64,000 nucleotides of DNA from NCBI GenBank assembly GCA_014905635.1, contig JABVCE010000010.1, positions 1,178,001 to 1,242,000 of the forward strand. Direction: 5' to 3'. Shown piece after piece: positions 1 to 64,000 of this stretch (position 1 is the first letter of the stretch; the number at the start of each line of letters is the position of its first letter). Below the pieces are notes generated by a model. It ran no database searches. It saw nothing but the letters and a program-made list of their open reading frames with translations, and was not told the DNA's origin. This DNA comes from Scenedesmus sp. PABB004. Lineage: Eukaryota. The translations under genes were made by a program, and so were the position numbers.

Positions 1-140
1 GCGCCGCCGCGCGGCGCCGCGGCCGCGGCCCGCCGGCAGCCGCTCCAGCCCCCGCCCCGCTCCGTGGGCGGCGCGCCGGGTCGAATGCGGGGCGGCGGCG
101 CCGGCGGCGGCGCGGCGCGGCGCAGCAGCGGGCCGCTCAC

Positions 141-448
141 CCGCTCCTCCACGCCGTAGCTGGACACCTCGGGCGCCTTGGTGGCGACCGAGCGCACCGC
201 CACGGCGGGGCGCAGGTTCCGGGTCACCGGCGCGGCGAACCGGCGCATCTGCGGGGCGCGGGAGGCGGGCCATCAGCGCCGATTGATGCGAGCCCCGCCC
301 GGGCGCGCCGGCGGGGCATGCATGCCCCGCCGCCCGGCTGCGAGCTGGACGCAGTCGTGGAGGTCCTTCGCGCCGAGTGGCGCGCGCGCGCGAGGCGCAC
401 CTGCATCGGGGCCGCGCGCGCCACCGCGCCGCGCAGGGCAGCGGCCAT
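141..448 (-). CDS. 5' exons of a gene running off the left edge; probable organelle-targeted protein, product unknown
   Basis: ATG at 448 gives MAAALRGAVARAAPMQ, then a GTGCGC donor. A CAG acceptor precedes exon 248-141 (MRRFAAPVTRNLRPAVAVRSVATKAPEVSSYGVEER), followed by a GTGAGC donor. Ala/Arg-rich, transit-peptide-like. Confidence 0.6.
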
Positions 449-781
449 GGTGAGGAGTGCGTGCGCGTGATGGAGAGGGGAGGACGCGCGAAAGGTGGCG
501 CGCGGGCGCGGGGCAGCGCGGAGGTGGGCGGGAGAGCAGCAGCGCGGCAGTCGCAGTGACAGTTGAGCCCCCGCGAGCGCTCATTGCCCGGCGCCGGCCG
601 ACGCACGAGCAATTGGCGCCCTGTCCTGCTCACAGCGCAGCTGCACATCCTGCAAAGCGCGCTGAGAGCGCAGCCCGCGCGCAGCCCCACGCCTGGCGAC
701 CCGCCCGCGCTGCGCGCCGCACGTTCCGAGCCGGCAGAGATCAGCCGGCGCGCCTTGCGAGCCGCGCCGCCGGGCAGCAGC

Positions 782-2394
782 ATGACGAGCTCGCAGCCAC
801 AGGCGGGCGCGCCGCCCGTGCGCATAGGTGCGCGGCCGCAGGGCGCGACGGGCGCCCCGGGACGAGCGCGGGCGCACGCGACCGGCGCCGGCGGCGCCGG
901 CGCCGCGGGCGCAGCCGCGCGGCCGCCGCCGCTGCTCCGCCGCTGCTGCCCCGGCGCGCCGCATTCGTCGCTGGCGCCCCCGCTGCTGGCTGCGAGGGCA
1001 TGGCGAGCTGGCGCCGCCGGCGCGTCCCCGCTGACGCTGCGGCCGCGACACCCGCGCCGCCCGCCGCGCCGTGCGCCGCCAGGCGTGCTCGCGCTGCAGG
1101 GCTCCTTCCGCGAGCACATGGCGCTCCTGGGGCAGCTGCCCGGCGTCGCGGTCACCGAGGTGCGCACGCGGGAGGAGCTGTCGGGCGTGGCGGGGCTCAT
1201 CATCCCGGGCGGCGAGTCGACGACGATGGCGCACATCGCCGAGAGCTGGGGCCTCATCCCGGAGCTGCAGGCGTGCCGCGCTGCTGCGCGGCGCCGGCGG
1301 GCGTCTGCGCCGCGCGCGCGCGCTGCGAGCAGCGCGGCTGCGGCTCACGCCGTGCGCCGCGCGCCACCCCTGTTCTGGCAGGCGTTTGCCAGGGCGGGCA
1401 AGCCGGTGTGGGGCACGTGCGCAGGCATGATCTTCCTGGCTGAGCGCGCCGAGGGTGAGCGGCGCGGCGGCGGCGGCGGCCTCTCCCTGCGCGCCCGCGG
1501 GCAGCCGGCGCGCGGCCGCCCCGCCGCCGCGCGGCGCGGCGCGGGGCGAGCCGGCGCGAGCGGGCGCCGCCGCCGCGTCGTCGCCGCAGGCCAGAAGAAG
1601 GGCGGGCAGGCGCTGCTGGGCGGGCTGGACATCTGCGTGTCGCGCAACTTCTTCGGCGCGCAGGCGCGGCGCCCGCGCCCGCGCCCGCGCCCGCGCGGCG
1701 GCGCCCGCTCCCTGCGCCCCTGCGGGCGGCGGGCGCGACCGCCGCGCCTCGCCGCGCCTCGCCCGCAGGTGAACAGCTTTGAGACGCAGCTGCCGGCGCA
1801 CGCCGAGCTCACGCGCTTTGGCGGCGAGCCGACCTTCCGCGCCGTCTTCATCCGCGCGCCTGCGGTGATGGAGGCGGGGCCGCAGGTGCGGCGGCGGGGG
1901 CGCGGCCGCGCGCCGCGCCAGGCGCGCCGGCTGGTAGTGAGCCGGCGAGCGGGGCGCGCCGCGCGCGCCGCCCGCGGGTCTGACGGTCGCCGGCGCGCGC
2001 GGGCAGGTTGAGGTCCTCGCGCAGTATACGCTGCGGCCGGACGAGGCGGCGGCGCAGGGCGGGCGCGCCGCGGTCGCGGTCGCGGTGCGCCAGGGGCCGC
2101 TGCTGGCGACGGCGTTCCACCCAGAGCTCACGCGCGACACGCGCTGGTGCGATGCGAACGCCGCCGGGCGCCGCCGGGCGCCGCCGGGCGCAAGCAGCGC
2201 GCGTGCCGCAGGCCGCGCTGACGCGCGCTGCCGGCGCCGGCCGCAGGCACCAGCTGTTTGTGGACATCGTGCGGCAGAACACGGCCGCCGTCGCAGCGGC
2301 GGCGGCGGACGCGGACGCGGCGGCGTGCGTGAAGGGCACGCGGCCGGCCGACCTGCCGGTGTACGGCCAGGAGTTCATGTCCGTGGCGCAGTGA
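782..2394 (+). CDS. PDX2: Pyridoxal 5'-phosphate synthase glutaminase subunit (spliced)
   Basis: Exonic motifs GVLALQGSFREH, LIIPGGESTTM, PVWGTCAGMIFLA (catalytic Cys), VSRNFFGAQ, FRAVFIRAPAV, LLATAFHPELT (His-Glu); stop TGA 2392-2394. Confidence 0.95.
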
Positions 2395-2611
2395 GCGGCT
2401 TGGGCGCAGTGAGCGCCGGCCGCTTGGGCGGCGCGGCGCGCGGGCTGCGGTGCGGCGGCGGCGGAAACCTGGCGGTTCGGCGCGGCGCTCGCGACGTTCC
2501 GCCCGGCTGCCTCTCTGATCGTCCAGCCCCGCGCGTGAGATCCTCCCCGCAGCGCGCGCGCACGCCGTCCCACGACCCGCAGCGCCGGCGCTCGCCGCAA
2601 CGGCGCGCACG

Positions 2612-3453
2612 ATGCTGTTGGCGTCCCGCGCCGGCGGCGCCGCGCGCTGCTGGCTGCGGCCGGCGCTGCCCGTGACCTCAGCCCAGCAGCGTCAAGTTGA
2701 GGCAAGCGCAGGCGGCGCGGGGGTGGCGCAGGCGGCGGCAGCAGCGCAGCGACAGCTCGCGCGCGGCCCGTTTGGTGCAGCCGCAGCGCGTGCGGCGCTG
2801 CCCGGCCGCCCTCGTGCCCCTCCCGTCGGCTGCCACCCGCCGGGACGCTGCGCGCGCGCCAACCGCCGCAACCGCCACCCCGCGCGCAGCGGCGGCGCAG
2901 CAGCGGCGGCCCGGCGGCGGCGCGGCGCCCGCACGGCGCCGAGTTCACGCTGAGCGCGGAGGACAAGCTGGAGATCATGGAGCTCTGCGTGCGCTTCGAC
3001 GACGCGCTCAACGGCGGCCGGCAGGCCGACCTCGGCGCGCTCTTCGCGCCCGAGCCGCGGCTGACGGTCGACCCGCAGTCGCCCGCCGCGCCGCCGCGCA
3101 CGGTCACGGGCCTCGCGCCCGTGCTCGAGTACTTTGCCGCGCTCGCGCCGTTTGCGGCGGGCAAGCGCCACCTTACGACCAACGTCGTCGTCGCGCCCGA
3201 CGGCCTGCGCGCGGCACGCGTGCGCGCGTGCCGCCTGCTGCACGCCGCGGCGAGCCCGCCGGCGCTGCTCGCGAGCGGGGTGATCGAGGACCGCGTGGTG
3301 ATGGTGGACGGCGAGTGGCGCTTTGAGGCGCGGGCGTTCACCATGGTGCGGCGCGCGACGCCCGCGCGCCGGCACCCGCGCTGCCGCGGCCGCGCCCTGA
3401 CCTCCGCGCCGCACTGCGCCGCGCAGGACCCGCCGGCGGCCCCGCCCAAGTGA
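2612..3453 (+). CDS. SnoaL-like / NTF2-fold protein (spliced; 5' exons approximate)
   Basis: LSAEDKLEIMELCVRFDDALN...LGALF...KRHLTTNVVV...EDRVVMVDGEWRFEARAF follows the SnoaL_4-type pattern; short last exon DPPAAPPK*. Confidence 0.75.
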
Positions 3454-3652
3454 GCGGGGCGGCGGCAGCTCGGGTATTGCGTGCGGGGCAACGGGCGGGG
3501 CGCCCTCGCAGCTGCCAGCACTTGCACCGCAGCGGGCGCGAACCGCAATCTCGGGCGGGGCTCGCGTGTGATCCGCACGGGCGCAGCGCCGCACGCTGTT
3601 GAAAGATGCAGCGTCTCGGCTTGGATGCGATGCAACGAATCCAATCCGCGGC

Positions 3653-5034
3653 TCACATGTCGTCAAACCACGCGTCCGCCGCGTCCTGGTCCTGGACCGC
3701 CGCCCACGCGTCGTCCAGCGCCGCGTCGCCGTCGATGTCGCCGTACGCCACGTGCGCCGACTCGAGCCCCAGCAGGAAGCGGCTCTGCATCTCTTCCAAC
3801 AACTCCTGCCGCCGCGCCCTCATCGCCGCGGCGCTCATGTCGGGCGGCGGCGGCTCGGCGGGCGCGGCGGCCGCGCCGCGCGCCTGGCGCCGCGCCGCGC
3901 GCTGGCCGCCGCCCGCTTCCTGCATCGCCGTGTCGCCGCCCGGCTGCTGCTGCTCCTGCTGCTGCTCGTCGCCGCTGTCGCTCGCCTCGTGCTCCGACGC
4001 CTGGCACTCCTCCTCGTCCAGCTGCTGCTGCAGCCGCACGCGCAGCAGCGCCTCGTCGTGCGCCCTGCACGGCGGCGGCGTCGGCGGCGGCGCGTCGGCG
4101 TGGCGGCTCCGCGCCCCTCGTGCGTGCCCGCGGTCGCGCGCGCGCACCTGAGCAGGCTGCCGGCGAAGCCCTCGCCCGGCGTGGGCGGCCCGCTCGGCGG
4201 CGGCATGCCTTCGAATTGCCCGATGAGCTCGTGCCTGGGCCAGCCAGCGCGCGGGGCGAGGCGCGGGGCGGCGCGGGCCCTCGAGCGCGGCGCGGCGGCG
4301 CAGGGGCTGCGGGCGCAGGCGCGCCCAGCGGGCGGCCTCGAGCGCCCCTGCCTGCCGCGCACCAGATGAGGGGCTCGCGGCTGCGCATCGCGTCCTCGCT
4401 GAAGAACTCACCGCCGTCGACCAGGCGCTGCATGTAGGCGAGCCGCCGGTTTGCCACGGTCTTGCTGACCTGCGCGCGCGCGCACGCGCGGCGGCGGGTC
4501 GACCGGCCGCGCGGGCGGCGCGGATGGCGGCGCGGCCCACCGCGGCGGGGCGGGGCTGGCGGGGCCGGCGCCGCGGCGCGCCTTTTTGTTGCTCGTCGCG
4601 GGCGCCGGCGGCGGGCCGGGCTGCGTCGCGGCGCGCGCCGCCTTCACCCAGTACTCCACTGCGGCGGCGCGGCGCGGCGCGGCGCGGCGCGGCGCGCGGG
4701 CGGGTGGGCGCCGGGCGCGCCGGGCGAACGTGGCGGCGGCGCCCCGCGGCGCGCGCTGTGGACGGGCACCCTCGTAGCTGGCCGCCTGGAGGCCGCTGAA
4801 GCCGTCCAGCTCCTCGGCCGTCAGCTGGGGACCGTAGCGCTCGAGGAAGACAGCGGGGTCGCGCGCGAGCAGCGCCGCGAGGTGCGCGCGCACGTCGGCC
4901 GGCTCCGGCGGCCCCCCCGCGCCGCGCGCCATCGCCGCCGGCAGGTGCAGCTGCTCCGCCGGCGCGCCGGCCAGGCGGTCCACCAGCGGCTCCGCGAAGC
5001 CCGGCGGCAGCGCGCCGCCGGCGTCGCCGTTCAT
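3653..5034 (-). CDS. CCDC97 / DUF2052-family protein (spliced)
   Basis: LLARDPAVFLERYG, VANRRLAYMQRLVDGGEFFSEDAMRSREPL, MQSRFLLG...YGDIDGDAALDD...DAWFDD* are characteristic of CCDC97 homologues. Confidence 0.85.
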
Positions 5035-5509
5035 GCGTGGAGCGCGCAGCGGAGCAGCGCAGCTGTCGGCAGCAGCAGCCGTCCCGGCGGTCGAGCGGTG
5101 GCTGCGTTGGCCGTGCAGGGAGAGTGCCGTGAAGGGGGCAGGGCGTCCCGCGGGCCTGCTGTGGTGGCGGGGCTGCACGCCGCGGAGGCAGCAGCACGGC
5201 GGCGCAGGTCTCGTCGCTCGTCGCTCGTCGCGTGCGGCCGCGGGCCTTCCGATCGGCGCGCGCCGTCCCGCCCGCTACTTGCGACGACGCGAGCGACCAC
5301 AGCGCCGCGCTACGCCCGTCGCGCGCGAGCCCCTCGCTGCTCGGGCAGCACCGCTCGCCCGTCTCGGCCGCTGGCCGCCGCAGCCTAGCCCGCGCGTCCG
5401 CGAGAGAGCGCCACGGGACCTTACCGCTGCCGCAGCGGCGCGGCCGGCGTGTGACGCGGCCGCGGGCCGCGGGCCGCCCGCCGCCGCCGCTGCTCTCGCG
5501 CGCGCCGCG

Positions 5510-6231
5510 ATGGCGGCGCAGCTCTACTCCAACACGCAGCTGGCGCAGGCGCTGTACGAGGTGCTGCAGGAGATGGTCGCCGACGGCAAGGTGCCAGAGG
5601 ACCTCGCGGTCGCCACGCTCGACCAGGTGCGGCAGCGGCGCGCGGCGCGATCACCGCGCGCGCGCGCCGCCGCCGCCGCCGCCGACGCGCCACCCGCCAC
5701 CCGCCTGCCCCGCCGCCCGCAGCTGGACCAGGCGAGCGCCGCCGGCGGCGCCCCTGCGACCGCCGCGCCCCCGCCGCGCGGCCGCGCCCGCCCGCGCCCG
5801 CGCCCGCCCGCGCCCACCGCGCCGCACCGCGCCGCTGCCGCCGCCGCCGCCGCCGGGGGCGGCGCGCAGTCCATCCTCGCGGCGCTGCGCAAGGAGATCA
5901 CGGCCAAGAGCGAGGTCAAGGGCAACCTCGACACGTACAAGTACTACGACAACGTGCGCCGCGCGGGCAGCCGCCGCGCCGCCGCCGCGCCGCCGCCGCG
6001 ACGCCGCCCCTCCGCCCGCCGCGCCCGCCGCCCACGCGGCCGCCGCGCGCCCGCGCGCCGCGCGCCGCGCGCGCCCTGCAGGTGTGGCAGTTCACGCTGA
6101 GCGACGTCGCGTTCAAGCTCAACGCGAGCGGCACGGGGTCGCTCAAGAAGGCGCCCGAGGTGACGTGCGACCGCGCCAAGATCGTGTGCGTCGACATCAA
6201 GCTCGCGCCAGAGAAGGACAAGCCCGAGTAG
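5510..6231 (+). CDS. TFIIA-S: Transcription factor IIA small (gamma) subunit, 4 exons
   Basis: Spliced product MAAQLYSNTQLAQALYEVLQEMVADGKVPEDLAVATLDQ-LDQ-SILAALRKEITAKSEVKGNLDTYKYYDN-VWQFTLSDVAF...KIVCVD matches TFIIA-gamma motifs (LY.T.L, G.L.TY...DNVW.F, KIV..D). Confidence 0.93.
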
Positions 6232-6783
6232 CGGAGCGGAGGCACGCGCGCGCCCGAGCGAGGGGCGCGAGCGCCGAAGCAGCGAGCGCGTCGCGCCGCG
6301 ACGCGGCGGTGTGGGGCGCGCCGGCGGCGTCGCGGCGGTGTGGGGCGCGGCGGCGGCGGCTTTTGTTAGAAGCGAGTTGCCGACAGGGGCCGCCCAGGAG
6401 GCGGTCCAGCGGCACCGCGAGCTGCGTGCACCTGCAGAAGCTTGCCACGCGGCGTCGAGCGCAGCAGCAGCGGCTGCACCGGCAGCGGCAGCAGCGTGAG
6501 CAGCGCCCTGCCGCTCGCCCTGTCCCTGCGCATCGCCACAGAGAGCCCCAGCGCGCCAGCTCCGCCTGGGCGTCGGTGGCGGGCGGGCGGCAGCAGCGCC
6601 GTCGCCCCGCCGCGCCGCGCCCTCTCCCTGAGCCGGGGCCGCGTTCTGCGGGGTCTGAGGCAGCTGCCCCTGAGCCTCAGACGCTGCCGCAGCAGCCGGC
6701 GTGGCGGGACCGGCGGCGCTAGGCCAGGCGCCGCGCGCGCTGCTGCCGCGCCCGTCGCCAGCGATGCCGGCCCGGGTGCAGCG

Positions 6784-8120
6784 ATGAGCAGCCACCCGCC
6801 GCAGCTCCGGCTGAGCCCGGCGGCGCCACCACGACGCGGCGCGCTGGCGCGCGCGGGCGCCGGGGCAGCGCACGCGCGCCTGCCCCGGCGAGCCGGGCGG
6901 CGCTGCGGCTGCGGCTCGCGGAGGCGCCGCCGGGGTCGCCGCCGCCGGCGGGGCCAGGCCGGCCGCTGGTGCTGGGCTTGCGGCAGGTCCGGGGCGGCGC
7001 GGAGGGCCTGGCGGGCTGGCGCGTGCTGCACGAGGGCGGCGCGCTGGTCGGCACGGTGCGCCGCGTGCAGCGCATCGTCCCCGGCCCCGGCGCGCCGCCC
7101 TACCACCTGCTCCGCGTCACGGCGGCCGCGGTGCTCGAGCCGTACGGCTTTGCCGGCGAGCTGCGCCACGCGCTGCCGCTGGTGCGCGCCGCGGCCGCCG
7201 CGGCCCGCCGCGCCGCGCGCGCGCGCGCCGTGGCGCCGCCCGCCGCCGGCTCGCCGGCGGAGCGCCCGCCGCCCCGCCTGCGCGCAGGTCCCCGCAATCG
7301 TCACGACGCTGCACCTGCGCGAGCGGGCGCTCACGGTCTCGCCGCCGCCGGGTGCGGCACGGCCCGGGGGCAGCGCAGCGCGCACCGCCGCCCCGGACGC
7401 GCGCGCGACCGCCGGACCGCGCCGCCGCGCAGGCCTGCTGGAGCTGGGGCGCACGGAGCTGCTGCTATCTTTCCTCTCCCAAGCCCTGCTGCCGCACGCG
7501 ACGCCGCTGCCGCCGCCGCCCGGCGGGGGCGACGGCGCGCGGCCGCTCGTGGCGGCGCGGCGCATGCCGACGCGCCAGCAGCTGCTGGCCGCAGGGCGGT
7601 CGGACCTGGTGGGCCTGATACGGGACGTGGGCGGCTTCACGCAGGTGCGCACCTGTGCGGGGGCGCCCCGGCACCGCCCTCGCAGCCGGTCGGCGCTGCG
7701 GGGGGCGCCGCCCGCCGCCGCCGCGGCCGCTGCGGCGGCGGCGCTGCCTCAGCCCCGCCCGCCAAGCCGCCGCGGCCGCCGCCGCCGCCGCAGGCGGCGC
7801 TGCTGCTCGGCCTGCGCGCGGCGCGGCGCCCCGCCGGCTACTGGGAGGCGCCCGAGATGCTCGACGCTGAGCTGGACGCCTTCATTGCCGGCTCCTGGCT
7901 CGCGCTGCCGCTGCCGCCGGGCGACGGCCCGGCCGCGGACGGAGGCGAGGCGCAGCAGCAGACCTGGTACTTTTACAACCCCGCGACGCGGCGCGTGCGC
8001 TGGCGCCTGCCCACGGCGGCGCGCGCGCTGGCGCCGGGTGCGCCGACGGGCGCGCACGGCGGCCGGGAGGGCGGCGGCGACGAGGGCGAGGAGGGCGAGG
8101 CGGAGGAGGAGGGCGAGTGG

Positions 8121-8165
<45 letters not shown>

Positions 8166-9232
8166 GACGGCGGGGGCGCGCGGGACGCGCTGCTCGCGCT
8201 GGCGGGCGAGCGCGTGCTGCCGAGCGCCAACTGCCTCAAAGCAGGTGCGCCGTGTGAGCGCCACACGCCCCGCGCGTGCCGCGGTGCGCGGCCGAGCCTC
8301 CGCCGCCGCCGCACCGCGCAGCGGGGCGGTGGGACCTCCACACCGCGATTGTGCGAGCCGGTGGCTATCGCGCGGTCGCTGCAGCGCTGGTTCGCCGCCC
8401 TGCGTGGCCCGTGGCGCAGCCGCTGCGCGAGCCCGCCGCGCTCGCGGCCGCGCTGGCGGAGGCGCGCGGCGAGCGGGGCTGGCCGCGGGGCTCGATGCCG
8501 AGCGCGCGCCAGCTGGCAGAGGCGGCCAACGGTGACGAGATTCTCAAGGTGGGCCCTGCGCGAGCGACGGCTGGTGCCGGGTGACTGACCGACTGCGCGC
8601 GACGACCAGGCGCGGCAGCGCCGCGGCCTCGCCGGCGCTCAGCCCGCGCCCGCCGCCTGCAGGCGGTCCTGCACCACGGCGGCTTCGCCGCCACTGCGCG
8701 CCTGCTCGGCCTGCGCCCCCACCGTTCGCCGCGCGGCGCCGCGCCCAGCAGCTCGCTGGAGGCCACGGTTGCAGAGCTGGCCGCCTGGATGGCTCGCCAC
8801 CCGCCGCCGGGCCCGGGCGGAGCGCAAGCCGCTGCCGGGAGCGGCGGCAGCAGCCGGCTGGCGGGGGTGCGGTTGAGGCGGGAGCAGTTGCCGCGCCGCT
8901 GGACGCGGCTGCCGACGCAGGCGCAGTTGCTCGCGGCGGGCCGCCGCGACCTGGCGGCAGGGCTGCAGCGCCACGGTCACGAGGCCGTGCGCGCGCAGCT
9001 CGGCCTGCCAGCCGACGAGCGCAAGCCGCTGCAGAAGGGGGTGCTGACCTGGGAGGCGGTGGCTGCCGCTGTCGCGTCTGGCGCGCGCAGCACACGTGAC
9101 ATCCAGGCTGCCATCACCGGCGGGCAGCAGCGGCCGCTGGTGGCGCGCGAGCACCTGGCGCGGCGGCTCAGCGCGTGGTGTCAGGAGGGGCGGCTGGTGC
9201 GGCCGGCGCGCGGGCGCTACGAGCTGCCCTGA
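6784..9232 (+). CDS. Multi-exon protein with a RimM-like PRC-barrel region, several PTST2/3-like helical repeats and a poly-Asp tract (start uncertain)
   Basis: LAGWRVLHEGGALVGTV...HALPL/VPAIVTTLHLRERALTVSPPP/GLLEL resembles the RimM C-terminal barrel. Repeats: MPTRQQLLAAGRSDLVGLIRDVGGF, MPSARQLAEAANGDEILK..HGGFAATARLLGL, LPTQAQLLAAGRRDLAAGLQRHG. Stop at 9232. Confidence 0.6.
8121..8163 (+). repeat. (GAC)n trinucleotide tract encoding poly-Asp
   Basis: About 14 consecutive GAC units, in frame. Confidence 0.9.
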
Positions 9233-9344
9233 CCCTCTCAACCGGCTGCTGATGATGATTCGGCCGCGTAAAGCGGTTGCCAAGGCGCCGCCGCCGCCTC
9301 GCCCGCGCGCGCAGCAGCTCTGCGCGGAGCGCCCAGCAGCGGCG

Positions 9345-11105
9345 TCACGGCTGGCCGGCGCAGCCCCCGGGACCGCCCTGAGCGCGAGCGTCAGCGCCTG
9401 CATGCGGAAGCGGCGGCGCGGCCGCAGAGTCAGCGAGCTGGCGCGGCGCGCACAGCGCACGCAGCACAGCGCGGCGCGCGGCCGCAGCAGCGCCGCCGCC
9501 CACCGCCTCTTGTTGTTCCATGATCTGGCTGGCCTCCACCAGCTTGGCCAGCAGCAGCCGCTCGCCCGCCGACTGCGCGTGCGCCTGCAGCTCCGCGAGC
9601 CCGCCCAGCGCGCCGGCGCCGGGGCCCACGACGCGCTGCTTGCGCACGCGCAGCGCCTCCAGCCGGCTGCGCATCGCCGCGAGCGCGTCGGCCGCAGCCG
9701 CGGCGTCGGCGCCACAGCAGGCGGGCGCTGCCGCCGGCTGGCCGCCGGCGTTGAGCAGATCGGCGTGCTCCCGCTGCGGAGGCAGCGGGCGGGCGCGCTC
9801 GGCGCGAGGCTGCGGGAGCGAGCGCAGCGCGCCGGCGCCGCTGACCGGCGCCCGCCCGGCGCAGCGCCGCACACCTCCAGCTCCCGCAGCGCCTTGCGCA
9901 GCGCGGTGTTGTCGGCGGCCAGCTCGCGCCTGTCCTCCTCGTGCGCCTCGGCCGCGCGCTGCGTTGCGTGCGCGGCGCACCCCCCGGCGGGCGGCGGGCG
10001 GGTCAGCGAGGCGGCTCGGCGAGGCGCAGGGCCCGCTGTGGGGCCGGGCGGAGCCCGCCGAACGCCCCGGCGCTGCCTCCGGGCCCTGCCCTCCCCCGCC
10101 CAGGGCTACCTTGACCATCTCCTCGAGCTCTGCCTTGGTGGCACGCCGCGTGTCACCGAGGCCGCCGCCCAGGGGCGGCGTGCGCGCGCCGCCGCCGGAG
10201 CTCGCGCACCTGCGCGTGCAGCCGGGCGGCGTCGTGCGCCGGGCCGCCGCCGCCGCCGCCGCCGCCGGGCGCGCCTGCCCCGCCCCGCCCGCGCGCCCCG
10301 CGGGCCCACCTGCCGCCGCCGGACGTGCCGCGCGCGCCGGCCGCCGCGCACGCGCCGCTGCTGCGTCGCCCGCCGGCGGAGAGGCGCGCGGCGAGCTGCT
10401 TCTGCAGCCGCTCAAACTCCCCGTCCTTGCGGCGCAGCTCGTGCTGGAACTGGACGTGCCGCTGCTCGAGCTGCGCGGCGCGCCGCGCCAGCTGCTCGCG
10501 CTCGCCGCCCCAGCGCTCCGCCTCCTCGCGGTACCAGGCGTCCAGCTGGCGCAGCTGCGGGGGCGAGCGCGCGCGAGCGGCACGCGCGCGTACGCGTGAG
10601 GGCTGGTGGCGAGCGGCCGGCGCAGCGCGCGCGGCGGCGCCAAACCGCGCGCCTTGATCGCCAGACCGCCGGCCTCCTGCGCCTTTGCCTCGCTCTGCCC
10701 CTGCAGGCGCTGTATCGTCCGGTCCGCGATGCGCACGTCGAGCCGCAGGCGGCTGAGCTCCTCCGCGGTTTTTTCGCGCGCCGCCGCGCCGTCCTGGTGC
10801 GCGCGCACGAGCTCGTAGAGCGCGTTCAGCAGCGCCGCGGGCTCGCCGCCGCGCAGCTGCCACTGCGCGAGGCCCAGCTCCGCCAGCACCGGCTCCAGGT
10901 AGGCCGCGCAGCCGGCGACGCTGCCGGGCGTCGCAAAGGGCTCCGGCGCGGCGGCACGCGGCGACGCGTCGTCCTCCGGCGCGCCGTCGCCGCCGCCGTC
11001 GCGCGGCGAGCGCGGCAGCGAGCCGAGCGCCGCCTGCTGGCCGGGCGGCGTAAAGGGCGAGGCGCTGCCGGGCGCGCGGTCGGCGTAGAGCCCCGCCGAG
11101 GCCAT
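9345..11105 (-). CDS. Afadin/alpha-actinin-binding (ADIP / SSX2IP / Msd1-like) coiled-coil protein (spliced; 3' end uncertain)
   Basis: FATPGSVAGCAAYLEPVLAELG...LLNALYELVRAHQD...REKTAEELSRLRLD...QFQHELRRKDGEFERLQKQL follows the ADIP-family N-terminal pattern; ATG at 11105. Confidence 0.7.
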   Translation of the reverse strand: MASAGLYADRAPGSASPFTPPGQQAALGSLPRSPRDGGGDGAPEDDASPRAAAPEPFATPGSVAGCAAYLEPVLAELGLAQWQLRGGEPAALLNALYELVRAHQDGAAAREKTAEELSRLRLDVRIADRTIQRLQGQSEAKAQEAGGLAIKARGLAPPRALRRPLATSPHAYARVPLARARPRSCASWTPGTARRRSAGAASASSWRGAPRSSSSGTSSSSTSCAARTGSLSGCRSSSPRASPPAGDAAAARARRPARAARPAAAGGPAGRAGGAGQARPAAAAAAAARRTTPPGCTRRCASSGGGARTPPLGGGLGDTRRATKAELEEMVKVALGGGGQGPEAAPGRSAGSARPHSGPCASPSRLADPPAARRGVRRARNAARGRGARGGQARAGRRQHRAAQGAAGAGGVRRCAGRAPVSGAGALRSLPQPRAERARPLPPQREHADLLNAGGQPAAAPACCGADAAAAADALAAMRSRLEALRVRKQRVVGPGAGALGGLAELQAHAQSAGERLLLAKLVEASQIMEQQEAVGGGAAAAARRAVLRALCAPRQLADSAAAPPLPHAGADARAQGGPGGCAGQP

Positions 11106-11525
11106 CGCGGCGCGCGCCGAGCTGCTGCTGCTCCGCCGCGGCGCGCGGCGCCGCCGTCCCCCCGGCCCCGCGCGCGCCCGTGGATGCAAAGCCGCAGGGA
11201 TGGCCAGGCCCGCCGCCGCCCAGGGAGCCCCCCGCCCGCCTGCGGTGCGCGTGCAGGCCCCGCGCGTGTTCGGGAGGCGTCTGCCGCGCGCCTGGGCGCG
11301 GGCCGGGGGCGCGGGCGCGCGTGGGCGGTGGGGCGGCAGGGGCGGGCTCTGGGGCGGCGGGCGGCGCCCACCTGTCGCTACAATTCGCGCCTAAGCCGCG
11401 GAAAGCCCCGCGCGATGCCTGCGCGCGCCATAGCGCGCCGCCCCGCCCGCGCCCGGCCTTCCGGCCGGTTCGGTCGGCCCGCTGGTGCCGCTCCACGCGC
11501 CCGACCCCGCAGCAGACCTACCACC

Positions 11526-15277
<3,752 letters not shown>

Positions 15278-17603
15278 GCTGGTCCGCCTGTGTTGCTGTG
15301 CGAGCAACCAGCCGGGGCGGCGGGCGTTTTTCGGGCGCGCGCGAGCGCGCCGCGGCGGCGGCGCTGGCGCCGCGTGCCTCCTCGCAGGCACGCGGCGCGC
15401 GCGCGGCCGCGCGTGCGCGCGAGCGGCGCGGCCGGCACACAGGGAGCCCGATGCCTCTCCGCGCCTGGCCGCCCCGCCCGCACACTGCGCGGGCGGGGCG
15501 GGCCGGGCGCGCGGGAGCTGCGCGTACATCTCCAGTCAAAGGCTCTCCGTGAATGCGCTCGACCCCATTGGTTGCTGCACAGCACGCTCGTGCGTGCCCC
15601 CCAGCAAGATCACTTGTTGCATTTGGCGTGGGGCGGGCGCACTTGATCGTCGGCCGGCGTGACGCTGGACGCGCGCCGCCAGGCGCCGCCGCGCGCCGGC
15701 GCGGCGCGCGCGGGCGGGGGCGCAGGGGCGGCGGCCGCAGCGGGCGGCCCCCGGGCGGGGCGGGCGGCGGGGAGGCGTGGCGCGTCGGGCGGCGGCGCGG
15801 CGCCCAATAAGGGCATGGAGGGCGTCGGTTGCGCCGCATTGGCGCACCAGGCCATGGTTCGGGCGGCGCGACTGCCCATGCCTGCGGCGCGCGCGCGCGC
15901 GCCGCGGGCGTTGGGCGGCGGCGCCCTCGCGGCGTGGCTGGGGTGCGCGGCGGCGCGCGGTGTGTGGCGCTACCCGCGGCGCGGCTCGCGGGGCTGGTGG
16001 GCAGCGCGCGTGCGTGCGCGGGGGCCGGACCGGGGGGCGCGCCGCGCGGCGCTCCCCCGAAACCACAACAAGCTCGGAAGCACCAGCTTCCGGCCCCCGG
16101 ACTCGCACTTTGACCCCCGCCCCGGCGGGCGCCGCGGCTCGCGCGCACAGTTTTTTACCTTGCGGCGCGCGACGAAGACGGCGCCGCGGGCCCGCTCCCC
16201 GCATGGCATGCTCCCTCCCTGCGTGTGCTCGCTGTACAGACGTCGTCGCGTGCTTGGGGGCAGGGCAGGGGCCAGGCGGCGGCAGCAGCGTTGCTTAGGT
16301 AGGCGGCAGGGGCGGCGCGCGACGCGCGGGGGCGGCGGCGCGCGCGGGCCGCGAATTGCGCCGCGAGATGCTGGCCCCAGCCCCCTGGCGCTTCCGCGGG
16401 CGCCCCGTCGCGCGCATGCGTGCTGCGTGCGTGCGTGCGAGTCTGGCTGGGCGGTCGCTGCTGCTGCGCCGGCTTGGGCCCTGCGCGGCGTTGGACCTGG
16501 GCAGGCGAACCTCCCGGGCTGGAAATGCCCGTCGGTGCACGCCATGCGGGCGTGCTGCGCGGCCCCGGAGGGGCGCCTGCGCTGGGTGCTGACAGCCCCC
16601 GGGCGCGCGTTGACTGTTAACAGTCACTACTCCTCGAGCGGCGCCGCGCCGGCTGCGCGTCCAGAACTGCGGCGGGCGTGCGGGGCGCGCAGCGCGCTGC
16701 GCGCGGGGCGCGTCGGGACAGCGGCGCGCGGCCGGCCCGGCTGCTGCGAGCCTGCCGCCACCAAGCATGCTGCACCTCTGCGGCGCCGCGCGTGCCAAGC
16801 GCTGCCAGCCGCGCTGGGCGCTGCGAGGGGGCGCGCGAGCGCTGGTCGGGCGCCGCCGCGCGCGCTCGCCGCGCGCAGTTGGGCTGCCCTGCCACGACCC
16901 TGCCGCTGACAGAGCGAGTGACTGTCTGCTGCTGACTCTCAACAGCTGAGTTGGGCTTGAGGATAGGGGGTCCACGTCGGGTCAGGTTTTGTTGGGGTGG
17001 GTTGGTTACTTTGGGCGGCGAGTGCCGCGCGCCGTCACCACCACCCGCTCGCGCGTGCGGCCTGATAAAAAACGGCGCAGCGCAGCCAACCAGCCGCCCC
17101 CCAGAAGGGTGGGCAGGGGAGCTTATTGCAGCCCACGTGCGCGTGTTGCGCGCGCCGCCGTCCGCCGGGACAGCAGCAGGCTATCGTTTGGGCGCCGCGC
17201 TGCCGCGCAAGGCGCAAGCCCATCACCCGGTGTGTTATTGAGCCCATCGCAAGCGCATCAAGGGCAGCTCAAACACATAAGGGAGGCAAAGGCATAAAAG
17301 GCAGGAGCGGGTCGTTCTTCAACAACTAGCTGGCAGCGCAGCGCGCGCAGGCCTCTCGGTTCACGCCGCAGCAGCACGCCCCGCGCCGGCTGCGCCAGGC
17401 AGCAGGGGGCCGCAGGCAGGCGGTGGGGCCAGGTGGCTTGGGAGCCAACGCACTGGCTTATTGCCGCCGCACAAGGCAGGCAGGCAGCCTAGGGTAAGGG
17501 TTGATGCATGTGTGCTTAAGTACAGTGCTACCAGCCTGCTGCGTATGCACAGGGTTGATGGTAAAAACTGAGTACGTAACAGCAGCGCGTGCGCGCGCAG
17601 CGC

Positions 17604-20600
17604 TTAGGCCCAGGTGAAGCTGGCCATGTCGGCGGGGCCGGACGCGTCAGCGCCGTTGGGGCTGACGAAGAAGGAGCGGGCGCCCAGGGTCGCCTCGCCG
17701 CCGCGCAGGGTCCAGCCCTTGGTGGGGACGTAGAGGAAGCCCCAGCACGCGCCGTTGGACATGCACGCGGCCTTGCACGTGGCGTAGCTCTTGCACTCAT
17801 CGACGTCCCACTCGGCGGCGTTGCGGCCAGCCTCCACCAGCAGCGGGTTGGGCGAGGTGCCGACCAGGCCGGCGGCGGCGTCGGTGGCGAACGAGTCGAT
17901 GTCGCACGCGGCAAAGATGCCGGACGCCATGGTCTTGGCGGACACGTCCTTGGACGCGGCGCTGATCTCACTGGGCGGCAGCTTGTAGAACATCTTGGCC
18001 TTGCCGTCCACCGCGGGCGTGGTGGGCGCCAGCAGCGCGTGCTTGCACGACACCACGCCGGAGCCGGCGGTGGTCTCGAGCATCTCGGCGACGCAGCACT
18101 TGTCGGCGGGGCAGGCCGCCAGGCAGGTCGTCACGGTGGTGGCCGCGTTGGCGGTGAACATGCCCGCGGGCAGCGCCAGCACGTCGCCGGCGGGGTTGGC
18201 GAGCTGGGCAAAGCGGGGCACGCACGACTCGGCGCCCTTGAGCGACTTCCTGAAGGTCACGCCGTCGGAGGTGATGGCCTCGCCCACGGGGTCCTGGTAG
18301 GTGGTCGTGGGGCAGGTCATGCAGCTGTCGCTGCTGCCGAGGTTGAACGTGCCGTAGTTGCACGCGCTGCAGGTGCTGCTGCCAGAGGTCTTGCCAAAGC
18401 CAGCCGCGCACACGTCGCAGGTGGCCGCGCCGACGTTGGTGGTGCTGGCACCGCTGGTGCACTGCTGGCACTTGGGGTTGGTGGTGGCAGTGCCCTCCAC
18501 GTCGCCGGCAGAGAAGTAGCCCACGGGGCAGGGCTTGACGCCGGTGCTGGAGGTGGGGTTGGTGGGGTCCCACGGGTTGCTCGCGTCGGCGCTGAACACG
18601 CCGGAGCCGGCGGGCACGATGCAGTCGTCGATCGAGTCCTGCAGGGTGCCGTTGCCGGGGGCGTACGCGGTGGTGCGGCCCTCGGGGCACTTCTCGCACG
18701 GCTCCATGCTCGCGGCGGGCGCCCAGAAGCCGTCGGGGCACTGGTTGGCGCCCTCCGTGGTGTAGCCAAAGCCGCCGGGGTTCTTGCAGTCGTCAAAGCT
18801 GGTCGACGCGGCCGCGGAGTAGAGGTTCTTGGTGCAGGCCTTGCAGGGCGCGTTGATCAGGCCGAACGTGGTGTTGGCAACACCGTAGGTGTTGGCCGGG
18901 CACGGCTTGATGGCCTTGAACGCGGTGAAGTCAGCGGGGTCAAAGGTGATGCCCCAGCCGGCCTTGATGTCTGTGGGTGAGCGGGGCGGGCGCAGGGCGT
19001 GAGCAACAGCGGCGCTGCAGTGCGGGGTCCCCGCGCAGGCAGGCAGCCGAGCAGGCGCGCGCGCGCGCGCGCAGGCAGGGCAGGCCACTCACAGCAAGAG
19101 GCGGAGGTGGCGGCGACCTTGCTGCCCGCGGCAGCGGTGGAGAGCTCGTCGGTCTCGGTCAGGGCGCTGAGGATGCCGGCACCGCACTTGGTGCACACGT
19201 CCTTGCCGTCACCGCTGGTGCTGACCACCTCCTTGAACGCCTTCCAGCCGGCGCGGTAGTAGCCCTCATCCTCGGTGTTGGCGGGCGTGACCGGGCACTT
19301 GACCATCGAGCCGCTGGCGGCGGTGCCGGCCACAAAGTAGCCCGGGGGCACCACGCAGTCGTCGGCCGAGGCGGAGCCGTTCTTGAGCGTGATGGTGCTG
19401 TACGGGCAGGGCTTGCACGACCAGGTGCCGGCGGTGCCGTCGAAGAAGAAGCCGATGGGGCACACCTCCACGGCCGAGGGCACAAAGGTGCTGCTGCTGG
19501 TCACGGGGACGGCCGAGCCGGTGGGCTCAGTGCCGGCGGTCGTGGTGGCGAGCTTGTAGCCGGGCATCAGCACTGCGCGCGCGAGCGGAGGCCGCGGCAG
19601 CAGCACAGTCAGGCTGGGGCCAGCGTCGAGCCGGCGGCGGGCGGCCGCAGCGCGGCAGCCGCGGGCTCCCGGCGCGGCAGCAGCAGCGCGGCACCCACCG
19701 TTGCACTTGTCGATGCCGGTGGAGGCGATGCTGGCGGTGGTCCAGCCCTCGGGGCAGGACAGGCAGTTGATGGCGAGCTTGTTGTCGGTGCGCACAAAGT
19801 TGGAGCGGTAGAGGCCCTTGGGGCAGTCGCGGACAACGTTGAGCTCCCAGAACTTGCCGGGCGGCACCTGGCACACGTCGTTCTTGTTGTCGCGCGTGCC
19901 GTTGTAGCCGGTGGGCGCCGCCAGGCCGGACTGGCACGGCAGGCAGGTCTTGAGGCGGTTCAGGTCGGGCGCGTAGGTGTTGCCAGCGCACTGCTGGGCA
20001 GCGCCGCCGCGGCTGGTGGGGAGCACATAGCCGGCCTGGGCGACTGCGAGAGGGAGGGGCGGGCAGCAGGCGCACGCGGGCGAGTGAGCAGCAGCGCTGG
20101 GCGCGCATGCTGTGCGCGCTGCAGCCCACGCGCGCACAGCAGCAGCAGGCGGTGCAGGCGCGCGCAGGCAGGCAGGCAAGCGGCCACTCACTGCAGTCGG
20201 CGGCGCGGGTGGTCGAGGCGGACTTGGTCGTAAGGCCGACGGAGCCGGTGGGGTTGCAGCTGTTCTGCGCGCCCGCGTCGTCGGTCGGCAGGCGCGCGTT
20301 CTTGTCGCCGCCGGGGCAGTAGGAGCCGGTGGGGCAGGGCGAGCACTGGCGGGTGTTGCCGGTGACGTTCTGGAAGGTGCCGGGCGGGCACACTGCGCGC
20401 AGGCGGCAGGCGGGCGGGCGGGTGAGACGAGGCCGGTGGCGCGCGGCAGACAGGCAGGCAGCCAAGCAGGCAGGCAGGCAGCACCAACCGCCGCCGCGGC
20501 GCAGGCGGGCGGGCGCCCAAGCTCACCGCACTGCACGATGGAGCGGCCGTCGCTGCCGCGGGCGGGCACGTAGCCCTTCATGCAGCGCAGGCACACGTAG

Positions 20601-20785
20601 GTCTCCTTGCTGTCCAGGATGCGGGTGGTGCAACGGCGGGCCGTGCACGCGGGGATCTGGGCCGGGCAAGACACGCCGCTCTGGAGCAGCTGGCGGCTGG
20701 CGGCGCTGCGGCCGGCGGGCGCCGCGGAGGCCAGGGCCGCGAGGCCCAGCAGCAGGACGGCCAGGGTGGCCGTGCGAGCTGCCAT
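17604..20785 (-). CDS. Secreted cysteine-rich repeat protein (CPxGxY/F repeats, GCC2/ephrin-receptor-like type), copy A, 5 exons
   Basis: Signal peptide MAARTATLAVLLLGLAALASA, then RQLLQ. Repeated C-P-x-G-x-[YF] and CxxC modules, four GT-AG introns, no transmembrane segment seen, ends ASFTWA*. Confidence 0.88.
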
Positions 20786-20934
20786 TGCGTCGGTCGGTGA
20801 GCTGAGCGGGCTGCGGCTGTGGCTAGGCCTGGGCTAGGGGGCAAGGCCTTGTTGGAGCTGCTCTCGGTGGGTTGCAGCGGCCACAGGTCAGCAGGCACAG
20901 CGCGGGTTGGCTGTGGGTGGAGGGCGGGCGGCGC

Positions 20935-20940
20935 TATATA
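20935..20940 (-). promoter_or_regulatory. Probable TATA box of Cys-rich gene copy A
   Basis: Isolated TATATA in GC-rich context ~150 bp upstream of ATG 20785; conserved at 52766 in copy C. Confidence 0.6.
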
Positions 20941-22372
20941 GCTCGGGAGCGTCGGGCCGGCGTCGGCGGCCTCCGCCGGACGAGGCCCGCCCTGCTCGCA
21001 GTGCCGAGCATGTGCGAACCCCGGCGACCTCTCTCCCTGGCCGCCGCGGGAGGTTGCGCGAGTCTCCAAAAGCTTATGCACGCCACGCAGATCCCGCCGA
21101 ACGCCCGAGCCGGGCGGCTGGGTGGCGCAGGGCTGCGCGGTGTGCGGCGAACGCAGCTCGGCGAGATTGACGCGGCCCTCTAGGCGCGCCGCGGCCGGCA
21201 CGCCCGGCTCTTAGGTGTTGTGGAGGCGCGATGGAGCGTTTGCGCGCAGCAGAACGGACCCAAGCCGCCTCAGCGCGGAGCAGGCAGTAGTCAGCCCGCC
21301 CCCACCGCCCTGCCGATCACGGGCGGGCGCGCTGGACGGCGGCCAGGCACGGCCACTGCGTGCCAGAGGCGGGGCCAGGCGCTGTGCAGCGCCGTGCACG
21401 CAGCCGAGCGGCGCCGCGCCGGCTGCGCGTCCAGAACTGCGGCGGGCGTGCGGGGCGCGCAGCGCGCTGCGCGCGGGGCGCGTCGGGACAGCGGCGCGCG
21501 GCCGGCCCGGCTGCTGCGAGCCTGCCGCCACCAAGCATGCTGCACCTCTGCGGCGCCGCGCGTGCCAAGCGCTGCCAGCCGCGCTGGGCGCTGCGAGGGG
21601 GCGCGCGATCGCTGGTCGGGCGCCGCCGCGCGCGCTCGCCGCGCGCAGTTGGGCTGCCCTGCCACGACCCTGCCGCTGACAGAGCGAGTGACTGTCTGCT
21701 GCTGACTCTCAACAGCTGAGTTGGGCTTGAGGATAGGGGGTCCACGTCGGGTCAGGTTTTGTTGGGGTGGGTTGGTTACTTTGGGCGGCGAGTGCCGCGC
21801 GCCGTCACCACCACCCGCTCGCGCGTGCGGCCTGATAAAAAACGGCGCAGCGCAGCCAACCAGCCGCCCCCAGAAGGGTGGGCAGGGGAGCTTATTGCAG
21901 CCCACGTGCGCGTGTTGCGCGCGCCGCCGTCCGCCGGGACAGCAGCAGGCTATCGTTTGGGCGCCGCGCTGCCGCGCAAGGCGCAAGCCCATCACCCGGT
22001 GTGTTATTGAGCCCATCGCAAGCGCATCAAGGGCAGCTCAAACACATAAGGGAGGCAAAGGCATAAAAGGCAGGAGCGGGTCGTTCTTCAACAACTAGCT
22101 GGCAGCGCAGCGCGCGCAGGCCTCTCGGTTCACGCCGCAGCAGCACGCCCCGCGCCGGCTGCGCCAGGCAGCAGGGGGCCGCAGGCAGGCGGTGGGGCCA
22201 GGTGGCTTGGGAGCCAACGCACTGGCTTATTGCCGCCGCACAAGGCAGGCAGGCAGCCTAGGGTAAGGGTTGATGCATGTGTGCTTAAGTACAGTGCTAC
22301 CAGCCTGCTGCGTATGCACAGGGTTGATGGTAAAAACTGAGTACGTAACAGCAGCGCGTGCGCGCGCAGCGC

Positions 22373-25121
22373 TTAGGCCCAGGTGAAGCTGGCCATGTCG
22401 GCGGGGCCGGACGCGTCAGCGCCGTTGGGGCTGACGAAGAAGGAGCGGGCGCCCAGGGTCGCCTCGCCGCCGCGCAGGGTCCAGCCCTTGGTGGGGACGT
22501 AGAGGAAGCCCCAGCACGCGCCGTTGGACATGCACGCGGCCTTGCACGTGGCGTAGCTCTTGCACTCATCGACGTCCCACTCGGCGGCGTTGCGGCCAGC
22601 CTCCACCAGCAGCGGGTTGGGCGAGGTGCCGACCAGGCCGGCGGCGGCGTCGGTGGCGAACGAGTCGATGTCGCACGCGGCAAAGATGCCGGACGCCATG
22701 GTCTTGGCGGACACGTCCTTGGACGCGGCGCTGATCTCACTGGGCGGCAGCTTGTAGAACATCTTGGCCTTGCCGTCCACCGCGGGCGTGGTGGGCGCCA
22801 GCAGCGCGTGCTTGCACGACACCACGCCGGAGCCGGCGGTGGTCTCGAGCATCTCGGCGACGCAGCACTTGTCGGCGGGGCAGGCCGCCAGGCAGGTCGT
22901 CACGGTGGTGGCCGCGTTGGCGGTGAACATGCCCGCGGGCAGCGCCAGCACGTCGCCGGCGGGGTTGGCGAGCTGGGCAAAGCGGGGCACGCACGACTCG
23001 GCGCCCTTGAGCGACTTCCTGAAGGTCACGCCGTCGGAGGTGATGGCCTCGCCCACGGGGTCCTGGTAGGTGGTCGTGGGGCAGGTCATGCAGCTGTCGC
23101 TGCTGCCGAGGTTGAACGTGCCGTAGTTGCACGCGCTGCAGGTGCTGCTGCCAGAGGTCTTGCCAAAGCCAGCCGCGCACACGTCGCAGGTGGCCGCGCC
23201 GACGTTGGTGGTGCTGGCACCGCTGGTGCACTGCTGGCACTTGGGGTTGGTGGTGGCAGTGCCCTCCACGTCGCCGGCAGAGAAGTAGCCCACGGGGCAG
23301 GGCTTGACGCCGGTGCTGGAGGTGGGGTTGGTGGGGTCCCACGGGTTGCTCGCGTCGGCGCTGAACACGCCGGAGCCGGCGGGCACGATGCAGTCGTCGA
23401 TCGAGTCCTGCAGGGTGCCGTTGCCGGGGGCGTACGCGGTGGTGCGGCCCTCGGGGCACTTCTCGCACGGCTCCATGCTCGCGGCGGGCGCCCAGAAGCC
23501 GTCGGGGCACTGGTTGGCGCCCTCCGTGGTGTAGCCAAAGCCGCCGGGGTTCTTGCAGTCGTCAAAGCTGGTCGACGCGGCCGCGGAGTAGAGGTTCTTG
23601 GTGCAGGCCTTGCAGGGCGCGTTGATCAGGCCGAACGTGGTGTTGGCAACACCGTAGGTGTTGGCCGGGCACGGCTTGATGGCCTTGAACGCGGTGAAGT
23701 CAGCGGGGTCAAAGGTGATGCCCCAGCCGGCCTTGATGTCTGTGGGTGAGCGGGGCGGGCGCAGGGCGTGAGCAACAGCGGCGCTGCAGTGCGGGGTCCC
23801 CGCGCAGGCAGGCAGCCGAGCAGGCGCGCGCGCGCGCGCGCAGGCAGGGCAGGCCACTCACAGCAAGAGGCGGAGGTGGCGGCGACCTTGCTGCCCGCGG
23901 CAGCGGTGGAGAGCTCGTCGGTCTCGGTCAGGGCGCTGAGGATGCCGGCACCGCACTTGGTGCACACGTCCTTGCCGTCACCGCTGGTGCTGACCACCTC
24001 CTTGAACGCCTTCCAGCCGGCGCGGTAGTAGCCCTCATCCTCGGTGTTGGCGGGCGTGACCGGGCACTTGACCATCGAGCCGCTGGCGGCGGTGCCGGCC
24101 ACAAAGTAGCCCGGGGGCACCACGCAGTCGTCGGCCGAGGCGGAGCCGTTCTTGAGCGTGATGGTGCTGTACGGGCAGGGCTTGCACGACCAGGTGCCGG
24201 CGGTGCCGTCGAAGAAGAAGCCGATGGGGCACACCTCCACGGCCGAGGGCACAAAGGTGCTGCTGCTGGTCACGGGGACGGCCGAGCCGGTGGGCTCAGT
24301 GCCGGCGGTCGTGGTGGCGAGCTTGTAGCCGGGCATCAGCACTGCGCGCGCGAGCGGAGGCCGCGGCAGCAGCACAGTCAGGCTGGGGCCAGCGTCGAGC
24401 CGGCGGCGGGCGGCCGCAGCGCGGCAGCCGCGGGCTCCCGGCGCGGCAGCAGCAGCGCGGCACCCACCGTTGCACTTGTCGATGCCGGTGGAGGCGATGC
24501 TGGCGGTGGTCCAGCCCTCGGGGCAGGACAGGCAGTTGATGGCGAGCTTGTTGTCGGTGCGCACAAAGTTGGAGCGGTAGAGGCCCTTGGGGCAGTCGCG
24601 GACAACGTTGAGCTCCCAGAACTTGCCGGGCGGCACCTGGCACACGTCGTTCTTGTTGTCGCGCGTGCCGTTGTAGCCGGTGGGCGCCGCCAGGCCGGAC
24701 TGGCACGGCAGGCAGGTCTTGAGGCGGTTCAGGTCGGGCGCGTAGGTGTTGCCAGCGCACTGCTGGGCAGCGCCGCCGCGGCTGGTGGGGAGCACATAGC
24801 CGGCCTGGGCGACTGCGAGAGGGAGGGGCGGGCAGCAGGCGCACGCGGGCGAGTGAGCAGCAGCGCTGGGCGCGCATGCTGTGCGCGCTGCAGCCCACGC
24901 GCGCACAGCAGCAGCAGGCGGTGCAGGCGCGCGCAGGCAGGCAGGCAAGCGGCCACTCACTGCAGTCGGCGGCGCGGGTGGTCGAGGCGGACTTGGTCGT
25001 AAGGCCGACGGAGCCGGTGGGGTTGCAGCTGTTCTGCGCGCCCGCGTCGTCGGTCGGCAGGCGCGCGTTCTTGTCGCCGCCGGGACAGTAGGAGCCGGTG
25101 GGGCAGGGCGAGCACTGGCGG
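22373..25121 (-). pseudogene. 5'-truncated copy B of the Cys-rich gene (no promoter, no signal-peptide exon)
   Basis: Near-identical to copy A from mid-exon 2 (RQCSPCPTG) to the stop; upstream sequence is unrelated and no nearby in-frame ATG was seen. Confidence 0.8.
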
Positions 25122-25713
25122 CATGTTTCGCACGGTTGCAGCCGCTTGGCGCTTGGTGCACGCGCCAAGCGGCCCCCAGCCGCGCTGGGCGCTGCGCGCG
25201 CTGGTCGTCCGCCGCCGCGCGCGCTGGTCGCCGTGCGTTTGTCGCCAGGCCTGCCGCAGGCCGCTGGCGAGACGGCCGAAGGCCGGCAAATTCAATCAGA
25301 ACGCCGCACCGGCGACAGGGCGCGCTGCTGCCGCCGGCGGCAGCACAACCGCAGCCCGCAGAGGCGGCGGCCGCCGCAGCGCCCAGGGCGCTGCGCCGCG
25401 CACGGAAAACGCGCGCCGGGCTGTCTTGACGCGGGTGAAGCATCGCGCGGCGCGCGAAGGACGCGAAGAAGACTGTCGCCCCCGGGTTCGCCCGGGGGTC
25501 GCCCCAGGTCGCGCGCACCCACTCTCCCGACTCTCCCGTCTCGCGCCGCCCGCCCCACAAGCTGCGCCACAGCACGCCAGGGCCGCGAAGCACGCCCCCA
25601 GAGCTGGACCCCCACCGCAGCGACGCTCCTCTGCCTCCAGACCTCGCGGCCTGCCGCGGCCTCCCCCGACCCCCACAGCCAATGGGCGGCCGCTGAAGCG
25701 GCTCCCAGCCGCC

Positions 25714-28700
25714 ATGCGGGATGTGATGGGGCTCTGGCTGCTGGCGCTGCTCCTGGCGGCGCCCGTGCTGGGCTCCGGCGCGGAAGCCAACGCGTCCATC
25801 ACGCCCCCGGCGCCGGAGCCCGCGGGCGGGGCGCGCGCGCTGCTGCAGAGCGGCGTGTCCTGCGCGCCCCAGATCCCCGCCTGCACGGCGCGGCGCTGCA
25901 CCACCCGCATCGTGGCCAACAAGGAGACATACGTCTGCCTGCGCTGCAAGCCGGGCTACGTGCCCGTGCTCGGCGCCGACCGGCGCAGCATCGTGCAGTG
26001 CGGTGAGTCCCGGGCGCACAGCGCCCAGCGCGCAGCCCGGCGCCGGCGGCGGCTTTGCGGGCGCGCCAGGCAGCGGCGCCGCGCGCAGGTGATGCCGCGC
26101 GTCGTTCGCTCACGCGCGCCCCTCGCCCCCGCCCGCCGCAGTCTGCCCGCGAGGGCTGTGGGAGTCGCCGGTCACCAACAGCTGTGTGGAGTGCGGGCGC
26201 GGCTTCACGTGCGCGGGCGGCGACCGCGCCGCGACGCGGCCGAGCGACGACCGCGGCAGCCGGCGGGCCTGCAACCCAAAGGACACCGTCGGGCTGACCA
26301 CAGTCAGCACGCGCGCCACTGCGCTCAGCGAATGCGGTGGGTGCCCGCGGCGGCGCGCGGCTGCGGCGCAACGGCTCCCAGCGCGCGGGCGGCCGCCGCT
26401 GACCCCCACCCCCTCTGCCCTCTCCGCAGTCGCGCTCGCGGGGTATGCGCTGCCGCGCGCGACTGGCATGGCGGCGGTGGAGTGCCCCGCCAGCACCTAC
26501 ACGCCGGCGCTCAACCGGCTGAGGTCCTGCCTCCCCTGCCAGTCGGGCCTCAGAGAGGACCCAGCGTTCACTGCGAGCGGCACGCCGCGCGGCAGCCGCA
26601 CAGATGTGTGCAGTGAGTGGCACCGCGGCGCGGCGCGCCGGGCCGCCGCCGCAGCCCGCCGCCCGGCGCGGCGCGCGACACGGCGCGGCGTGCGCTCACC
26701 CCGCGCCGCGCGCGCTCGCAGAGGTGCCGCCCGGCAAGTTCTGGGAGCTCAACGTCGTCCGCGACTGCCCCAAGGGCCTCTACCGCGAGGGCTTTGCCAA
26801 CACCACGGACGCGGCAGCCATCCGCTGCCTCTCCTGCCCCGAGGGCTGGACCACGTCCGGCACGGCCGCCACGTCCGTGCTCGCCTGCAACCGTGAGCGC
26901 CCCGCGCCCCGCACGCGCCCGCCGGCGCCGCCGCCGTCCGCCCCGCGCGCGCGCAGCGGGCTCACGCATGTCTGCCCTCCCCCACACCGCCCGCAGGGCT
27001 GCTGCCCGGCTTCAAGGTGACGTCCCTGGAGGCCGGCGGCCAGCCGGGCCTCGCCCAGGAGGACTCCATCCTTGGCTCGCCGACGGAGGCCTGCCCGCTC
27101 GGCTTCTACTTTGACGGCGCGCCCGGGACCTTTGGCTGCCAGCGCTGCCCCTTTGGCACGGTCACGCGCGAGCGCGGCACCGAGAGCGCCAACGACTGCC
27201 TCGTGCCGCCCGGCTACTACGTGCAGGCGCCGCCCGGCGAGGCGCCGCGCCTCGCCAAGTGCCCCACCAACGTCACCGCCGCCGCCGACGGCCCGCCCAG
27301 CGGCTTCTACCGCACCGGCTGGGTGCCGCCCACGCCGGCCGTGATGGACGCCGACGGCACAAAGGCGTGCACGCCGTGCGGGGTCGGCATCCTCAGCAAG
27401 TGGGCCGACCCAGACGAGCAGACCGACGTCGCGGTGCTGCGGGCCACCGCGGTCAACGGCACCGGCGAGGCCGCCGCCGCGGCTGCGGCCGCCGTGGCGA
27501 GCGCCAGCGCCCAAGACCCGGGGTATGGCTGGGTCGCGAGCTCCTCCGCCTCTTGCTGTGAGTCGCGCCGCCCGCCGCGCGCCGCATGCCGCGCGTCGCG
27601 GCCCGCACGCCCCTGGGCAGCGTGTCCGCCGCTGTCTGTCACTCATGCCCTGCGCGCGCCCCGCTCACCCACAGACATCAAGGCCGGCTGGGGCATCACG
27701 TTTGACCCCGCTGACTTCAGCAAGCTCCGCGCGGTCATCCCCTGCCCCGCCAACACCTACGGCGTCGCCGGCGACACGTTCGGCCTCTACCTCATGCCCT
27801 GCAAGGTGCGCGCCCTGCAGCCCCGCCGCCCGCAGTTGGCACAGCACGCGCAGCCGGCCGCGCGCGCCGCCGCGGCCGCGCCGCCGCGGCGCCGCGCGCC
27901 TCGCGCCGGCGCAAAGCGCCGACGCCGCCCGCCTGCCCGCGCCGCCGCGCAGTCGTGCACCAAGAACCTGAAGTCGGCGCCCGGCTCCAGCTCCGCCGCC
28001 GACTGCAAGAACCCCGCCGGCTTTGGCTACACCTCGGAGGGCGCCAACCAGTGCCCCGACGGCTTCTGGGCGGCCGCGGCGAGCATGGACCCGTGCGAGC
28101 CGTGCCCCGAGGGGCGGTACACTGACTACTTCCCCGGCGACGGGCAGTACCAGTCGTCGATCGATTCCTGCAAGGCACGCAGCGCCCGCCCGCCCGCAGC
28201 CCCGCCGGCCGCCGCGGCGCCCGCCACGCGCTGGCGCACGCGTGTTTGTTGTCCGGCTCACCCCGCCCCGCGGCGCGCGCGCAGGTGCCCAAGGGCTATG
28301 GCGTGTTCAACGGCCTCGCGGACGACCCCTGGGCGCCCGAGGCGCCCAGCGCGTCCATGGGCGTGCGGCAGTGCCCCGACGGCTTCTCCAGCCCCGGCGA
28401 CCAGGAGCTTGGGGGCAACACGAGCAACCCCGTGTGCACACGCTGTGCCGCGGGCTCCGCCACGTCCGGCCCCGGCGCCGAGAGCTGCAACGGTGAGCGC
28501 GCGCGCGCAGCACGGCCGGCGCCCGCGTGCGCTGGCCTGCCGCGCCGCCGCCGCCGCGCCGCCGCCGCCGCGCCGCCTCACCCCGCCCGCCGCCGCCGCG
28601 TGCGCAGTGTGCATGGCCGGCTGGGGCGGCCCGCCCGGCGCGTGCGCGGTGTGCCCGCGCAACACCTACCAGCCCGGCGCCGAGTGGGGCGACGGCTCGA

Positions 28701-29725
28701 CGTGCCGCCCCTGCCCCAGGACGGTGTGGAACCACAACGTCGGCGACGCGGTGACCAGCTACGGCATCACCTTTCACGACGGCTCGCCCACGCCCTACAT
28801 GTGCGTCCCACGCTACTCGCAGACCGCCAAGCCCGCGGGCGACCGGCTCGCGCTGCCAGACAGCATGTTCCGCGCCGTGCCGGGCGCGACCGACCCCGGC
28901 GCGTGCGCGGCGGCGTGCCCGCGCGACGCGTGCTGCGTGGCCGAGTTTGACGCCGAGTTTGGGTCGGGCTGCCGCCACGCGGTGCTGCCGGCGGCGAGCC
29001 CCGCGTCGGTCGTCGCGTCGGTCAGCGCCGGCGCCGACGCGCCGCGGCTCTACTACAAGCTCCCGCCCAGCGACCTCATCGCGGCGGCCAGCATCGGCAA
29101 CGGCAGCGCGCTCGCCGGCCGCGTGACCGCCAAGTCGGCGGCTGCGCCCGGCAACGCGACCGCGCCGCCGCTGAGCCGCGTCGAGGCCAAGACCTGGGCG
29201 TCGGGCGTCTACGCGGTGTGCGACCTCAGCGCGTACGCGGACGAGGCCGCCGGCGGCTGGATCGGCACCTCGCCCGACCCCTACATGGTCGAGGCGGGGC
29301 GAGACGCGATCGAGTGGGACGTGCCGGGGCTGTGCGCGGGCGAGTCGGAGTGCCAGCGCTCGTGCGCGGCGAGCTCGTCGTGCTGGGGCTTCCTCTACGT
29401 CCCCGGCAAGGGCTACGCGCTGCGCACGGGCGAGGTCGCGATCGCGGTGCGCACGTTCTTCGTGAGCCCCGACCCCGAGACGCCGCTGCCGGCGCCGCCC
29501 ACGACGCTGCCGGACCCCAGCGGCGACGCGGCGCCGGACCCCAGCGGCGACGCGGCGCCGGCGCCCGCTGGCGACACGGCGCCGACGCCCGCCGGCGACC
29601 CGCAGCCGGCCCCCAGCGGCGACCCGGCCGCCGGCAACGGCAGCGCCGACGCTGGCGCGCCGGCGGCCGGGCCGGTAGTGCAGGACCCGGCGCTCGACGG
29701 CAGCCTCGCCTCGCCCTCGCCCTGA
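25714..29725 (+). CDS. Diverged paralogue D of the secreted Cys-rich protein, with Pro/Asp/Gly-rich C-terminal tail, ~9 exons
   Basis: Signal peptide MRDVMGLWLLALLLAAPVLG, RALLQSGVSCAPQIPACTARRCTTRI, VPPGKFWELNVVRDCPKGLYR, DIKAGWGITFDPADF, YKLPPS, CWGFLYVP shared with copy A; tail of PDPSGDAA-like repeats. Confidence 0.88.
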
Positions 29726-30427
29726 CGCGGTGGCGGCGCCGCGTCCAGCACAGCATGGTGTGTGCCCCCAATAACACCGCGGGCAACGCCACACGCGCGC
29801 ACGCGCGCATGCGCCAGGCACGGCCCTGACACCCATTGCGCTCATTAGCATGTTTGTGTCTCTCCTTGCGTGTGTCCCGTGTGCACAGTGTAGCAGATGC
29901 ACAGGCTAGCTAGACAGGTGAAGATGGCATTATTGGGGCCCTCAGAAGCCGCTGCAGCTGCAGCAGGCGACGATCAGGCCTCTGCAGTCGACTGCTGAGT
30001 GTGTGACGGTCTTCGCCTGTCTGGCACGAGGCCCACGTAGCACTGTGCACACATGTGGCCTGCTGCACGCATGGGGTGCTGCAAAGCGCCCGCGCAGCAC
30101 CAGCCAACCACCCCAATAATGCCAATAAGCTGCCGTCACCGGTGGCAGCGTGCTGCCACCCACTGCTGCGGCGCCGCCACTCAGTGGCGGTCGCTGCCTG
30201 GGCTGGCGGCCGCTGCCACGTGCTGGCGCGGCACGTGTGCGAACGAGGCGGTCGCCCACTCCATGCTGCTCCCCTGGCAGGCCGAGCGCCGCCCTGGCGG
30301 CGCACCCGCGCGTCCAGCTCCCCGGCCCCGATTCCAACCTGCGCCGCGCCGCTAAGTGAGTAACGCACCGGCGAGCGAACCGGCGCGTGCGCAGATCCGT
30401 CAGCCCGTTACAGCACGGCGGCGGGTC

Positions 30428-31661
30428 TCACGGCCCGCCCCCGCCAGCGTCGGCATCTGGCAGGCCGAAGAACGCGCGCGCGACGGCGCTGGTCCGCGCC
30501 GCGACCGCCGCCTCGTCCTGCCCCAGCGCCGCCGCGACCGCGGACAGCACGTGCGGCAGCAGCGCCGGCTCGTTGCGGCTCGGCCGCGCCTTGGACGGCG
30601 TGATGCTGCGCGGCACGAGGTAGGGCGCGTCCGTCTCGATCATGAGCCGGTCGGGCGGGATGCGCGGCAGCAGCGCCGCGAGCTCCGCGCCGCCGCGCTC
30701 GGGCGGTCGTCCGCGATCCACCCCGTGATGCCGATGCAGAGCCCCAGGTCGAGGCACGCGGCCAGCTCGTCGCCGTTGCCTGTGAAGCAGTGCAGCACGC
30801 CGCGCACGCCCGCGGGGCCGCCCACGTCCGCGCCGCGCAGAATCTCCGCGAAGCGCGCGCCCGCGTCGCGGCAGTGCATGAAGAGCGGCTTGCGCAGCTC
30901 CAGCGCGAGCGCGACCTGCGCCTCGAACCAGCGCTCCTGCACGTCCGGCGGGCTGAAGTTGCGGTTGAAATCCAGCCCGCACTCGCCTGCCGCCGGCGGC
31001 GCGCGGCGGCGGTGCGGCGCGCGGCGGTGGCGCGGCGCGCGGCGTCGGCGCGGCGTCGGCGCGGTGGGGGCGCCGCCCGCGCCGGGCGCGCCGGGCGCGC
31101 ACCGATCGCGACGCAGCGCGGGTGGCACGCGAGGTCGCGCAGCGCGTCGAGCGTCGCGCCGTCGCAGTCCTTGGCGTTGTGCGGGTGCACGCCGGCGGTG
31201 AAGTAGAGGGGGTAGCCGGCCTCGGCCTCGCACAGCGCGCGCGCCGCGCGCGCCGAGGCCACGGTGCAGCCAGTCACCACGATTGCGGCCACGCCCGCCT
31301 CGCGCGCGCGCGCGATCACCGTGTCGCGGTCCTGCCGGCGGCCGGTGCGCGCGCGTGGGCGGGCGGCGGTCGGCCGGCGGCGGTGGCGCGCGCTGCAGCA
31401 GCCCCCCCGCGGGCCGGGCGGTGGGGTCCCGGTCGGGCGCGCCTTGTCAAAGGCGCCGTCCACGAGGTTGACGCCAACGTCTATCAGCGGCACGGGCGAC
31501 CGCCGGAGCTGCGCTGCGACCAGCTCGCCCTGGGAGAGCTTCGCCTTGGTCATCACGCCGCTGCTGCGGCGCACCGGCGAGCGGACCGAGCCCTGGAGCG
31601 GGCTCCGCAGCAGCAGCAGCGAGCGTATGAGCGAGCCCTGGCGCGCGCTCCGCAGCAGCAT
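30428..31661 (-). CDS. TATD: TatD-family DNase (spliced); apparent 1-nt frameshift near 30700
   Basis: [73 protein letters not shown]-terminal extension looks like a targeting peptide. Confidence 0.92.
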
Positions 31662-31864
31662 GCCCGGGCGGCAGCTGGCGCAGCGGCAGCAGCAGCGGCT
31701 CGTGTCGCAGGGGCACGCACTGGGGCTGCGGCGCGCAAAAACGAGCCGAGCGGGGCTGACTAGCTGGGAGCCGCGCTGGCTGGGCGAGGCGGCGCTCGCG
31801 CACGAAGTGCGCACGAAGCGGCAGCAGCGGTTGCTCGGGTGACGTGGTTCTGCTGGTCCGCCTC

Positions 31865-33903
31865 TCACGCGAGCAGCGCCGACGGCGGCGGCCGCACCAG
31901 CCCCAGCACCGCGCCCTGCGCGCTGAGCAGGTCCACGCAGCCGCGGGCCCCCGCGACGGCGAGCATCCCGCTGCCGCCGGGGTCGGCGCGGACGGCAAAG
32001 GCCGACTCCGCGCCGACGTCGAACGAGTGCACCTCCTCCAGCTGGAAGCTGTACTGGTGCACCTTGCGGTCCGTGCCCGCCATCAGCACCGCGCCAGGCG
32101 ACAGCAGCAGCGCCTGCGCGCGACAGACGCGCACCGCCTCAGCGGCGGCGGCGGCGGACGAGCGGGCGGCGGGCCGCGGCGCGCGCCCCGCCTGTCGCGG
32201 GCGGGCGCACCTGGGGGATGCACGCGCTGGTGGACTTGTGCCGCGCGAGCTCGTTGCTGACTGCGTTCCAGAGCGTGAGGCTGCCCGCGGCGTTGCCGAG
32301 GACGAGCCACTGCCCGCCGCTGCCCCACTTGACGCACGTCACGGGGCTGCGCCGCCGGCCGTTTGCGTCTGGGAGTGAGCGGCGCTCGCGGGCCGGCCCG
32401 CGCGCGCGCCGCCGCAACGAGCGCGCGCCGCCGCAGCGAGCGCGCGCCGCCGCAGCGAGCGCGCGCGGCCGCAGCGAGCGCGCGCCGCCGCAGCGCGGAC
32501 CGCACCTGCCCTTGACGCAGCGCAGCAGCTCCAGCGGCTGCCCCGGCGGCACCGTGCGCTCCTCCCAGGGGTTGATGATCGCCACACAGCGCCGCGCCGC
32601 CGGCTCCCACACGCGCACGGTGCCGTCCTGCGCGGCGCGCGCGCACAATGTGGTGTTGCCGCCGCTGGGCGCCCACGCATCGGCCGGCGCGCCCGCCCCG
32701 CCCGCCGCGCGCGCACCTCGGAGCCCGACGCGAGCTGGGACGTGGCGGGGCACAGGTCCAGCGCCAGCACCGCCGCCGCGTGGCCCGGCAGCGAGCTCAG
32801 CGCGCCGCTCGCCGCAGCCGCGTCGCGCCCCGCCGCCAGCAGCCGGCGCACGTCAAGCACGTGAACGCCGCCGTCGCTGCCGCCTGCGGCGGCGGGCGCC
32901 AGGCGGCGTCGGCGGCGCCGCCGCCGGCGGCGGCGGGCGGGCGGCGGGCGGCGCCGGCTGCGGCGCGAGCCCCTGGCTGCGGCGCGGCGCGCACCAGCAA
33001 ACAGCTGCGCCGTTGCGGGGTCGGCTGCGAGCGCCTGCGCCGCGGGCTGGCTGCCCTCCGACACGCCCAGCGGGTTTTGCACGTGCGGCAGCCGCACCGC
33101 GCCGGCGACTGGCGGCGGCGGCGCGCCGCCGGCGCTGTCCTGCTGGCCGCCCTCGGCCGTCGCTGCCGCCGCTGCGGCGACGATGTCCGCCACGCGCCAC
33201 ACGCGCACCCAGCCGTCGTCGCCGGCGGTGGCGAACAGCGCGCCCAGCTCTGCACGCGGCGACGGCGGCGGCGTGACGCGCCGCGCAGGCCCCTGGTGCC
33301 CGGCGCCCGCCCGCCCGCCCGCCCGCCCGCCCGCCGCCAGCGCTGCGGCGCACCCGCCGACTCCAGCAGCGCCAGGGCATAGACGGGCCCGTCGTGGCCC
33401 CGCCAGCTCAGCTCCGCGCCCGCCTGGCCCTTGCTGCCCAGCCAGGACGCGCACACGCGCTTCCAGTTGAACACCCTGCGGCGCGTGGCGGCGGCGGCGG
33501 TCGGCGGGCGCGCTCGCTGGCCGCCCCGGCGCAGCGGACCCCCGGCGGCAGCGCGGCTGCTGCGCGCCCACCGAACGTCGCCGCTGTGGTAGCCCGCCGC
33601 CAGCAGGCCATCAGCGCCCGGCAGGAACGCCACGTCATACACCGTGTTGAACTGCTCGCGCAGGCTGCGCGCGGCCGCGGCCAGCGGCGGCGTGAGCGCG
33701 TGCGCTCGCCGCGCGTCTGCCGTTGCCGCCGCGCTCACTTGTCCACCACTGCGGCGCAGCAGTCGTCCTCGTCCCAGCCCCTGCGCGGACGGGCAGGGGC
33801 CTGCGCTGAGCGGAGCTCGCGAGCAGCGGCGGCACCGGGCGGCGCCGCTGCCGCGCGGCAGCGCGCACCGGCAGCTCCAGGGCTGCGTCGTGTACTTGGC
33901 CAT
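31865..33903 (-). CDS. THOC6: WD40 protein, THO complex subunit 6-like (spliced; start approximate)
   Basis: WDEDD near the N-terminus, GHDGPVY, TAGDDGWVRVW, GH...LASGSE/DGTVRVW, LAVAGARGCVDLLSAQG; order matches plant THOC6/DWA1. Confidence 0.8.
32413..32496. repeat. ~19-bp tandem repeat (~4 units) in a THOC6 intron
   Basis: Repeated CGCAGCGAGCGCGCGCCGC units. Confidence 0.7.
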
Positions 33904-34188
33904 GACTGCCCGCCTGCGGTGGCAACCCTTGCGACCTGCCCCGGTGTGGCGGCGCATCGCTGGCGACGGCGGCAGCAGCGCGCGCGGCAGCGGCGCCTGA
34001 AACCCCGAGACTCTCCAGCTCCCCCTTCAGCTGTGTCCTTGCTCCGATCCTCCGCCGCCTGGGCACCGTCCGCCCTGGAACGCGCGGCTGTTGATGTGCG
34101 CGGTGGGAACAGATCGATCCACCTGCTCTCCCGCCCCCACCAGCGCCCGGGCGTGGCGAACGGCCCTGTCCTCAGTGCACCACGCGAC

Positions 34189-35297
34189 ATGACGCAGCTC
34201 ACCCGCCAGATCGCGGCGCTAGCGGCCCTGCTGCTTGCGACGGCGGCGGCGCCCGCTGCTGCGGCGCGGTCGGTGCCGCCCGCGGCAGTGGGGCTGTCGG
34301 AGCCCGTGCGCGTCGAGCTCTACATGGAGGCCCTCTGCCCGTGCGCGGCCAGCTCTGGGGACAGCTCCGCGCGGCCCGCCGACGACCGCGCGCCGGCCGC
34401 CGACCTCGCGCACCGACCCCCGCGGCGCCCGCGCGCGCCGCCGCAGCTACTGCGCAAACTTCACGCTCACGGGCCTGGCGCCGCTGTTTGAGAGCAAGCT
34501 CAGCAACTATGTACAGCTCGATGTCATCCCCTGGGGCAACGCGCGCGTCGACGCCGACGGCGCGGTGCAGTGCCAGCACGGGCCGCTCGAGTGCGCGCTG
34601 AACAAGCTGCTCTCCTGCGCGCTCGCGCTCGAGCCGGAGCAGGACGACTGGTGCGCGGCGCGGGCGCGCGCGCGGCGGCGCGGGCGCGGCGGCGCGGGCG
34701 CGGCCGCGGCGGCGCGGCACACGGCGCCGCGCCGCGCCGGCGGCAGGTTCCCCTTTCTGAGCTGCGCGGAGGACCTGGCGCTGAAAAACGCGAAGCGCAA
34801 GCCCATGCCCGAGGAGGTCGCGGGCGTGTGCGGCAAGCACGCGGGCATGCCGCCGGGCAAGCTGATCGCCTGCCTGAAGGGTGCGGGCGCGGGCCGCGCG
34901 TGCGCGGGCCGCGGCGGCGCCGCTGCCGCGGAGCGCGCCCCACGCCGCGCGCGGCGCGCCGCAGGCGAGCTCGGCGACTCGCTGCAGCGCCTCGCGCGCG
35001 AGCGCACCGAGTCGCTGCAGCCGGCGCACCGCTGGGTGCCGTGGCTGGTGGTCAACGGCATCCCTGTGAACGACATCGACTCCGTGGCGACCTACATCTG
35101 CGTCGCCCTCGGCGCCCACGAGTGGTGCGTTCCCACCGCCGCGCGTGTGTGCGGCCGCTGCTGCCCCCGCGCGGCGTGGCACGACGCAGCCCCGCTGCGC
35201 CTGCTCACACTCGGCCTGGCGCGCGCGCGGCCGCCGCAGGCCGGAGGCCTGCAAGCACCTGCCGGTCCCGGAGGAGGACACGCTGGCGCCGGCGTAG
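34189..35297 (+). CDS. GILT: GILT-family (gamma-interferon-inducible lysosomal) thiol reductase, 5 exons
   Basis: Signal peptide, VELYMEALCP/YC (CxxC split by an intron), IPWGNA, CQHGPLECALN, WVPWLVVNG; stop TAG 35295-35297. Confidence 0.92.
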
Positions 35298-35393
35298 CTA
35301 GCCTGGTGGCCAGGGCTGCTGATGCTGTGCGGAGGCGTCCGGGCCGCGCCACTGAACCGGTTGCCGCCGGGCCGCGCCGCCCTCGCCGCGCGC

Positions 35394-35506
35394 TCACAGC
35401 CCCAGCTGGCACGCCGCGCCTGGGCGCAGCTGCGCGCCGCCCGGCCCCGCCGCCGCGTTCCCTGGCGGCCGCGCCACCTGCCGCGCGCCGCCTCCGGCGC
35501 CAGCGC

Positions 35507-35547
<41 letters not shown>

Positions 35548-37898
35548 CTCCGGCTGCTGCTGGGACCGCCACTGCCGCCGCTGCCACCGCCGCCGGGCAC
35601 GAAGCAGCTGCTCGCGAGCTGCGAGCCATGCAGGCGCGCGGCTGCGCGCCCCGTGCAGCGGCCGCCCGCCGCCGCGTCCTCCGCCGCCAGCTCTGCGAGG
35701 CTGCGTCGCTGCTGGTTTTGGTCTCTGTGATCGCGCGCGCGCGGCGGCGGCCCGCCTCAGCCGCCGCAAGGCCGGGCTCTTGGCCGCCAGCCTCACGAGC
35801 GAGGCGGCCAGCTGCCTGCGCCGGCGCGCACCTGCAGTTCCAGCACCCCAGCGTGGTGGGCGACTCGGGCTGCGCCGCGGGCGAGACGGGCCCGCCATCC
35901 CACACGAGGTCGAAGCCGCCCTGGCGGGCGGGGGGCCTGCTGCCGGGCTCGCGCCGCCCCTCCAGGTCGACGATGTCCAGCATGTCCTGCGCCGCCAGCG
36001 CGGCGGCGGGGCGGGGCGGAGCTGAGGTCGGGTGGCGCCGGCGTACCCGGCCGACGCGCGGTTGCGCGTGGCCTGGGCGGCCAGCGCGCACGTTGAGCAT
36101 GCCAAACTTGAGCTCCCAGTCGGCGCGGTCCGAGGCGGTGAGGCTGGGGCTCGCGTTGACCTCGAGCAGCCAGGGCTTGAGCGCGCTGTCGATGAGGACG
36201 TCGTAGCCGTAGAGCTGCAGCGGCGGCGGCGAGCAGCGGGGCGTCGCGCGGCGTCCAGCGCGGCGGCGACCGGCGCGGCGGCGACCGGCGCGGCGCGCGC
36301 GCCCCGGCGCGCTGCGCGCCTCAAAGGAGTGCTTGTCGTTGATCATCGCCGGCTGCACCGCGAGCAGCGCGCGCAGGACGACGCCCTGGATCGCGGCGAA
36401 GAGCTCGTTGGTCGCGTCCGCGCCTGTGGCGCGCGGGCAGGGGCTCAGCGCGCCGCGCGCCGCGCGGCCCGGGGCCGCCGCCCCGCCCCGCCCCGCCGCG
36501 CCCCGCCGCGCGGCGCGCACCGTGGCGGCTGGTGAGGTAGAGACGCAGGCTGCGGATGGGCCACTTCATGCCCCGGTGGAAGCCGGGCGTGTGCTTCTGG
36601 ATGGCCACGTTGGTGAGGTGCACGTAGGCGTTGCCGATGTCCTGCTTGCGCATGCTGAAGCGCACGTTGGTGAAGCGCGCAAAGCCGCTCCTGCGCGGCG
36701 CGGGCGCCGCGTCACGGCCCGCGGCGGCCCGGCGCGGCAGCCAGCAAGCTCCGCAGCCAGCCAGCGGCACACAGCCTGTGCACGACGCGCGCGCACCGGT
36801 AGAGGTGCACGCGTAGCGGCGCGTGGCTCGTAACGAGGGCATAGATGCGGAGGTCAAACTTCTTGCCGCCCACCAGGTAGGGCGCGTCGACGTAGCGCTG
36901 CGCGAGGTACGCCTCGGGCGGCTCCGCCGCCGCCGCGGCGCCGCCGCCGCCTCCGCCGGGCGGCGGCCGCGGCGCGCCGCCGGCGCCCGCGCCGCCGGCG
37001 CCCGCGCCGGCCTCCGGGCGCCACGTCGTGTCGCGCCGCCAGTCGCTGATCTGCGCGCGGCGACGCCCGGGGGCGCGGCGCTCGCGCGGCGCGGACGGGG
37101 ACAGGCCGGGCGCGGCGCGGCGCGGCGCGGCGCGGCGCGGCGCGCTCGGCGCTCGTCCTGCAAGCGCGGGCGCGCCTGGCTGAGCTTGTTGAACAGGAAG
37201 ATGCCCTGGCCCTGCGCGCGGCTGGTGGGCTTCATGATCCAGGTGCCGCCGCTGCGCTTGAACTCCTCCACAAACATGCGGTACTCGCCGGGCAGCACGT
37301 AGCTCGCAGGGAAGAACGCGTACGCGCCCGCCTCGGCGCCGCGGCCCTGCGCGCGCCGCGCGGCGGCGGCGGCGGCGGCGTCGCCGCGCGGCGCCGCACC
37401 GCGCCGCGCGGCCAGCCGCGGCGGGCCGTGCGGCCAGCGAGCGGCGGCGCGCGCCTCGCGCTCGAGCTGGCGCTTGGTGCGCTTGAGGTTTTTGATGAGC
37501 AGGTCCTTGCGCGTGAGCTCGTAGTGGTTGGGGAAGTGGTTGATGCGCTGCCAGTCGGCGAGGTGCGTCTTGTCGAGCTCGTGGTGGATCCAGCTGCGAG
37601 GCAGCAGCGGCGGTCGCCGCCGCCGCGCGCCGCTGCGGCGCGCGCCGGCTGGGGGCGCGCGGCCGCACCCTTTGTCGGCCCAGAAGAAGTCCCACGCCGT
37701 CTCGTGCTCCGTCTCCTGCCAGCCGGGCCGCGCGCGCAGCACGTCGTAGACCGTGTTCTTCAGCGACGAGCGCCACACGATCGGCCCCCTGCGGGCGGCA
37801 GCGGCGGCGGTCGGAGGCGCGCCAGGGAGCTCGCGGCCGCGCCGGCGGCAGGCCTGCGCCACCACGCACGGGGGCCGCCCGGCCGTCCGGCCGGACAT
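35394..37898 (-). CDS. TTLL9: Tubulin polyglutamylase, TTLL9-like (spliced)
   Basis: WDFFWAD, RINHFPNHYELTRKDLLIKNLKR, WIMKP..RAQGQGIFLF, GGKKFDLRIYALVTS, VHLTNVAIQK, NDKHSFE/LYGYDVLID, PWLLEVNASPSL, GGFDLVW. Confidence 0.88.
35506..35550. repeat. (CTG/CAG)n tract in the last TTLL exon (poly-Ser in the inferred frame)
   Basis: About 11 uninterrupted CTG units followed by interrupted ones. Confidence 0.8.
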
Positions 37899-38477
37899 CG
37901 CGCTGCTCCGCGGCGGCGCTGGCGCGGCGGCGGCCGCGGTCAGCCTGGTTGACTTGGCCGCGCGGGCTGCGGCGCTGCGGCGCAGTGACGCGCTGGCGTG
38001 CAGGGAGCTAGGGGAGGGACGCAGGCCAGGCCGCACGCGCGCGAGCTTCACAGACGGCGGCTCGGCGCGGCGCGAGGCGCTGCCGCGTGCTGCGCCTGCG
38101 CGACCGGCGGCCGCGCTGGCGATTCGGGTTGGACGGCCGGGGCTCCCTCCCGCGAGCTGCCCAAGCGCGGCGGCGGCGGCGGTTGAGCGCGGGGAGTTCG
38201 CCGGCGGCGAAACGACGGCGCGCGCTCTCGCAGGAGGGGCGCCCGCACCGCCACAGCCTCGCCGCAGCGCCCCGTGCCCGTTCGCCCCGCCACGATCTTG
38301 CAGCGCCCGCGCGCTCCGTGCCCTCAGCGGCGGCGGCGCACAAACGCGAGCTGTCGGCGCGAGCCGGGAGCACGGACTGGTCGGCCCGGGGCCGCCACAC
38401 CCCTCCCGGAGCAGCCACCAGGCCGAGCTGCGGCGGCGCTGCGGCGGCGGCGCGGAGCGCACGGGCGGGCGCCAACC

Positions 38478-41507
<3,030 letters not shown>

Positions 41508-41764
41508 GCCCGCTGGGGCGCGCTGGGGCGCGCTGGCGCAGCGCAGCGCGCGGCGGCGCGCGGCAGCGGCTGCGCGCTGCGCACGCGCGCTGCAACGGCG
41601 TGGCGCTGGCTCGGGCGGCGCGCTGCAAACAAGTGTGGCCAGAGGCGGGCACGTCCGGCTGCGTCGGCGCTCGGCTCAGATCACGCCGTTACAGCGCGAC
41701 GCGCGCCCAGGCACCGCAGCACAGCAGCTGTGCGCGCCGCGCCGCGCCGGGGCCGCCGCCGCCG

Positions 41765-44700
41765 TCACCGCCGCGGCGCGGGCGGAGGCATGCCCTTGCC
41801 CGGCTTGGCCACGCCCAGGCCCAGCATCGCCTCGACCTTGCGGTTGCCGCTCAGCGGCGTCAGCCCGCCGCCGAGCACCGGCGTGGCGCTCGTGCCGCTG
41901 CGCGCGCTGGCGAGGCCCGAGAGCGCGTCGCGGCCGGCGCCGGGCCGGGCGCGGCCCGTGAGCGCGACGTGCGCGCTGCCCGTCTGGCGCTGCAGCTCGC
42001 GGAGGCCGTCCAGCTCTGCGGCCGGGCGGCCGGGCGGGCGCGGGTCGGCGGCGAGGCGGGGGCCGGGCCGGGGCGGGCGCCGCCGCCGCGCAGCGGCGGC
42101 AGCGAGGGCCCGCTGCGCGCGGGGCGCGGCGGCGGCGGCTCACGTGCAGACGGGTTGCCGCTGCTCGCCGCCTGCGCCATGGCCACCTCCTCAAGGTACT
42201 TGCGCTGCCGCTCCTCCTGCTTGTTCTTGCTCGGCGGCATGCCGTGGAACCTGGGAGCGGAGAGCACCGCGCGTCGCGGGCGGGCGTGGGCGTGAGCCGC
42301 ACAGCGGGCGCGCGCAGCGGCGCGCGGCGGCGACGCGCAAGGGCCGGCGCGGCGCGGCGCGGCGCGGCGGCGCTCACTGGTGGCACATGACGCGGAAGCG
42401 CTCCTTGGGCGTCATCACGCGCCCAAACTCGTCGCGCTGCGTCAGCGCGACCTCGATGCGCTGACTCATCGCGTCCTCGTGGCTGCCGCCTGCGGCGCGG
42501 CGCGGCGGCGCGGTGTGGCGAGTGGGCGGCGCGGTGCGGGCCGCGGCGCAGGGACGCCCGGGCGCCGGGGGCCGGTGGGCGCTCCCCGCCGAGCACGCGG
42601 GCAGGGGCGGGCAGGGCGCAGCGGCGTACGGGGCGGCGGCGGCGGCGGCGCGCACCGGTGTAGACGTCGTCGAGTCCGATCAGCGCGACGGGCTTCTTGT
42701 CGTTGGTGCGGCCCGCCCACTGCGTCTTGTCCTTGAGCAGGCCCTTGTCCTTGATGAGACCCAGGCAGGCCGCCAGGCCTGCGCCGCGGCGGCGGCGTGG
42801 GCGGGGCGGGGCGGGCGAGGCGCGGCGCGCGGCGGGCGAGGCGCGGCGCGCGGCGTGCTCGGCGGCGCGTGCAGCGCGCGCACCCTTGCCCATCGCGCGC
42901 TCGCCGACCACGCTCTCCTCCTGCTGTGGCGCCGGCCCCCTGCCGCCGCCGCCGCCGCCGCCGCCCTGCGCGCGAGGCGGGGAGGAGAGACTGTCGGTCG
43001 CCTGCCGCGCCCAGCCGCTGCTGCCGCGTGCGGCCACAGCGCCCCGCGCTGCGCCGCGACGCCGCACCTGCTGCTGCTGCTCCTGCCCGTCCTCCTCCCC
43101 CTCTGCCGCCACCCAGCCGCTCTTGCGGTACTTGCGCTGCTTCGCCGCCGGCGGCTTGGACTCTGGCGCCGGCGGCGCCAGCGGCGCGTCTGCGGGGCGG
43201 GCGGCGGCGGCGCAAGCGGCGCACGCGAGCCGCGCGGCTCGCGCCCGCGCGCCGCCGTTGTGCGGCGCCGCCCGCCCCGCCGTGCGCGCGCACGCGGCCT
43301 CTCGCCCACCTGCTGCTGCTGCCGCCGCCCCCGCCGCTGCGACGCTGCTCGCGCCCGCTGCTGCGGCGTCGCCGTCCACGTCCATGTGGCTGCCGCCCTC
43401 CTCCACGCGCGGCGCCTCCACCTGGATCGCGCGCACAAACTCGGTCGTCTCGCTGAACGCCGACAGCTCGCCTGCGAGCGGGCGCCACGGGCGGCGACCG
43501 TCAGGCGGCGCGCGGCACGGCAGGCGTCGGGCGGGCCAGCCGTGTGCGCGCGCGCGTGCGCGCCCGGCGCCGGCGCGGCGCCCGCACCCGTCGCCAGCTG
43601 CTCCCGCAGCCGCGTCTCGTCCTCGTCGCGCTTGGCCGCCAGCCGCTTCGCGATGGCCTCCAGGCTCGTGGACTCGCCGCCGCCGCCGCCGCCGTTGGCG
43701 GCCGCGTCGCCGCCAGCGTCCTTGCGCGCGAGCCGGCGCGCGCGCGCGAGCGAGGCCGCCAGCTCGTCGTCCGCGTCGTCCGGGTCGGCCGCGCCGCCGC
43801 CGCCGCCGCCGCCGGCCACGGCGTCCGGCCGCAGCGCCGCGCTCGCGAGGTTGGCGCGCCCCAGCGCCGCCTCGAAGCGCGCCGCGCGGTCCGCGGCCGC
43901 CGCAGCGCGCGCCGCCTCGGCCGCCGCGCGCCGCGCCTCGCGCGCCTCGCGGCTGCCCAGGTCGGCGCCGCCCTCCGCCGCCGCCGCCGCCTCGAGCGCG
44001 TCCAGGTCGAGCTCCTCCGCCGCCGCGCCCGACACGTCGGTCGTGCGCAGCTTGCGCTTGCGCTTCTTCTTCTTTTCCTTGCCGCCGCCCGCCGCGGCCG
44101 CGGCGGCGGCGGCCTCGTCGGCCGTCTGGTAGTCGCTGCCGCCGGGGCGCGGCGCGTCGGCGCCGGCGCCGCCGAGCGCCGCCGCGCCGGCGGCGAGGCG
44201 CGCCGACAGCGCCGCCGCGCGCGCGGCGGCGGGGAGCTGCCCCGCCGCGTCAAACGCGGCCGCCGCCTCCTCCTCCTCCTCGTCGTACTTGTCCAGCAGC
44301 CCCCGCACGCGGCCGTCCTCCTCCCACAGCGGCTTGGCCGACTTGCCCGCCGCCGCGGCGGCGCGGCGCCGCGCCTTCTCCTGCACCGTGAGCGCGTCCT
44401 CGAGCTGGTCCGGCCCGTCCGCGAGCTCGCCCTTGTCGTCCAGGATCGACGCGTCCGCCAGCGTGAGCACCACCGTCTCGCCCTCCACCAGCTCGCCGAC
44501 GTCGTGCCGCACCGTGACGCCCGCGAGGTCGGCCGCCGTGTGCTCGTCGCCGCCGGCGTCGGCGTCGGCGTCGGCCCCGGCGCCGTCGCGGCGGCGCCGC
44601 TTGGGCGCCGGCGGCTCGGCCGCCGCCGCCGCTGCCGCGCCGGGCTTGACCTTGGAGATCCAGTTTGCCACGTCGTCCACGTCGGGCGACGCCTCGCCGA

Positions 44701-45167
44701 GGCCGCGCGTCGCGCGCAGCTCCGCCTCGCGCCGCCGCTTCTCGCGCGCCCTGCGGCCGGCGCCGGCGGCGCGGGCGCGGCGGTCGGCGGCCGGCGCTGC
44801 TCGCGGCGCTGCTGGCGGCGCGGCGCAGCGCGGCGCTGGTGCTCCCCGCACGCACTCACTCTGCGAGCTTGGCGCGGATCTCCTCTGGGTCGGCCGCCGG
44901 CGCGGGCTTGGGCGCCTGCGGGCGGCGGCGGCGCGGGCGCATGGCCGGCGCAGCAGCAGCGGCGGCAGCTTCCCCGCGGCCCGCCGCGGCGCGGCTCGCC
45001 GCGTGCCGGCGCCACGGGCGCCCGGCGCGTGGGGCGCCACGCCGGCCCCCGCAGGCGCGCACCGGCCCGGGCTGCGGCGCCGGCGCCGCCTTGAGCGGCG
45101 CGAGGCCGAGCGCGGCGCGCAGGCGGTTGGTCTCCTCCACGCTCATCTCCACCACCTCCTCCGCCAT
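41765..45167 (-). CDS. SART1: U4/U6.U5 tri-snRNP-associated protein 1 (SART1/Snu66, spliced)
   Basis: HIND motif MSVEETNRLRAALGLAPLK, DLAGVTVRHD...GETVVLTLADASIL, LLDKYDE, DEFGRVMTPKERFR..CHQ/FHG.PPSKNKQE, GGLTPLSGNRKVEAMLGL; TGTAA on the minus strand at ~41688-41692. Confidence 0.93.
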
Positions 45168-45680
45168 GGCTCCCGCCTCTCCTGCGCTGGGGCCGCGGGG
45201 GCGGGGGCGCCTGCTGGGCGCGGCGGGCGACACGAGCGCTTGCGCGTCCGCTGCTGCCGCGGCTCGCTCGGCGCCGCCGGCGGGGCACCTGCAGCGGACG
45301 GAGTGCGCGGCGGGGGTGCACGGGGCGCCTGCAGCCCGGGGAGGTTTGGGGGCGCAGGATCTGGCGCCGGCGCCGGCGGCGTCGGCGCCGCTGAGACGCG
45401 CCCCGCCGCCGTCGCGGGCGCTGCCAGCGCGCGCCAGCTCGCCGGCCGCCGTTTCCCGCCGTCCGTCTCCCCAGCCTCACCGCGCGGCCCGAGCGCCCCC
45501 TCGCTGCTCGGGGAGGCTCGCCGCTCAGCAGCTGCTGCCGCCGGCCCCCGCGCAGCCCGCCGCGCCGACAGCAGCTGACCGTCCCGGTCTTGACCCCAGG
45601 ATGCGCTGCGCGCGCGCTGCGGCACCGCAGCGTGCGGGGCGGCGCGCCGAGGTCGGCGAGGCGCAAGGGAGCGTGCGGCA

Positions 45681-47672
45681 ATGGCGCACGCGCGCCCGAG
45701 GAGCGCCCCTCGTCCGCCGGGCCCTCCTCGCACGCCCGCCGCGCGCCGGGACCGCACTGGCGGCCGAGGTGGGGGGCGATGCGCCAGCCTGGCCCCATCC
45801 GCCACGCGCCGGCCTCAGCGTCGCGTCGCGGCGAGAGACGCGCGGGGCCAGCGCGCTCACAGCACCGCCGCCGCCGCAGGACGGGCGGCAGCCGCCCGCG
45901 TCGGCGCCGCCGCCGCTCCACGCCTGGCCGGCGCCGCCGGCGGAGCACGACGTGGAGCTGCGGCTGACCGTGCGCTACGCGGCCGACCCCGGCCAGGCGA
46001 TCGCGGTGCTGGGCAGCCACCAGGGGTGGTGCGCCGCGAACGCGGCGCGCATGACCGCCGGCCCCGGCGACGTCTGGAGCGTGGTGCTGCCGCTGCGCGC
46101 CGGGTGCGCCGCCGCGGCGCCGCGGCGCCGCGGCGCCGCGGCCCGCCCCTCCCGCGCGGCGCCCGCAGCGGCGCATTGCCGCCGCGCCCGCCCCGCCCGA
46201 CGCCGCCGCCGCCCGGCGCGCCCCGCCGCCGCCCGCGCCGCCGCCGCCGCCCGCGCCGCTGCAGGTGCGAGGTAGAGTACAAGTATGTGCTGCTCGACGC
46301 GGGCGGCGCCGTGTCGCGCTGGCAGGAGGGCTACAACAACACGATCTGCCTGCGCGGCGGCGCGTACGTGCACGTCGCAGACTCGTGGGGCCACGAGGCG
46401 CGCGAGGTGCACGAGGTCGCCCTGCCGCGCCCGCCGCCCGCGGTCACGCAGCGCGCGGTGGGCAGCGCCGCCGGCGGCGGCGGCGGCGGCGGCGCGCCGC
46501 AGCACGCCGTGCCCGGCTTCAGCATGCGCGGCGGCACGCAGTGGCCCGGCGGTGACCGCGCCGCGCTGGAGCAGCCGGCTCGGCTGGAGCAGCCGGCGGA
46601 CGCGGCGCCCGCGCCCGCGGCGGCGGCGGCGGCCGCGCTCGAGGCGGCCCCGCTGCCGGCGGCCCCGCCCGCCGCGGCAGCCACGGTGGTGCAGCCGCAG
46701 GCGCCGCAGCCTGGCCCGCCGCGAGACGCGGTCGCCGCCAGCCTGGCGCAGCAGGAGCAGCTGGCCCAGGAGGTGGCGGGCTTGCTGCCGTTGCTGCAGG
46801 CCGAGCTGCAGGCGGCGCTCACCGCGCTGGCGGGCAGCGGCCCTGGCGCCGGCGGTGACGAGGCGGCAGCAGTGTTTGCCGAGGGCCGCGCCGTGCTGGA
46901 TGCGCTGCAGCAGCAGCTGCGCGCCGCCGGCGGCCCCGGCCCGGCGGCCGCGGCGCCCGCGGCGGCGAGCCCCGCGCCCGGCGCGGGCGCCAGCGGCCGC
47001 TGCACGCCCGGGTTGTCGCTGGCCACAGCGTCAGAGGATGAGATCGCGGCCGCGCTGCTGAGCGACGACTGCGAGGAGGCGTGCGCGTGCCTGTGCGACG
47101 CGCTGGGGCGCTGCATGTCGTGCGCCTGCAGCGACGACGACGAGGAGTGCGACCTGGAGGCTGGACCCCATGGCCACAGCCACGCGCACCCGCAGCCGGC
47201 GGCGGCGGCGCCCCCGCCCCCGCGCGCCCTGGCGGCGGCCGCGGCGCCCCAGCCGGCTGCTGCTGCGGCGGCGGCGGCGGCGCCCCAGCCAGCGGCGGCA
47301 GCGGCCCCGGCCCGGCCGGCGCCCCGCCCCGCGGCGCATGCACAGGCGGAGGCGATGACGGCGGAGGCGATTGCGGCCACGCACCCGCAGGCGGCGACGC
47401 AGCTGCGGCACCTGGGCGCCGCGGTCGCGGCCGCGACGGCCGCCGCCGCCGCCGCCTCGCGGGAGCAGGAGGCCGTCCGCGGCGCGCTGGAGCTGCAGCC
47501 CGCCGCGCGAGAGGCGGCGGCCACGGCGGCGCTGCTCGGCGTGCAGCAGGCGCTCAAGGCGTCGTCGGAGCTGCTCGACGCGCTGGCCGACCCCTCCCAC
47601 CCCCTCATCCTCCAGGCCGACCGCGAGCTGGCAAACGCCAAGGGCCAGCTCGGCCGGCTGCTGTCCGCCTGA
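45681..47672 (+). CDS. Starch-binding CBM20-domain protein with low-complexity C-terminal region (5' exon structure approximate)
   Basis: VELRLTVRYAADPGQAIAVLGSHQGW...MTAGPGDVWSVVLPL.AG/EVEYKYVL...VSRWQEGYN is a CBM20 signature; no catalytic domain recognised. Confidence 0.8.
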   Translation: MAHARPRSAPRPPGPPRTPAARRDRTGGRGGGRCASLAPSATRRPQRRVAARDARGQRAHSTAAAAGRAAAARVGAAAAPRLAGAAGGARRGAAADRALRGRPRPGDRGAGQPPGVVRRERGAHDRRPRRRLERGAAAARRVRRRGAAAPRRRGPPLPRGARSGALPPRPPRPTPPPPGAPRRRPRRRRRPRRCRCEVEYKYVLLDAGGAVSRWQEGYNNTICLRGGAYVHVADSWGHEAREVHEVALPRPPPAVTQRAVGSAAGGGGGGGAPQHAVPGFSMRGGTQWPGGDRAALEQPARLEQPADAAPAPAAAAAAALEAAPLPAAPPAAAATVVQPQAPQPGPPRDAVAASLAQQEQLAQEVAGLLPLLQAELQAALTALAGSGPGAGGDEAAAVFAEGRAVLDALQQQLRAAGGPGPAAAAPAAASPAPGAGASGRCTPGLSLATASEDEIAAALLSDDCEEACACLCDALGRCMSCACSDDDEECDLEAGPHGHSHAHPQPAAAAPPPPRALAAAAAPQPAAAAAAAAAPQPAAAAAPARPAPRPAAHAQAEAMTAEAIAATHPQAATQLRHLGAAVAAATAAAAAASREQEAVRGALELQPAAREAAATAALLGVQQALKASSELLDALADPSHPLILQADRELANAKGQLGRLLSA

Positions 47673-47780
47673 ACCGCGCGCCGCACAGGTCCGCCGCCTG
47701 GCGGCTGCGCTGTACGTTTGTATGCTTCCTTTAGAGTTTTGCAGTTGCGTTGCAGTTGAGTTGCCCGCGGGACAGCTCTG

Positions 47781-47781
47781 A

Positions 47782-47871
<90 letters not shown>
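47781..47871. repeat. (CA)n microsatellite
   Basis: About 90 bp of CA dinucleotides with one interruption. Confidence 0.98.
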
Positions 47872-47872
<1 letters not shown>

Positions 47873-48322
47873 ACGCCTCCTGTTTGGCCGGGTCCCATAG
47901 CTGACCCGCTGGCAGGCTGTTTTTGGCACGCGCGACAGATCAGAGCAGAGCAGGGACTGGGCTGGAGGATGGAGGATGCGGCGGCGGCTCAATTGACCCG
48001 CGCGCGCGCGAGTGTGGCAGGAGGCGGGCTTCATTGAGCCCGCGGCGCACCGGATCGTTCGTGGGGGCGTTTGCAACAGCCCTCCTCCGTTTCGCTCCTC
48101 GCAGCCCCCCGGGGTCGCCCGAAACCGCGCTCAACGACACGCGCGCGCCCGGCGGCGGGCCGCGCAACAACATCGGCCCGCACCGTGCAGTCCGCCCCAG
48201 CAAACGGCCGCAAGCGATAGCGACAGCGCGCATGTGCAGTGCTCCCGCCTGCCCGCGCGGGCGTGCTATGTTGTACACGTGTGTGGTGAAAACTGTCTTC
48301 AAAGGCGCCAAGCAGCTCCTCG

Positions 48323-49228
48323 CTACACATACAGCTCCTCGTCGCCGCGCGCCGGCCCCGCGCTGCCGGGGTTGCTCCAGCCCTGCGTCGCCACGAGCCG
48401 CACCTGCGGGGCGGGGCGGGGGCGGGGCGGGGCGCGTGGGCCGCTGGGCGGCGCGGGCGCGCCGCGGGCGCGGCGCGGGCGCGCACCTGCGCGAGCACGT
48501 AGACCGCCCGGACCACGCGCGCGTAGTCGGTGCCGACCGCGGCCCTGACCAGGTCGACCGCGAGCCAGGCCCACATGACCGGCCCCAGCAGCGACAGCGC
48601 GCCCTGCACCGCGCTGTAGCGCAGCGTCGCGCTCGTGAGCCCCCGCTGCGCCGCCGCGAGCGCGGCCTGGCGCTGCCACTGCGCCAGCACGCCGCCCGCG
48701 GCGCCGCTCGTGGCCGCCTGGGCCACGGCCTGGTAGCGCAGCTGGCGGCCGAGCAGCTGGCGGCCGAGCTGCGCGGCGCTGCGCCGCATCACGGCGGTGA
48801 GCGTGACCGCGCTCGTGAGCTTCAGCGCTGGCGGCAGCAGGTCGCGCCCGCCGAAGCGAAACGGCGCGGTGAGGCGCTCCGTCCAGTTGGACCGCGGCGG
48901 GCCGCTCGGGGCGCTGCGGCGCGGCCGCGGCGAGCGCGCGGGCGCGGCAGCGGTGTCGGCGCCCGCAGCGGCGCCCGGCGGCGGCGGGCGCGCGGCGCGC
49001 CGGCCGGCGGGGCGGCCCCACCTCGTCATGCCGTCGCCCTCTGCCGCGTAGGCCACGGCGGCGGCGGCGGCGGGGTCGGGGTCGCCCTCGGCGCCCACAT
49101 ACTCCAGGCAGTGCTGCAGGACGTGCAGGAAGACCTCCGACTCGAGGTCTGGCGTGGTCAGGTTGCTGCTGCACTCGACGCCCAGCCTGTGCGGCGCGCG
49201 GCGCGGCGCGGGCGCGCAGGTGGGCGGC

Positions 49229-49260
<32 letters not shown>

Positions 49261-49948
49261 CGCCGCCGCCGCCCGCCGCCGCCGCGCGCCTGTCGCGTAT
49301 GAGCAGCAGGGCCTCGCGGTAGCTCGGCCGCTTGCCGCGCATCGTGGCGCTGCTGTCGGCGGCGAGGAAGCGGAAGCGCGCCTCCACCTGCGCGCAGCGC
49401 GGCGGCGGCCGCGGCGGCGGGCGTGCCCGTTGATCGCGTGCGCGTGTGCGCCGCGGGCGCCTCCGCCGCGGTCGCGGGCGCCCCCGCCGCGGGCGCGCCT
49501 TGTGCATGATGCTGGTGCGGCCGCGCAGCTGCAGCAGCGCCGGCTCGTCCTCGGTCACGATCGACTTGACGACCGGCGAGAAGGGGCTCGCGCCAAACAG
49601 GATGCCGTACAGGCCCTCCAGCTCCTCGTCGCTGCACAGGTCGAGCACCTCCCACAGCTCGGCGTCCACGTCCAGCCGGCTCACGGGCTCGGTCAGCACG
49701 AGCGCCCCCGCCGCGGCGGCGCCGCCGGCGTTGCCGCCGCCGCCCGGGCGCAGGGCCGCCGACGGGGCTGCGCTGCGCAGCGGCGCGGCCCCGCGCGCGG
49801 CGCCACGCGCGGCGCCGCTGCCGCTGCCGCCGCTGCTGCTGCTGCCGCTGCTGCCGCGGCCGTGCATGCACGGCGCTGCTGCCGGGCGGCCGGCCCTGAG
49901 ATCTGGTCCGCCGGCGGCTGGCCGGCAGCGCGCCTGGGCGAGCTGCAT
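48323..49948 (-). CDS. Conserved plastid-type protein related to cyanobacterial YaaW-like proteins (spliced)
   Basis: ELWEVLDLCSDEELEGLYGILF, VEARFRFLAADS..TMRGKRPSYREALL, LTTPDLESEVFLHVL, LLGPVMWAWLAVDL..AVGTDYARVV.AV..LAQ/VRL; transit-peptide-like N-terminus. Confidence 0.75.
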
Positions 49949-50082
49949 CGCGGGCCTGATGGCCGGGGAGCGCGCCTGCGTGGTGCGGCTGCGGCTGCTG
50001 GCGCGCGCGCCGGCGCCCCGCGGACGGCGAGAGCTGTCCCCACGGCGCCCAGGCTGGGCGGCCCAGCACAACAACAGCACTG

Positions 50083-51861
50083 GTGTGGTCCAAGCCTGGA
50101 CCGCGCACGGCGCCCGCCGCACAGCTCGCCCACGGCTCCAGAGTCAGCCCCCCACCTGCTCGCGCGTCGCGACGGGACCAGGGCGTGCGCGCAGCAGCAG
50201 CAGCAGCAGAGGCGCAGGCGGTTGGCGCCCGCCCGCCGCAACCGGCTGAGCGGAGCCCGCTCAGCGCCCGTGCAGCCCGGCCGGGACCCGCCGGGGGCAC
50301 GCCCCAGCGGCACCAGCGGCCGCAGCGGCTGCCCCAGCGCGCGGCGGTCGGCGCGCGAGCGCACGCCGCGGAGCCCGCCACGCTGGACTGGGACGGCGGC
50401 GGCGACGGGCTCGACGGCGAGGGCGACGGCCTCGAGCTGACCGCGGGGCTGTGGTTTCTGCGCCAGCAGCGCCGGGCGGAGCAGGAGCAGCGCCGGGCGG
50501 CGACAGCGGCGGCGCAGGAGCAGCGCGCGACGGCGATGCACGCGCAGCAGCCCCACCACCCGGCGCCGCCGCCCCCGGGGCAGGCCCCCGGCGCGCAGCC
50601 CCTGCCGCCGCCGCCCGGGGCGGCCGCCGCGCCGGCGGCGCCGCCGCGGCCGAGCGCGAGCCAGCTGCCGGCCGAGGGCGAGCTGCCGACGCTCAACGGC
50701 CTGCTCGGCCACGGCCCCGATGTGGCGGCGGAGGGCGCGCTGCCGCCGGCGCCGCCCCGCCAGGCGCGCGAGCGCGGCGCCGCCGCCAAGGCGCCCGTGC
50801 CGCCCGAGGCGGCGCTGGGCGGCCTGCTGGCGCTGACGGGCAGCCTCGTGTCCTACGCCATCGTGCGCCTCAAGAGCGGCAAGCGCGTGCGCCATCTCAA
50901 AGGTGGCAGCGCTGCGCACGAGCGGCCGGCCGCTCTCGCGCGCGCGTGCGCGCGTGCGCGCGAGCTCACGCGCGCGCGCCGGCCGCCGCCCGCAGAGGAG
51001 CTGCAGGAGGCCAAGCAGCAGCTGGCGGGCCTGCAGGAGGCCGACGCGCGCCGGCGGCAGCTGGAGGCCGAGCTCGCGGCGTCGCGCGTGAACCTCGAGT
51101 CGACCACAACCGAGCTGGAGGCGGCGCGCTCGGCGGCGCGCAAGCTCGAGTGCGCGGGGCGCGCAGCCCGCGCGGCGCGGCGCTGCGCTCTTGGGAGGGG
51201 GGGGGGGCAGCTGCTGCGCTGGCGCCGGCGGCGCCCGGTGCGGCTCACGCGCTCCGGCTCATGCGCCGTCCGCCGCTCCGCGCGCCCGCTGCAGGGGCGA
51301 CAAGCTGGCGGTGCAGGACCAGCTGCAGAGCGTGAGTGCCAGCCAGCATCAGGCCAAGGCGGCGGCGGAGAGGCGGCTGGCGGAGGCCGACCGCGCGCGG
51401 CACGAGGCGGAGCTTCGTTGGCGCAAGGCCTACGACGAGCTCGAGGCGGCGCACACGGAGCTTGAGAACGTGAAGTGAGTTGCCGCGGCAGCGTGGCCCG
51501 GTGGCGCGCGCCGCGGCCCGTAGCCGCGCGCGTCGTGCCACGCGCTGCGCCCGCCGTCGCCGTCGCTGCCGCGCCCGGCCCGCTGCCACCGCCCAGGGGC
51601 GAGCTGGGCCTGCGCGGCAGCCAGCTGGAGGGGCTCACCCGCGAGCTTGAGTTCACGCGCAGGTGCGTGTCATGCGCGCGCCCAAGTGCTGATGTGCGCC
51701 GGCGCCCCTTGCTGCCGGCCGCGCCCCGAGCGCGGCTGTGTGCGCTGGCGCTCCGCAGGCAGCTGGCGGAAGCGGAGAAGCGCGTGGAGCGGGCCCAAAT
51801 GGAGGGCCGCTCGGCGCGAGCGGGGGGTTACTCCAGCGGAGAGTACGACGCCTGGGACTGA
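50083..51861 (+). CDS. Hypothetical protein with one hydrophobic segment and a coiled-coil C-terminus (spliced; start unresolved)
   Basis: ALGGLLALTGSLVSYAIVRL followed by heptad-rich exons (EELQEAKQQLAGLQEAD..., ELGLRGSQLEGLTRELEF) with intron signals; ends YDAWD*. Confidence 0.55.
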
Positions 51862-52036
51862 TGCTGGCGGCCATGCTGCTGCAAGGTCGCGGCGGCAGCC
51901 GTGCGGCGCTGCGAGATGTGTGCTGTCACGCGGTGCGGCAGGGCAGGCGGCGGGCTTGGCGGCAGCCGGCGGGAGTGTGGGTTGGGTTGGGAAGTTGGGT
52001 GTGAAGTGTTGTGGCTGCAGCCCGCTCGCCAAAGCG

Positions 52037-52237
52037 GCCAGCGGCAGGGTCGTGGCAGGGCAGCCCAACTGCGCGCGCGGCGGCGCCCGGCCAGCGCTCG
52101 CGCGCCCCCTCGCAGCGCCCAGCGCGGCTGGCAGCGCTTGGCACGCGCGGCGCCGCAGAGGTGCAGCATGCTTGGTGGCGGCAGGCTCGCAGCAGCCGGG
52201 CCGGCCGCGCGCCGCTGTCCCGACGCGCACAGAGCGC
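52037..52237 (+). repeat. Direct repeat R, upstream of Cys-rich gene copy C
   Basis: GCCAGCGGCAGGGTCGTGGCAGGGCAGCCCAACTG...GCTGTCCCGACGCGCACAGAGCGC; recurs at 56836-57044 and, inverted, at ~16702-16908 and ~21472-21678. Confidence 0.9.
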
Positions 52238-52765
52238 AGCGCGCTGCGCGCCCCGCACGCCCGCCGCAGTTCTGGACGCGCAGCCGGCGCGGCGCCGCTC
52301 GGCTGCGTGCACGGCGCTGCACAGCGCCTGGCCCCGCCTCTGGCACGCAGTGGCCGTGCCTGGCCGCCGTCCAGCGCGCCCGCCCGTGATCGGCAGGGCG
52401 GTGGGGGCGGGCTGACTACTGCCTGCTCCGCGCTGAGGCGGCTTGGGTCCGTTCTGCTGCGCGCAAACGCTCCATCGCGCCTCCACAACACTTAAGAGCC
52501 GGGCGTGCCGGCCGCGGCGCGCCTAGAGGGCCGCGTCAATCTCGCCGAGCTGCGTTCGCCGCACACCGCGCAGCCCTGCGCCACCCAGCCGCCCGGCTCG
52601 GGCGTTCGGCGGGATCTGCGTGGCGTGCATAAGCTTTTGGAGACTCGCGCAACCTCCCGCGGCGGCCAGGGAGAGAGGTCGCCGGGGTTCGCACATGCTC
52701 GGCACTGCGAGCAGGGCGGGCCTCGTCCGGCGGAGGCCGCCGACGCCGGCCCGACGCTCCCGAGC

Positions 52766-52771
52766 TATATA
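52766..52771 (+). promoter_or_regulatory. Probable TATA box of Cys-rich gene copy C
   Basis: TATATA ~150 bp upstream of ATG 52921. Confidence 0.6.
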
Positions 52772-52920
52772 GCGCCGCCCGCCCTCCACCCACAGCCAAC
52801 CCGCGCTGTGCCTGCTGACCTGTGGCCGCTGCAACCCACCGAGAGCAGCTCCAACAAGGCCTTGCCCCCTAGCCCAGGCCTAGCCACAGCCGCAGCCCGC
52901 TCAGCTCACCGACCGACGCA

Positions 52921-55900
52921 ATGGCAGCTCGCACGGCCACCCTGGCCGTCCTGCTGCTGGGCCTCGCGGCCCTGGCCTCCGCGGCGCCCGCCGGCCGCAG
53001 CGCCGCCAGCCGCCAGCTGCTCCAGAGCGGCGTGTCTTGCCCGGCCCAGATCCCCGCGTGCACGGCCCGCCGTTGCACCACCCGCATCCTGGACAGCAAG
53101 GAGACCTACGTGTGCCTGCGCTGCATGAAGGGCTACGTGCCCGCCCGCGGCAGCGACGGCCGCTCCATCGTGCAGTGCGGTGAGCTTGGGCGCCCGCCCG
53201 CCTGCGCCGCGGCGGCGGTTGGTGCTGCCTGCCTGCCTGCTTGGCTGCCTGCCTGTCTGCCGCGCGCCACCGGCCTCGTCTCACCCGCCCGCCCGCCTGC
53301 CGCCTGCGCGCAGTGTGCCCGCCCGGCACCTTCCAGAACGTCACCGGCAACACCCGCCAGTGCTCGCCCTGCCCCACCGGCTCCTACTGCCCCGGCGGCG
53401 ACAAGAACGCGCGCCTGCCGACCGACGACGCGGGCGCGCAGAACAGCTGCAACCCCACCGGCTCCGTCGGCCTTACGACCAAGTCCGCCTCGACCACCCG
53501 CGCCGCCGACTGCAGTGAGTGGCCGCTTGCCTGCCTGCCTGCGCGCGCGCCTGCACCGCCTGCTGCTGCTGTGCGCGCGTGGGCTGCAGCGCGCACAGCA
53601 TGCGCGCCCAGCGCTGTGAGCAGCTGCTCACTCGCCCGCGTGCGCCTGCTGCCCGCCCCTCCCTCTCGCAGTCGCCCAGGCCGGCTATGTGCTCCCCACC
53701 AGCCGCGGCGGCGCTGCCCAGCAGTGCGCTGGCAACACCTACGCGCCCGACCTGAACCGCCTCAAGACCTGCCTGCCGTGCCAGTCCGGCCTGGCGGCGC
53801 CCACCGGCTACAACGGCACGCGCGACAACAAGAACGACGTGTGCCAGGTGCCGCCCGGCAAGTTCTGGGAGCTCAACGTTGTCCGCGACTGCCCCAAGGG
53901 CCTCTACCGCTCCAACTTTGTGCGCACCGACAACAAGCTCGCCATCAACTGCCTGTCCTGCCCCGAGGGCTGGACCACCGCCAGCATCGCCTCCACCGGC
54001 ATCGACAAGTGCAACGGTGGGTGCCGCGCCGCGCCGGGAGCCCGCGGCTGCTGCTGCCGCGGCTGCTGCTGCCGCGCCGGGAGCCCGCGGCTGCCGCGCT
54101 GCGGCCGCCCGCCGCCGGCTCGACGCTGGCCCCAGCCTGACTGTGCTGCTGCCGCGGCCTCCCCTCCCGCGCGCAGTGCTGATGCCCGGCTACAAGCTCG
54201 CCACCACGACCGCCGGCACTGAGCCCACCGGCTCGGCCGTCCCCGTGACCAGCAGCAGCACCTTTGTGCCCTCGGCCGTGGAGGTGTGCCCCATCGGCTT
54301 CTTCTTCGACGGCACCGCCGGCACCTGGTCGTGCAAGCCCTGCCCGTACAGCACCATCACGCTCAAGAACGGCTCCGCCTCGGCCGACGACTGTGTGGTG
54401 CCCCCGGGCTACTTTGTGGCCGGCACCGCCGCCAGCGGCTCGATGGTCAAGTGCCCGGTCACGCCCGCCAACACCGAGGATGAGGGCTACTACCGCGCCG
54501 GCTGGAAGGCGTTCAAGGAGGTGGTCAGCACCAGCGGTGACGGCAAGGACGTGTGCACCAAGTGCGGTGCCGGCATCCTCAGCGCCCTGACCGAGACCGA
54601 CGAGCTCTCCACCGCTGCCGCGGGCAGCAAGGTCGCCGCCACCTCCGCCTCTTGCTGTGAGTGGCCTGCCCTGCCTGCGCGCGCGCGCGCGCCTGCTCGG
54701 CTGCCTGCCTGCGCGGGGACCCCGCACTGCAGCGCCGCTGTTGCTCACGCCCTGCGCCCGCCCCGCTCACCCACAGACATCAAGGCCGGCTGGGGCATCA
54801 CCTTTGACCCCGCTGACTTCACCGCGTTCAAGGCCATCAAGCCGTGCCCGGCCAACACCTACGGTGTTGCCAACACCACGTTCGGCCTGATCAACGCGCC
54901 CTGCAAGGCCTGCACCAAGAACCTCTACTCCGCGGCCGCGTCGACCAGCTTTGACGACTGCAAGAACCCCGGCGGCTTTGGCTACACCACGGAGGGCGCC
55001 AACCAGTGCCCCGACGGCTTCTGGGCGCCCGCCGCGAGCATGGAGCCGTGCGAGAAGTGCCCCGAGGGCCGCACCACCGCGTACGCCCCCGGCAACGGCA
55101 CCCTGCAGGACTCGATCGACGACTGCATCGTGCCCGCCGGCTCCGGCGTGTTCAGCGCCGACGCGAGCAACCCGTGGGACCCCACCAACCCCACCTCCAG
55201 CACCGGCGTCAAGCCCTGCCCCGTGGGCTACTTCTCTGCCGGCGACGTGGAGGGCACTGCCACCACCAACCCCAAGTGCCAGCAGTGCACCAGCGGTGCC
55301 AGCACCACCAACGTCGGCGCGGCCACCTGCGACGTGTGCGCGGCTGGCTTTGGCAAGACCTCTGGCAGCAGCACCTGCAGCGCGTGCAACTACGGCACGT
55401 TCAACCTCGGCAGCAGCGACAGCTGCATGACCTGCCCCACGACCACCTACCAGGACCCCGTGGGCGAGGCCATCACCTCCGACGGCGTGACCTTCAGGAA
55501 GTCGCTCAAGGGCGCCGAGTCGTGCGTGCCCCGCTTTGCCCAGCTCGCCAACCCCGCCGGCGACGTGCTGGCGCTGCCCGCGGGCATGTTCACCGCCAAC
55601 GCGGCCACCACCGTGACGACCTGCCTGGCGGCCTGCCCCGCCAACAAGTGCTGCGTCGCCGAGATGCTCGAGACCACCGCCGGCTCCGGCGTGGTGTCGT
55701 GCAAGCACGCGCTGCTGGCGCCCACCACGCCCGCGGTGGACGGCAAGGCCAAGATGTTCTACAAGCTGCCGCCCAGTGAGATCAGCGCCGCGTCCAAGGA
55801 CGTGTCCGCCAAGACCATGGCGTCCGGCATCTTTGCCGCGTGCGACATCGACTCGTTCGCCACCGACGCCGCCGCCGGCCTGGTCGGCACCTCGCCCAAC

Positions 55901-56143
55901 CCGCTGCTGGTGGAGGCTGGCCGCAACGCCGCCGAGTGGGACGTCGATGAGTGCAAGACCTACGCCACGTGCAAGGCCGCGTGCATGTCCAACGGCGCGT
56001 GCTGGGGCTTCCTCTACGTCCCCACCAAGGGCTGGACCCTGCGCGGCGGCGAGGCGACCCTGGGCGCCCGCTCCTTCTTCGTCAGCCCCAACGGCGCTGA
56101 CGCGTCCGGCCCCGCCGACATGGCCAGCTTCACCTGGGCCTAA
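52921..56143 (+). CDS. Secreted cysteine-rich repeat protein, copy C (full length, 5 exons)
   Basis: Same protein as copy A except for visible D/N (CPADK vs CPANK) and S/T (CKSY vs CKTY) changes; introns at ~53180-53313, 53515-53671, 54017-54176, 54658-54776; stop TAA 56141-56143. Confidence 0.9.
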
Positions 56144-56835
56144 GCGCTGCGCGCGCACGCGCTGCTGTTACGTACTCAGTTTTTACCATCAACCCTGTGC
56201 ATACGCAGCAGGCTGGTAGCACTGTACTTAAGCACACATGCATCAACCCTTACCCTAGGCTGCCTGCCTGCCTTGTGCGGCGGCAATAAGCCAGTGCGTT
56301 GGCTCCCAAGCCACCTGGCCCCACCGCCTGCCTGCGGCCCCCTGCTGCCTGGCGCAGCCGGCGCGGGGCGTGCTGCTGCGGCGTGAACCGAGAGGCCTGC
56401 GCGCGCTGCGCTGCCAGCTAGTTGTTGAGGAACGACCCGCTCCTGCCTTTTATGCCTTGCCTCCCTTATGTGTTTGAGCTGCCCTTGATGCGCTTGCGAT
56501 GGGCTCAATAACACACCGGGTGATGGGCTTGCGCCTTGCGCGGCAGCGCGGCGCCCAAACGATAGCCTGCTGCTGTCCCGGCGGACGGCGGCGCGCGCAA
56601 CACGCGCACGTGGGCTGCAATAAGCTCCCCTGCCCACCCTTCTGGGGGGCGGCTGGTTGGCTGCGCTGCGCCGTTTTTTATCAGGCCGCACGCGCGAGCG
56701 GGTGGTGGTGACGGCGCGCGGCACTCGCCGCCCAAAGTAACCAACCCACCCCAACAAAACCTGACCCGACGTGGACCCCCTATCCTCAAGCCCAACTCAG
56801 CTGTTGAGAGTCAGCAGCAGACAGTCACTCGCTCT

Positions 56836-57044
56836 GCCAGCGGCAGGGTCGTGGCAGGGCAGCCCAACTGCGCGCGGCGAGCGCGCGCGGCGGCGCCCGA
56901 CCAGCGCTCGCGCGCCCCCTCGCAGCGCCCAGCGCGGCTGGCAGCGCTTGGCATGCGCGGCGCCGCAGAGGTGCAGCATGCTTGGCGGCAGGCGCGCAGC
57001 AGCCGGGCCGGCCGCGCGCCGCTGTCCCGACGCGCACAGAGCGC
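56836..57044 (+). repeat. Direct repeat R, downstream of Cys-rich gene copy C
   Basis: Diverged match to 52037-52237 (two indels and a few substitutions). Confidence 0.9.
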
Positions 57045-57783
57045 GCTCGCGAGCCACCAGGATTGTGCTGGTCGTCGATCCTGACACACCGCTGCCTCGC
57101 CGGCGCGGCCCACGAAGGCCTGCCGGCGCGCTGAAGCCGCCCACTCTTGTCGCGAGGCGCTGCGGCGCGCGCTCGGTGCTAGTGCGTGTGCGGGGACTGA
57201 CACAGTCGAGCGGCGCATGCCGGGCAGCGGCGCCCGCGCGGGGCGCCCGGGTCAGCCCTGGCGATGGTAGGCGCACGCCGAGCACGCGCCCAGCCGCTGG
57301 TCGGGAACGGAGAGGGAGCTCGTCATTCGTGTATCCTGACCGCCCAGCGCACACAGAGCGGCGCCGCAGGGCAGGGGCGCACGATCCAGGCGCCGCCGCC
57401 GGCCGCAGCACGCGCGCTGCGCTGCGCCGCCGGTCGCCGCGGGCGCCCCGCACGGCTCGAGGTTCTTGGGCGCGTCAGGCACGTGCCCAGCCGCCGGGCG
57501 CTGCGCGCGCGGCACCCAGCACGCGGCGAAGCGCCCACGCGCGCGCAGGCGCCCACACGAGCGCACGGCCGCAGCAGAGAACCGGCGGCAGCACAGCAGC
57601 AGCAGCCTGGCCCCGTGACCTCCAGCAGCGATGGCAGCGCCCCCCGGCCGCCAGAGCACAGCGCGCCGCACCTGTCTGCTCGGCGCGACGGCTCCCGGGT
57701 GCGCCGCACGCCGGCAGCGGCGGCAGCGGCAGCAGCAGCTGCGGTGCCTGCTCTGCTCTGCTGCGCTGCTGCGGTTGGGGCCC
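57037..57783 (+). repeat. Left arm of a ~0.73-kb inverted repeat
   Basis: CAGAGCGCGCTCGCGAGCCACCAGGATTGTGCTGGTCGTCGATCC... is the reverse complement of the sequence ending at 59550. Confidence 0.93.
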
Positions 57784-58813
57784 ACGGCCACGCCCACGGT
57801 ATCACGCAGGGCACTGCGGCTACGTGGGCACTGCCGCCCCGTGCGCGCGGCAGCCGCCCGAGCGCCGCCGCGGCAGCCGCTGCCGCCGGACGACCTGCTG
57901 CGCGCGGAGCCGGGCCGGGGCCCTGCGCACGGGTGGTGGCACACCGGCGTCCACTACGTGGCGATGGAAGTGCGGGACTACGAGCTGGACCAGTTCAGCG
58001 TCGTGAACAACGCCGTGTACGCGAGCTACGTGCAGCACGGTGCGGCGCGCGCGAGTGCTCGCACGGGCCCGCCGGCCGGCAGCCGCCCCCGCGCGCCGCG
58101 GCGGCCCAGTGCCGCGGCGGCCGGCGCAGGCCGCCACAAGGCGCTGGCGAGCCTGGGCCTGCACGTCGAGGGCTTTCAGGAGGCAGGCACGCTCATGGCG
58201 CTGTCACAGCTGCATCTAAGTTTCCGGCAGCCGCTGCGGGCCGGCGACACGTTCCTTGTGACGACCGCAGTCAGCGCGGTGTGCGCGCAGCGGCTGGCCC
58301 GACCACTCCCGGCGGCAGCTTTGCGCCGCCGGCGCGCCCGCGGCGGCGGCCGGGGCGGCAGTGGCACCGCGGGCGGCGGGCGCGCCGGCGGCGGGCGCGC
58401 CGGCGGGACGGAGCCGCCGCCGGGAGTGGTCGGGCCAGCCGCGCTGCGCACGCCGCGCTGACCGCTGCGCCCGGCGCTGCGCTGCGCGCTCTGCAGGTTT
58501 CCGCGGCCCGCATCGTCATCGACCACACGTGCCAGCGGGTCACGGGCCACTCGGATGGCGGCGACGCCCCGCAGGCGCGCTGCGGCGCGCCCTGCGGAGA
58601 GGCACCTTTCCGCGCGGGGCTGGCCGGCCGCCAGGGTGCGCGCGCTGCAGCGCGCTCACACACCGCGCCGCCGCCGCGGCGCAGGTCGTGTGCCAGGGCC
58701 AGGCGACGGTGGTGTTCCTGGACGCTCGGTACCGCCCCGTGCGCGTGCCCGCGGGCGTGCGCGACACGCTCGCGCCGCTCGCCGCCGAGTACGCGAGCGG
58801 CGGCGGTGCGTAG
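57631..58813 (+). CDS. Hotdog-fold acyl-CoA/ACP thioesterase, ALT/MKS2 (4HBT-like) family (spliced)
   Basis: MEVRDYELDQFSVVNNAVYASYVQH/GRH, MALSQLHLSFRQPLRAGDTFLV, VSAARIVIDH, ATVVFLDARYRPVRVP; stop TAG at 58813; likely ATG at 57631. Confidence 0.88.
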
Positions 58814-58828
58814 GGCTGTTTGAAACCT

Positions 58829-59550
58829 GGGTCCCAACCCACAGCAGAGCAGCAGAGAGCAGGGCACCGCAGCTGCTGCCGCCGCTGGCGCCGCTCCGCC
58901 GCTGGCGCCGCTGCCGGCGCGCCGCGCACCCGGGAGACGTCGCGCCGAGCAGACAGGTGCGGTGTGCTGTGCTCTGGCGGCCGGGCGGCGCTGCCATCGC
59001 TGCTGGAGGTCACGGCGCCAGTTGCTGCCGCTGTCTCTGGCGGCCGTGGGCGCCTGCGCGTGCCGGGGCGCTTCGCCGCGTGCTGGGTGCTGCTGGTGCG
59101 CAGCGCCCGGCCGCGGGGCGCGTGCCCTGACGCGCGCAAGAACCTCGAGCGGTGCAGGGCGCTGGAGCGACCGGCGGCAGCGCTCAGCGCGCGTGCTGGC
59201 GGCGGCGCCTGGATCGTGCGCCCCTGCCCTGCGGCGCCGCTCTGTGTGCGCAGGGCGGTCAGGATACACGAATGACGAGCTCCGTTCCCGACCAGCGGCT
59301 GGGCGCGTGCTCGGCGTGCGCCTACCATCGCCAGCGCTGACCCGGGCGCCCCGCGCGGGCGCCGCTGCCCGGCATGCGCCGCTCGACTGTGTCAGTCCCC
59401 GCACACGCACTAGCACCGAGCGCGCGCCGCAGCGCGACATGAGTGGGCGGCTTCAGCGCGCCGGCAGGCCTTCGTGGGCCGCGCCGGCGAGGCAGCGGTG
59501 TGTCAGGATCGACGACCAGCACAATCCTGGTGGCTCGCGAGCGCGCTCTG
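58829..59550 (-). repeat. Right arm of the inverted repeat (inverted copy of the thioesterase upstream region and first codons)
   Basis: Minus-strand reading MAAPPGRQSTAHRTCLLGATSPG (from 58997) mirrors MAAPPGRQSTARRTCLLGATAPG (from 57631). Confidence 0.93.
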
Positions 59551-59898
59551 GTGCCGCCAAATCGCGGCTGCGTGCCCTCCTCGCGCTGCTCCGCTGCGAG
59601 CCGATTCCGGGCGCTCTCACGCCGGCGCGTGGAGGTGCGCGCTGCCGCGTTCGTGGCGCGCGTGGCCGCGGGGCAGAGTGCGCGCGCGGCGCTGGGGCGT
59701 GGCCGGCATCGCCCCCGACACCCCTCGCCTGCTGTCGCCGGCGCGGCCCTGAAGCGCGCGGCGCCGGCCTGGGCGTCGTTGATCCAGCGGCCGGGCGAGC
59801 GCGCCGCGGCGCGCCGGCCTCACTCCTGGTGTGGCCGCGAACGCCGCCGCCGCTCCTGCCGCCGCGCGCAGGCATCGTGAGCGGTCGTGGCCGGCAGC

Positions 59899-61556
59899 AT
59901 GCACCACCACCACATGGCTGACGCGACGGCCAAGCAGCAGGCCGACGCGCAGCACCTGGCGCCGCACGGCGCGGGGGCGGCAGCAGCAGACGACGTCGAG
60001 CGCGCCGGCGACCAGGCCCTGCCGCGCGGCAGCGCGCCCGCCGCCGTGGCGGATGCAGGCGCGGAGGTCGACGACGAGCACGTGCACTACAGGCGCGCGG
60101 GCCGCGCGCGGGGGCGGCGCCGCTCGCCGCGAGCAGGCCGTAGCCACCGGGTCACGGGCCTCGGGGCGCTGCGCGACGCCGGCCGCCGCCGCCGCGACCG
60201 CCGCCGCCGCCGCAGCCACCGCGCGCCCTGGCTGCGCGCATTTGTGCTGGGCGCCAACGACGGCCTGGTCAGCACCGCGAGCCTGATGCTCGGCGTCGGC
60301 GCGGGCGCGGGCGAGGGCGCGGGCGCGCTGCGCGCGATGCAGCTCGCTGGCGTGGCGGGGCTCGTCGCCGGCGCGCTCTCCATGGCCGCAGGCGCGGCGC
60401 GCCAGGCGCTGGGCCGCGGGGGCTGGGCCGCGGGCCGCGGGCCGCGGGCCGCGGGCCGCGGGCCGCGGGCCGCGGGCGGCGCGGCGCGGCGCGCCCGCCC
60501 GGCCGGCCGGCCGGCCGCTGTGCCGGCGGCGCCGCCCCGCCGCCTCACGCGCGGCCGGCCGCCACTGCGCCCACGCGCCTGCGGTGCAGGCGAGTACATA
60601 AGTGTGGCCTCGCAGAAGGACGCCGAGGAGGCTGACATTGAAAAGGTGCGCGCCGGGCCGGCGCCCGCGCGCGGCGGGCAGGAGCACGCGCGCCTCTGCC
60701 AAGCGCGCCGCCGGCGCCCCTGCCGCGCGCGCGCAGGAGCGCCAGGAGCAGCTCAAGGGCGCGGCCGCGCAGGCCCGCGAGTTTGAGGAGCTGGTGCGCA
60801 CGGCGCCGCCCCAAACCGCCGCCCTCAAACCCCGAGCCCCCCAGGCGGCGGCGCTCGAGCGGCGTCGGGGGCTCGCGCTCAGCCCGCGCCCGCTCCGCGC
60901 CCGCAGGTCCAGATCTACGTGCAGCGCGGCCTCAGCGAGCCGCTCGCACGCCAGGTGCGCCCGCCCGCCCGCGCGCCGCGCGAAGGCGGCCCCGCGCCGC
61001 GCCGCCACGCCGCCGCCGCGCGCCACACACGCCACGCGCCGCCGCCGCCGCCGCCGCGCGCCAGGTGGCCGCCGAGCTGACGGCGCACGACGTCATCCGG
61101 GCGCACGCGCGCGACGAGCTCAAGATTGGTGAGCCACGCCCGCCCGCCCGCCCGCCCGCGTCGCGCACCCGCCCGCGTCGCCCGCCGCCGCGCTCGTCCG
61201 CGCCCGCCCGCCCACCCGCGCCCCCCGCTCACCCGCGCCGCGCAGACCTCGACGAGCTCGCCAACCCGCTGCAAGCCTCCGTCACGAGCGCGCTCGCCTT
61301 CTCCATTGGGGCGGGGCTGCCCCTGCTCGCGGGCGCGTTCGTGCAGCCCTGGCGCTGGCGCATCGCCGCCGTGTGCGTCGTGAGCGCGCTCGCGCTGCTC
61401 GCGTTTGGCGCGCTCGGCGCCGCGCTCGGCGGCGCGGGCGTTGGGCGCGGCGCGGCGCGCGTGCTCACGGGCGGCGCGCTCGCCATGGGCGTGACGTACG
61501 GCATCGGCGCCGCGTTCGCGACGGCCGCGGGCCCCGAGTTTCGCATGGGCGCGTGA
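59899..61556 (+). CDS. VIT1/CCC1-family vacuolar iron/manganese transporter (spliced)
   Basis: HRAPWLRAFVLGANDGLVSTASLMLGV, AGLVAGALSMAA/GEYISVASQKD, IYVQRGL, AHARDELKI, NPLQASVTSALAFSIGAGLPLL, AMGVTYGIG; TGTAA at ~61872. Confidence 0.93.
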
Positions 61557-62131
61557 GGAGGAGGTGGAGCTGGGAGGGGAGGAGAGCTGGGAGGCGGGAG
61601 GGGCGAGGCCGGCGCGCGAGGAGGAGCCCCGGGGGCGCGGAGGCACGACATGTCGCCGTGCGGCCGGCAGTGGAGAGCTGTGGGGAGCACCTGTTGCGGC
61701 GAGGTGGGGCAGACGGCGACCAGGAGCACTGCACGTGAAAGGGGGGCCAACCAAACTGAACTCGGAAGTTGCAGGGGGCAGGGGGCAGGTGCCCTCGAAA
61801 GAGTCCCGCGCCGGCTGCGACGCGCTGGCTGCGCGGGGCACGCGCGCGCCCCCACCGGCGGCCGTGGCCCATGTAACACACCTGGTTGCGGCGGCGCCGG
61901 GATGGTCGCAGGTCTTGCGGCAGGGCCGCGGGCGATCAACACGGGCGAGTGCGAGGGCTCGGGCGCGGCGGCTGTGCGGCCGGCCGGCCGCCGCCGCAAG
62001 CGCGCGTCGCCCGCATGAGGGCTGCTGTTCACGCCGGGCCGACCGGACGCGGCAGTCAGCGCGGGGAAATGCCGGTCCTGCAGCTCAGCGGCGGCGCGCG
62101 CCCTGCTGCTGCTCACTGAGCAAGCGCCGCC

Positions 62132-64000
62132 ATGGCCCTCGGCCCCGCAGTATGGCTGTGCCTGGCCGCGGCGGCCGCGGCCCTGGCGCCGGCCGCAGCG
62201 GTGCGGGTCGGGGAGCAGCGCGGAAGGGCGCCCGCAGGGCGCCCGCCGAGCAGCGCTCGCGCCGCGCCCGCGCCCGCGCGGCGATCAGCCCTGGCAGGCT
62301 GCCCGACGTCGCCGCGCCGGGGCGCGCGCGTTGCTCTCGGAGTCACCGCGGCCGCCGCTGCTCCGCCGCAGGGCGTCGCGCCGTCGCTCATCGGCGCCGA
62401 CGGCCCGGAGCTGACGCAGGTGGGTCGACGGCGGCAGCACCGGCGGCGGAGGCCCGCTGCCGCGCACGCGCGCCCGCCGCGCGACGCTCGTGCCGCCCGC
62501 GCCGCGCAGGTCGCGGCCGCGCAGGCGCTCGGCCTCTCGGGCGCGGGCGTGCGCGTGTGCGTGGTGGACGACGCCGTCGACATCACCCACGCAGCATTCG
62601 GCGGCTGCGCGGCCGCGGGCGACCCCGCGCCCTGCCGCGTGTTCTATTCGTACGACGCCTTCTCGCCCGGCGCCCCCGAGCGGGTGCGGCGCGCCGCCGG
62701 CACGCGCAGGGCTGCGCGGCTGCTGCTGCTGCTGCTGCGGCGGCGGCGGCCGCGGCCTCGCGGAGGACCCGGCTCACGCGGCCGGCCCGCGGCCCGCGCG
62801 CGCCCCCCGCCCGCGCGCGCAGCCGCCGGCGGCGTCGGTGGGGCACGGCACGCACGTGGCCGGCATCGCCGCGGGGCAGTTCCCGGTGCAGCTGCTCGAC
62901 GCCGACGGCGTGCCGCTGCCCGGCCAGCGCGGCGTCGCGTATGGCGCCAGCCTCGGGGCGTTCAAGGTGCGGCGCGGCGCGGCGCTGCCCGTGGGGCCGT
63001 GCGCGGCCGGCGCCCCCGCCGGCCCGCCATGCGCGCGCGCCGGCCCCCGCCCGCCGCGCCCGCGCCCGCGCGTGCTGCCGCCGCGCCCTGCCCTCTAAAC
63101 CCCTGAACCGCCGCAGATCGGGAACGACCGCTTCGGCAACATGGATGACCCGGAGGTCGAGTGGCGCGCGCTGGCCGTGGCGCGGCGCGCCAAGTGTGAC
63201 GTCATTAACATGTCATACGGCTCCCAGCTCGGTGCGCCGCGCCGGCGGCGACGGACGGCGGCGCGTGTGGGGGCGGCCGGCGGCGCGCGCGGCGCTGGAC
63301 GCGGCGGCGCCGGCCGCGCCCAGGCTCTTTCCTCCGCCCGCCCGCGCGCCGGCCGCCGCCGCCCGCCGCCGCCGCCCGCCCACGTCCCCGCCCTCGCCCG
63401 CGCAGCATCGCCGTTCTCCGAGCAGTGGCAGCCGTACGCCGAGCTGGTCAAGGCAGGGGTGTCGGTCGTGGCGGCAGGCGGGAACGACGGCGTCGAGAAC
63501 GGCGCGCGCGGGCTGTTCACCACGGCGGGCCTGCCCGACGGCCTGCCGGGCATCATCTCGGTCGCGCCGGTCATGTCGGCGGCGACGCCCGGCAGCCTGC
63601 TGGCGCTCAGCGCGCCGGTCGACACGCCCGCGGGGCGGCGCGACACGCTGGGTGCGGCGCGGGGCGCGCGGCGCGCGGGCAGGGCAGGGGCGCGCGGCGC
63701 GGCGCGGTGCGCTCACGCCGCGGCCGCGCGCACGCTGCAGTGGCGATCAACCGCGCCGACACCGACGCGCTCACCAACTGCAGCGACGGGCGGGCGGGCT
63801 GCCGCCCGCTCGTGCTGCCCGCGCCGCTCGTGCTGCTGCGCACGCGGCCGACACTCGACCGCACCGGCTGCTTCCCGCCGGTGGTCGTGACCAACACCTC
63901 GGCGCCGCGCGGCAAGGTCGTGGTCGTGCAGGTGACTCGCCGCGCCGCGCCGCGCCGCGCACGCTCCCCGCCTCGACGCCGGCCGCTCAGCCCCTGACCT
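62132..64000 (+). CDS. Secreted subtilisin-like serine protease (S8), 3'-partial
   Basis: Signal peptide MALGPAVWLCLAAAAAALAPAAA, GAGVRVCVVDDAVD (Asp), GHGTHVAGIAAG (His), GVAYGASLGAFK, DVINMSYG, GVSVVAAGGNDG; runs off the window before the catalytic Ser. Confidence 0.88.

Follow-up and report, generated by a model that had tools for sequence, protein, structure and literature searches.

Introns that begin with GC and end with AG were found to be frequent in a 64-kb stretch of the genome of Scenedesmus sp. PABB004 (hereafter the window). A curated census of the window yielded 19 GC-AG and 68 GT-AG introns, the GC-AG class thus accounting for 21.8% (19/87), or for 17–32% depending on 23 junctions without a firm donor call, and the analysis of the genomic sequence confirmed this frequency as real. 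These introns are probably ordinary U2-type introns whose donors shifted from GT to GC under G+C pressure and are tolerated where pairing with U1 is strong, a reading to which we give a probability of about 0.78. An earlier note on the same DNA had claimed some 20 GC donors, and all 19 coordinates that it listed proved to be the first base of a GC following AG on the strand of the gene concerned. Its estimate by eye of 15–20% was right as to a high share, the counted value being slightly higher, and its view that GC-AG introns lie far above their usual level was upheld (approximately 22% here versus roughly 1–2% elsewhere).

Exons were mapped without splice signals, and donors were then chosen by EM demanding only G at +1 and a 3' AG. 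The resulting base shares at +2 were T 0.63, C 0.35, G 0.01, and A 0.02, and 17 of the 19 claimed GC donors emerged as the best choice, the remaining two (5732 and 60392) being retrieved by hand curation. Among the 23 junctions without a firm call, 16 had GC picks that lacked AG or were of low confidence, and at least four GC picks at such junctions were rejected as artefacts of overlooked exons. The motif AG/GCG[CT]G (the slash marking the exon-intron boundary) occurred 86 times on both strands of the window and lay within 6 nt of the sense-strand 3' ends of the signal-free exons 14 times versus 1.1 expected (about 13-fold), with none at the antisense mirror and two at exon 5' starts as controls. 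Homologue alignments were gapless or profile-continuous across the junction at 17/19 sites; 5732 was gapless only with a 9-nt micro-exon, and 58575 was placed on frame logic alone (Table 1). In all scored genes (katanin, TTLL9, and VIT), the GC model outscored every alternative. Reads of a metatranscriptome, the one RNA run that had any sequence in common with the window (a small share), yielded no clean splice joints.

Table 1. GC-AG introns and the associated micro-exon in the window (exon bases in lower case; sites are cited in the text by the first base of the donor)
Gene	Feature	Positions	Strand	Donor	Length (nt)	Remark
PDX2/PdxT	GC-AG intron	1271..1381	+	cag/GCGTG	111	
PDX2	GC-AG intron	1664..1768	+	cag/GCGCG	105	
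TFIIA-gamma	putative micro-exon	5723..5731	+		9	3 residues; between CGCAG acceptor and AG/GCGAG
TFIIA-gamma	probable GC-AG intron after the micro-exon	5732..5869	+	cag/GCGAG	138	
ADIP-like	GC-AG intron	10555..10652	-	aag/GCGCG	98	frame lost if kept
DDX3/Ded1	GC-AG intron	13033..13240	+	cag/GCGCG	208	frame lost if kept
DDX3	GC-AG intron	14283..14761	+	cag/GCGCGT	479	ambiguous
Cys-rich paralogue D	GC-AG intron	28175..28284	+	aag/GCACG	110	frame lost if kept
TatD	GC-AG intron	31332..31442	-	aag/GCGCG	111	
TTLL9	GC-AG intron	36215..36319	-	gag/GCGCG	105	
TTLL9	GC-AG intron	37051..37175	-	cag/GCGCG	125	frame lost if kept
TTLL9	GC-AG intron	37347..37454	-	gag/GCGCG	108	
Katanin p60	GC-AG intron	39689..39818	+	cag/GCGCG	130	frame lost if kept
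Katanin	GC-AG intron	39928..40024	+	aag/GCGCG	97	frame lost if kept
Katanin	GC-AG intron	41299..41423	+	cag/GCGCG	125	frame lost if kept
YaaW-like	GC-AG intron	49187..49289	-	cag/GCGCG	103	frame lost if kept
YaaW-like	GC-AG intron	49388..49498	-	aag/GCGCG	111	
Hotdog thioesterase	GC-AG intron	58575..58684	+	cag/GCGCG	110	frame logic only
VIT family	GC-AG intron	60093..60215	+	cag/GCGCG	123	
VIT family	GC-AG intron	60392..60589	+	cag/GCGCG	198	

In PDX2, removal of the 1271 intron gave a gapless alignment to PdxT 1q7r, with the end of exon 2 (Q62) at chain residue 88 and the start of exon 3 (A100) at chain residue 89, and the Pfam SNO profile was continuous at about 61–63; the closest GT alternative (+2/+11) loses three residues. 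The 1664 intron contains no GT at all, and every GT alternative removes at least 9 or adds 15 residues; the conserved FG.Q closes exon 4, and exon 5 takes up the profile at about position 108–109. For TFIIA-gamma, joining exon 1 straight to the next long exon left exactly three residues absent relative to human (chain 39 to 43), and the same join left three absent relative to yeast (42 to 46); a GT-AG alternative at 5732 was absent within -60 to +120 nt. The ADIP-like junction at 10652 had no frame-compatible GT, and the Pfam ADIP profile ran on from 95 at the end of exon 1 to 96 at the start of exon 2. Around the 13033 intron of DDX3, the exon end, split codon, and next exon start corresponded to residues 229, 230, and 231 of human DDX3X (7liu) and to 240, 241, and 242 of yeast Ded1 (8pnk). 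The 14283 junction was also gapless against DDX3X 6o5f (422, 423, 424) but not unique, since a GT donor and an acceptor each 4 nt downstream would give an intron of equal length with one residue changed; this rival site (GTGGCG, acceptor GGCAG/C) is the poorer fit to the local consensus. The 28175 junction was gapless against the unbroken 1365-nt exon of the paralogue at 17607–18971, and its intron lacks GT in the first 60 nt. At 31442 in TatD, the alignment to 3rcm was gapless (chain residues 16–17, then 18–19), the alignment to 1xwy began at the expected residue at the 3' end of the intron, and a frame-compatible GT was absent nearby. A likely frameshift error or mutation was also observed in TatD near 30700.

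The katanin model with GC donors scored 741.8 bits versus at most 729.0 bits for 35 alternatives, and with its 12 introns it equals the NCBI AAA1 protein of Scenedesmus sp. PABB004 in 551/551 residues. The junctions at 39689 and 39928 were each gapless in 61/62 homologues and that at 41299 in 59/62, with 705.4 bits for the best of 27 GT alternatives at the first site, 729.0 bits for the best at the second, and 711.3 bits for the sole one at the third. For TTLL9, the GC model reached 650.6 bits versus at most 633.6 bits for 13 alternatives. At 36319, gapless in 8/9 homologues, keeping the intron gave 628.6 bits and the GT alternatives at the site at most 598.3 bits; at 37454, gapless in 7/9 homologues and without any GT-AG alternative, keeping the intron gave 633.6 bits. 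The 37175 junction was gapless in 5/9 homologues, the others carrying insertions or truncations; it agrees with Tetradesmus TTLL9 at 19 of 20 displayed flanking residues, and the best GT alternative scored 631.9 bits. One of the TTLL9 GC junctions coincides precisely with an insert of 24 residues in a Monoraphidium protein.

Of the two YaaW-like junctions, that at 49289 had no frame-compatible GT and was gapless in all four spanning relatives (P0152, P0160, P0162, and P0163), and that at 49498 was gapless against five spliced relatives. The exons flanking the thioesterase intron had no Pfam matches; a frame-compatible GT was absent within -24 to +60 nt of 58575, and GT alternatives farther out would cost at least 4 residues or add 13. 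In the VIT-family gene, where the GC model scored 258.1 bits versus at most 254.7 bits for 12 alternatives, no GT-AG alternative existed at 60093, and splicing there restored a His-rich motif before the WLRA box, contiguous in the homologues listed, with a small gain over keeping the intron (258.1 versus 254.7 bits, 3.4 bits). At 60392, whose 3' exon (60590–60645) was located by eye, the Pfam VIT1 profile was continuous at 50, 51, and 52, and no gap interrupted the junction in the 14 alignments displayed; retaining this intron gave 235.7 bits and the best GT alternative 208.0 bits.

At every GC donor (19/19) the exon ended in AG, as the earlier note had held, whereas only 18 of the 64 GT donors were preceded by AG (Fisher p = 6.9e-9). 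Both the AG rule and the PWMs were in part trained on the very donor sites that they describe. The consensus sequences given for the two classes were likewise borne out: 16/19 GC donors read GCGCG, the rest being GCGTG (1271), GCGAG (5732), and GCACG (28175), and GT donors were mostly GTGCG (43/64) or GTGAG (15/64) with no need of the exonic AG. Positions +3 to +6 of the GC donors agreed with the GT class, GCG or GAG occupying +3 to +5 in 17/19 GC and 58/64 GT donors. Among distinct contexts, G stood at +5 in 15/15 GC and 49/49 GT donors and at +3 in 14/15 and 49/49, and C or A stood at +4 in 14/15 and 46/49, respectively. Outside +2, the GC donors thus match the organism's own U2 GT consensus. 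The U12 donor consensus is ATCC-like at +3 to +6; the tetramers found there in the 19 GC donors were GCGC, GCGG, GCGT, GTGC, GAGC, and ACGC, and since an ATCC-like box occurred in 0/19, the introns are not U12-type. All 19 start with GC and end with AG, their median length was 111 nt versus 121 nt for GT introns, and the acceptor CGCAG/G was common to both classes. Elsewhere, GC donors depend on a stronger match of the adjacent donor bases.

The GC content of the window was 71–81% in 4-kb bins, and the genome of Scenedesmus sp. PABB004 (39.8 Mb, 78.5% GC) is the most GC-rich in a comparison table of the Sphaeropleales (PMC12571836). Lower-GC relatives had GT at three orthologous positions (39689, 39928, and 49498), a small sample and the only basis for the direction GT to GC. 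One relative (L080, 56% GC) carries a GT intron with donor GTGAGT at identical position and phase at the 39689-equivalent and AAG/GTGCGC at the 39928-equivalent, and at the 49498-equivalent the corresponding lysine is directly followed by a GTN codon in 12/12 unspliced YaaW relatives, indicating a GT donor there. At the 41299-equivalent, L080 is intronless, its continuous exon agreeing with the spliced reading; because that intron is absent in L080, not every GC intron is a former GT intron.

G+C pressure, acting through biased mutation or biased gene conversion, would turn T at +2 into C, and the change would persist only where the remaining donor pairs optimally with U1 snRNA, which would require AG at the exon end together with G at +3 and +5 (in effect AG/GCGCG), U1 being assumed unchanged. 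In this way GC donors may accumulate to about one intron in five, and GT donors with weaker exon ends would remain GT. GC would then be a weaker donor that is accepted only when the exonic AG pairs fully; this simpler reading fits the data, given AG at 19/19 GC versus 18/64 GT donors, GT still at approximately 78% of introns, and GT at orthologous positions in lower-GC relatives.

Were the spliceosome instead adapted, as the earlier note suggested, with a changed U1 snRNA, U6, or U1C reading C at +2 as well as T, GC would be a donor of full strength, in keeping with a share ten times that of Chlamydomonas and with the term "new canon" that the Emiliania authors apply to that genome (PMC4028052). 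A full-strength GC donor would not require the exonic AG, yet it invariably has it in the window; moreover, GCGCG without AG was not enriched at exon 3' ends ([CGT]G/GCGCG, 9/811 versus 10.6 expected; A[ACT]/GCGCG, 1/139 versus 1.8 expected), and GT is still the majority donor, so that such an adaptation appears rather unlikely. No U1 or U6 snRNA gene occurred in the 64-kb window. It is also improbable that either the machinery shifted at the U1 5' end, U1C, or the U6 contact, making AG/GCGCG a second fully competent donor class, or splicing of the GC class is less efficient, in-frame retention being regulatory or yielding real protein isoforms.

The GC sites might not be donors at all, the segments being kept as coding in frame or a nearby GT being used, and the public annotation partly reads that way. 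The NCBI Ttll9 model (661 aa), which like the HT031_003724 protein is 100% identical over the query exons, retains the 37454 and 36319 introns in frame as coding and at 37175 takes as donor a GT lying 19 nt upstream, cutting eight conserved residues; in addition, 9/19 GC-AG introns are divisible by 3. In the other 10, however, the frame would be lost if the intron were kept, and the segments, where kept, form Arg/Ala/Pro-rich inserts present in none of the homologues. At 17 of 106 exon-exon junctions, no GT donor compatible with the frame lay between -24 and +60 nt; 10 of these 17 are claimed GC sites, and three GC sites lack any GT-AG alternative. As the GC model also scored best in katanin, TTLL9, and VIT, and the same annotation itself splices five GC introns (three katanin and two YaaW-like introns), this explanation is very unlikely. 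An assembly or base-calling error in GC-rich DNA, with C written for T at +2, is scarcely credible: the window does hold at least one likely frameshift error or mutation, that in TatD, but random T-to-C errors would not strike only donors preceded by AG, nor plausibly hit 19 donors and leave every acceptor and +1 G intact. Metagenomic runs containing small shares of this DNA gave no clean coverage of the GC donors.

Chlamydomonas and this alga both belong to the class Chlorophyceae. Ordinary U2-type introns under G+C pressure, as favoured here, would be the same intron type as in Chlamydomonas reinhardtii, in which the GC donor otherwise equals the species' own GT consensus and EST-based counts in Table 2 of PMC2846911 give 532 GC-AG versus 25,053 GT-AG introns; the GC-AG share of the window is approximately 10 times higher. 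In human, GC-AG introns make up about 1% (PMC3167603). A splice-site shift of this kind in GC-rich algae has already been published for Emiliania and pelagophytes. In Emiliania huxleyi, 56% of donors at 241 curated junctions were GC, nine being confirmed by RT-PCR, and the authors tied this to the 65% GC genome (PMC4028052). As in the window, a GC-rich algal nuclear genome has a large share of GC donors in U2-type introns with the acceptor AG kept, and automatic gene models mis-predict GC junctions. Unlike Emiliania, with 56–60% GC donors at 65% GC and junctions confirmed by ESTs and RT-PCR, Scenedesmus sp. PABB004 is a chlorophyte with about 22% in the window at 78.5% GC, its junctions being predicted from the genome sequence; the strict exonic-AG rule measured here has no counterpart in the portions of the Emiliania account drawn on. 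Predicted GC-AG shares of 14–17% in Aureococcus anophagefferens and about 14% in Pelagomonas calceolata, versus 0.32% in Aureoumbra, whose GC content is lower (bioRxiv 10.1101/2024.10.30.620910), are near that of the window and were likewise tied to high GC by the authors, whereas these algae are stramenopiles with 0.1–0.9 introns per gene and figures from gene predictions, and the genes of the window are intron-rich, with up to 12 introns (katanin). No published account of introns in the Scenedesmus sp. PABB004 genome was found in the literature, supplements aside.

Proteins predicted from such genomes may hold false Arg/Ala/Pro-rich inserts unless gene finders accept AG/GC donors, and the strict AG/GC rule offers a testable picture of the donor-U1 pairing that a GC donor demands. 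The comparison supports the conclusion that the GC-AG excess accompanies extreme GC content, as in other GC-rich algae. On the figures from the window, a chlorophyte joins haptophytes and pelagophytes on the short list of GC-rich algae with common GC-AG introns, supporting the view that splice-site make-up tracks genome composition across lineages.

The genome of PABB004 comprises 39.8 Mb and 7,092 genes with 78.5% GC, as given in a comparative paper (PMC12571836), and the G+C content of the 64-kb window was 71-81% in 4-kb bins. Gene density was high, with eukaryotic genes containing many introns throughout, and 129 coding segments were delimited on both strands by a codon-usage HMM in which no splice signal was used; this codon model replaced a GC-only periodicity HMM that had joined exons over in-frame introns. 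Pfam and PDB matches named genes for PDX2/PdxT, a SnoaL-like protein, TFIIA-gamma, an ADIP-like coiled-coil protein, a DDX3/Ded1 helicase, a Cys-rich ephrin-receptor-like family, TatD, GILT, TTLL9, katanin p60, SART-1, a VIT-family transporter, a hotdog thioesterase, and a subtilase, and an Rfam search of the window returned no match. The earlier note had placed unusually frequent GC-AG introns here, and all 19 of its donor coordinates were found to be the G of a GC directly following AG on the gene strand. Considering that the plus strand holds five times as many GC as GT dinucleotides (13,141 vs 2,470), GC "donors" could arise by chance, and three tests that do not presume GC donors were therefore applied.

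In the frame test, which considered all G...AG pairs leaving both frames open between adjacent same-strand exon segments, 17 of the 106 junctions lacked any GT candidate from -24 to +60 nt; ten of these 17 were claimed sites. An expectation-maximisation (EM) splice model, requiring only G at +1 and AG at the 3' end, was run with +2 left free and yielded T 0.63, C 0.35, G 0.01, and A 0.02 at that position; GG dinucleotides occur at roughly half the frequency of GC in the sequence but were hardly ever picked. The best EM donor coincided with the claimed donor at 17 of the 19 sites, with a posterior of at least 0.96 for 16 of the 17, and the two misses were 5732, which adjoins an overlooked 9-nt exon, and 60392, with an overlooked 56-nt exon downstream, both exons being found by inspection. 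Moreover, the motif AG/GCG[CT]G (slash, splice boundary) occurred 86 times, 14 of them no more than 6 nt from the 3' end of a sense exon vs 1.1 expected, and the controls gave none at the antisense mirror and two at exon starts. The same core was not enriched at exon 3' ends with a non-A at -2 (9 of 811 vs 10.6 expected) or with a non-G at -1 (1 of 139 vs 1.8 expected).

At the individual junctions, homology was assessed with single exons extended into the introns, with in-frame read-throughs, and with local HMMs trained on retrieved homologues (see table). For the VIT read-through, PDB gave no match at an E of 1 or less, and profile and homologue tests were used instead. For TFIIA, the three-residue gap is probably filled by a 9-nt exon between CGCAG/ and /GCGAG. 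For DDX3 14283, the GC reading is gapless, and a GT donor and acceptor, each shifted by 4 nt, would give equal length with one residue changed; a GC donor is favoured because the shifted GT site and acceptor match the local consensus poorly. The thioesterase donor at 58575 is placed by frame logic alone. Taken together with the frame, EM, and motif tests, these comparisons bear out the GC-AG donors reported in the earlier note and the accuracy of their placement.

Features of the window and homology evidence at the GC donors (position, first intron base on the gene strand for donors)
Feature	Position	Strand	Observation
PDX2 donor	1271		Flanking exon ends match PdxT 1q7r residues 88 and 89; nearest GT alternative loses three residues
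PDX2 donor	1664		Intron without any GT; conserved motif split in halves between flanking exons
TFIIA donor	5732		Exon 1 joined straight to next long exon is exactly three residues short vs human and yeast TFIIA-gamma
ADIP-like donor	10652		Pfam profile continuous, 95 to 96
DDX3 donor	13033		Junction at human DDX3X residues 229, 230, 231 and yeast Ded1 240, 241, 242
DDX3 candidate intron	14283-14761	+	Longest candidate GC intron, 479 nt; tandem GGCGG/CAGG-rich units
Paralogue D donor	28175	+	Gapless alignment to uninterrupted exon of same-window paralogue
TatD donor	31442	-	Joined ends contiguous with 3rcm residues 17 and 18; 1xwy alignment begins at expected residue at intron 3' end
TTLL9 donors	37454, 37175, 36319	-	Gapless in 7, 5, and 8 of 9 homologues, respectively; homologue HMM 650.6 bits for GC model vs at most 633.6 for intron-kept or GT variants
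Katanin donors	39689, 39928, 41299		Gapless in 61, 61, and 59 of 62 homologues, respectively; homologue HMM 741.8 bits for GC model vs at most 729.0 for 35 GT alternatives
YaaW-like donors	49498, 49289	-	No gap against relatives spanning each junction
Thioesterase donor	58575
VIT donor	60392		Profile continuous; 258.1 bits vs 235.7 with intron kept and 208.0 for best GT alternative
VIT donor	60093		Splicing rebuilds conserved motif; GT alternative absent; gain over kept intron only 3.4 bits
Cys-rich repeat copy	17607-20773	-	Ephrin-receptor-like repeats, secreted-type
Cys-rich repeat copy	22376-25117	-	Ephrin-receptor-like repeats, secreted-type
Cys-rich repeat copy	52933-56140	+	Ephrin-receptor-like repeats, secreted-type
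Cys-rich paralogue D	25720-29707	+	Diverged, GC-richer; extra introns, one GC-AG
TTLL9 gene	35837-37781	-
YaaW-like GT intron	48914-49021	-	In frame, 108 nt
TatD frame shift	about 30690-30710	-	One base, within conserved stretch
Candidates from gene-structure DP only	4470-4581, 3806-3883, 10210-10274	-	AG/GCGCG...CAG, inside genes

GC-AG introns usually account for about 1-2% of introns; in Chlamydomonas ESTs, 532 GC-AG vs 25,053 GT-AG introns were listed (PMC2846911, Table 2). The census combined GT introns with an EM posterior of at least 0.95 (59 rows, in one of which the acceptor was corrected on re-curation), nine further curated GT introns, and the 19 GC introns, which gave a GC-AG share of 21.8% (19 GC and 68 GT introns) for this one window of one genome and of 22.9% (19 and 64) once identical contexts were collapsed. 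Outside the census were 23 junctions; the share would fall to 17% if all of them were GT and rise to 32% if 16 extra GC picks were all real, the upper figure being distrusted because at least four like picks were missed-exon artefacts. These came from the 20 EM GC picks beyond the claimed sites, at least four of which (1894, 39034, 58183, and 60397) were rejected as artefacts of missed or truncated exons and the remaining 16 left uncounted. In the homology-checked gene models, a hand tally counted 18 GC introns of 52, a share biased upwards since these genes were chosen in a way that enriches GC sites. Within the window, a Cys-rich gene segment of about 4.8 kb is present in three near-identical copies, two in tandem and one inverted, with about 71-72% G+C vs about 80% and introns of the GTGAGT/GTGGGT type (11 GT and no GC).

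A whole-window gene-structure DP with learned PWMs was kept out of the census owing to over-prediction (528 introns at a GC prior of 0.2, 448 at 0.01, and 432 at 0.001), as it called introns even on antisense and intergenic DNA, and it split the 479-nt DDX3 candidate into several false introns. It nonetheless matched the curated PDX2, TFIIA (micro-exon included), TTLL9, and YaaW-like models, and, for katanin, the 12 curated introns except for a shifted fourth donor, with one extra call. Its three minus-strand candidates in the table were not among the sites of the earlier note. Nine metagenome runs had shares of at most 0.14, one of them recorded as RNA at 0.06. Reads of four runs aligned to 1-20000 at 90% likeness were uninformative either way, being dominated by partial matches of foreign origin and by joints in low-complexity sequence, with no clean splice joint at any site. 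In TatD, the one-base frame shift is not an intron, as the 44-nt gap between the coding segments leaves no room for one; either misassembly at a run of C or a genuine frameshift could account for it.

The two donor classes differed in the exonic position next to the splice site, with AG preceding all 19 GC donors vs 18 of 64 GT donors (Fisher p = 6.9e-9). Past +2 they were alike, nearly all having G at both +3 and +5 with C or A between them at +4. They also shared the CGCAG acceptor (13 of 19 GC introns vs 47 of 64 GT introns) and the intron length (median 111 nt in the GC class and 121 nt in the GT class), and none had a U12-like box.

The public annotation of PABB004 treats GC introns inconsistently. 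Its splicing of the GC introns in katanin (three) and in the YaaW-like gene (two) is exactly that of the curated models; the curated katanin model with 12 introns equals the NCBI protein "AAA1 [Scenedesmus sp. PABB004]" at 551 of 551 residues, and two further proteins from the 1,269,045-bp contig of AAA1 showed 100% identity across the query exons. In the public Ttll9 protein (P0121, 661 aa), the GC introns at 37454 and 36319 are left unspliced and contribute 36 and 35 extra residues, respectively. A GT 19 nt upstream stands in for 37175, with the loss of eight conserved residues; the GT intron at 37668 is read through in frame, and the junction of a further GT intron, at 36091, gains 15 residues. 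The curated spliced TTLL9 outscored single-site variants by 17-29 bits against the homologue HMM. Furthermore, the public YaaW-like model (P0147, HT031_003724) keeps the 108-nt GT intron as 36 extra residues, which are absent from relatives spanning that junction. In the TTLL9 of Monoraphidium minutum (P0124), a 24-residue insert starting with Ala-Arg-Ala lies exactly at the junction equivalent to 37175, one case suggesting that a GC-donor intron has been kept in frame in another GC-rich species of the order Sphaeropleales.

The simplest reading is that the GC donors represent known GC-donor behaviour on a larger scale. A C at +2 would cost one pair with the U1 snRNA and may be tolerated where the adjoining positions pair fully, and strong GC pressure would let T-to-C changes build up at +2 in introns with such full pairing. 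Among 80 katanin metagenome loci, most of them intron-poor or distant, introns at orthologous positions were found only in L080, a 56%-GC relative, whose donors coincide exactly in position and phase with 39689 (GTGAGT) and 39928 (GTGCGC). In the YaaW-like family, all 12 unspliced relatives have a GTN codon where PABB004 has GCG. Thus three orthologous positions support a change in the direction from GT to GC. One unbroken exon (L080:3027-3347) stands where PABB004 katanin has the 41299 intron, indicating that intron gain or loss between close relatives also has a part. The link drawn in the earlier note between the GC-AG excess and GC content is supported. The note had also suggested 5' splice-site recognition adapted to extreme GC content; the strict requirement for AG speaks for GC still being the weaker of the two donors, and adapted recognition appears less likely than tolerance with compensation.

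High GC-AG use in GC-rich algae has been published before. Emiliania huxleyi has 56-60% GC donors with RT-PCR support, which the authors tie to its 65% GC genome (PMC4028052), and predicted GC-AG shares are 14-17% in Aureococcus and about 14% in Pelagomonas vs 0.32% in the lower-GC Aureoumbra (bioRxiv 10.1101/2024.10.30.620910). The window resembles Emiliania, Aureococcus, and Pelagomonas in its high GC-AG share, and so adds one more case of a known phenomenon. The words "intron", "splice", and "GC-AG" do not occur in PMC12571836, and a literature search of main texts, with partial coverage of the PABB004 papers, returned no report of high GC-AG use for this genome or for green algae. The window thus offers a clear, extreme instance of an effect already published, in a lineage new for it and with a clean AG/GC rule, and its AG/GC donors are a practical warning for gene annotation.

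Follow-up and report, generated by a model that had tools for sequence, protein, structure and literature searches.

Tandem gene arrays expand and become homogenised by unequal crossing-over and gene conversion. Direct repeats that flank a gene can also recombine, giving rise to eccDNA or to tandem amplification, as at LTR- or repeat-flanked loci in yeast. The "serial translocation" of KIT in cattle is reportedly a case of circle-mediated segmental duplication. According to Chicote et al. (2020, PMC7450558), circle-mediated segmental duplications are characterized by a permuted order and by microhomology at the junctions.

The locus described here belongs to Scenedesmus sp. PABB004, whose genome is reported to comprise 39.8 Mb with 1.31% repeats and 78.5% GC. 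The window, that is, the whole stretch of DNA that was analysed, measures 64,000 nt and lies on contig JABVCE010000010.1 of assembly GCA_014905635.1; the protein matches name the same organism. It holds three near-identical copies, one of them truncated, of a gene for an extracellular cysteine-rich protein: two in an array and one, copy C, elsewhere. The duplication is recent and real, though of a fairly ordinary kind, and the classes of mechanism that come into question for the array and copy C have all been described already. The features are listed below by their positions in the window; R stands for a direct repeat of 0.2 kb.

16612 to 16625, no strand: perfect palindrome of 14 nt, 10 nt outside the array end, with one match in the window where 0.01 is expected
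16635 to 21404, minus strand: array unit 1, a complete 4.77-kb period with R_outer plus 64 nt of promoter-side sequence, 3' flank, full gene and promoter
16699 to 16908, minus strand: R_outer, the array copy of R on the 3' side; 64 nt of array follow it, to 16635
17604 to 20785, minus strand: full gene HT031_003715, 883 aa, with a signal-peptide-like N-terminus and three Ephrin_rec_like stretches
20785-20528, 20393-20193, 20043-19700, 19573-19094 and 18970-17607, minus strand: exons of HT031_003715, approximate
21405 to 25121, minus strand: array unit 2, 0.78 of a period, 99.92% identical to unit 1
21469 to 21678, minus strand: R_inner, at the tandem joint of 3' flank and promoter, with one private base (21609) relative to R_outer
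25158 to 25231, minus strand: R-like relic, oriented as the array is and lying 37-110 nt beyond its truncated end; 64/86 positions identical, one gap of 12 nt
25714 to 29722, plus strand: paralogue P (HT031_003717), older, 1025 aa, head-to-head with the truncated copy; it aligns in exons only, at 67-84%
52037 to 57044, plus strand: copy C, 1.04 periods, with R_up, promoter, gene (ATG at 52921, stop ending at 56143), 3' flank and R_down
52037 to 52237, plus strand: R_up, 201 nt; private are an 11-nt deletion and the G in CCCGGCC
56836 to 57044, plus strand: R_down, 209 nt; private are the T in GGCATGC, the loss of one TGG and the G in GGCGCGC
57037 to 59550, no strand: inverted repeat abutting copy C, with arms 57037-57784 and 58828-59550 that are 86% identical

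Self-BLAST and a repeat search agree that the array (16635-25121) consists of 1.78 periods of the 4.77-kb unit. They align 16635-20352 with 21405-25121 over 3718 columns at 99.919% identity with one gap (period 4770/4769), and the two units differ at three positions in 3718. Mapping the exons of the annotated proteins gives, on the minus strand, the order cut exon 2, 3' end, R (21678-21469), promoter, five-exon gene (20785-17607), R (16908-16699) and promoter-side sequence; an earlier note on this DNA had claimed the same order, with a tail of about 70 nt where 64 nt are found. The gene copy of unit 2 is cut at 25121, inside exon 2 (25162-24962); it lacks the leading 41 nt of this exon together with everything upstream, namely promoter, exon 1 and intron 1. 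Copy C is inverted relative to the array and 26.9 kb away: in self-BLAST, 16699-21678 matches 57044-52039 at 98.45% with 60 gap positions, and 21469-25121 matches 57044-53354, both in inverted orientation. The earlier picture of about 1.8 units, circularly permuted with respect to copy C, is borne out by self-BLAST and exon mapping, and the coordinates agree with its placement of the array, inverted, about 27 kb from copy C and head-to-head with the older paralogue. A match of 8.5 kb at 98-99.9% identity is far beyond chance. As assembled sequence, the anatomy of the array is confirmed as real, the tandem joint and both outer junctions resting on the assembly alone. Public annotation fuses the copy C gene to the upstream gene as "Tropomyosin" (KAF8063868).

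The full array gene has kept all four introns, as judged by exon mapping, and introns 1 and 3 are spliced out in metatranscriptome contigs. The three Ephrin_rec_like stretches (PF07699) match at 66.7 bits against a gathering cut-off of 23.1; the PAN-like C-terminus is below threshold, with a PAN_2 match in paralogue P only (17 bits versus a cut-off of 21.1). The signal-peptide-like N-terminus agrees with the earlier description of a secreted-protein gene, secretion being predicted. Homologues are present among protein matches in Scenedesmus and Tetradesmus, and a metagenome scan with the protein gave one locus of 2966 nt at 57% identity, which is too short for gene order. A paralogue on another contig, HT031_000008, is identical to the array protein at 149/150 positions over amino acids 151-300 and about 50% identical beyond amino acid 550. 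Exchange within the gene family is therefore plausible.

Like circle-mediated duplications, the locus has permuted blocks, no long homology at the junctions, one microhomology junction and no transposon. Unlike them, it has two copies that both exceed one period, so that the permutation is accounted for just as well by a tandem array in the chromosome; no single-period donor in ancestral order could be identified, the circle is hypothetical here, and the scale is 5 kb as against tens to hundreds of kb. With tandem arrays it shares head-to-tail units that are 99.92% alike, an older neighbouring paralogue, a mosaic paralogue elsewhere and diverged edges of homology. However, the outer unit is cut in exon 2 beside unrelated DNA, and the sister copy is dispersed, inverted and 27 kb off; in-place unequal crossing-over alone can therefore not yield this layout. 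The order R-gene-R at copy C and the array joint with one R per unit are reminiscent of the repeat-flanked loci in yeast, but here a hybrid joint is not demonstrated: the array R copies have ancestral alleles where these can be polarised, and private changes of their own. Finally, direct repeats of 201/209 nt around a body of 4.6 kb recall an LTR retrotransposon, whereas copy C has no TG..CA termini, no target-site duplication and no RT, integrase or gag, and its body is a host gene with four introns.

The junctions were inspected for traces of mobile elements. No long homology is found at 16635, 25121 or 52037, no target-site duplication at the array ends or at copy C, and no transposon domain in any of 35 ORFs that were tested from the units and their surroundings; the latter two results uphold the earlier suggestion of a transposase-free duplication. 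A transposon-borne or retro-copied gene was rejected on the basis of the retained introns, the missing target-site duplication and the lack of transposase, RT or integrase ORFs, and LTR-element and Helitron-type readings fail on their termini and on the lack of a target-site duplication and of the enzymes. A simple inversion was dismissed as well, by reasoning from the coordinates: undoing either possible inversion gives no seamless junction. The window has no Rfam match to a structured RNA, and its only tRNA, a tRNA-Ser, is far from the units. At the right end of copy C, the last 8 nt of R_down (CAGAGCGC) also end the other arm of the adjoining inverted repeat, and this overlap is a microhomology breakpoint. 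Within the inverted repeat lies an ORF for a 4HBT thioesterase (57631-58461), and transposon domains are absent from it; a protein-atlas look-up of the 519-aa ORF in the repeat returned sub-threshold matches only. Insertion of copy C into a once-longer arm of this repeat was considered and discarded, since the arm is not carried on in the left flank of copy C (best match 41 bits, background up to 49).

The four R copies carry most of the information on how the two loci are related. R_up and R_down are 92% identical with gaps and are separated at five sites only, two on the left and three on the right. All the alleles quoted in the earlier note are found in the four-way alignment. Both array copies resemble R_down in having the 11-nt insert and CCCGACC, and R_up in having GGCACGC, the extra TGG and GGCTCGC; along R, there is thus a single allele switch in both, with two left markers R_down-like and three right markers R_up-like. 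This sorted order is certain under a crossover; were the changes private mutations, independent of one another, its chance would be 1 in 10. Furthermore, the array copies have CCCGC in place of the ACAGA of the copy C repeats, a caveat of the earlier note that is confirmed, and, missing from that note, a T at R position 2 that is likewise private. The private events are star-like: two in the lineage of R_up, three in that of R_down and two (four substitutions) in that of the array, the last against 0.3-0.55 expected at the rate of the body. The two indel markers both fall within short tandem duplications, which are prone to slippage, and a metagenome relative is without 6 nt at the TGG site.

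The R-like relic beside the array allows some of these alleles to be polarised. It contains an exact 21-mer (25176-25196) and scores 59.9 bits, the next best non-copy match in the window reaching 43.7 bits; these values are from standard-scoring BLAST, which was used as permissive scoring swamped the search in GC-rich background. Another R-like match, downstream of paralogue P (30443-30532; 34.6 bits), falls within the background and was set aside. As an outgroup, the relic covers three of the five mosaic sites, all but the TGG indel and the T/G site, and the array allele is ancestral at all three, with the reservation that a relic only about 75-86% identical can err in single-site polarity calls. 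It follows that the array has no derived state in common with R_up or with R_down; for the array R halves and their proposed parents, this absence is moderately secure at the three covered markers. Of the earlier proposal that the array repeats are recombinants of the copy C repeats, the allele switch stands; a recombinant origin is not demonstrated, in view of the five sites, the 1-in-10 order, the ancestral alleles, the slippage-prone indels and the private changes. A hybrid-looking R does not prove an origin from a DNA circle.

R also stands out by its divergence. Between the array and copy C, there are 6/208 and 6/209 substitutions in R and 7/4548 elsewhere in the unit (Fisher p about 9e-6), which amounts to a roughly 19-fold higher divergence of R; promoter and 3' flank, which are non-coding and adjacent to R, have one substitution each. 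Copy-specific variants include 18104/22873 against 55643 and 17788/22557 against 55959. R_up and R_down differ by three substitutions and two indels, with P about 0.004 for the substitutions at one rate without conversion. Units 1 and 2 have five indels and seven substitutions in common with respect to copy C; the array locus is therefore distinct from copy C. For comparison, Logan contigs from four runs, three of metagenome DNA and one of a metatranscriptome, were mapped at 90% likeness or more on 20353-27000, a stretch that was chosen to avoid the 3.7-kb internal repeat. Contigs from environmental relatives have the C allele at about six of the differences between array and C body and the array allele at at least three, so both allele sets are real and both lineages have changed. 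At two of the three differences between units 1 and 2, the relatives agree with unit 1. A joint from 25121 to 20353 appears in all four runs; it is merely intact exon 2 as viewed on that stretch.

On the basis of these data, we tentatively prefer, at a little under even chances, to regard the array and copy C as two excerpts of one periodic template, tandem or circular, that were joined without a transposon. They would be paralogous loci from a copy-and-paste segmental duplication of the 4.77-kb gene unit. The template was presumably a tandem array or a circular or rolling molecule, and each excerpt would span more than one period, the array 1.78 starting in exon 2 and copy C 1.04 starting at R. 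Since the outer copy is cut inside exon 2, the array cannot stem from a simple in-place duplication of an intact gene, and the excerpts may have been joined to their unrelated flanks by non-homologous or microhomology end joining. R would then be a terminal redundancy, the part held twice, and not necessarily a substrate of prior recombination: an excerpt of 1.04 periods gives two R copies automatically. Gene conversion between the inverted loci after their split may have kept the 4.5-kb body near-identical, while the approximately 200 nt at the edges of copy C homology, that is, R, would have escaped and retained older divergence. A high divergence of R is expected if conversion tracts need flanking homology. 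Most recently, the two array units would have split or been homogenised, in what seems the probable order of events.

Several alternatives have to be weighed against this. The earlier note took copy C for the donor and made the excerpt reading its own counter-case; the latter fits at least as well as recombination between R copies. In the donor scheme, which we consider somewhat unlikely, R_down and R_up had been present as direct repeats beforehand, and a crossover between them would have yielded a 4.8-kb circle or, alternatively, a tandem. The circle would then have multimerised or rolled, opened in exon 2 and 64 nt beyond R, and entered the chromosome again 27 kb away in inverted orientation. 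The allele switch in both array R copies is certain under such a crossover and has one chance in ten otherwise, a point that counts against the periodic template. So does the excess divergence of R_up and R_down over the body (P about 0.004), which is as expected for repeats that predate the transfer and favours R copies older than the split of array and copy C; a periodic template needs an additional assumption here, either homogenisation of the body or a hypermutable R. Permutation and the missing transposon domains and target-site duplications suit the circle too, and a permuted order with microhomology junctions is its published signature (PMC7450558). On the other hand, the array is ancestral at the three polarisable markers and shares no derived state with either parent half, both indel markers are slippage-prone, and the two private events (four substitutions) of the array R exceed the 0.3-0.55 expected. 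The donor keeps the gene and both R copies, so that the circle must derive from a sister copy, and how the two R copies arose is not accounted for. That copy C was the donor is not demonstrated, as neither the relic nor the polarity of environmental relatives gives a direction. In favour of the periodic template, it may be argued that both loci exceed one period and are mutually permuted, that the changes in R are star-like and that the array alleles seem ancestral; the window shows no periodic source apart from the array. Neither account deals with the relic next to the array: the circle does not predict it, and the periodic template does not explain it. An elaboration in which the relic and the palindrome mark a preferred, R-guided or break-prone landing site for a 4.77-kb gene circle, formed via the 0.2-kb direct repeats, amplified by rolling and re-inserted without transposase, appears unlikely. 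If the circle reading is true, R would be a minimal "mobilisation module" for a secreted-protein gene.

The same permuted product of 1.78 periods with hybrid-looking repeat joints could arise with no free circle involved, through template switching of the MMBIR/FoSTeS type. In that case, a DNA end broken at the array locus would have primed in exon 2 of copy C, copied up to R_down, slipped to R_up within R, run through a second round, slipped again and rejoined after 64 nt. The 8-nt microhomology at one junction of the family is consistent with this, and a short hairpin and the unique palindrome, 10-20 nt outside the two array ends, could be break-prone; GC-rich hairpins are, however, common there (six pairs in 700 nt). 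We consider this quite improbable, because two independent switches are needed in the same 64-nt interval of R and differing switch points are not seen: the T and CCCGC private to the array occur in both joints, which suggests that a single ancestral joint was duplicated afterwards. The problem of polarity is the same as for the circle. Very improbable, in our estimation, is an assembly artefact, in which the real locus is a single or partial copy and the tandem was created by the assembler. The environmental contigs do break at R, none of those listed bridges 25121/25122 or the whole of R_inner, and the three differences in 3718 between the units, at two of which the relatives match unit 1, are compatible with polishing errors. 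Yet the locus lies within a 1.27-Mb contig of a 77-contig assembly, both units have their five indels and seven substitutions against copy C in common, the exon 2 cut and the end 64 nt past R are specific junctions with unique flanks, and array-type alleles also occur in environmental relatives.

For the interpretation of gene duplications, the locus holds a caution: "hybrid" repeats should not be inferred from a few unpolarised sites. A homogenised body with diverged edges of 200 nt shows how conversion can erase the age and the direction of a duplication. The 5-kb inverted repeats, which bracket 27 kb, could furthermore cause inversions to recur and the copies to convert one another. Provided that the layout is real, a streamlined alga would offer here a clean and very young case in which a gene family has grown without transposons.

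The layout described in the earlier note, a minus-strand array of about 1.78 gene units at 16635–25121 with an inverted copy (copy C) some 27 kb away, is present in the assembled sequence according to self-BLAST, a repeat search and exon mapping. The array period is 4770/4769 nt (repeat search), and self-BLAST aligns 16635–20352 in unit 1 with 21405–25121 in unit 2 at 99.919% over 3718 columns with one gap. In inverted orientation, 16699–21678 pairs with 57044–52039 of copy C (98.45%, 60 gap positions) and 21469–25121 with 57044–53354. A repeat of about 0.2 kb, R, is found 683 nt 5' of the gene ATG and 692 nt 3' of the stop; two copies (R_outer and R_inner) lie in the array, which stops 64 nt past R_outer, and two (R_up and R_down) flank copy C.

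Features of the array, copy C and their surroundings
20785–17607, minus: full gene of unit 1, five exons
25121: end of the unit 2 gene copy, cut 41 nt into exon 2
25158–25231, array orientation: R-like relic just outside the truncated array end
25714–29722, plus: older paralogue P, head-to-head with the truncated array copy
52037–52237: R_up, copy C
52921 (ATG), stop at 56143: gene of copy C
56836–57044: R_down, copy C
57037–59550: inverted repeat abutting copy C, 0.75-kb arms, 86% identical, spacer about 1 kb
57631–58461, plus: 4HBT thioesterase ORF inside that inverted repeat

Exons were placed by exact back-mapping of annotated proteins onto the window. Translation of the array's long minus-strand frame gives a protein 100% identical to HT031_003715 (Scenedesmus sp. 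PABB004, 1,269,045-nt contig), with an N-terminus that appears signal-peptide-like and three Ephrin_rec_like stretches (66.7 bits). Its 90% cluster includes HT031_003716, KAF8063868 and one metagenome-derived fragment. Introns 1 (134 nt) and 3 (126 nt) are spliced out in metatranscriptome contigs of a coded environmental run, which supports the gene model and indicates that the gene is expressed, either in this alga or in one closely related to it. The alignment of P with the unit gene is confined to exons (67–84%). In the HT031_003716 model the truncated array copy is given a first exon at 25443–25411, which looks spurious. KAF8063868, a 1159-aa 'Tropomyosin' model at 50536–56143, joins five upstream exons (50536–51825) to copy C from 52927, and is probably a gene-model fusion, since copy C has its own ATG.

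The G+C content is 72–82% all along the window (composition scan); for the whole assembly, a published table gives 39.8 Mb in 77 contigs, an N50 of 1.3 Mb, 78.5% GC and 1.31% repeats (PMC12571836). An imperfect tandem repeat lies in GC-rich DNA left of the array at 14292–14719 (offset about 164 nt, 81% over 273 columns), a minus-strand tRNA-Ser with anticodon CGA (46585–46672) within the 27-kb spacer between the inverted gene copies, and, at 59887–60786, an ORF that matches the VIT family (vacuolar iron transporters) with 55 bits.

The last 8 nt of R_down at its right end also form the outer end of the opposite arm in the adjacent inverted repeat, which makes this a microhomology breakpoint. 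By appearance, this inverted repeat is a partial duplication of a gene in inverted orientation and not a transposon, and no continuation of its arm was found in the left flank of copy C. Target-site duplications are lacking at both the array and the copy C locus, and a transposon-type domain is missing from all 35 ORFs tested, which lie in the units or near them. A perfect 14-nt palindrome, the sole occurrence in the window, is located 10 nt outside 16635, and a 15-nt hairpin 20 nt outside 25121, although GC-rich hairpins of this sort are frequent in this DNA. Because the outer copy is truncated, the array cannot have arisen where it stands by duplication of an intact gene, and undoing either of the two single inversions that are possible does not give back a seamless array.

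Array and copy C each exceed one period of their common 4.77-kb periodic sequence, and therefore a periodic template is required; this may have been a tandem array, or a circle whose copying went beyond a single round. The most economical view, which we prefer tentatively, is that R is the terminal redundancy of a 1.04-period excerpt; on this view either locus, or a third source, may be the donor. Template switching without a circle seems rather improbable. That the array is an assembly artefact is improbable. Among the environmental contigs listed, none bridges the R_inner joint or 25121.

The earlier note had instead proposed that pre-existing repeats at copy C recombined, and that the resulting circle was re-inserted as a concatemer with hybrid R joints, a version that we regard as less likely. 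All the R alleles it quoted are found in the four-way alignment. Of the five differences between R_up and R_down, two are on the left (11-nt indel, A/G) and three on the right (C/T, TGG indel, T/G); in both array copies the left pair agrees with R_down and the right three agree with R_up. The hybrid allele pattern thus stands, but a recombinant origin is not established. With two R_up-private and three R_down-private changes, the order with all R_up changes on the left is 1 of 10 possible orders. The relic matches R better than any other non-copy sequence of the window (59.9 bits against 43.7 for the next) and holds the sole exact match of at least 20 nt; as outgroup it carries the 11-nt segment, A and C. 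At these three covered markers, what the array has in common with one copy C repeat is therefore the ancestral state, which is uninformative on descent, and the odd state arose by mutation in R_up or R_down only. Both indel markers are located in short tandem duplications, and 6 nt are absent at the TGG site in one environmental relative, so that these markers can recur. Furthermore, both array copies have two private features: a T at R position 2, which would be derived, since the relic tentatively shows C there, and CCCGC near the right end (ACAGA in both copy C repeats); R_inner has one additional private base. The divergence between R_up and R_down is too great for the age of the array–copy C split under a single rate without conversion (P about 0.004), which favours older repeats. 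However, the private changes of the array R are also too many, two events (four substitutions) against 0.3 substitutions or 0.55 events predicted by the body rate over 209 nt.

The excess is specific to R. Outside it, the 4548 positions at which array and copy C align hold 7 substitutions (0.15%) and 5 indels; inside, the substitutions number 6/208 and 6/209 (Fisher p about 9e-6; R_up was counted as 52037–52244, 7 nt longer than R itself). Beside R there is one substitution in the promoter, of about 680 nt, and one in the 3' flank, of about 690 nt, which argues against a general property of non-coding DNA. Private events in the three R lineages number 2, 3 and 2, a star-like pattern. We infer that the unit body was made uniform by gene conversion acting between the two inverted loci, and that the last ~200 nt at the homology edges of copy C, exactly R, could not be efficiently converted; body conversion with edge escape would account for all three R lineages.

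Body differences were also compared with the letters in environmental contigs. In the environmental run X1, about six of them show the copy C state (24355, 24351, 22873, 22087, 22059 and one near 24935). The array state is seen in X1 at three or more: it is without the 7-nt insertion at 24862 and the 2-nt gap at 23841, and has array letters at 24124, at 22557 or at both. At a 34-nt indel X1 has an intermediate 6-nt form, and at 22087 and 22059 a second run, X3, has the array state where X1 has that of copy C. Both allele sets are thus real and both lineages have changed; a donor direction does not follow. Two differences, at 25085 and 21872, are found in unit 2 only; they are at odds with every relative covering them and are either very recent changes or polishing errors. 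One X3 metagenome contig links 25374 to 20689, with 6 other letters between; a relative may differ in arrangement between the region upstream of P and exon 1 of the unit.

Exchange in this gene family is supported by the mosaic HT031_000008 (P0003, on another contig of the same assembly), which matches the array protein at 149/150 positions over aa 151–300, 85–90% over aa 300–550 and about 50% beyond. This suggests that the genome has, at another place, one more partial copy or a tract of ectopic conversion. In humans, circle-mediated segmental duplications whose blocks are permuted in order and whose junctions show microhomology are already described (PMC7450558).
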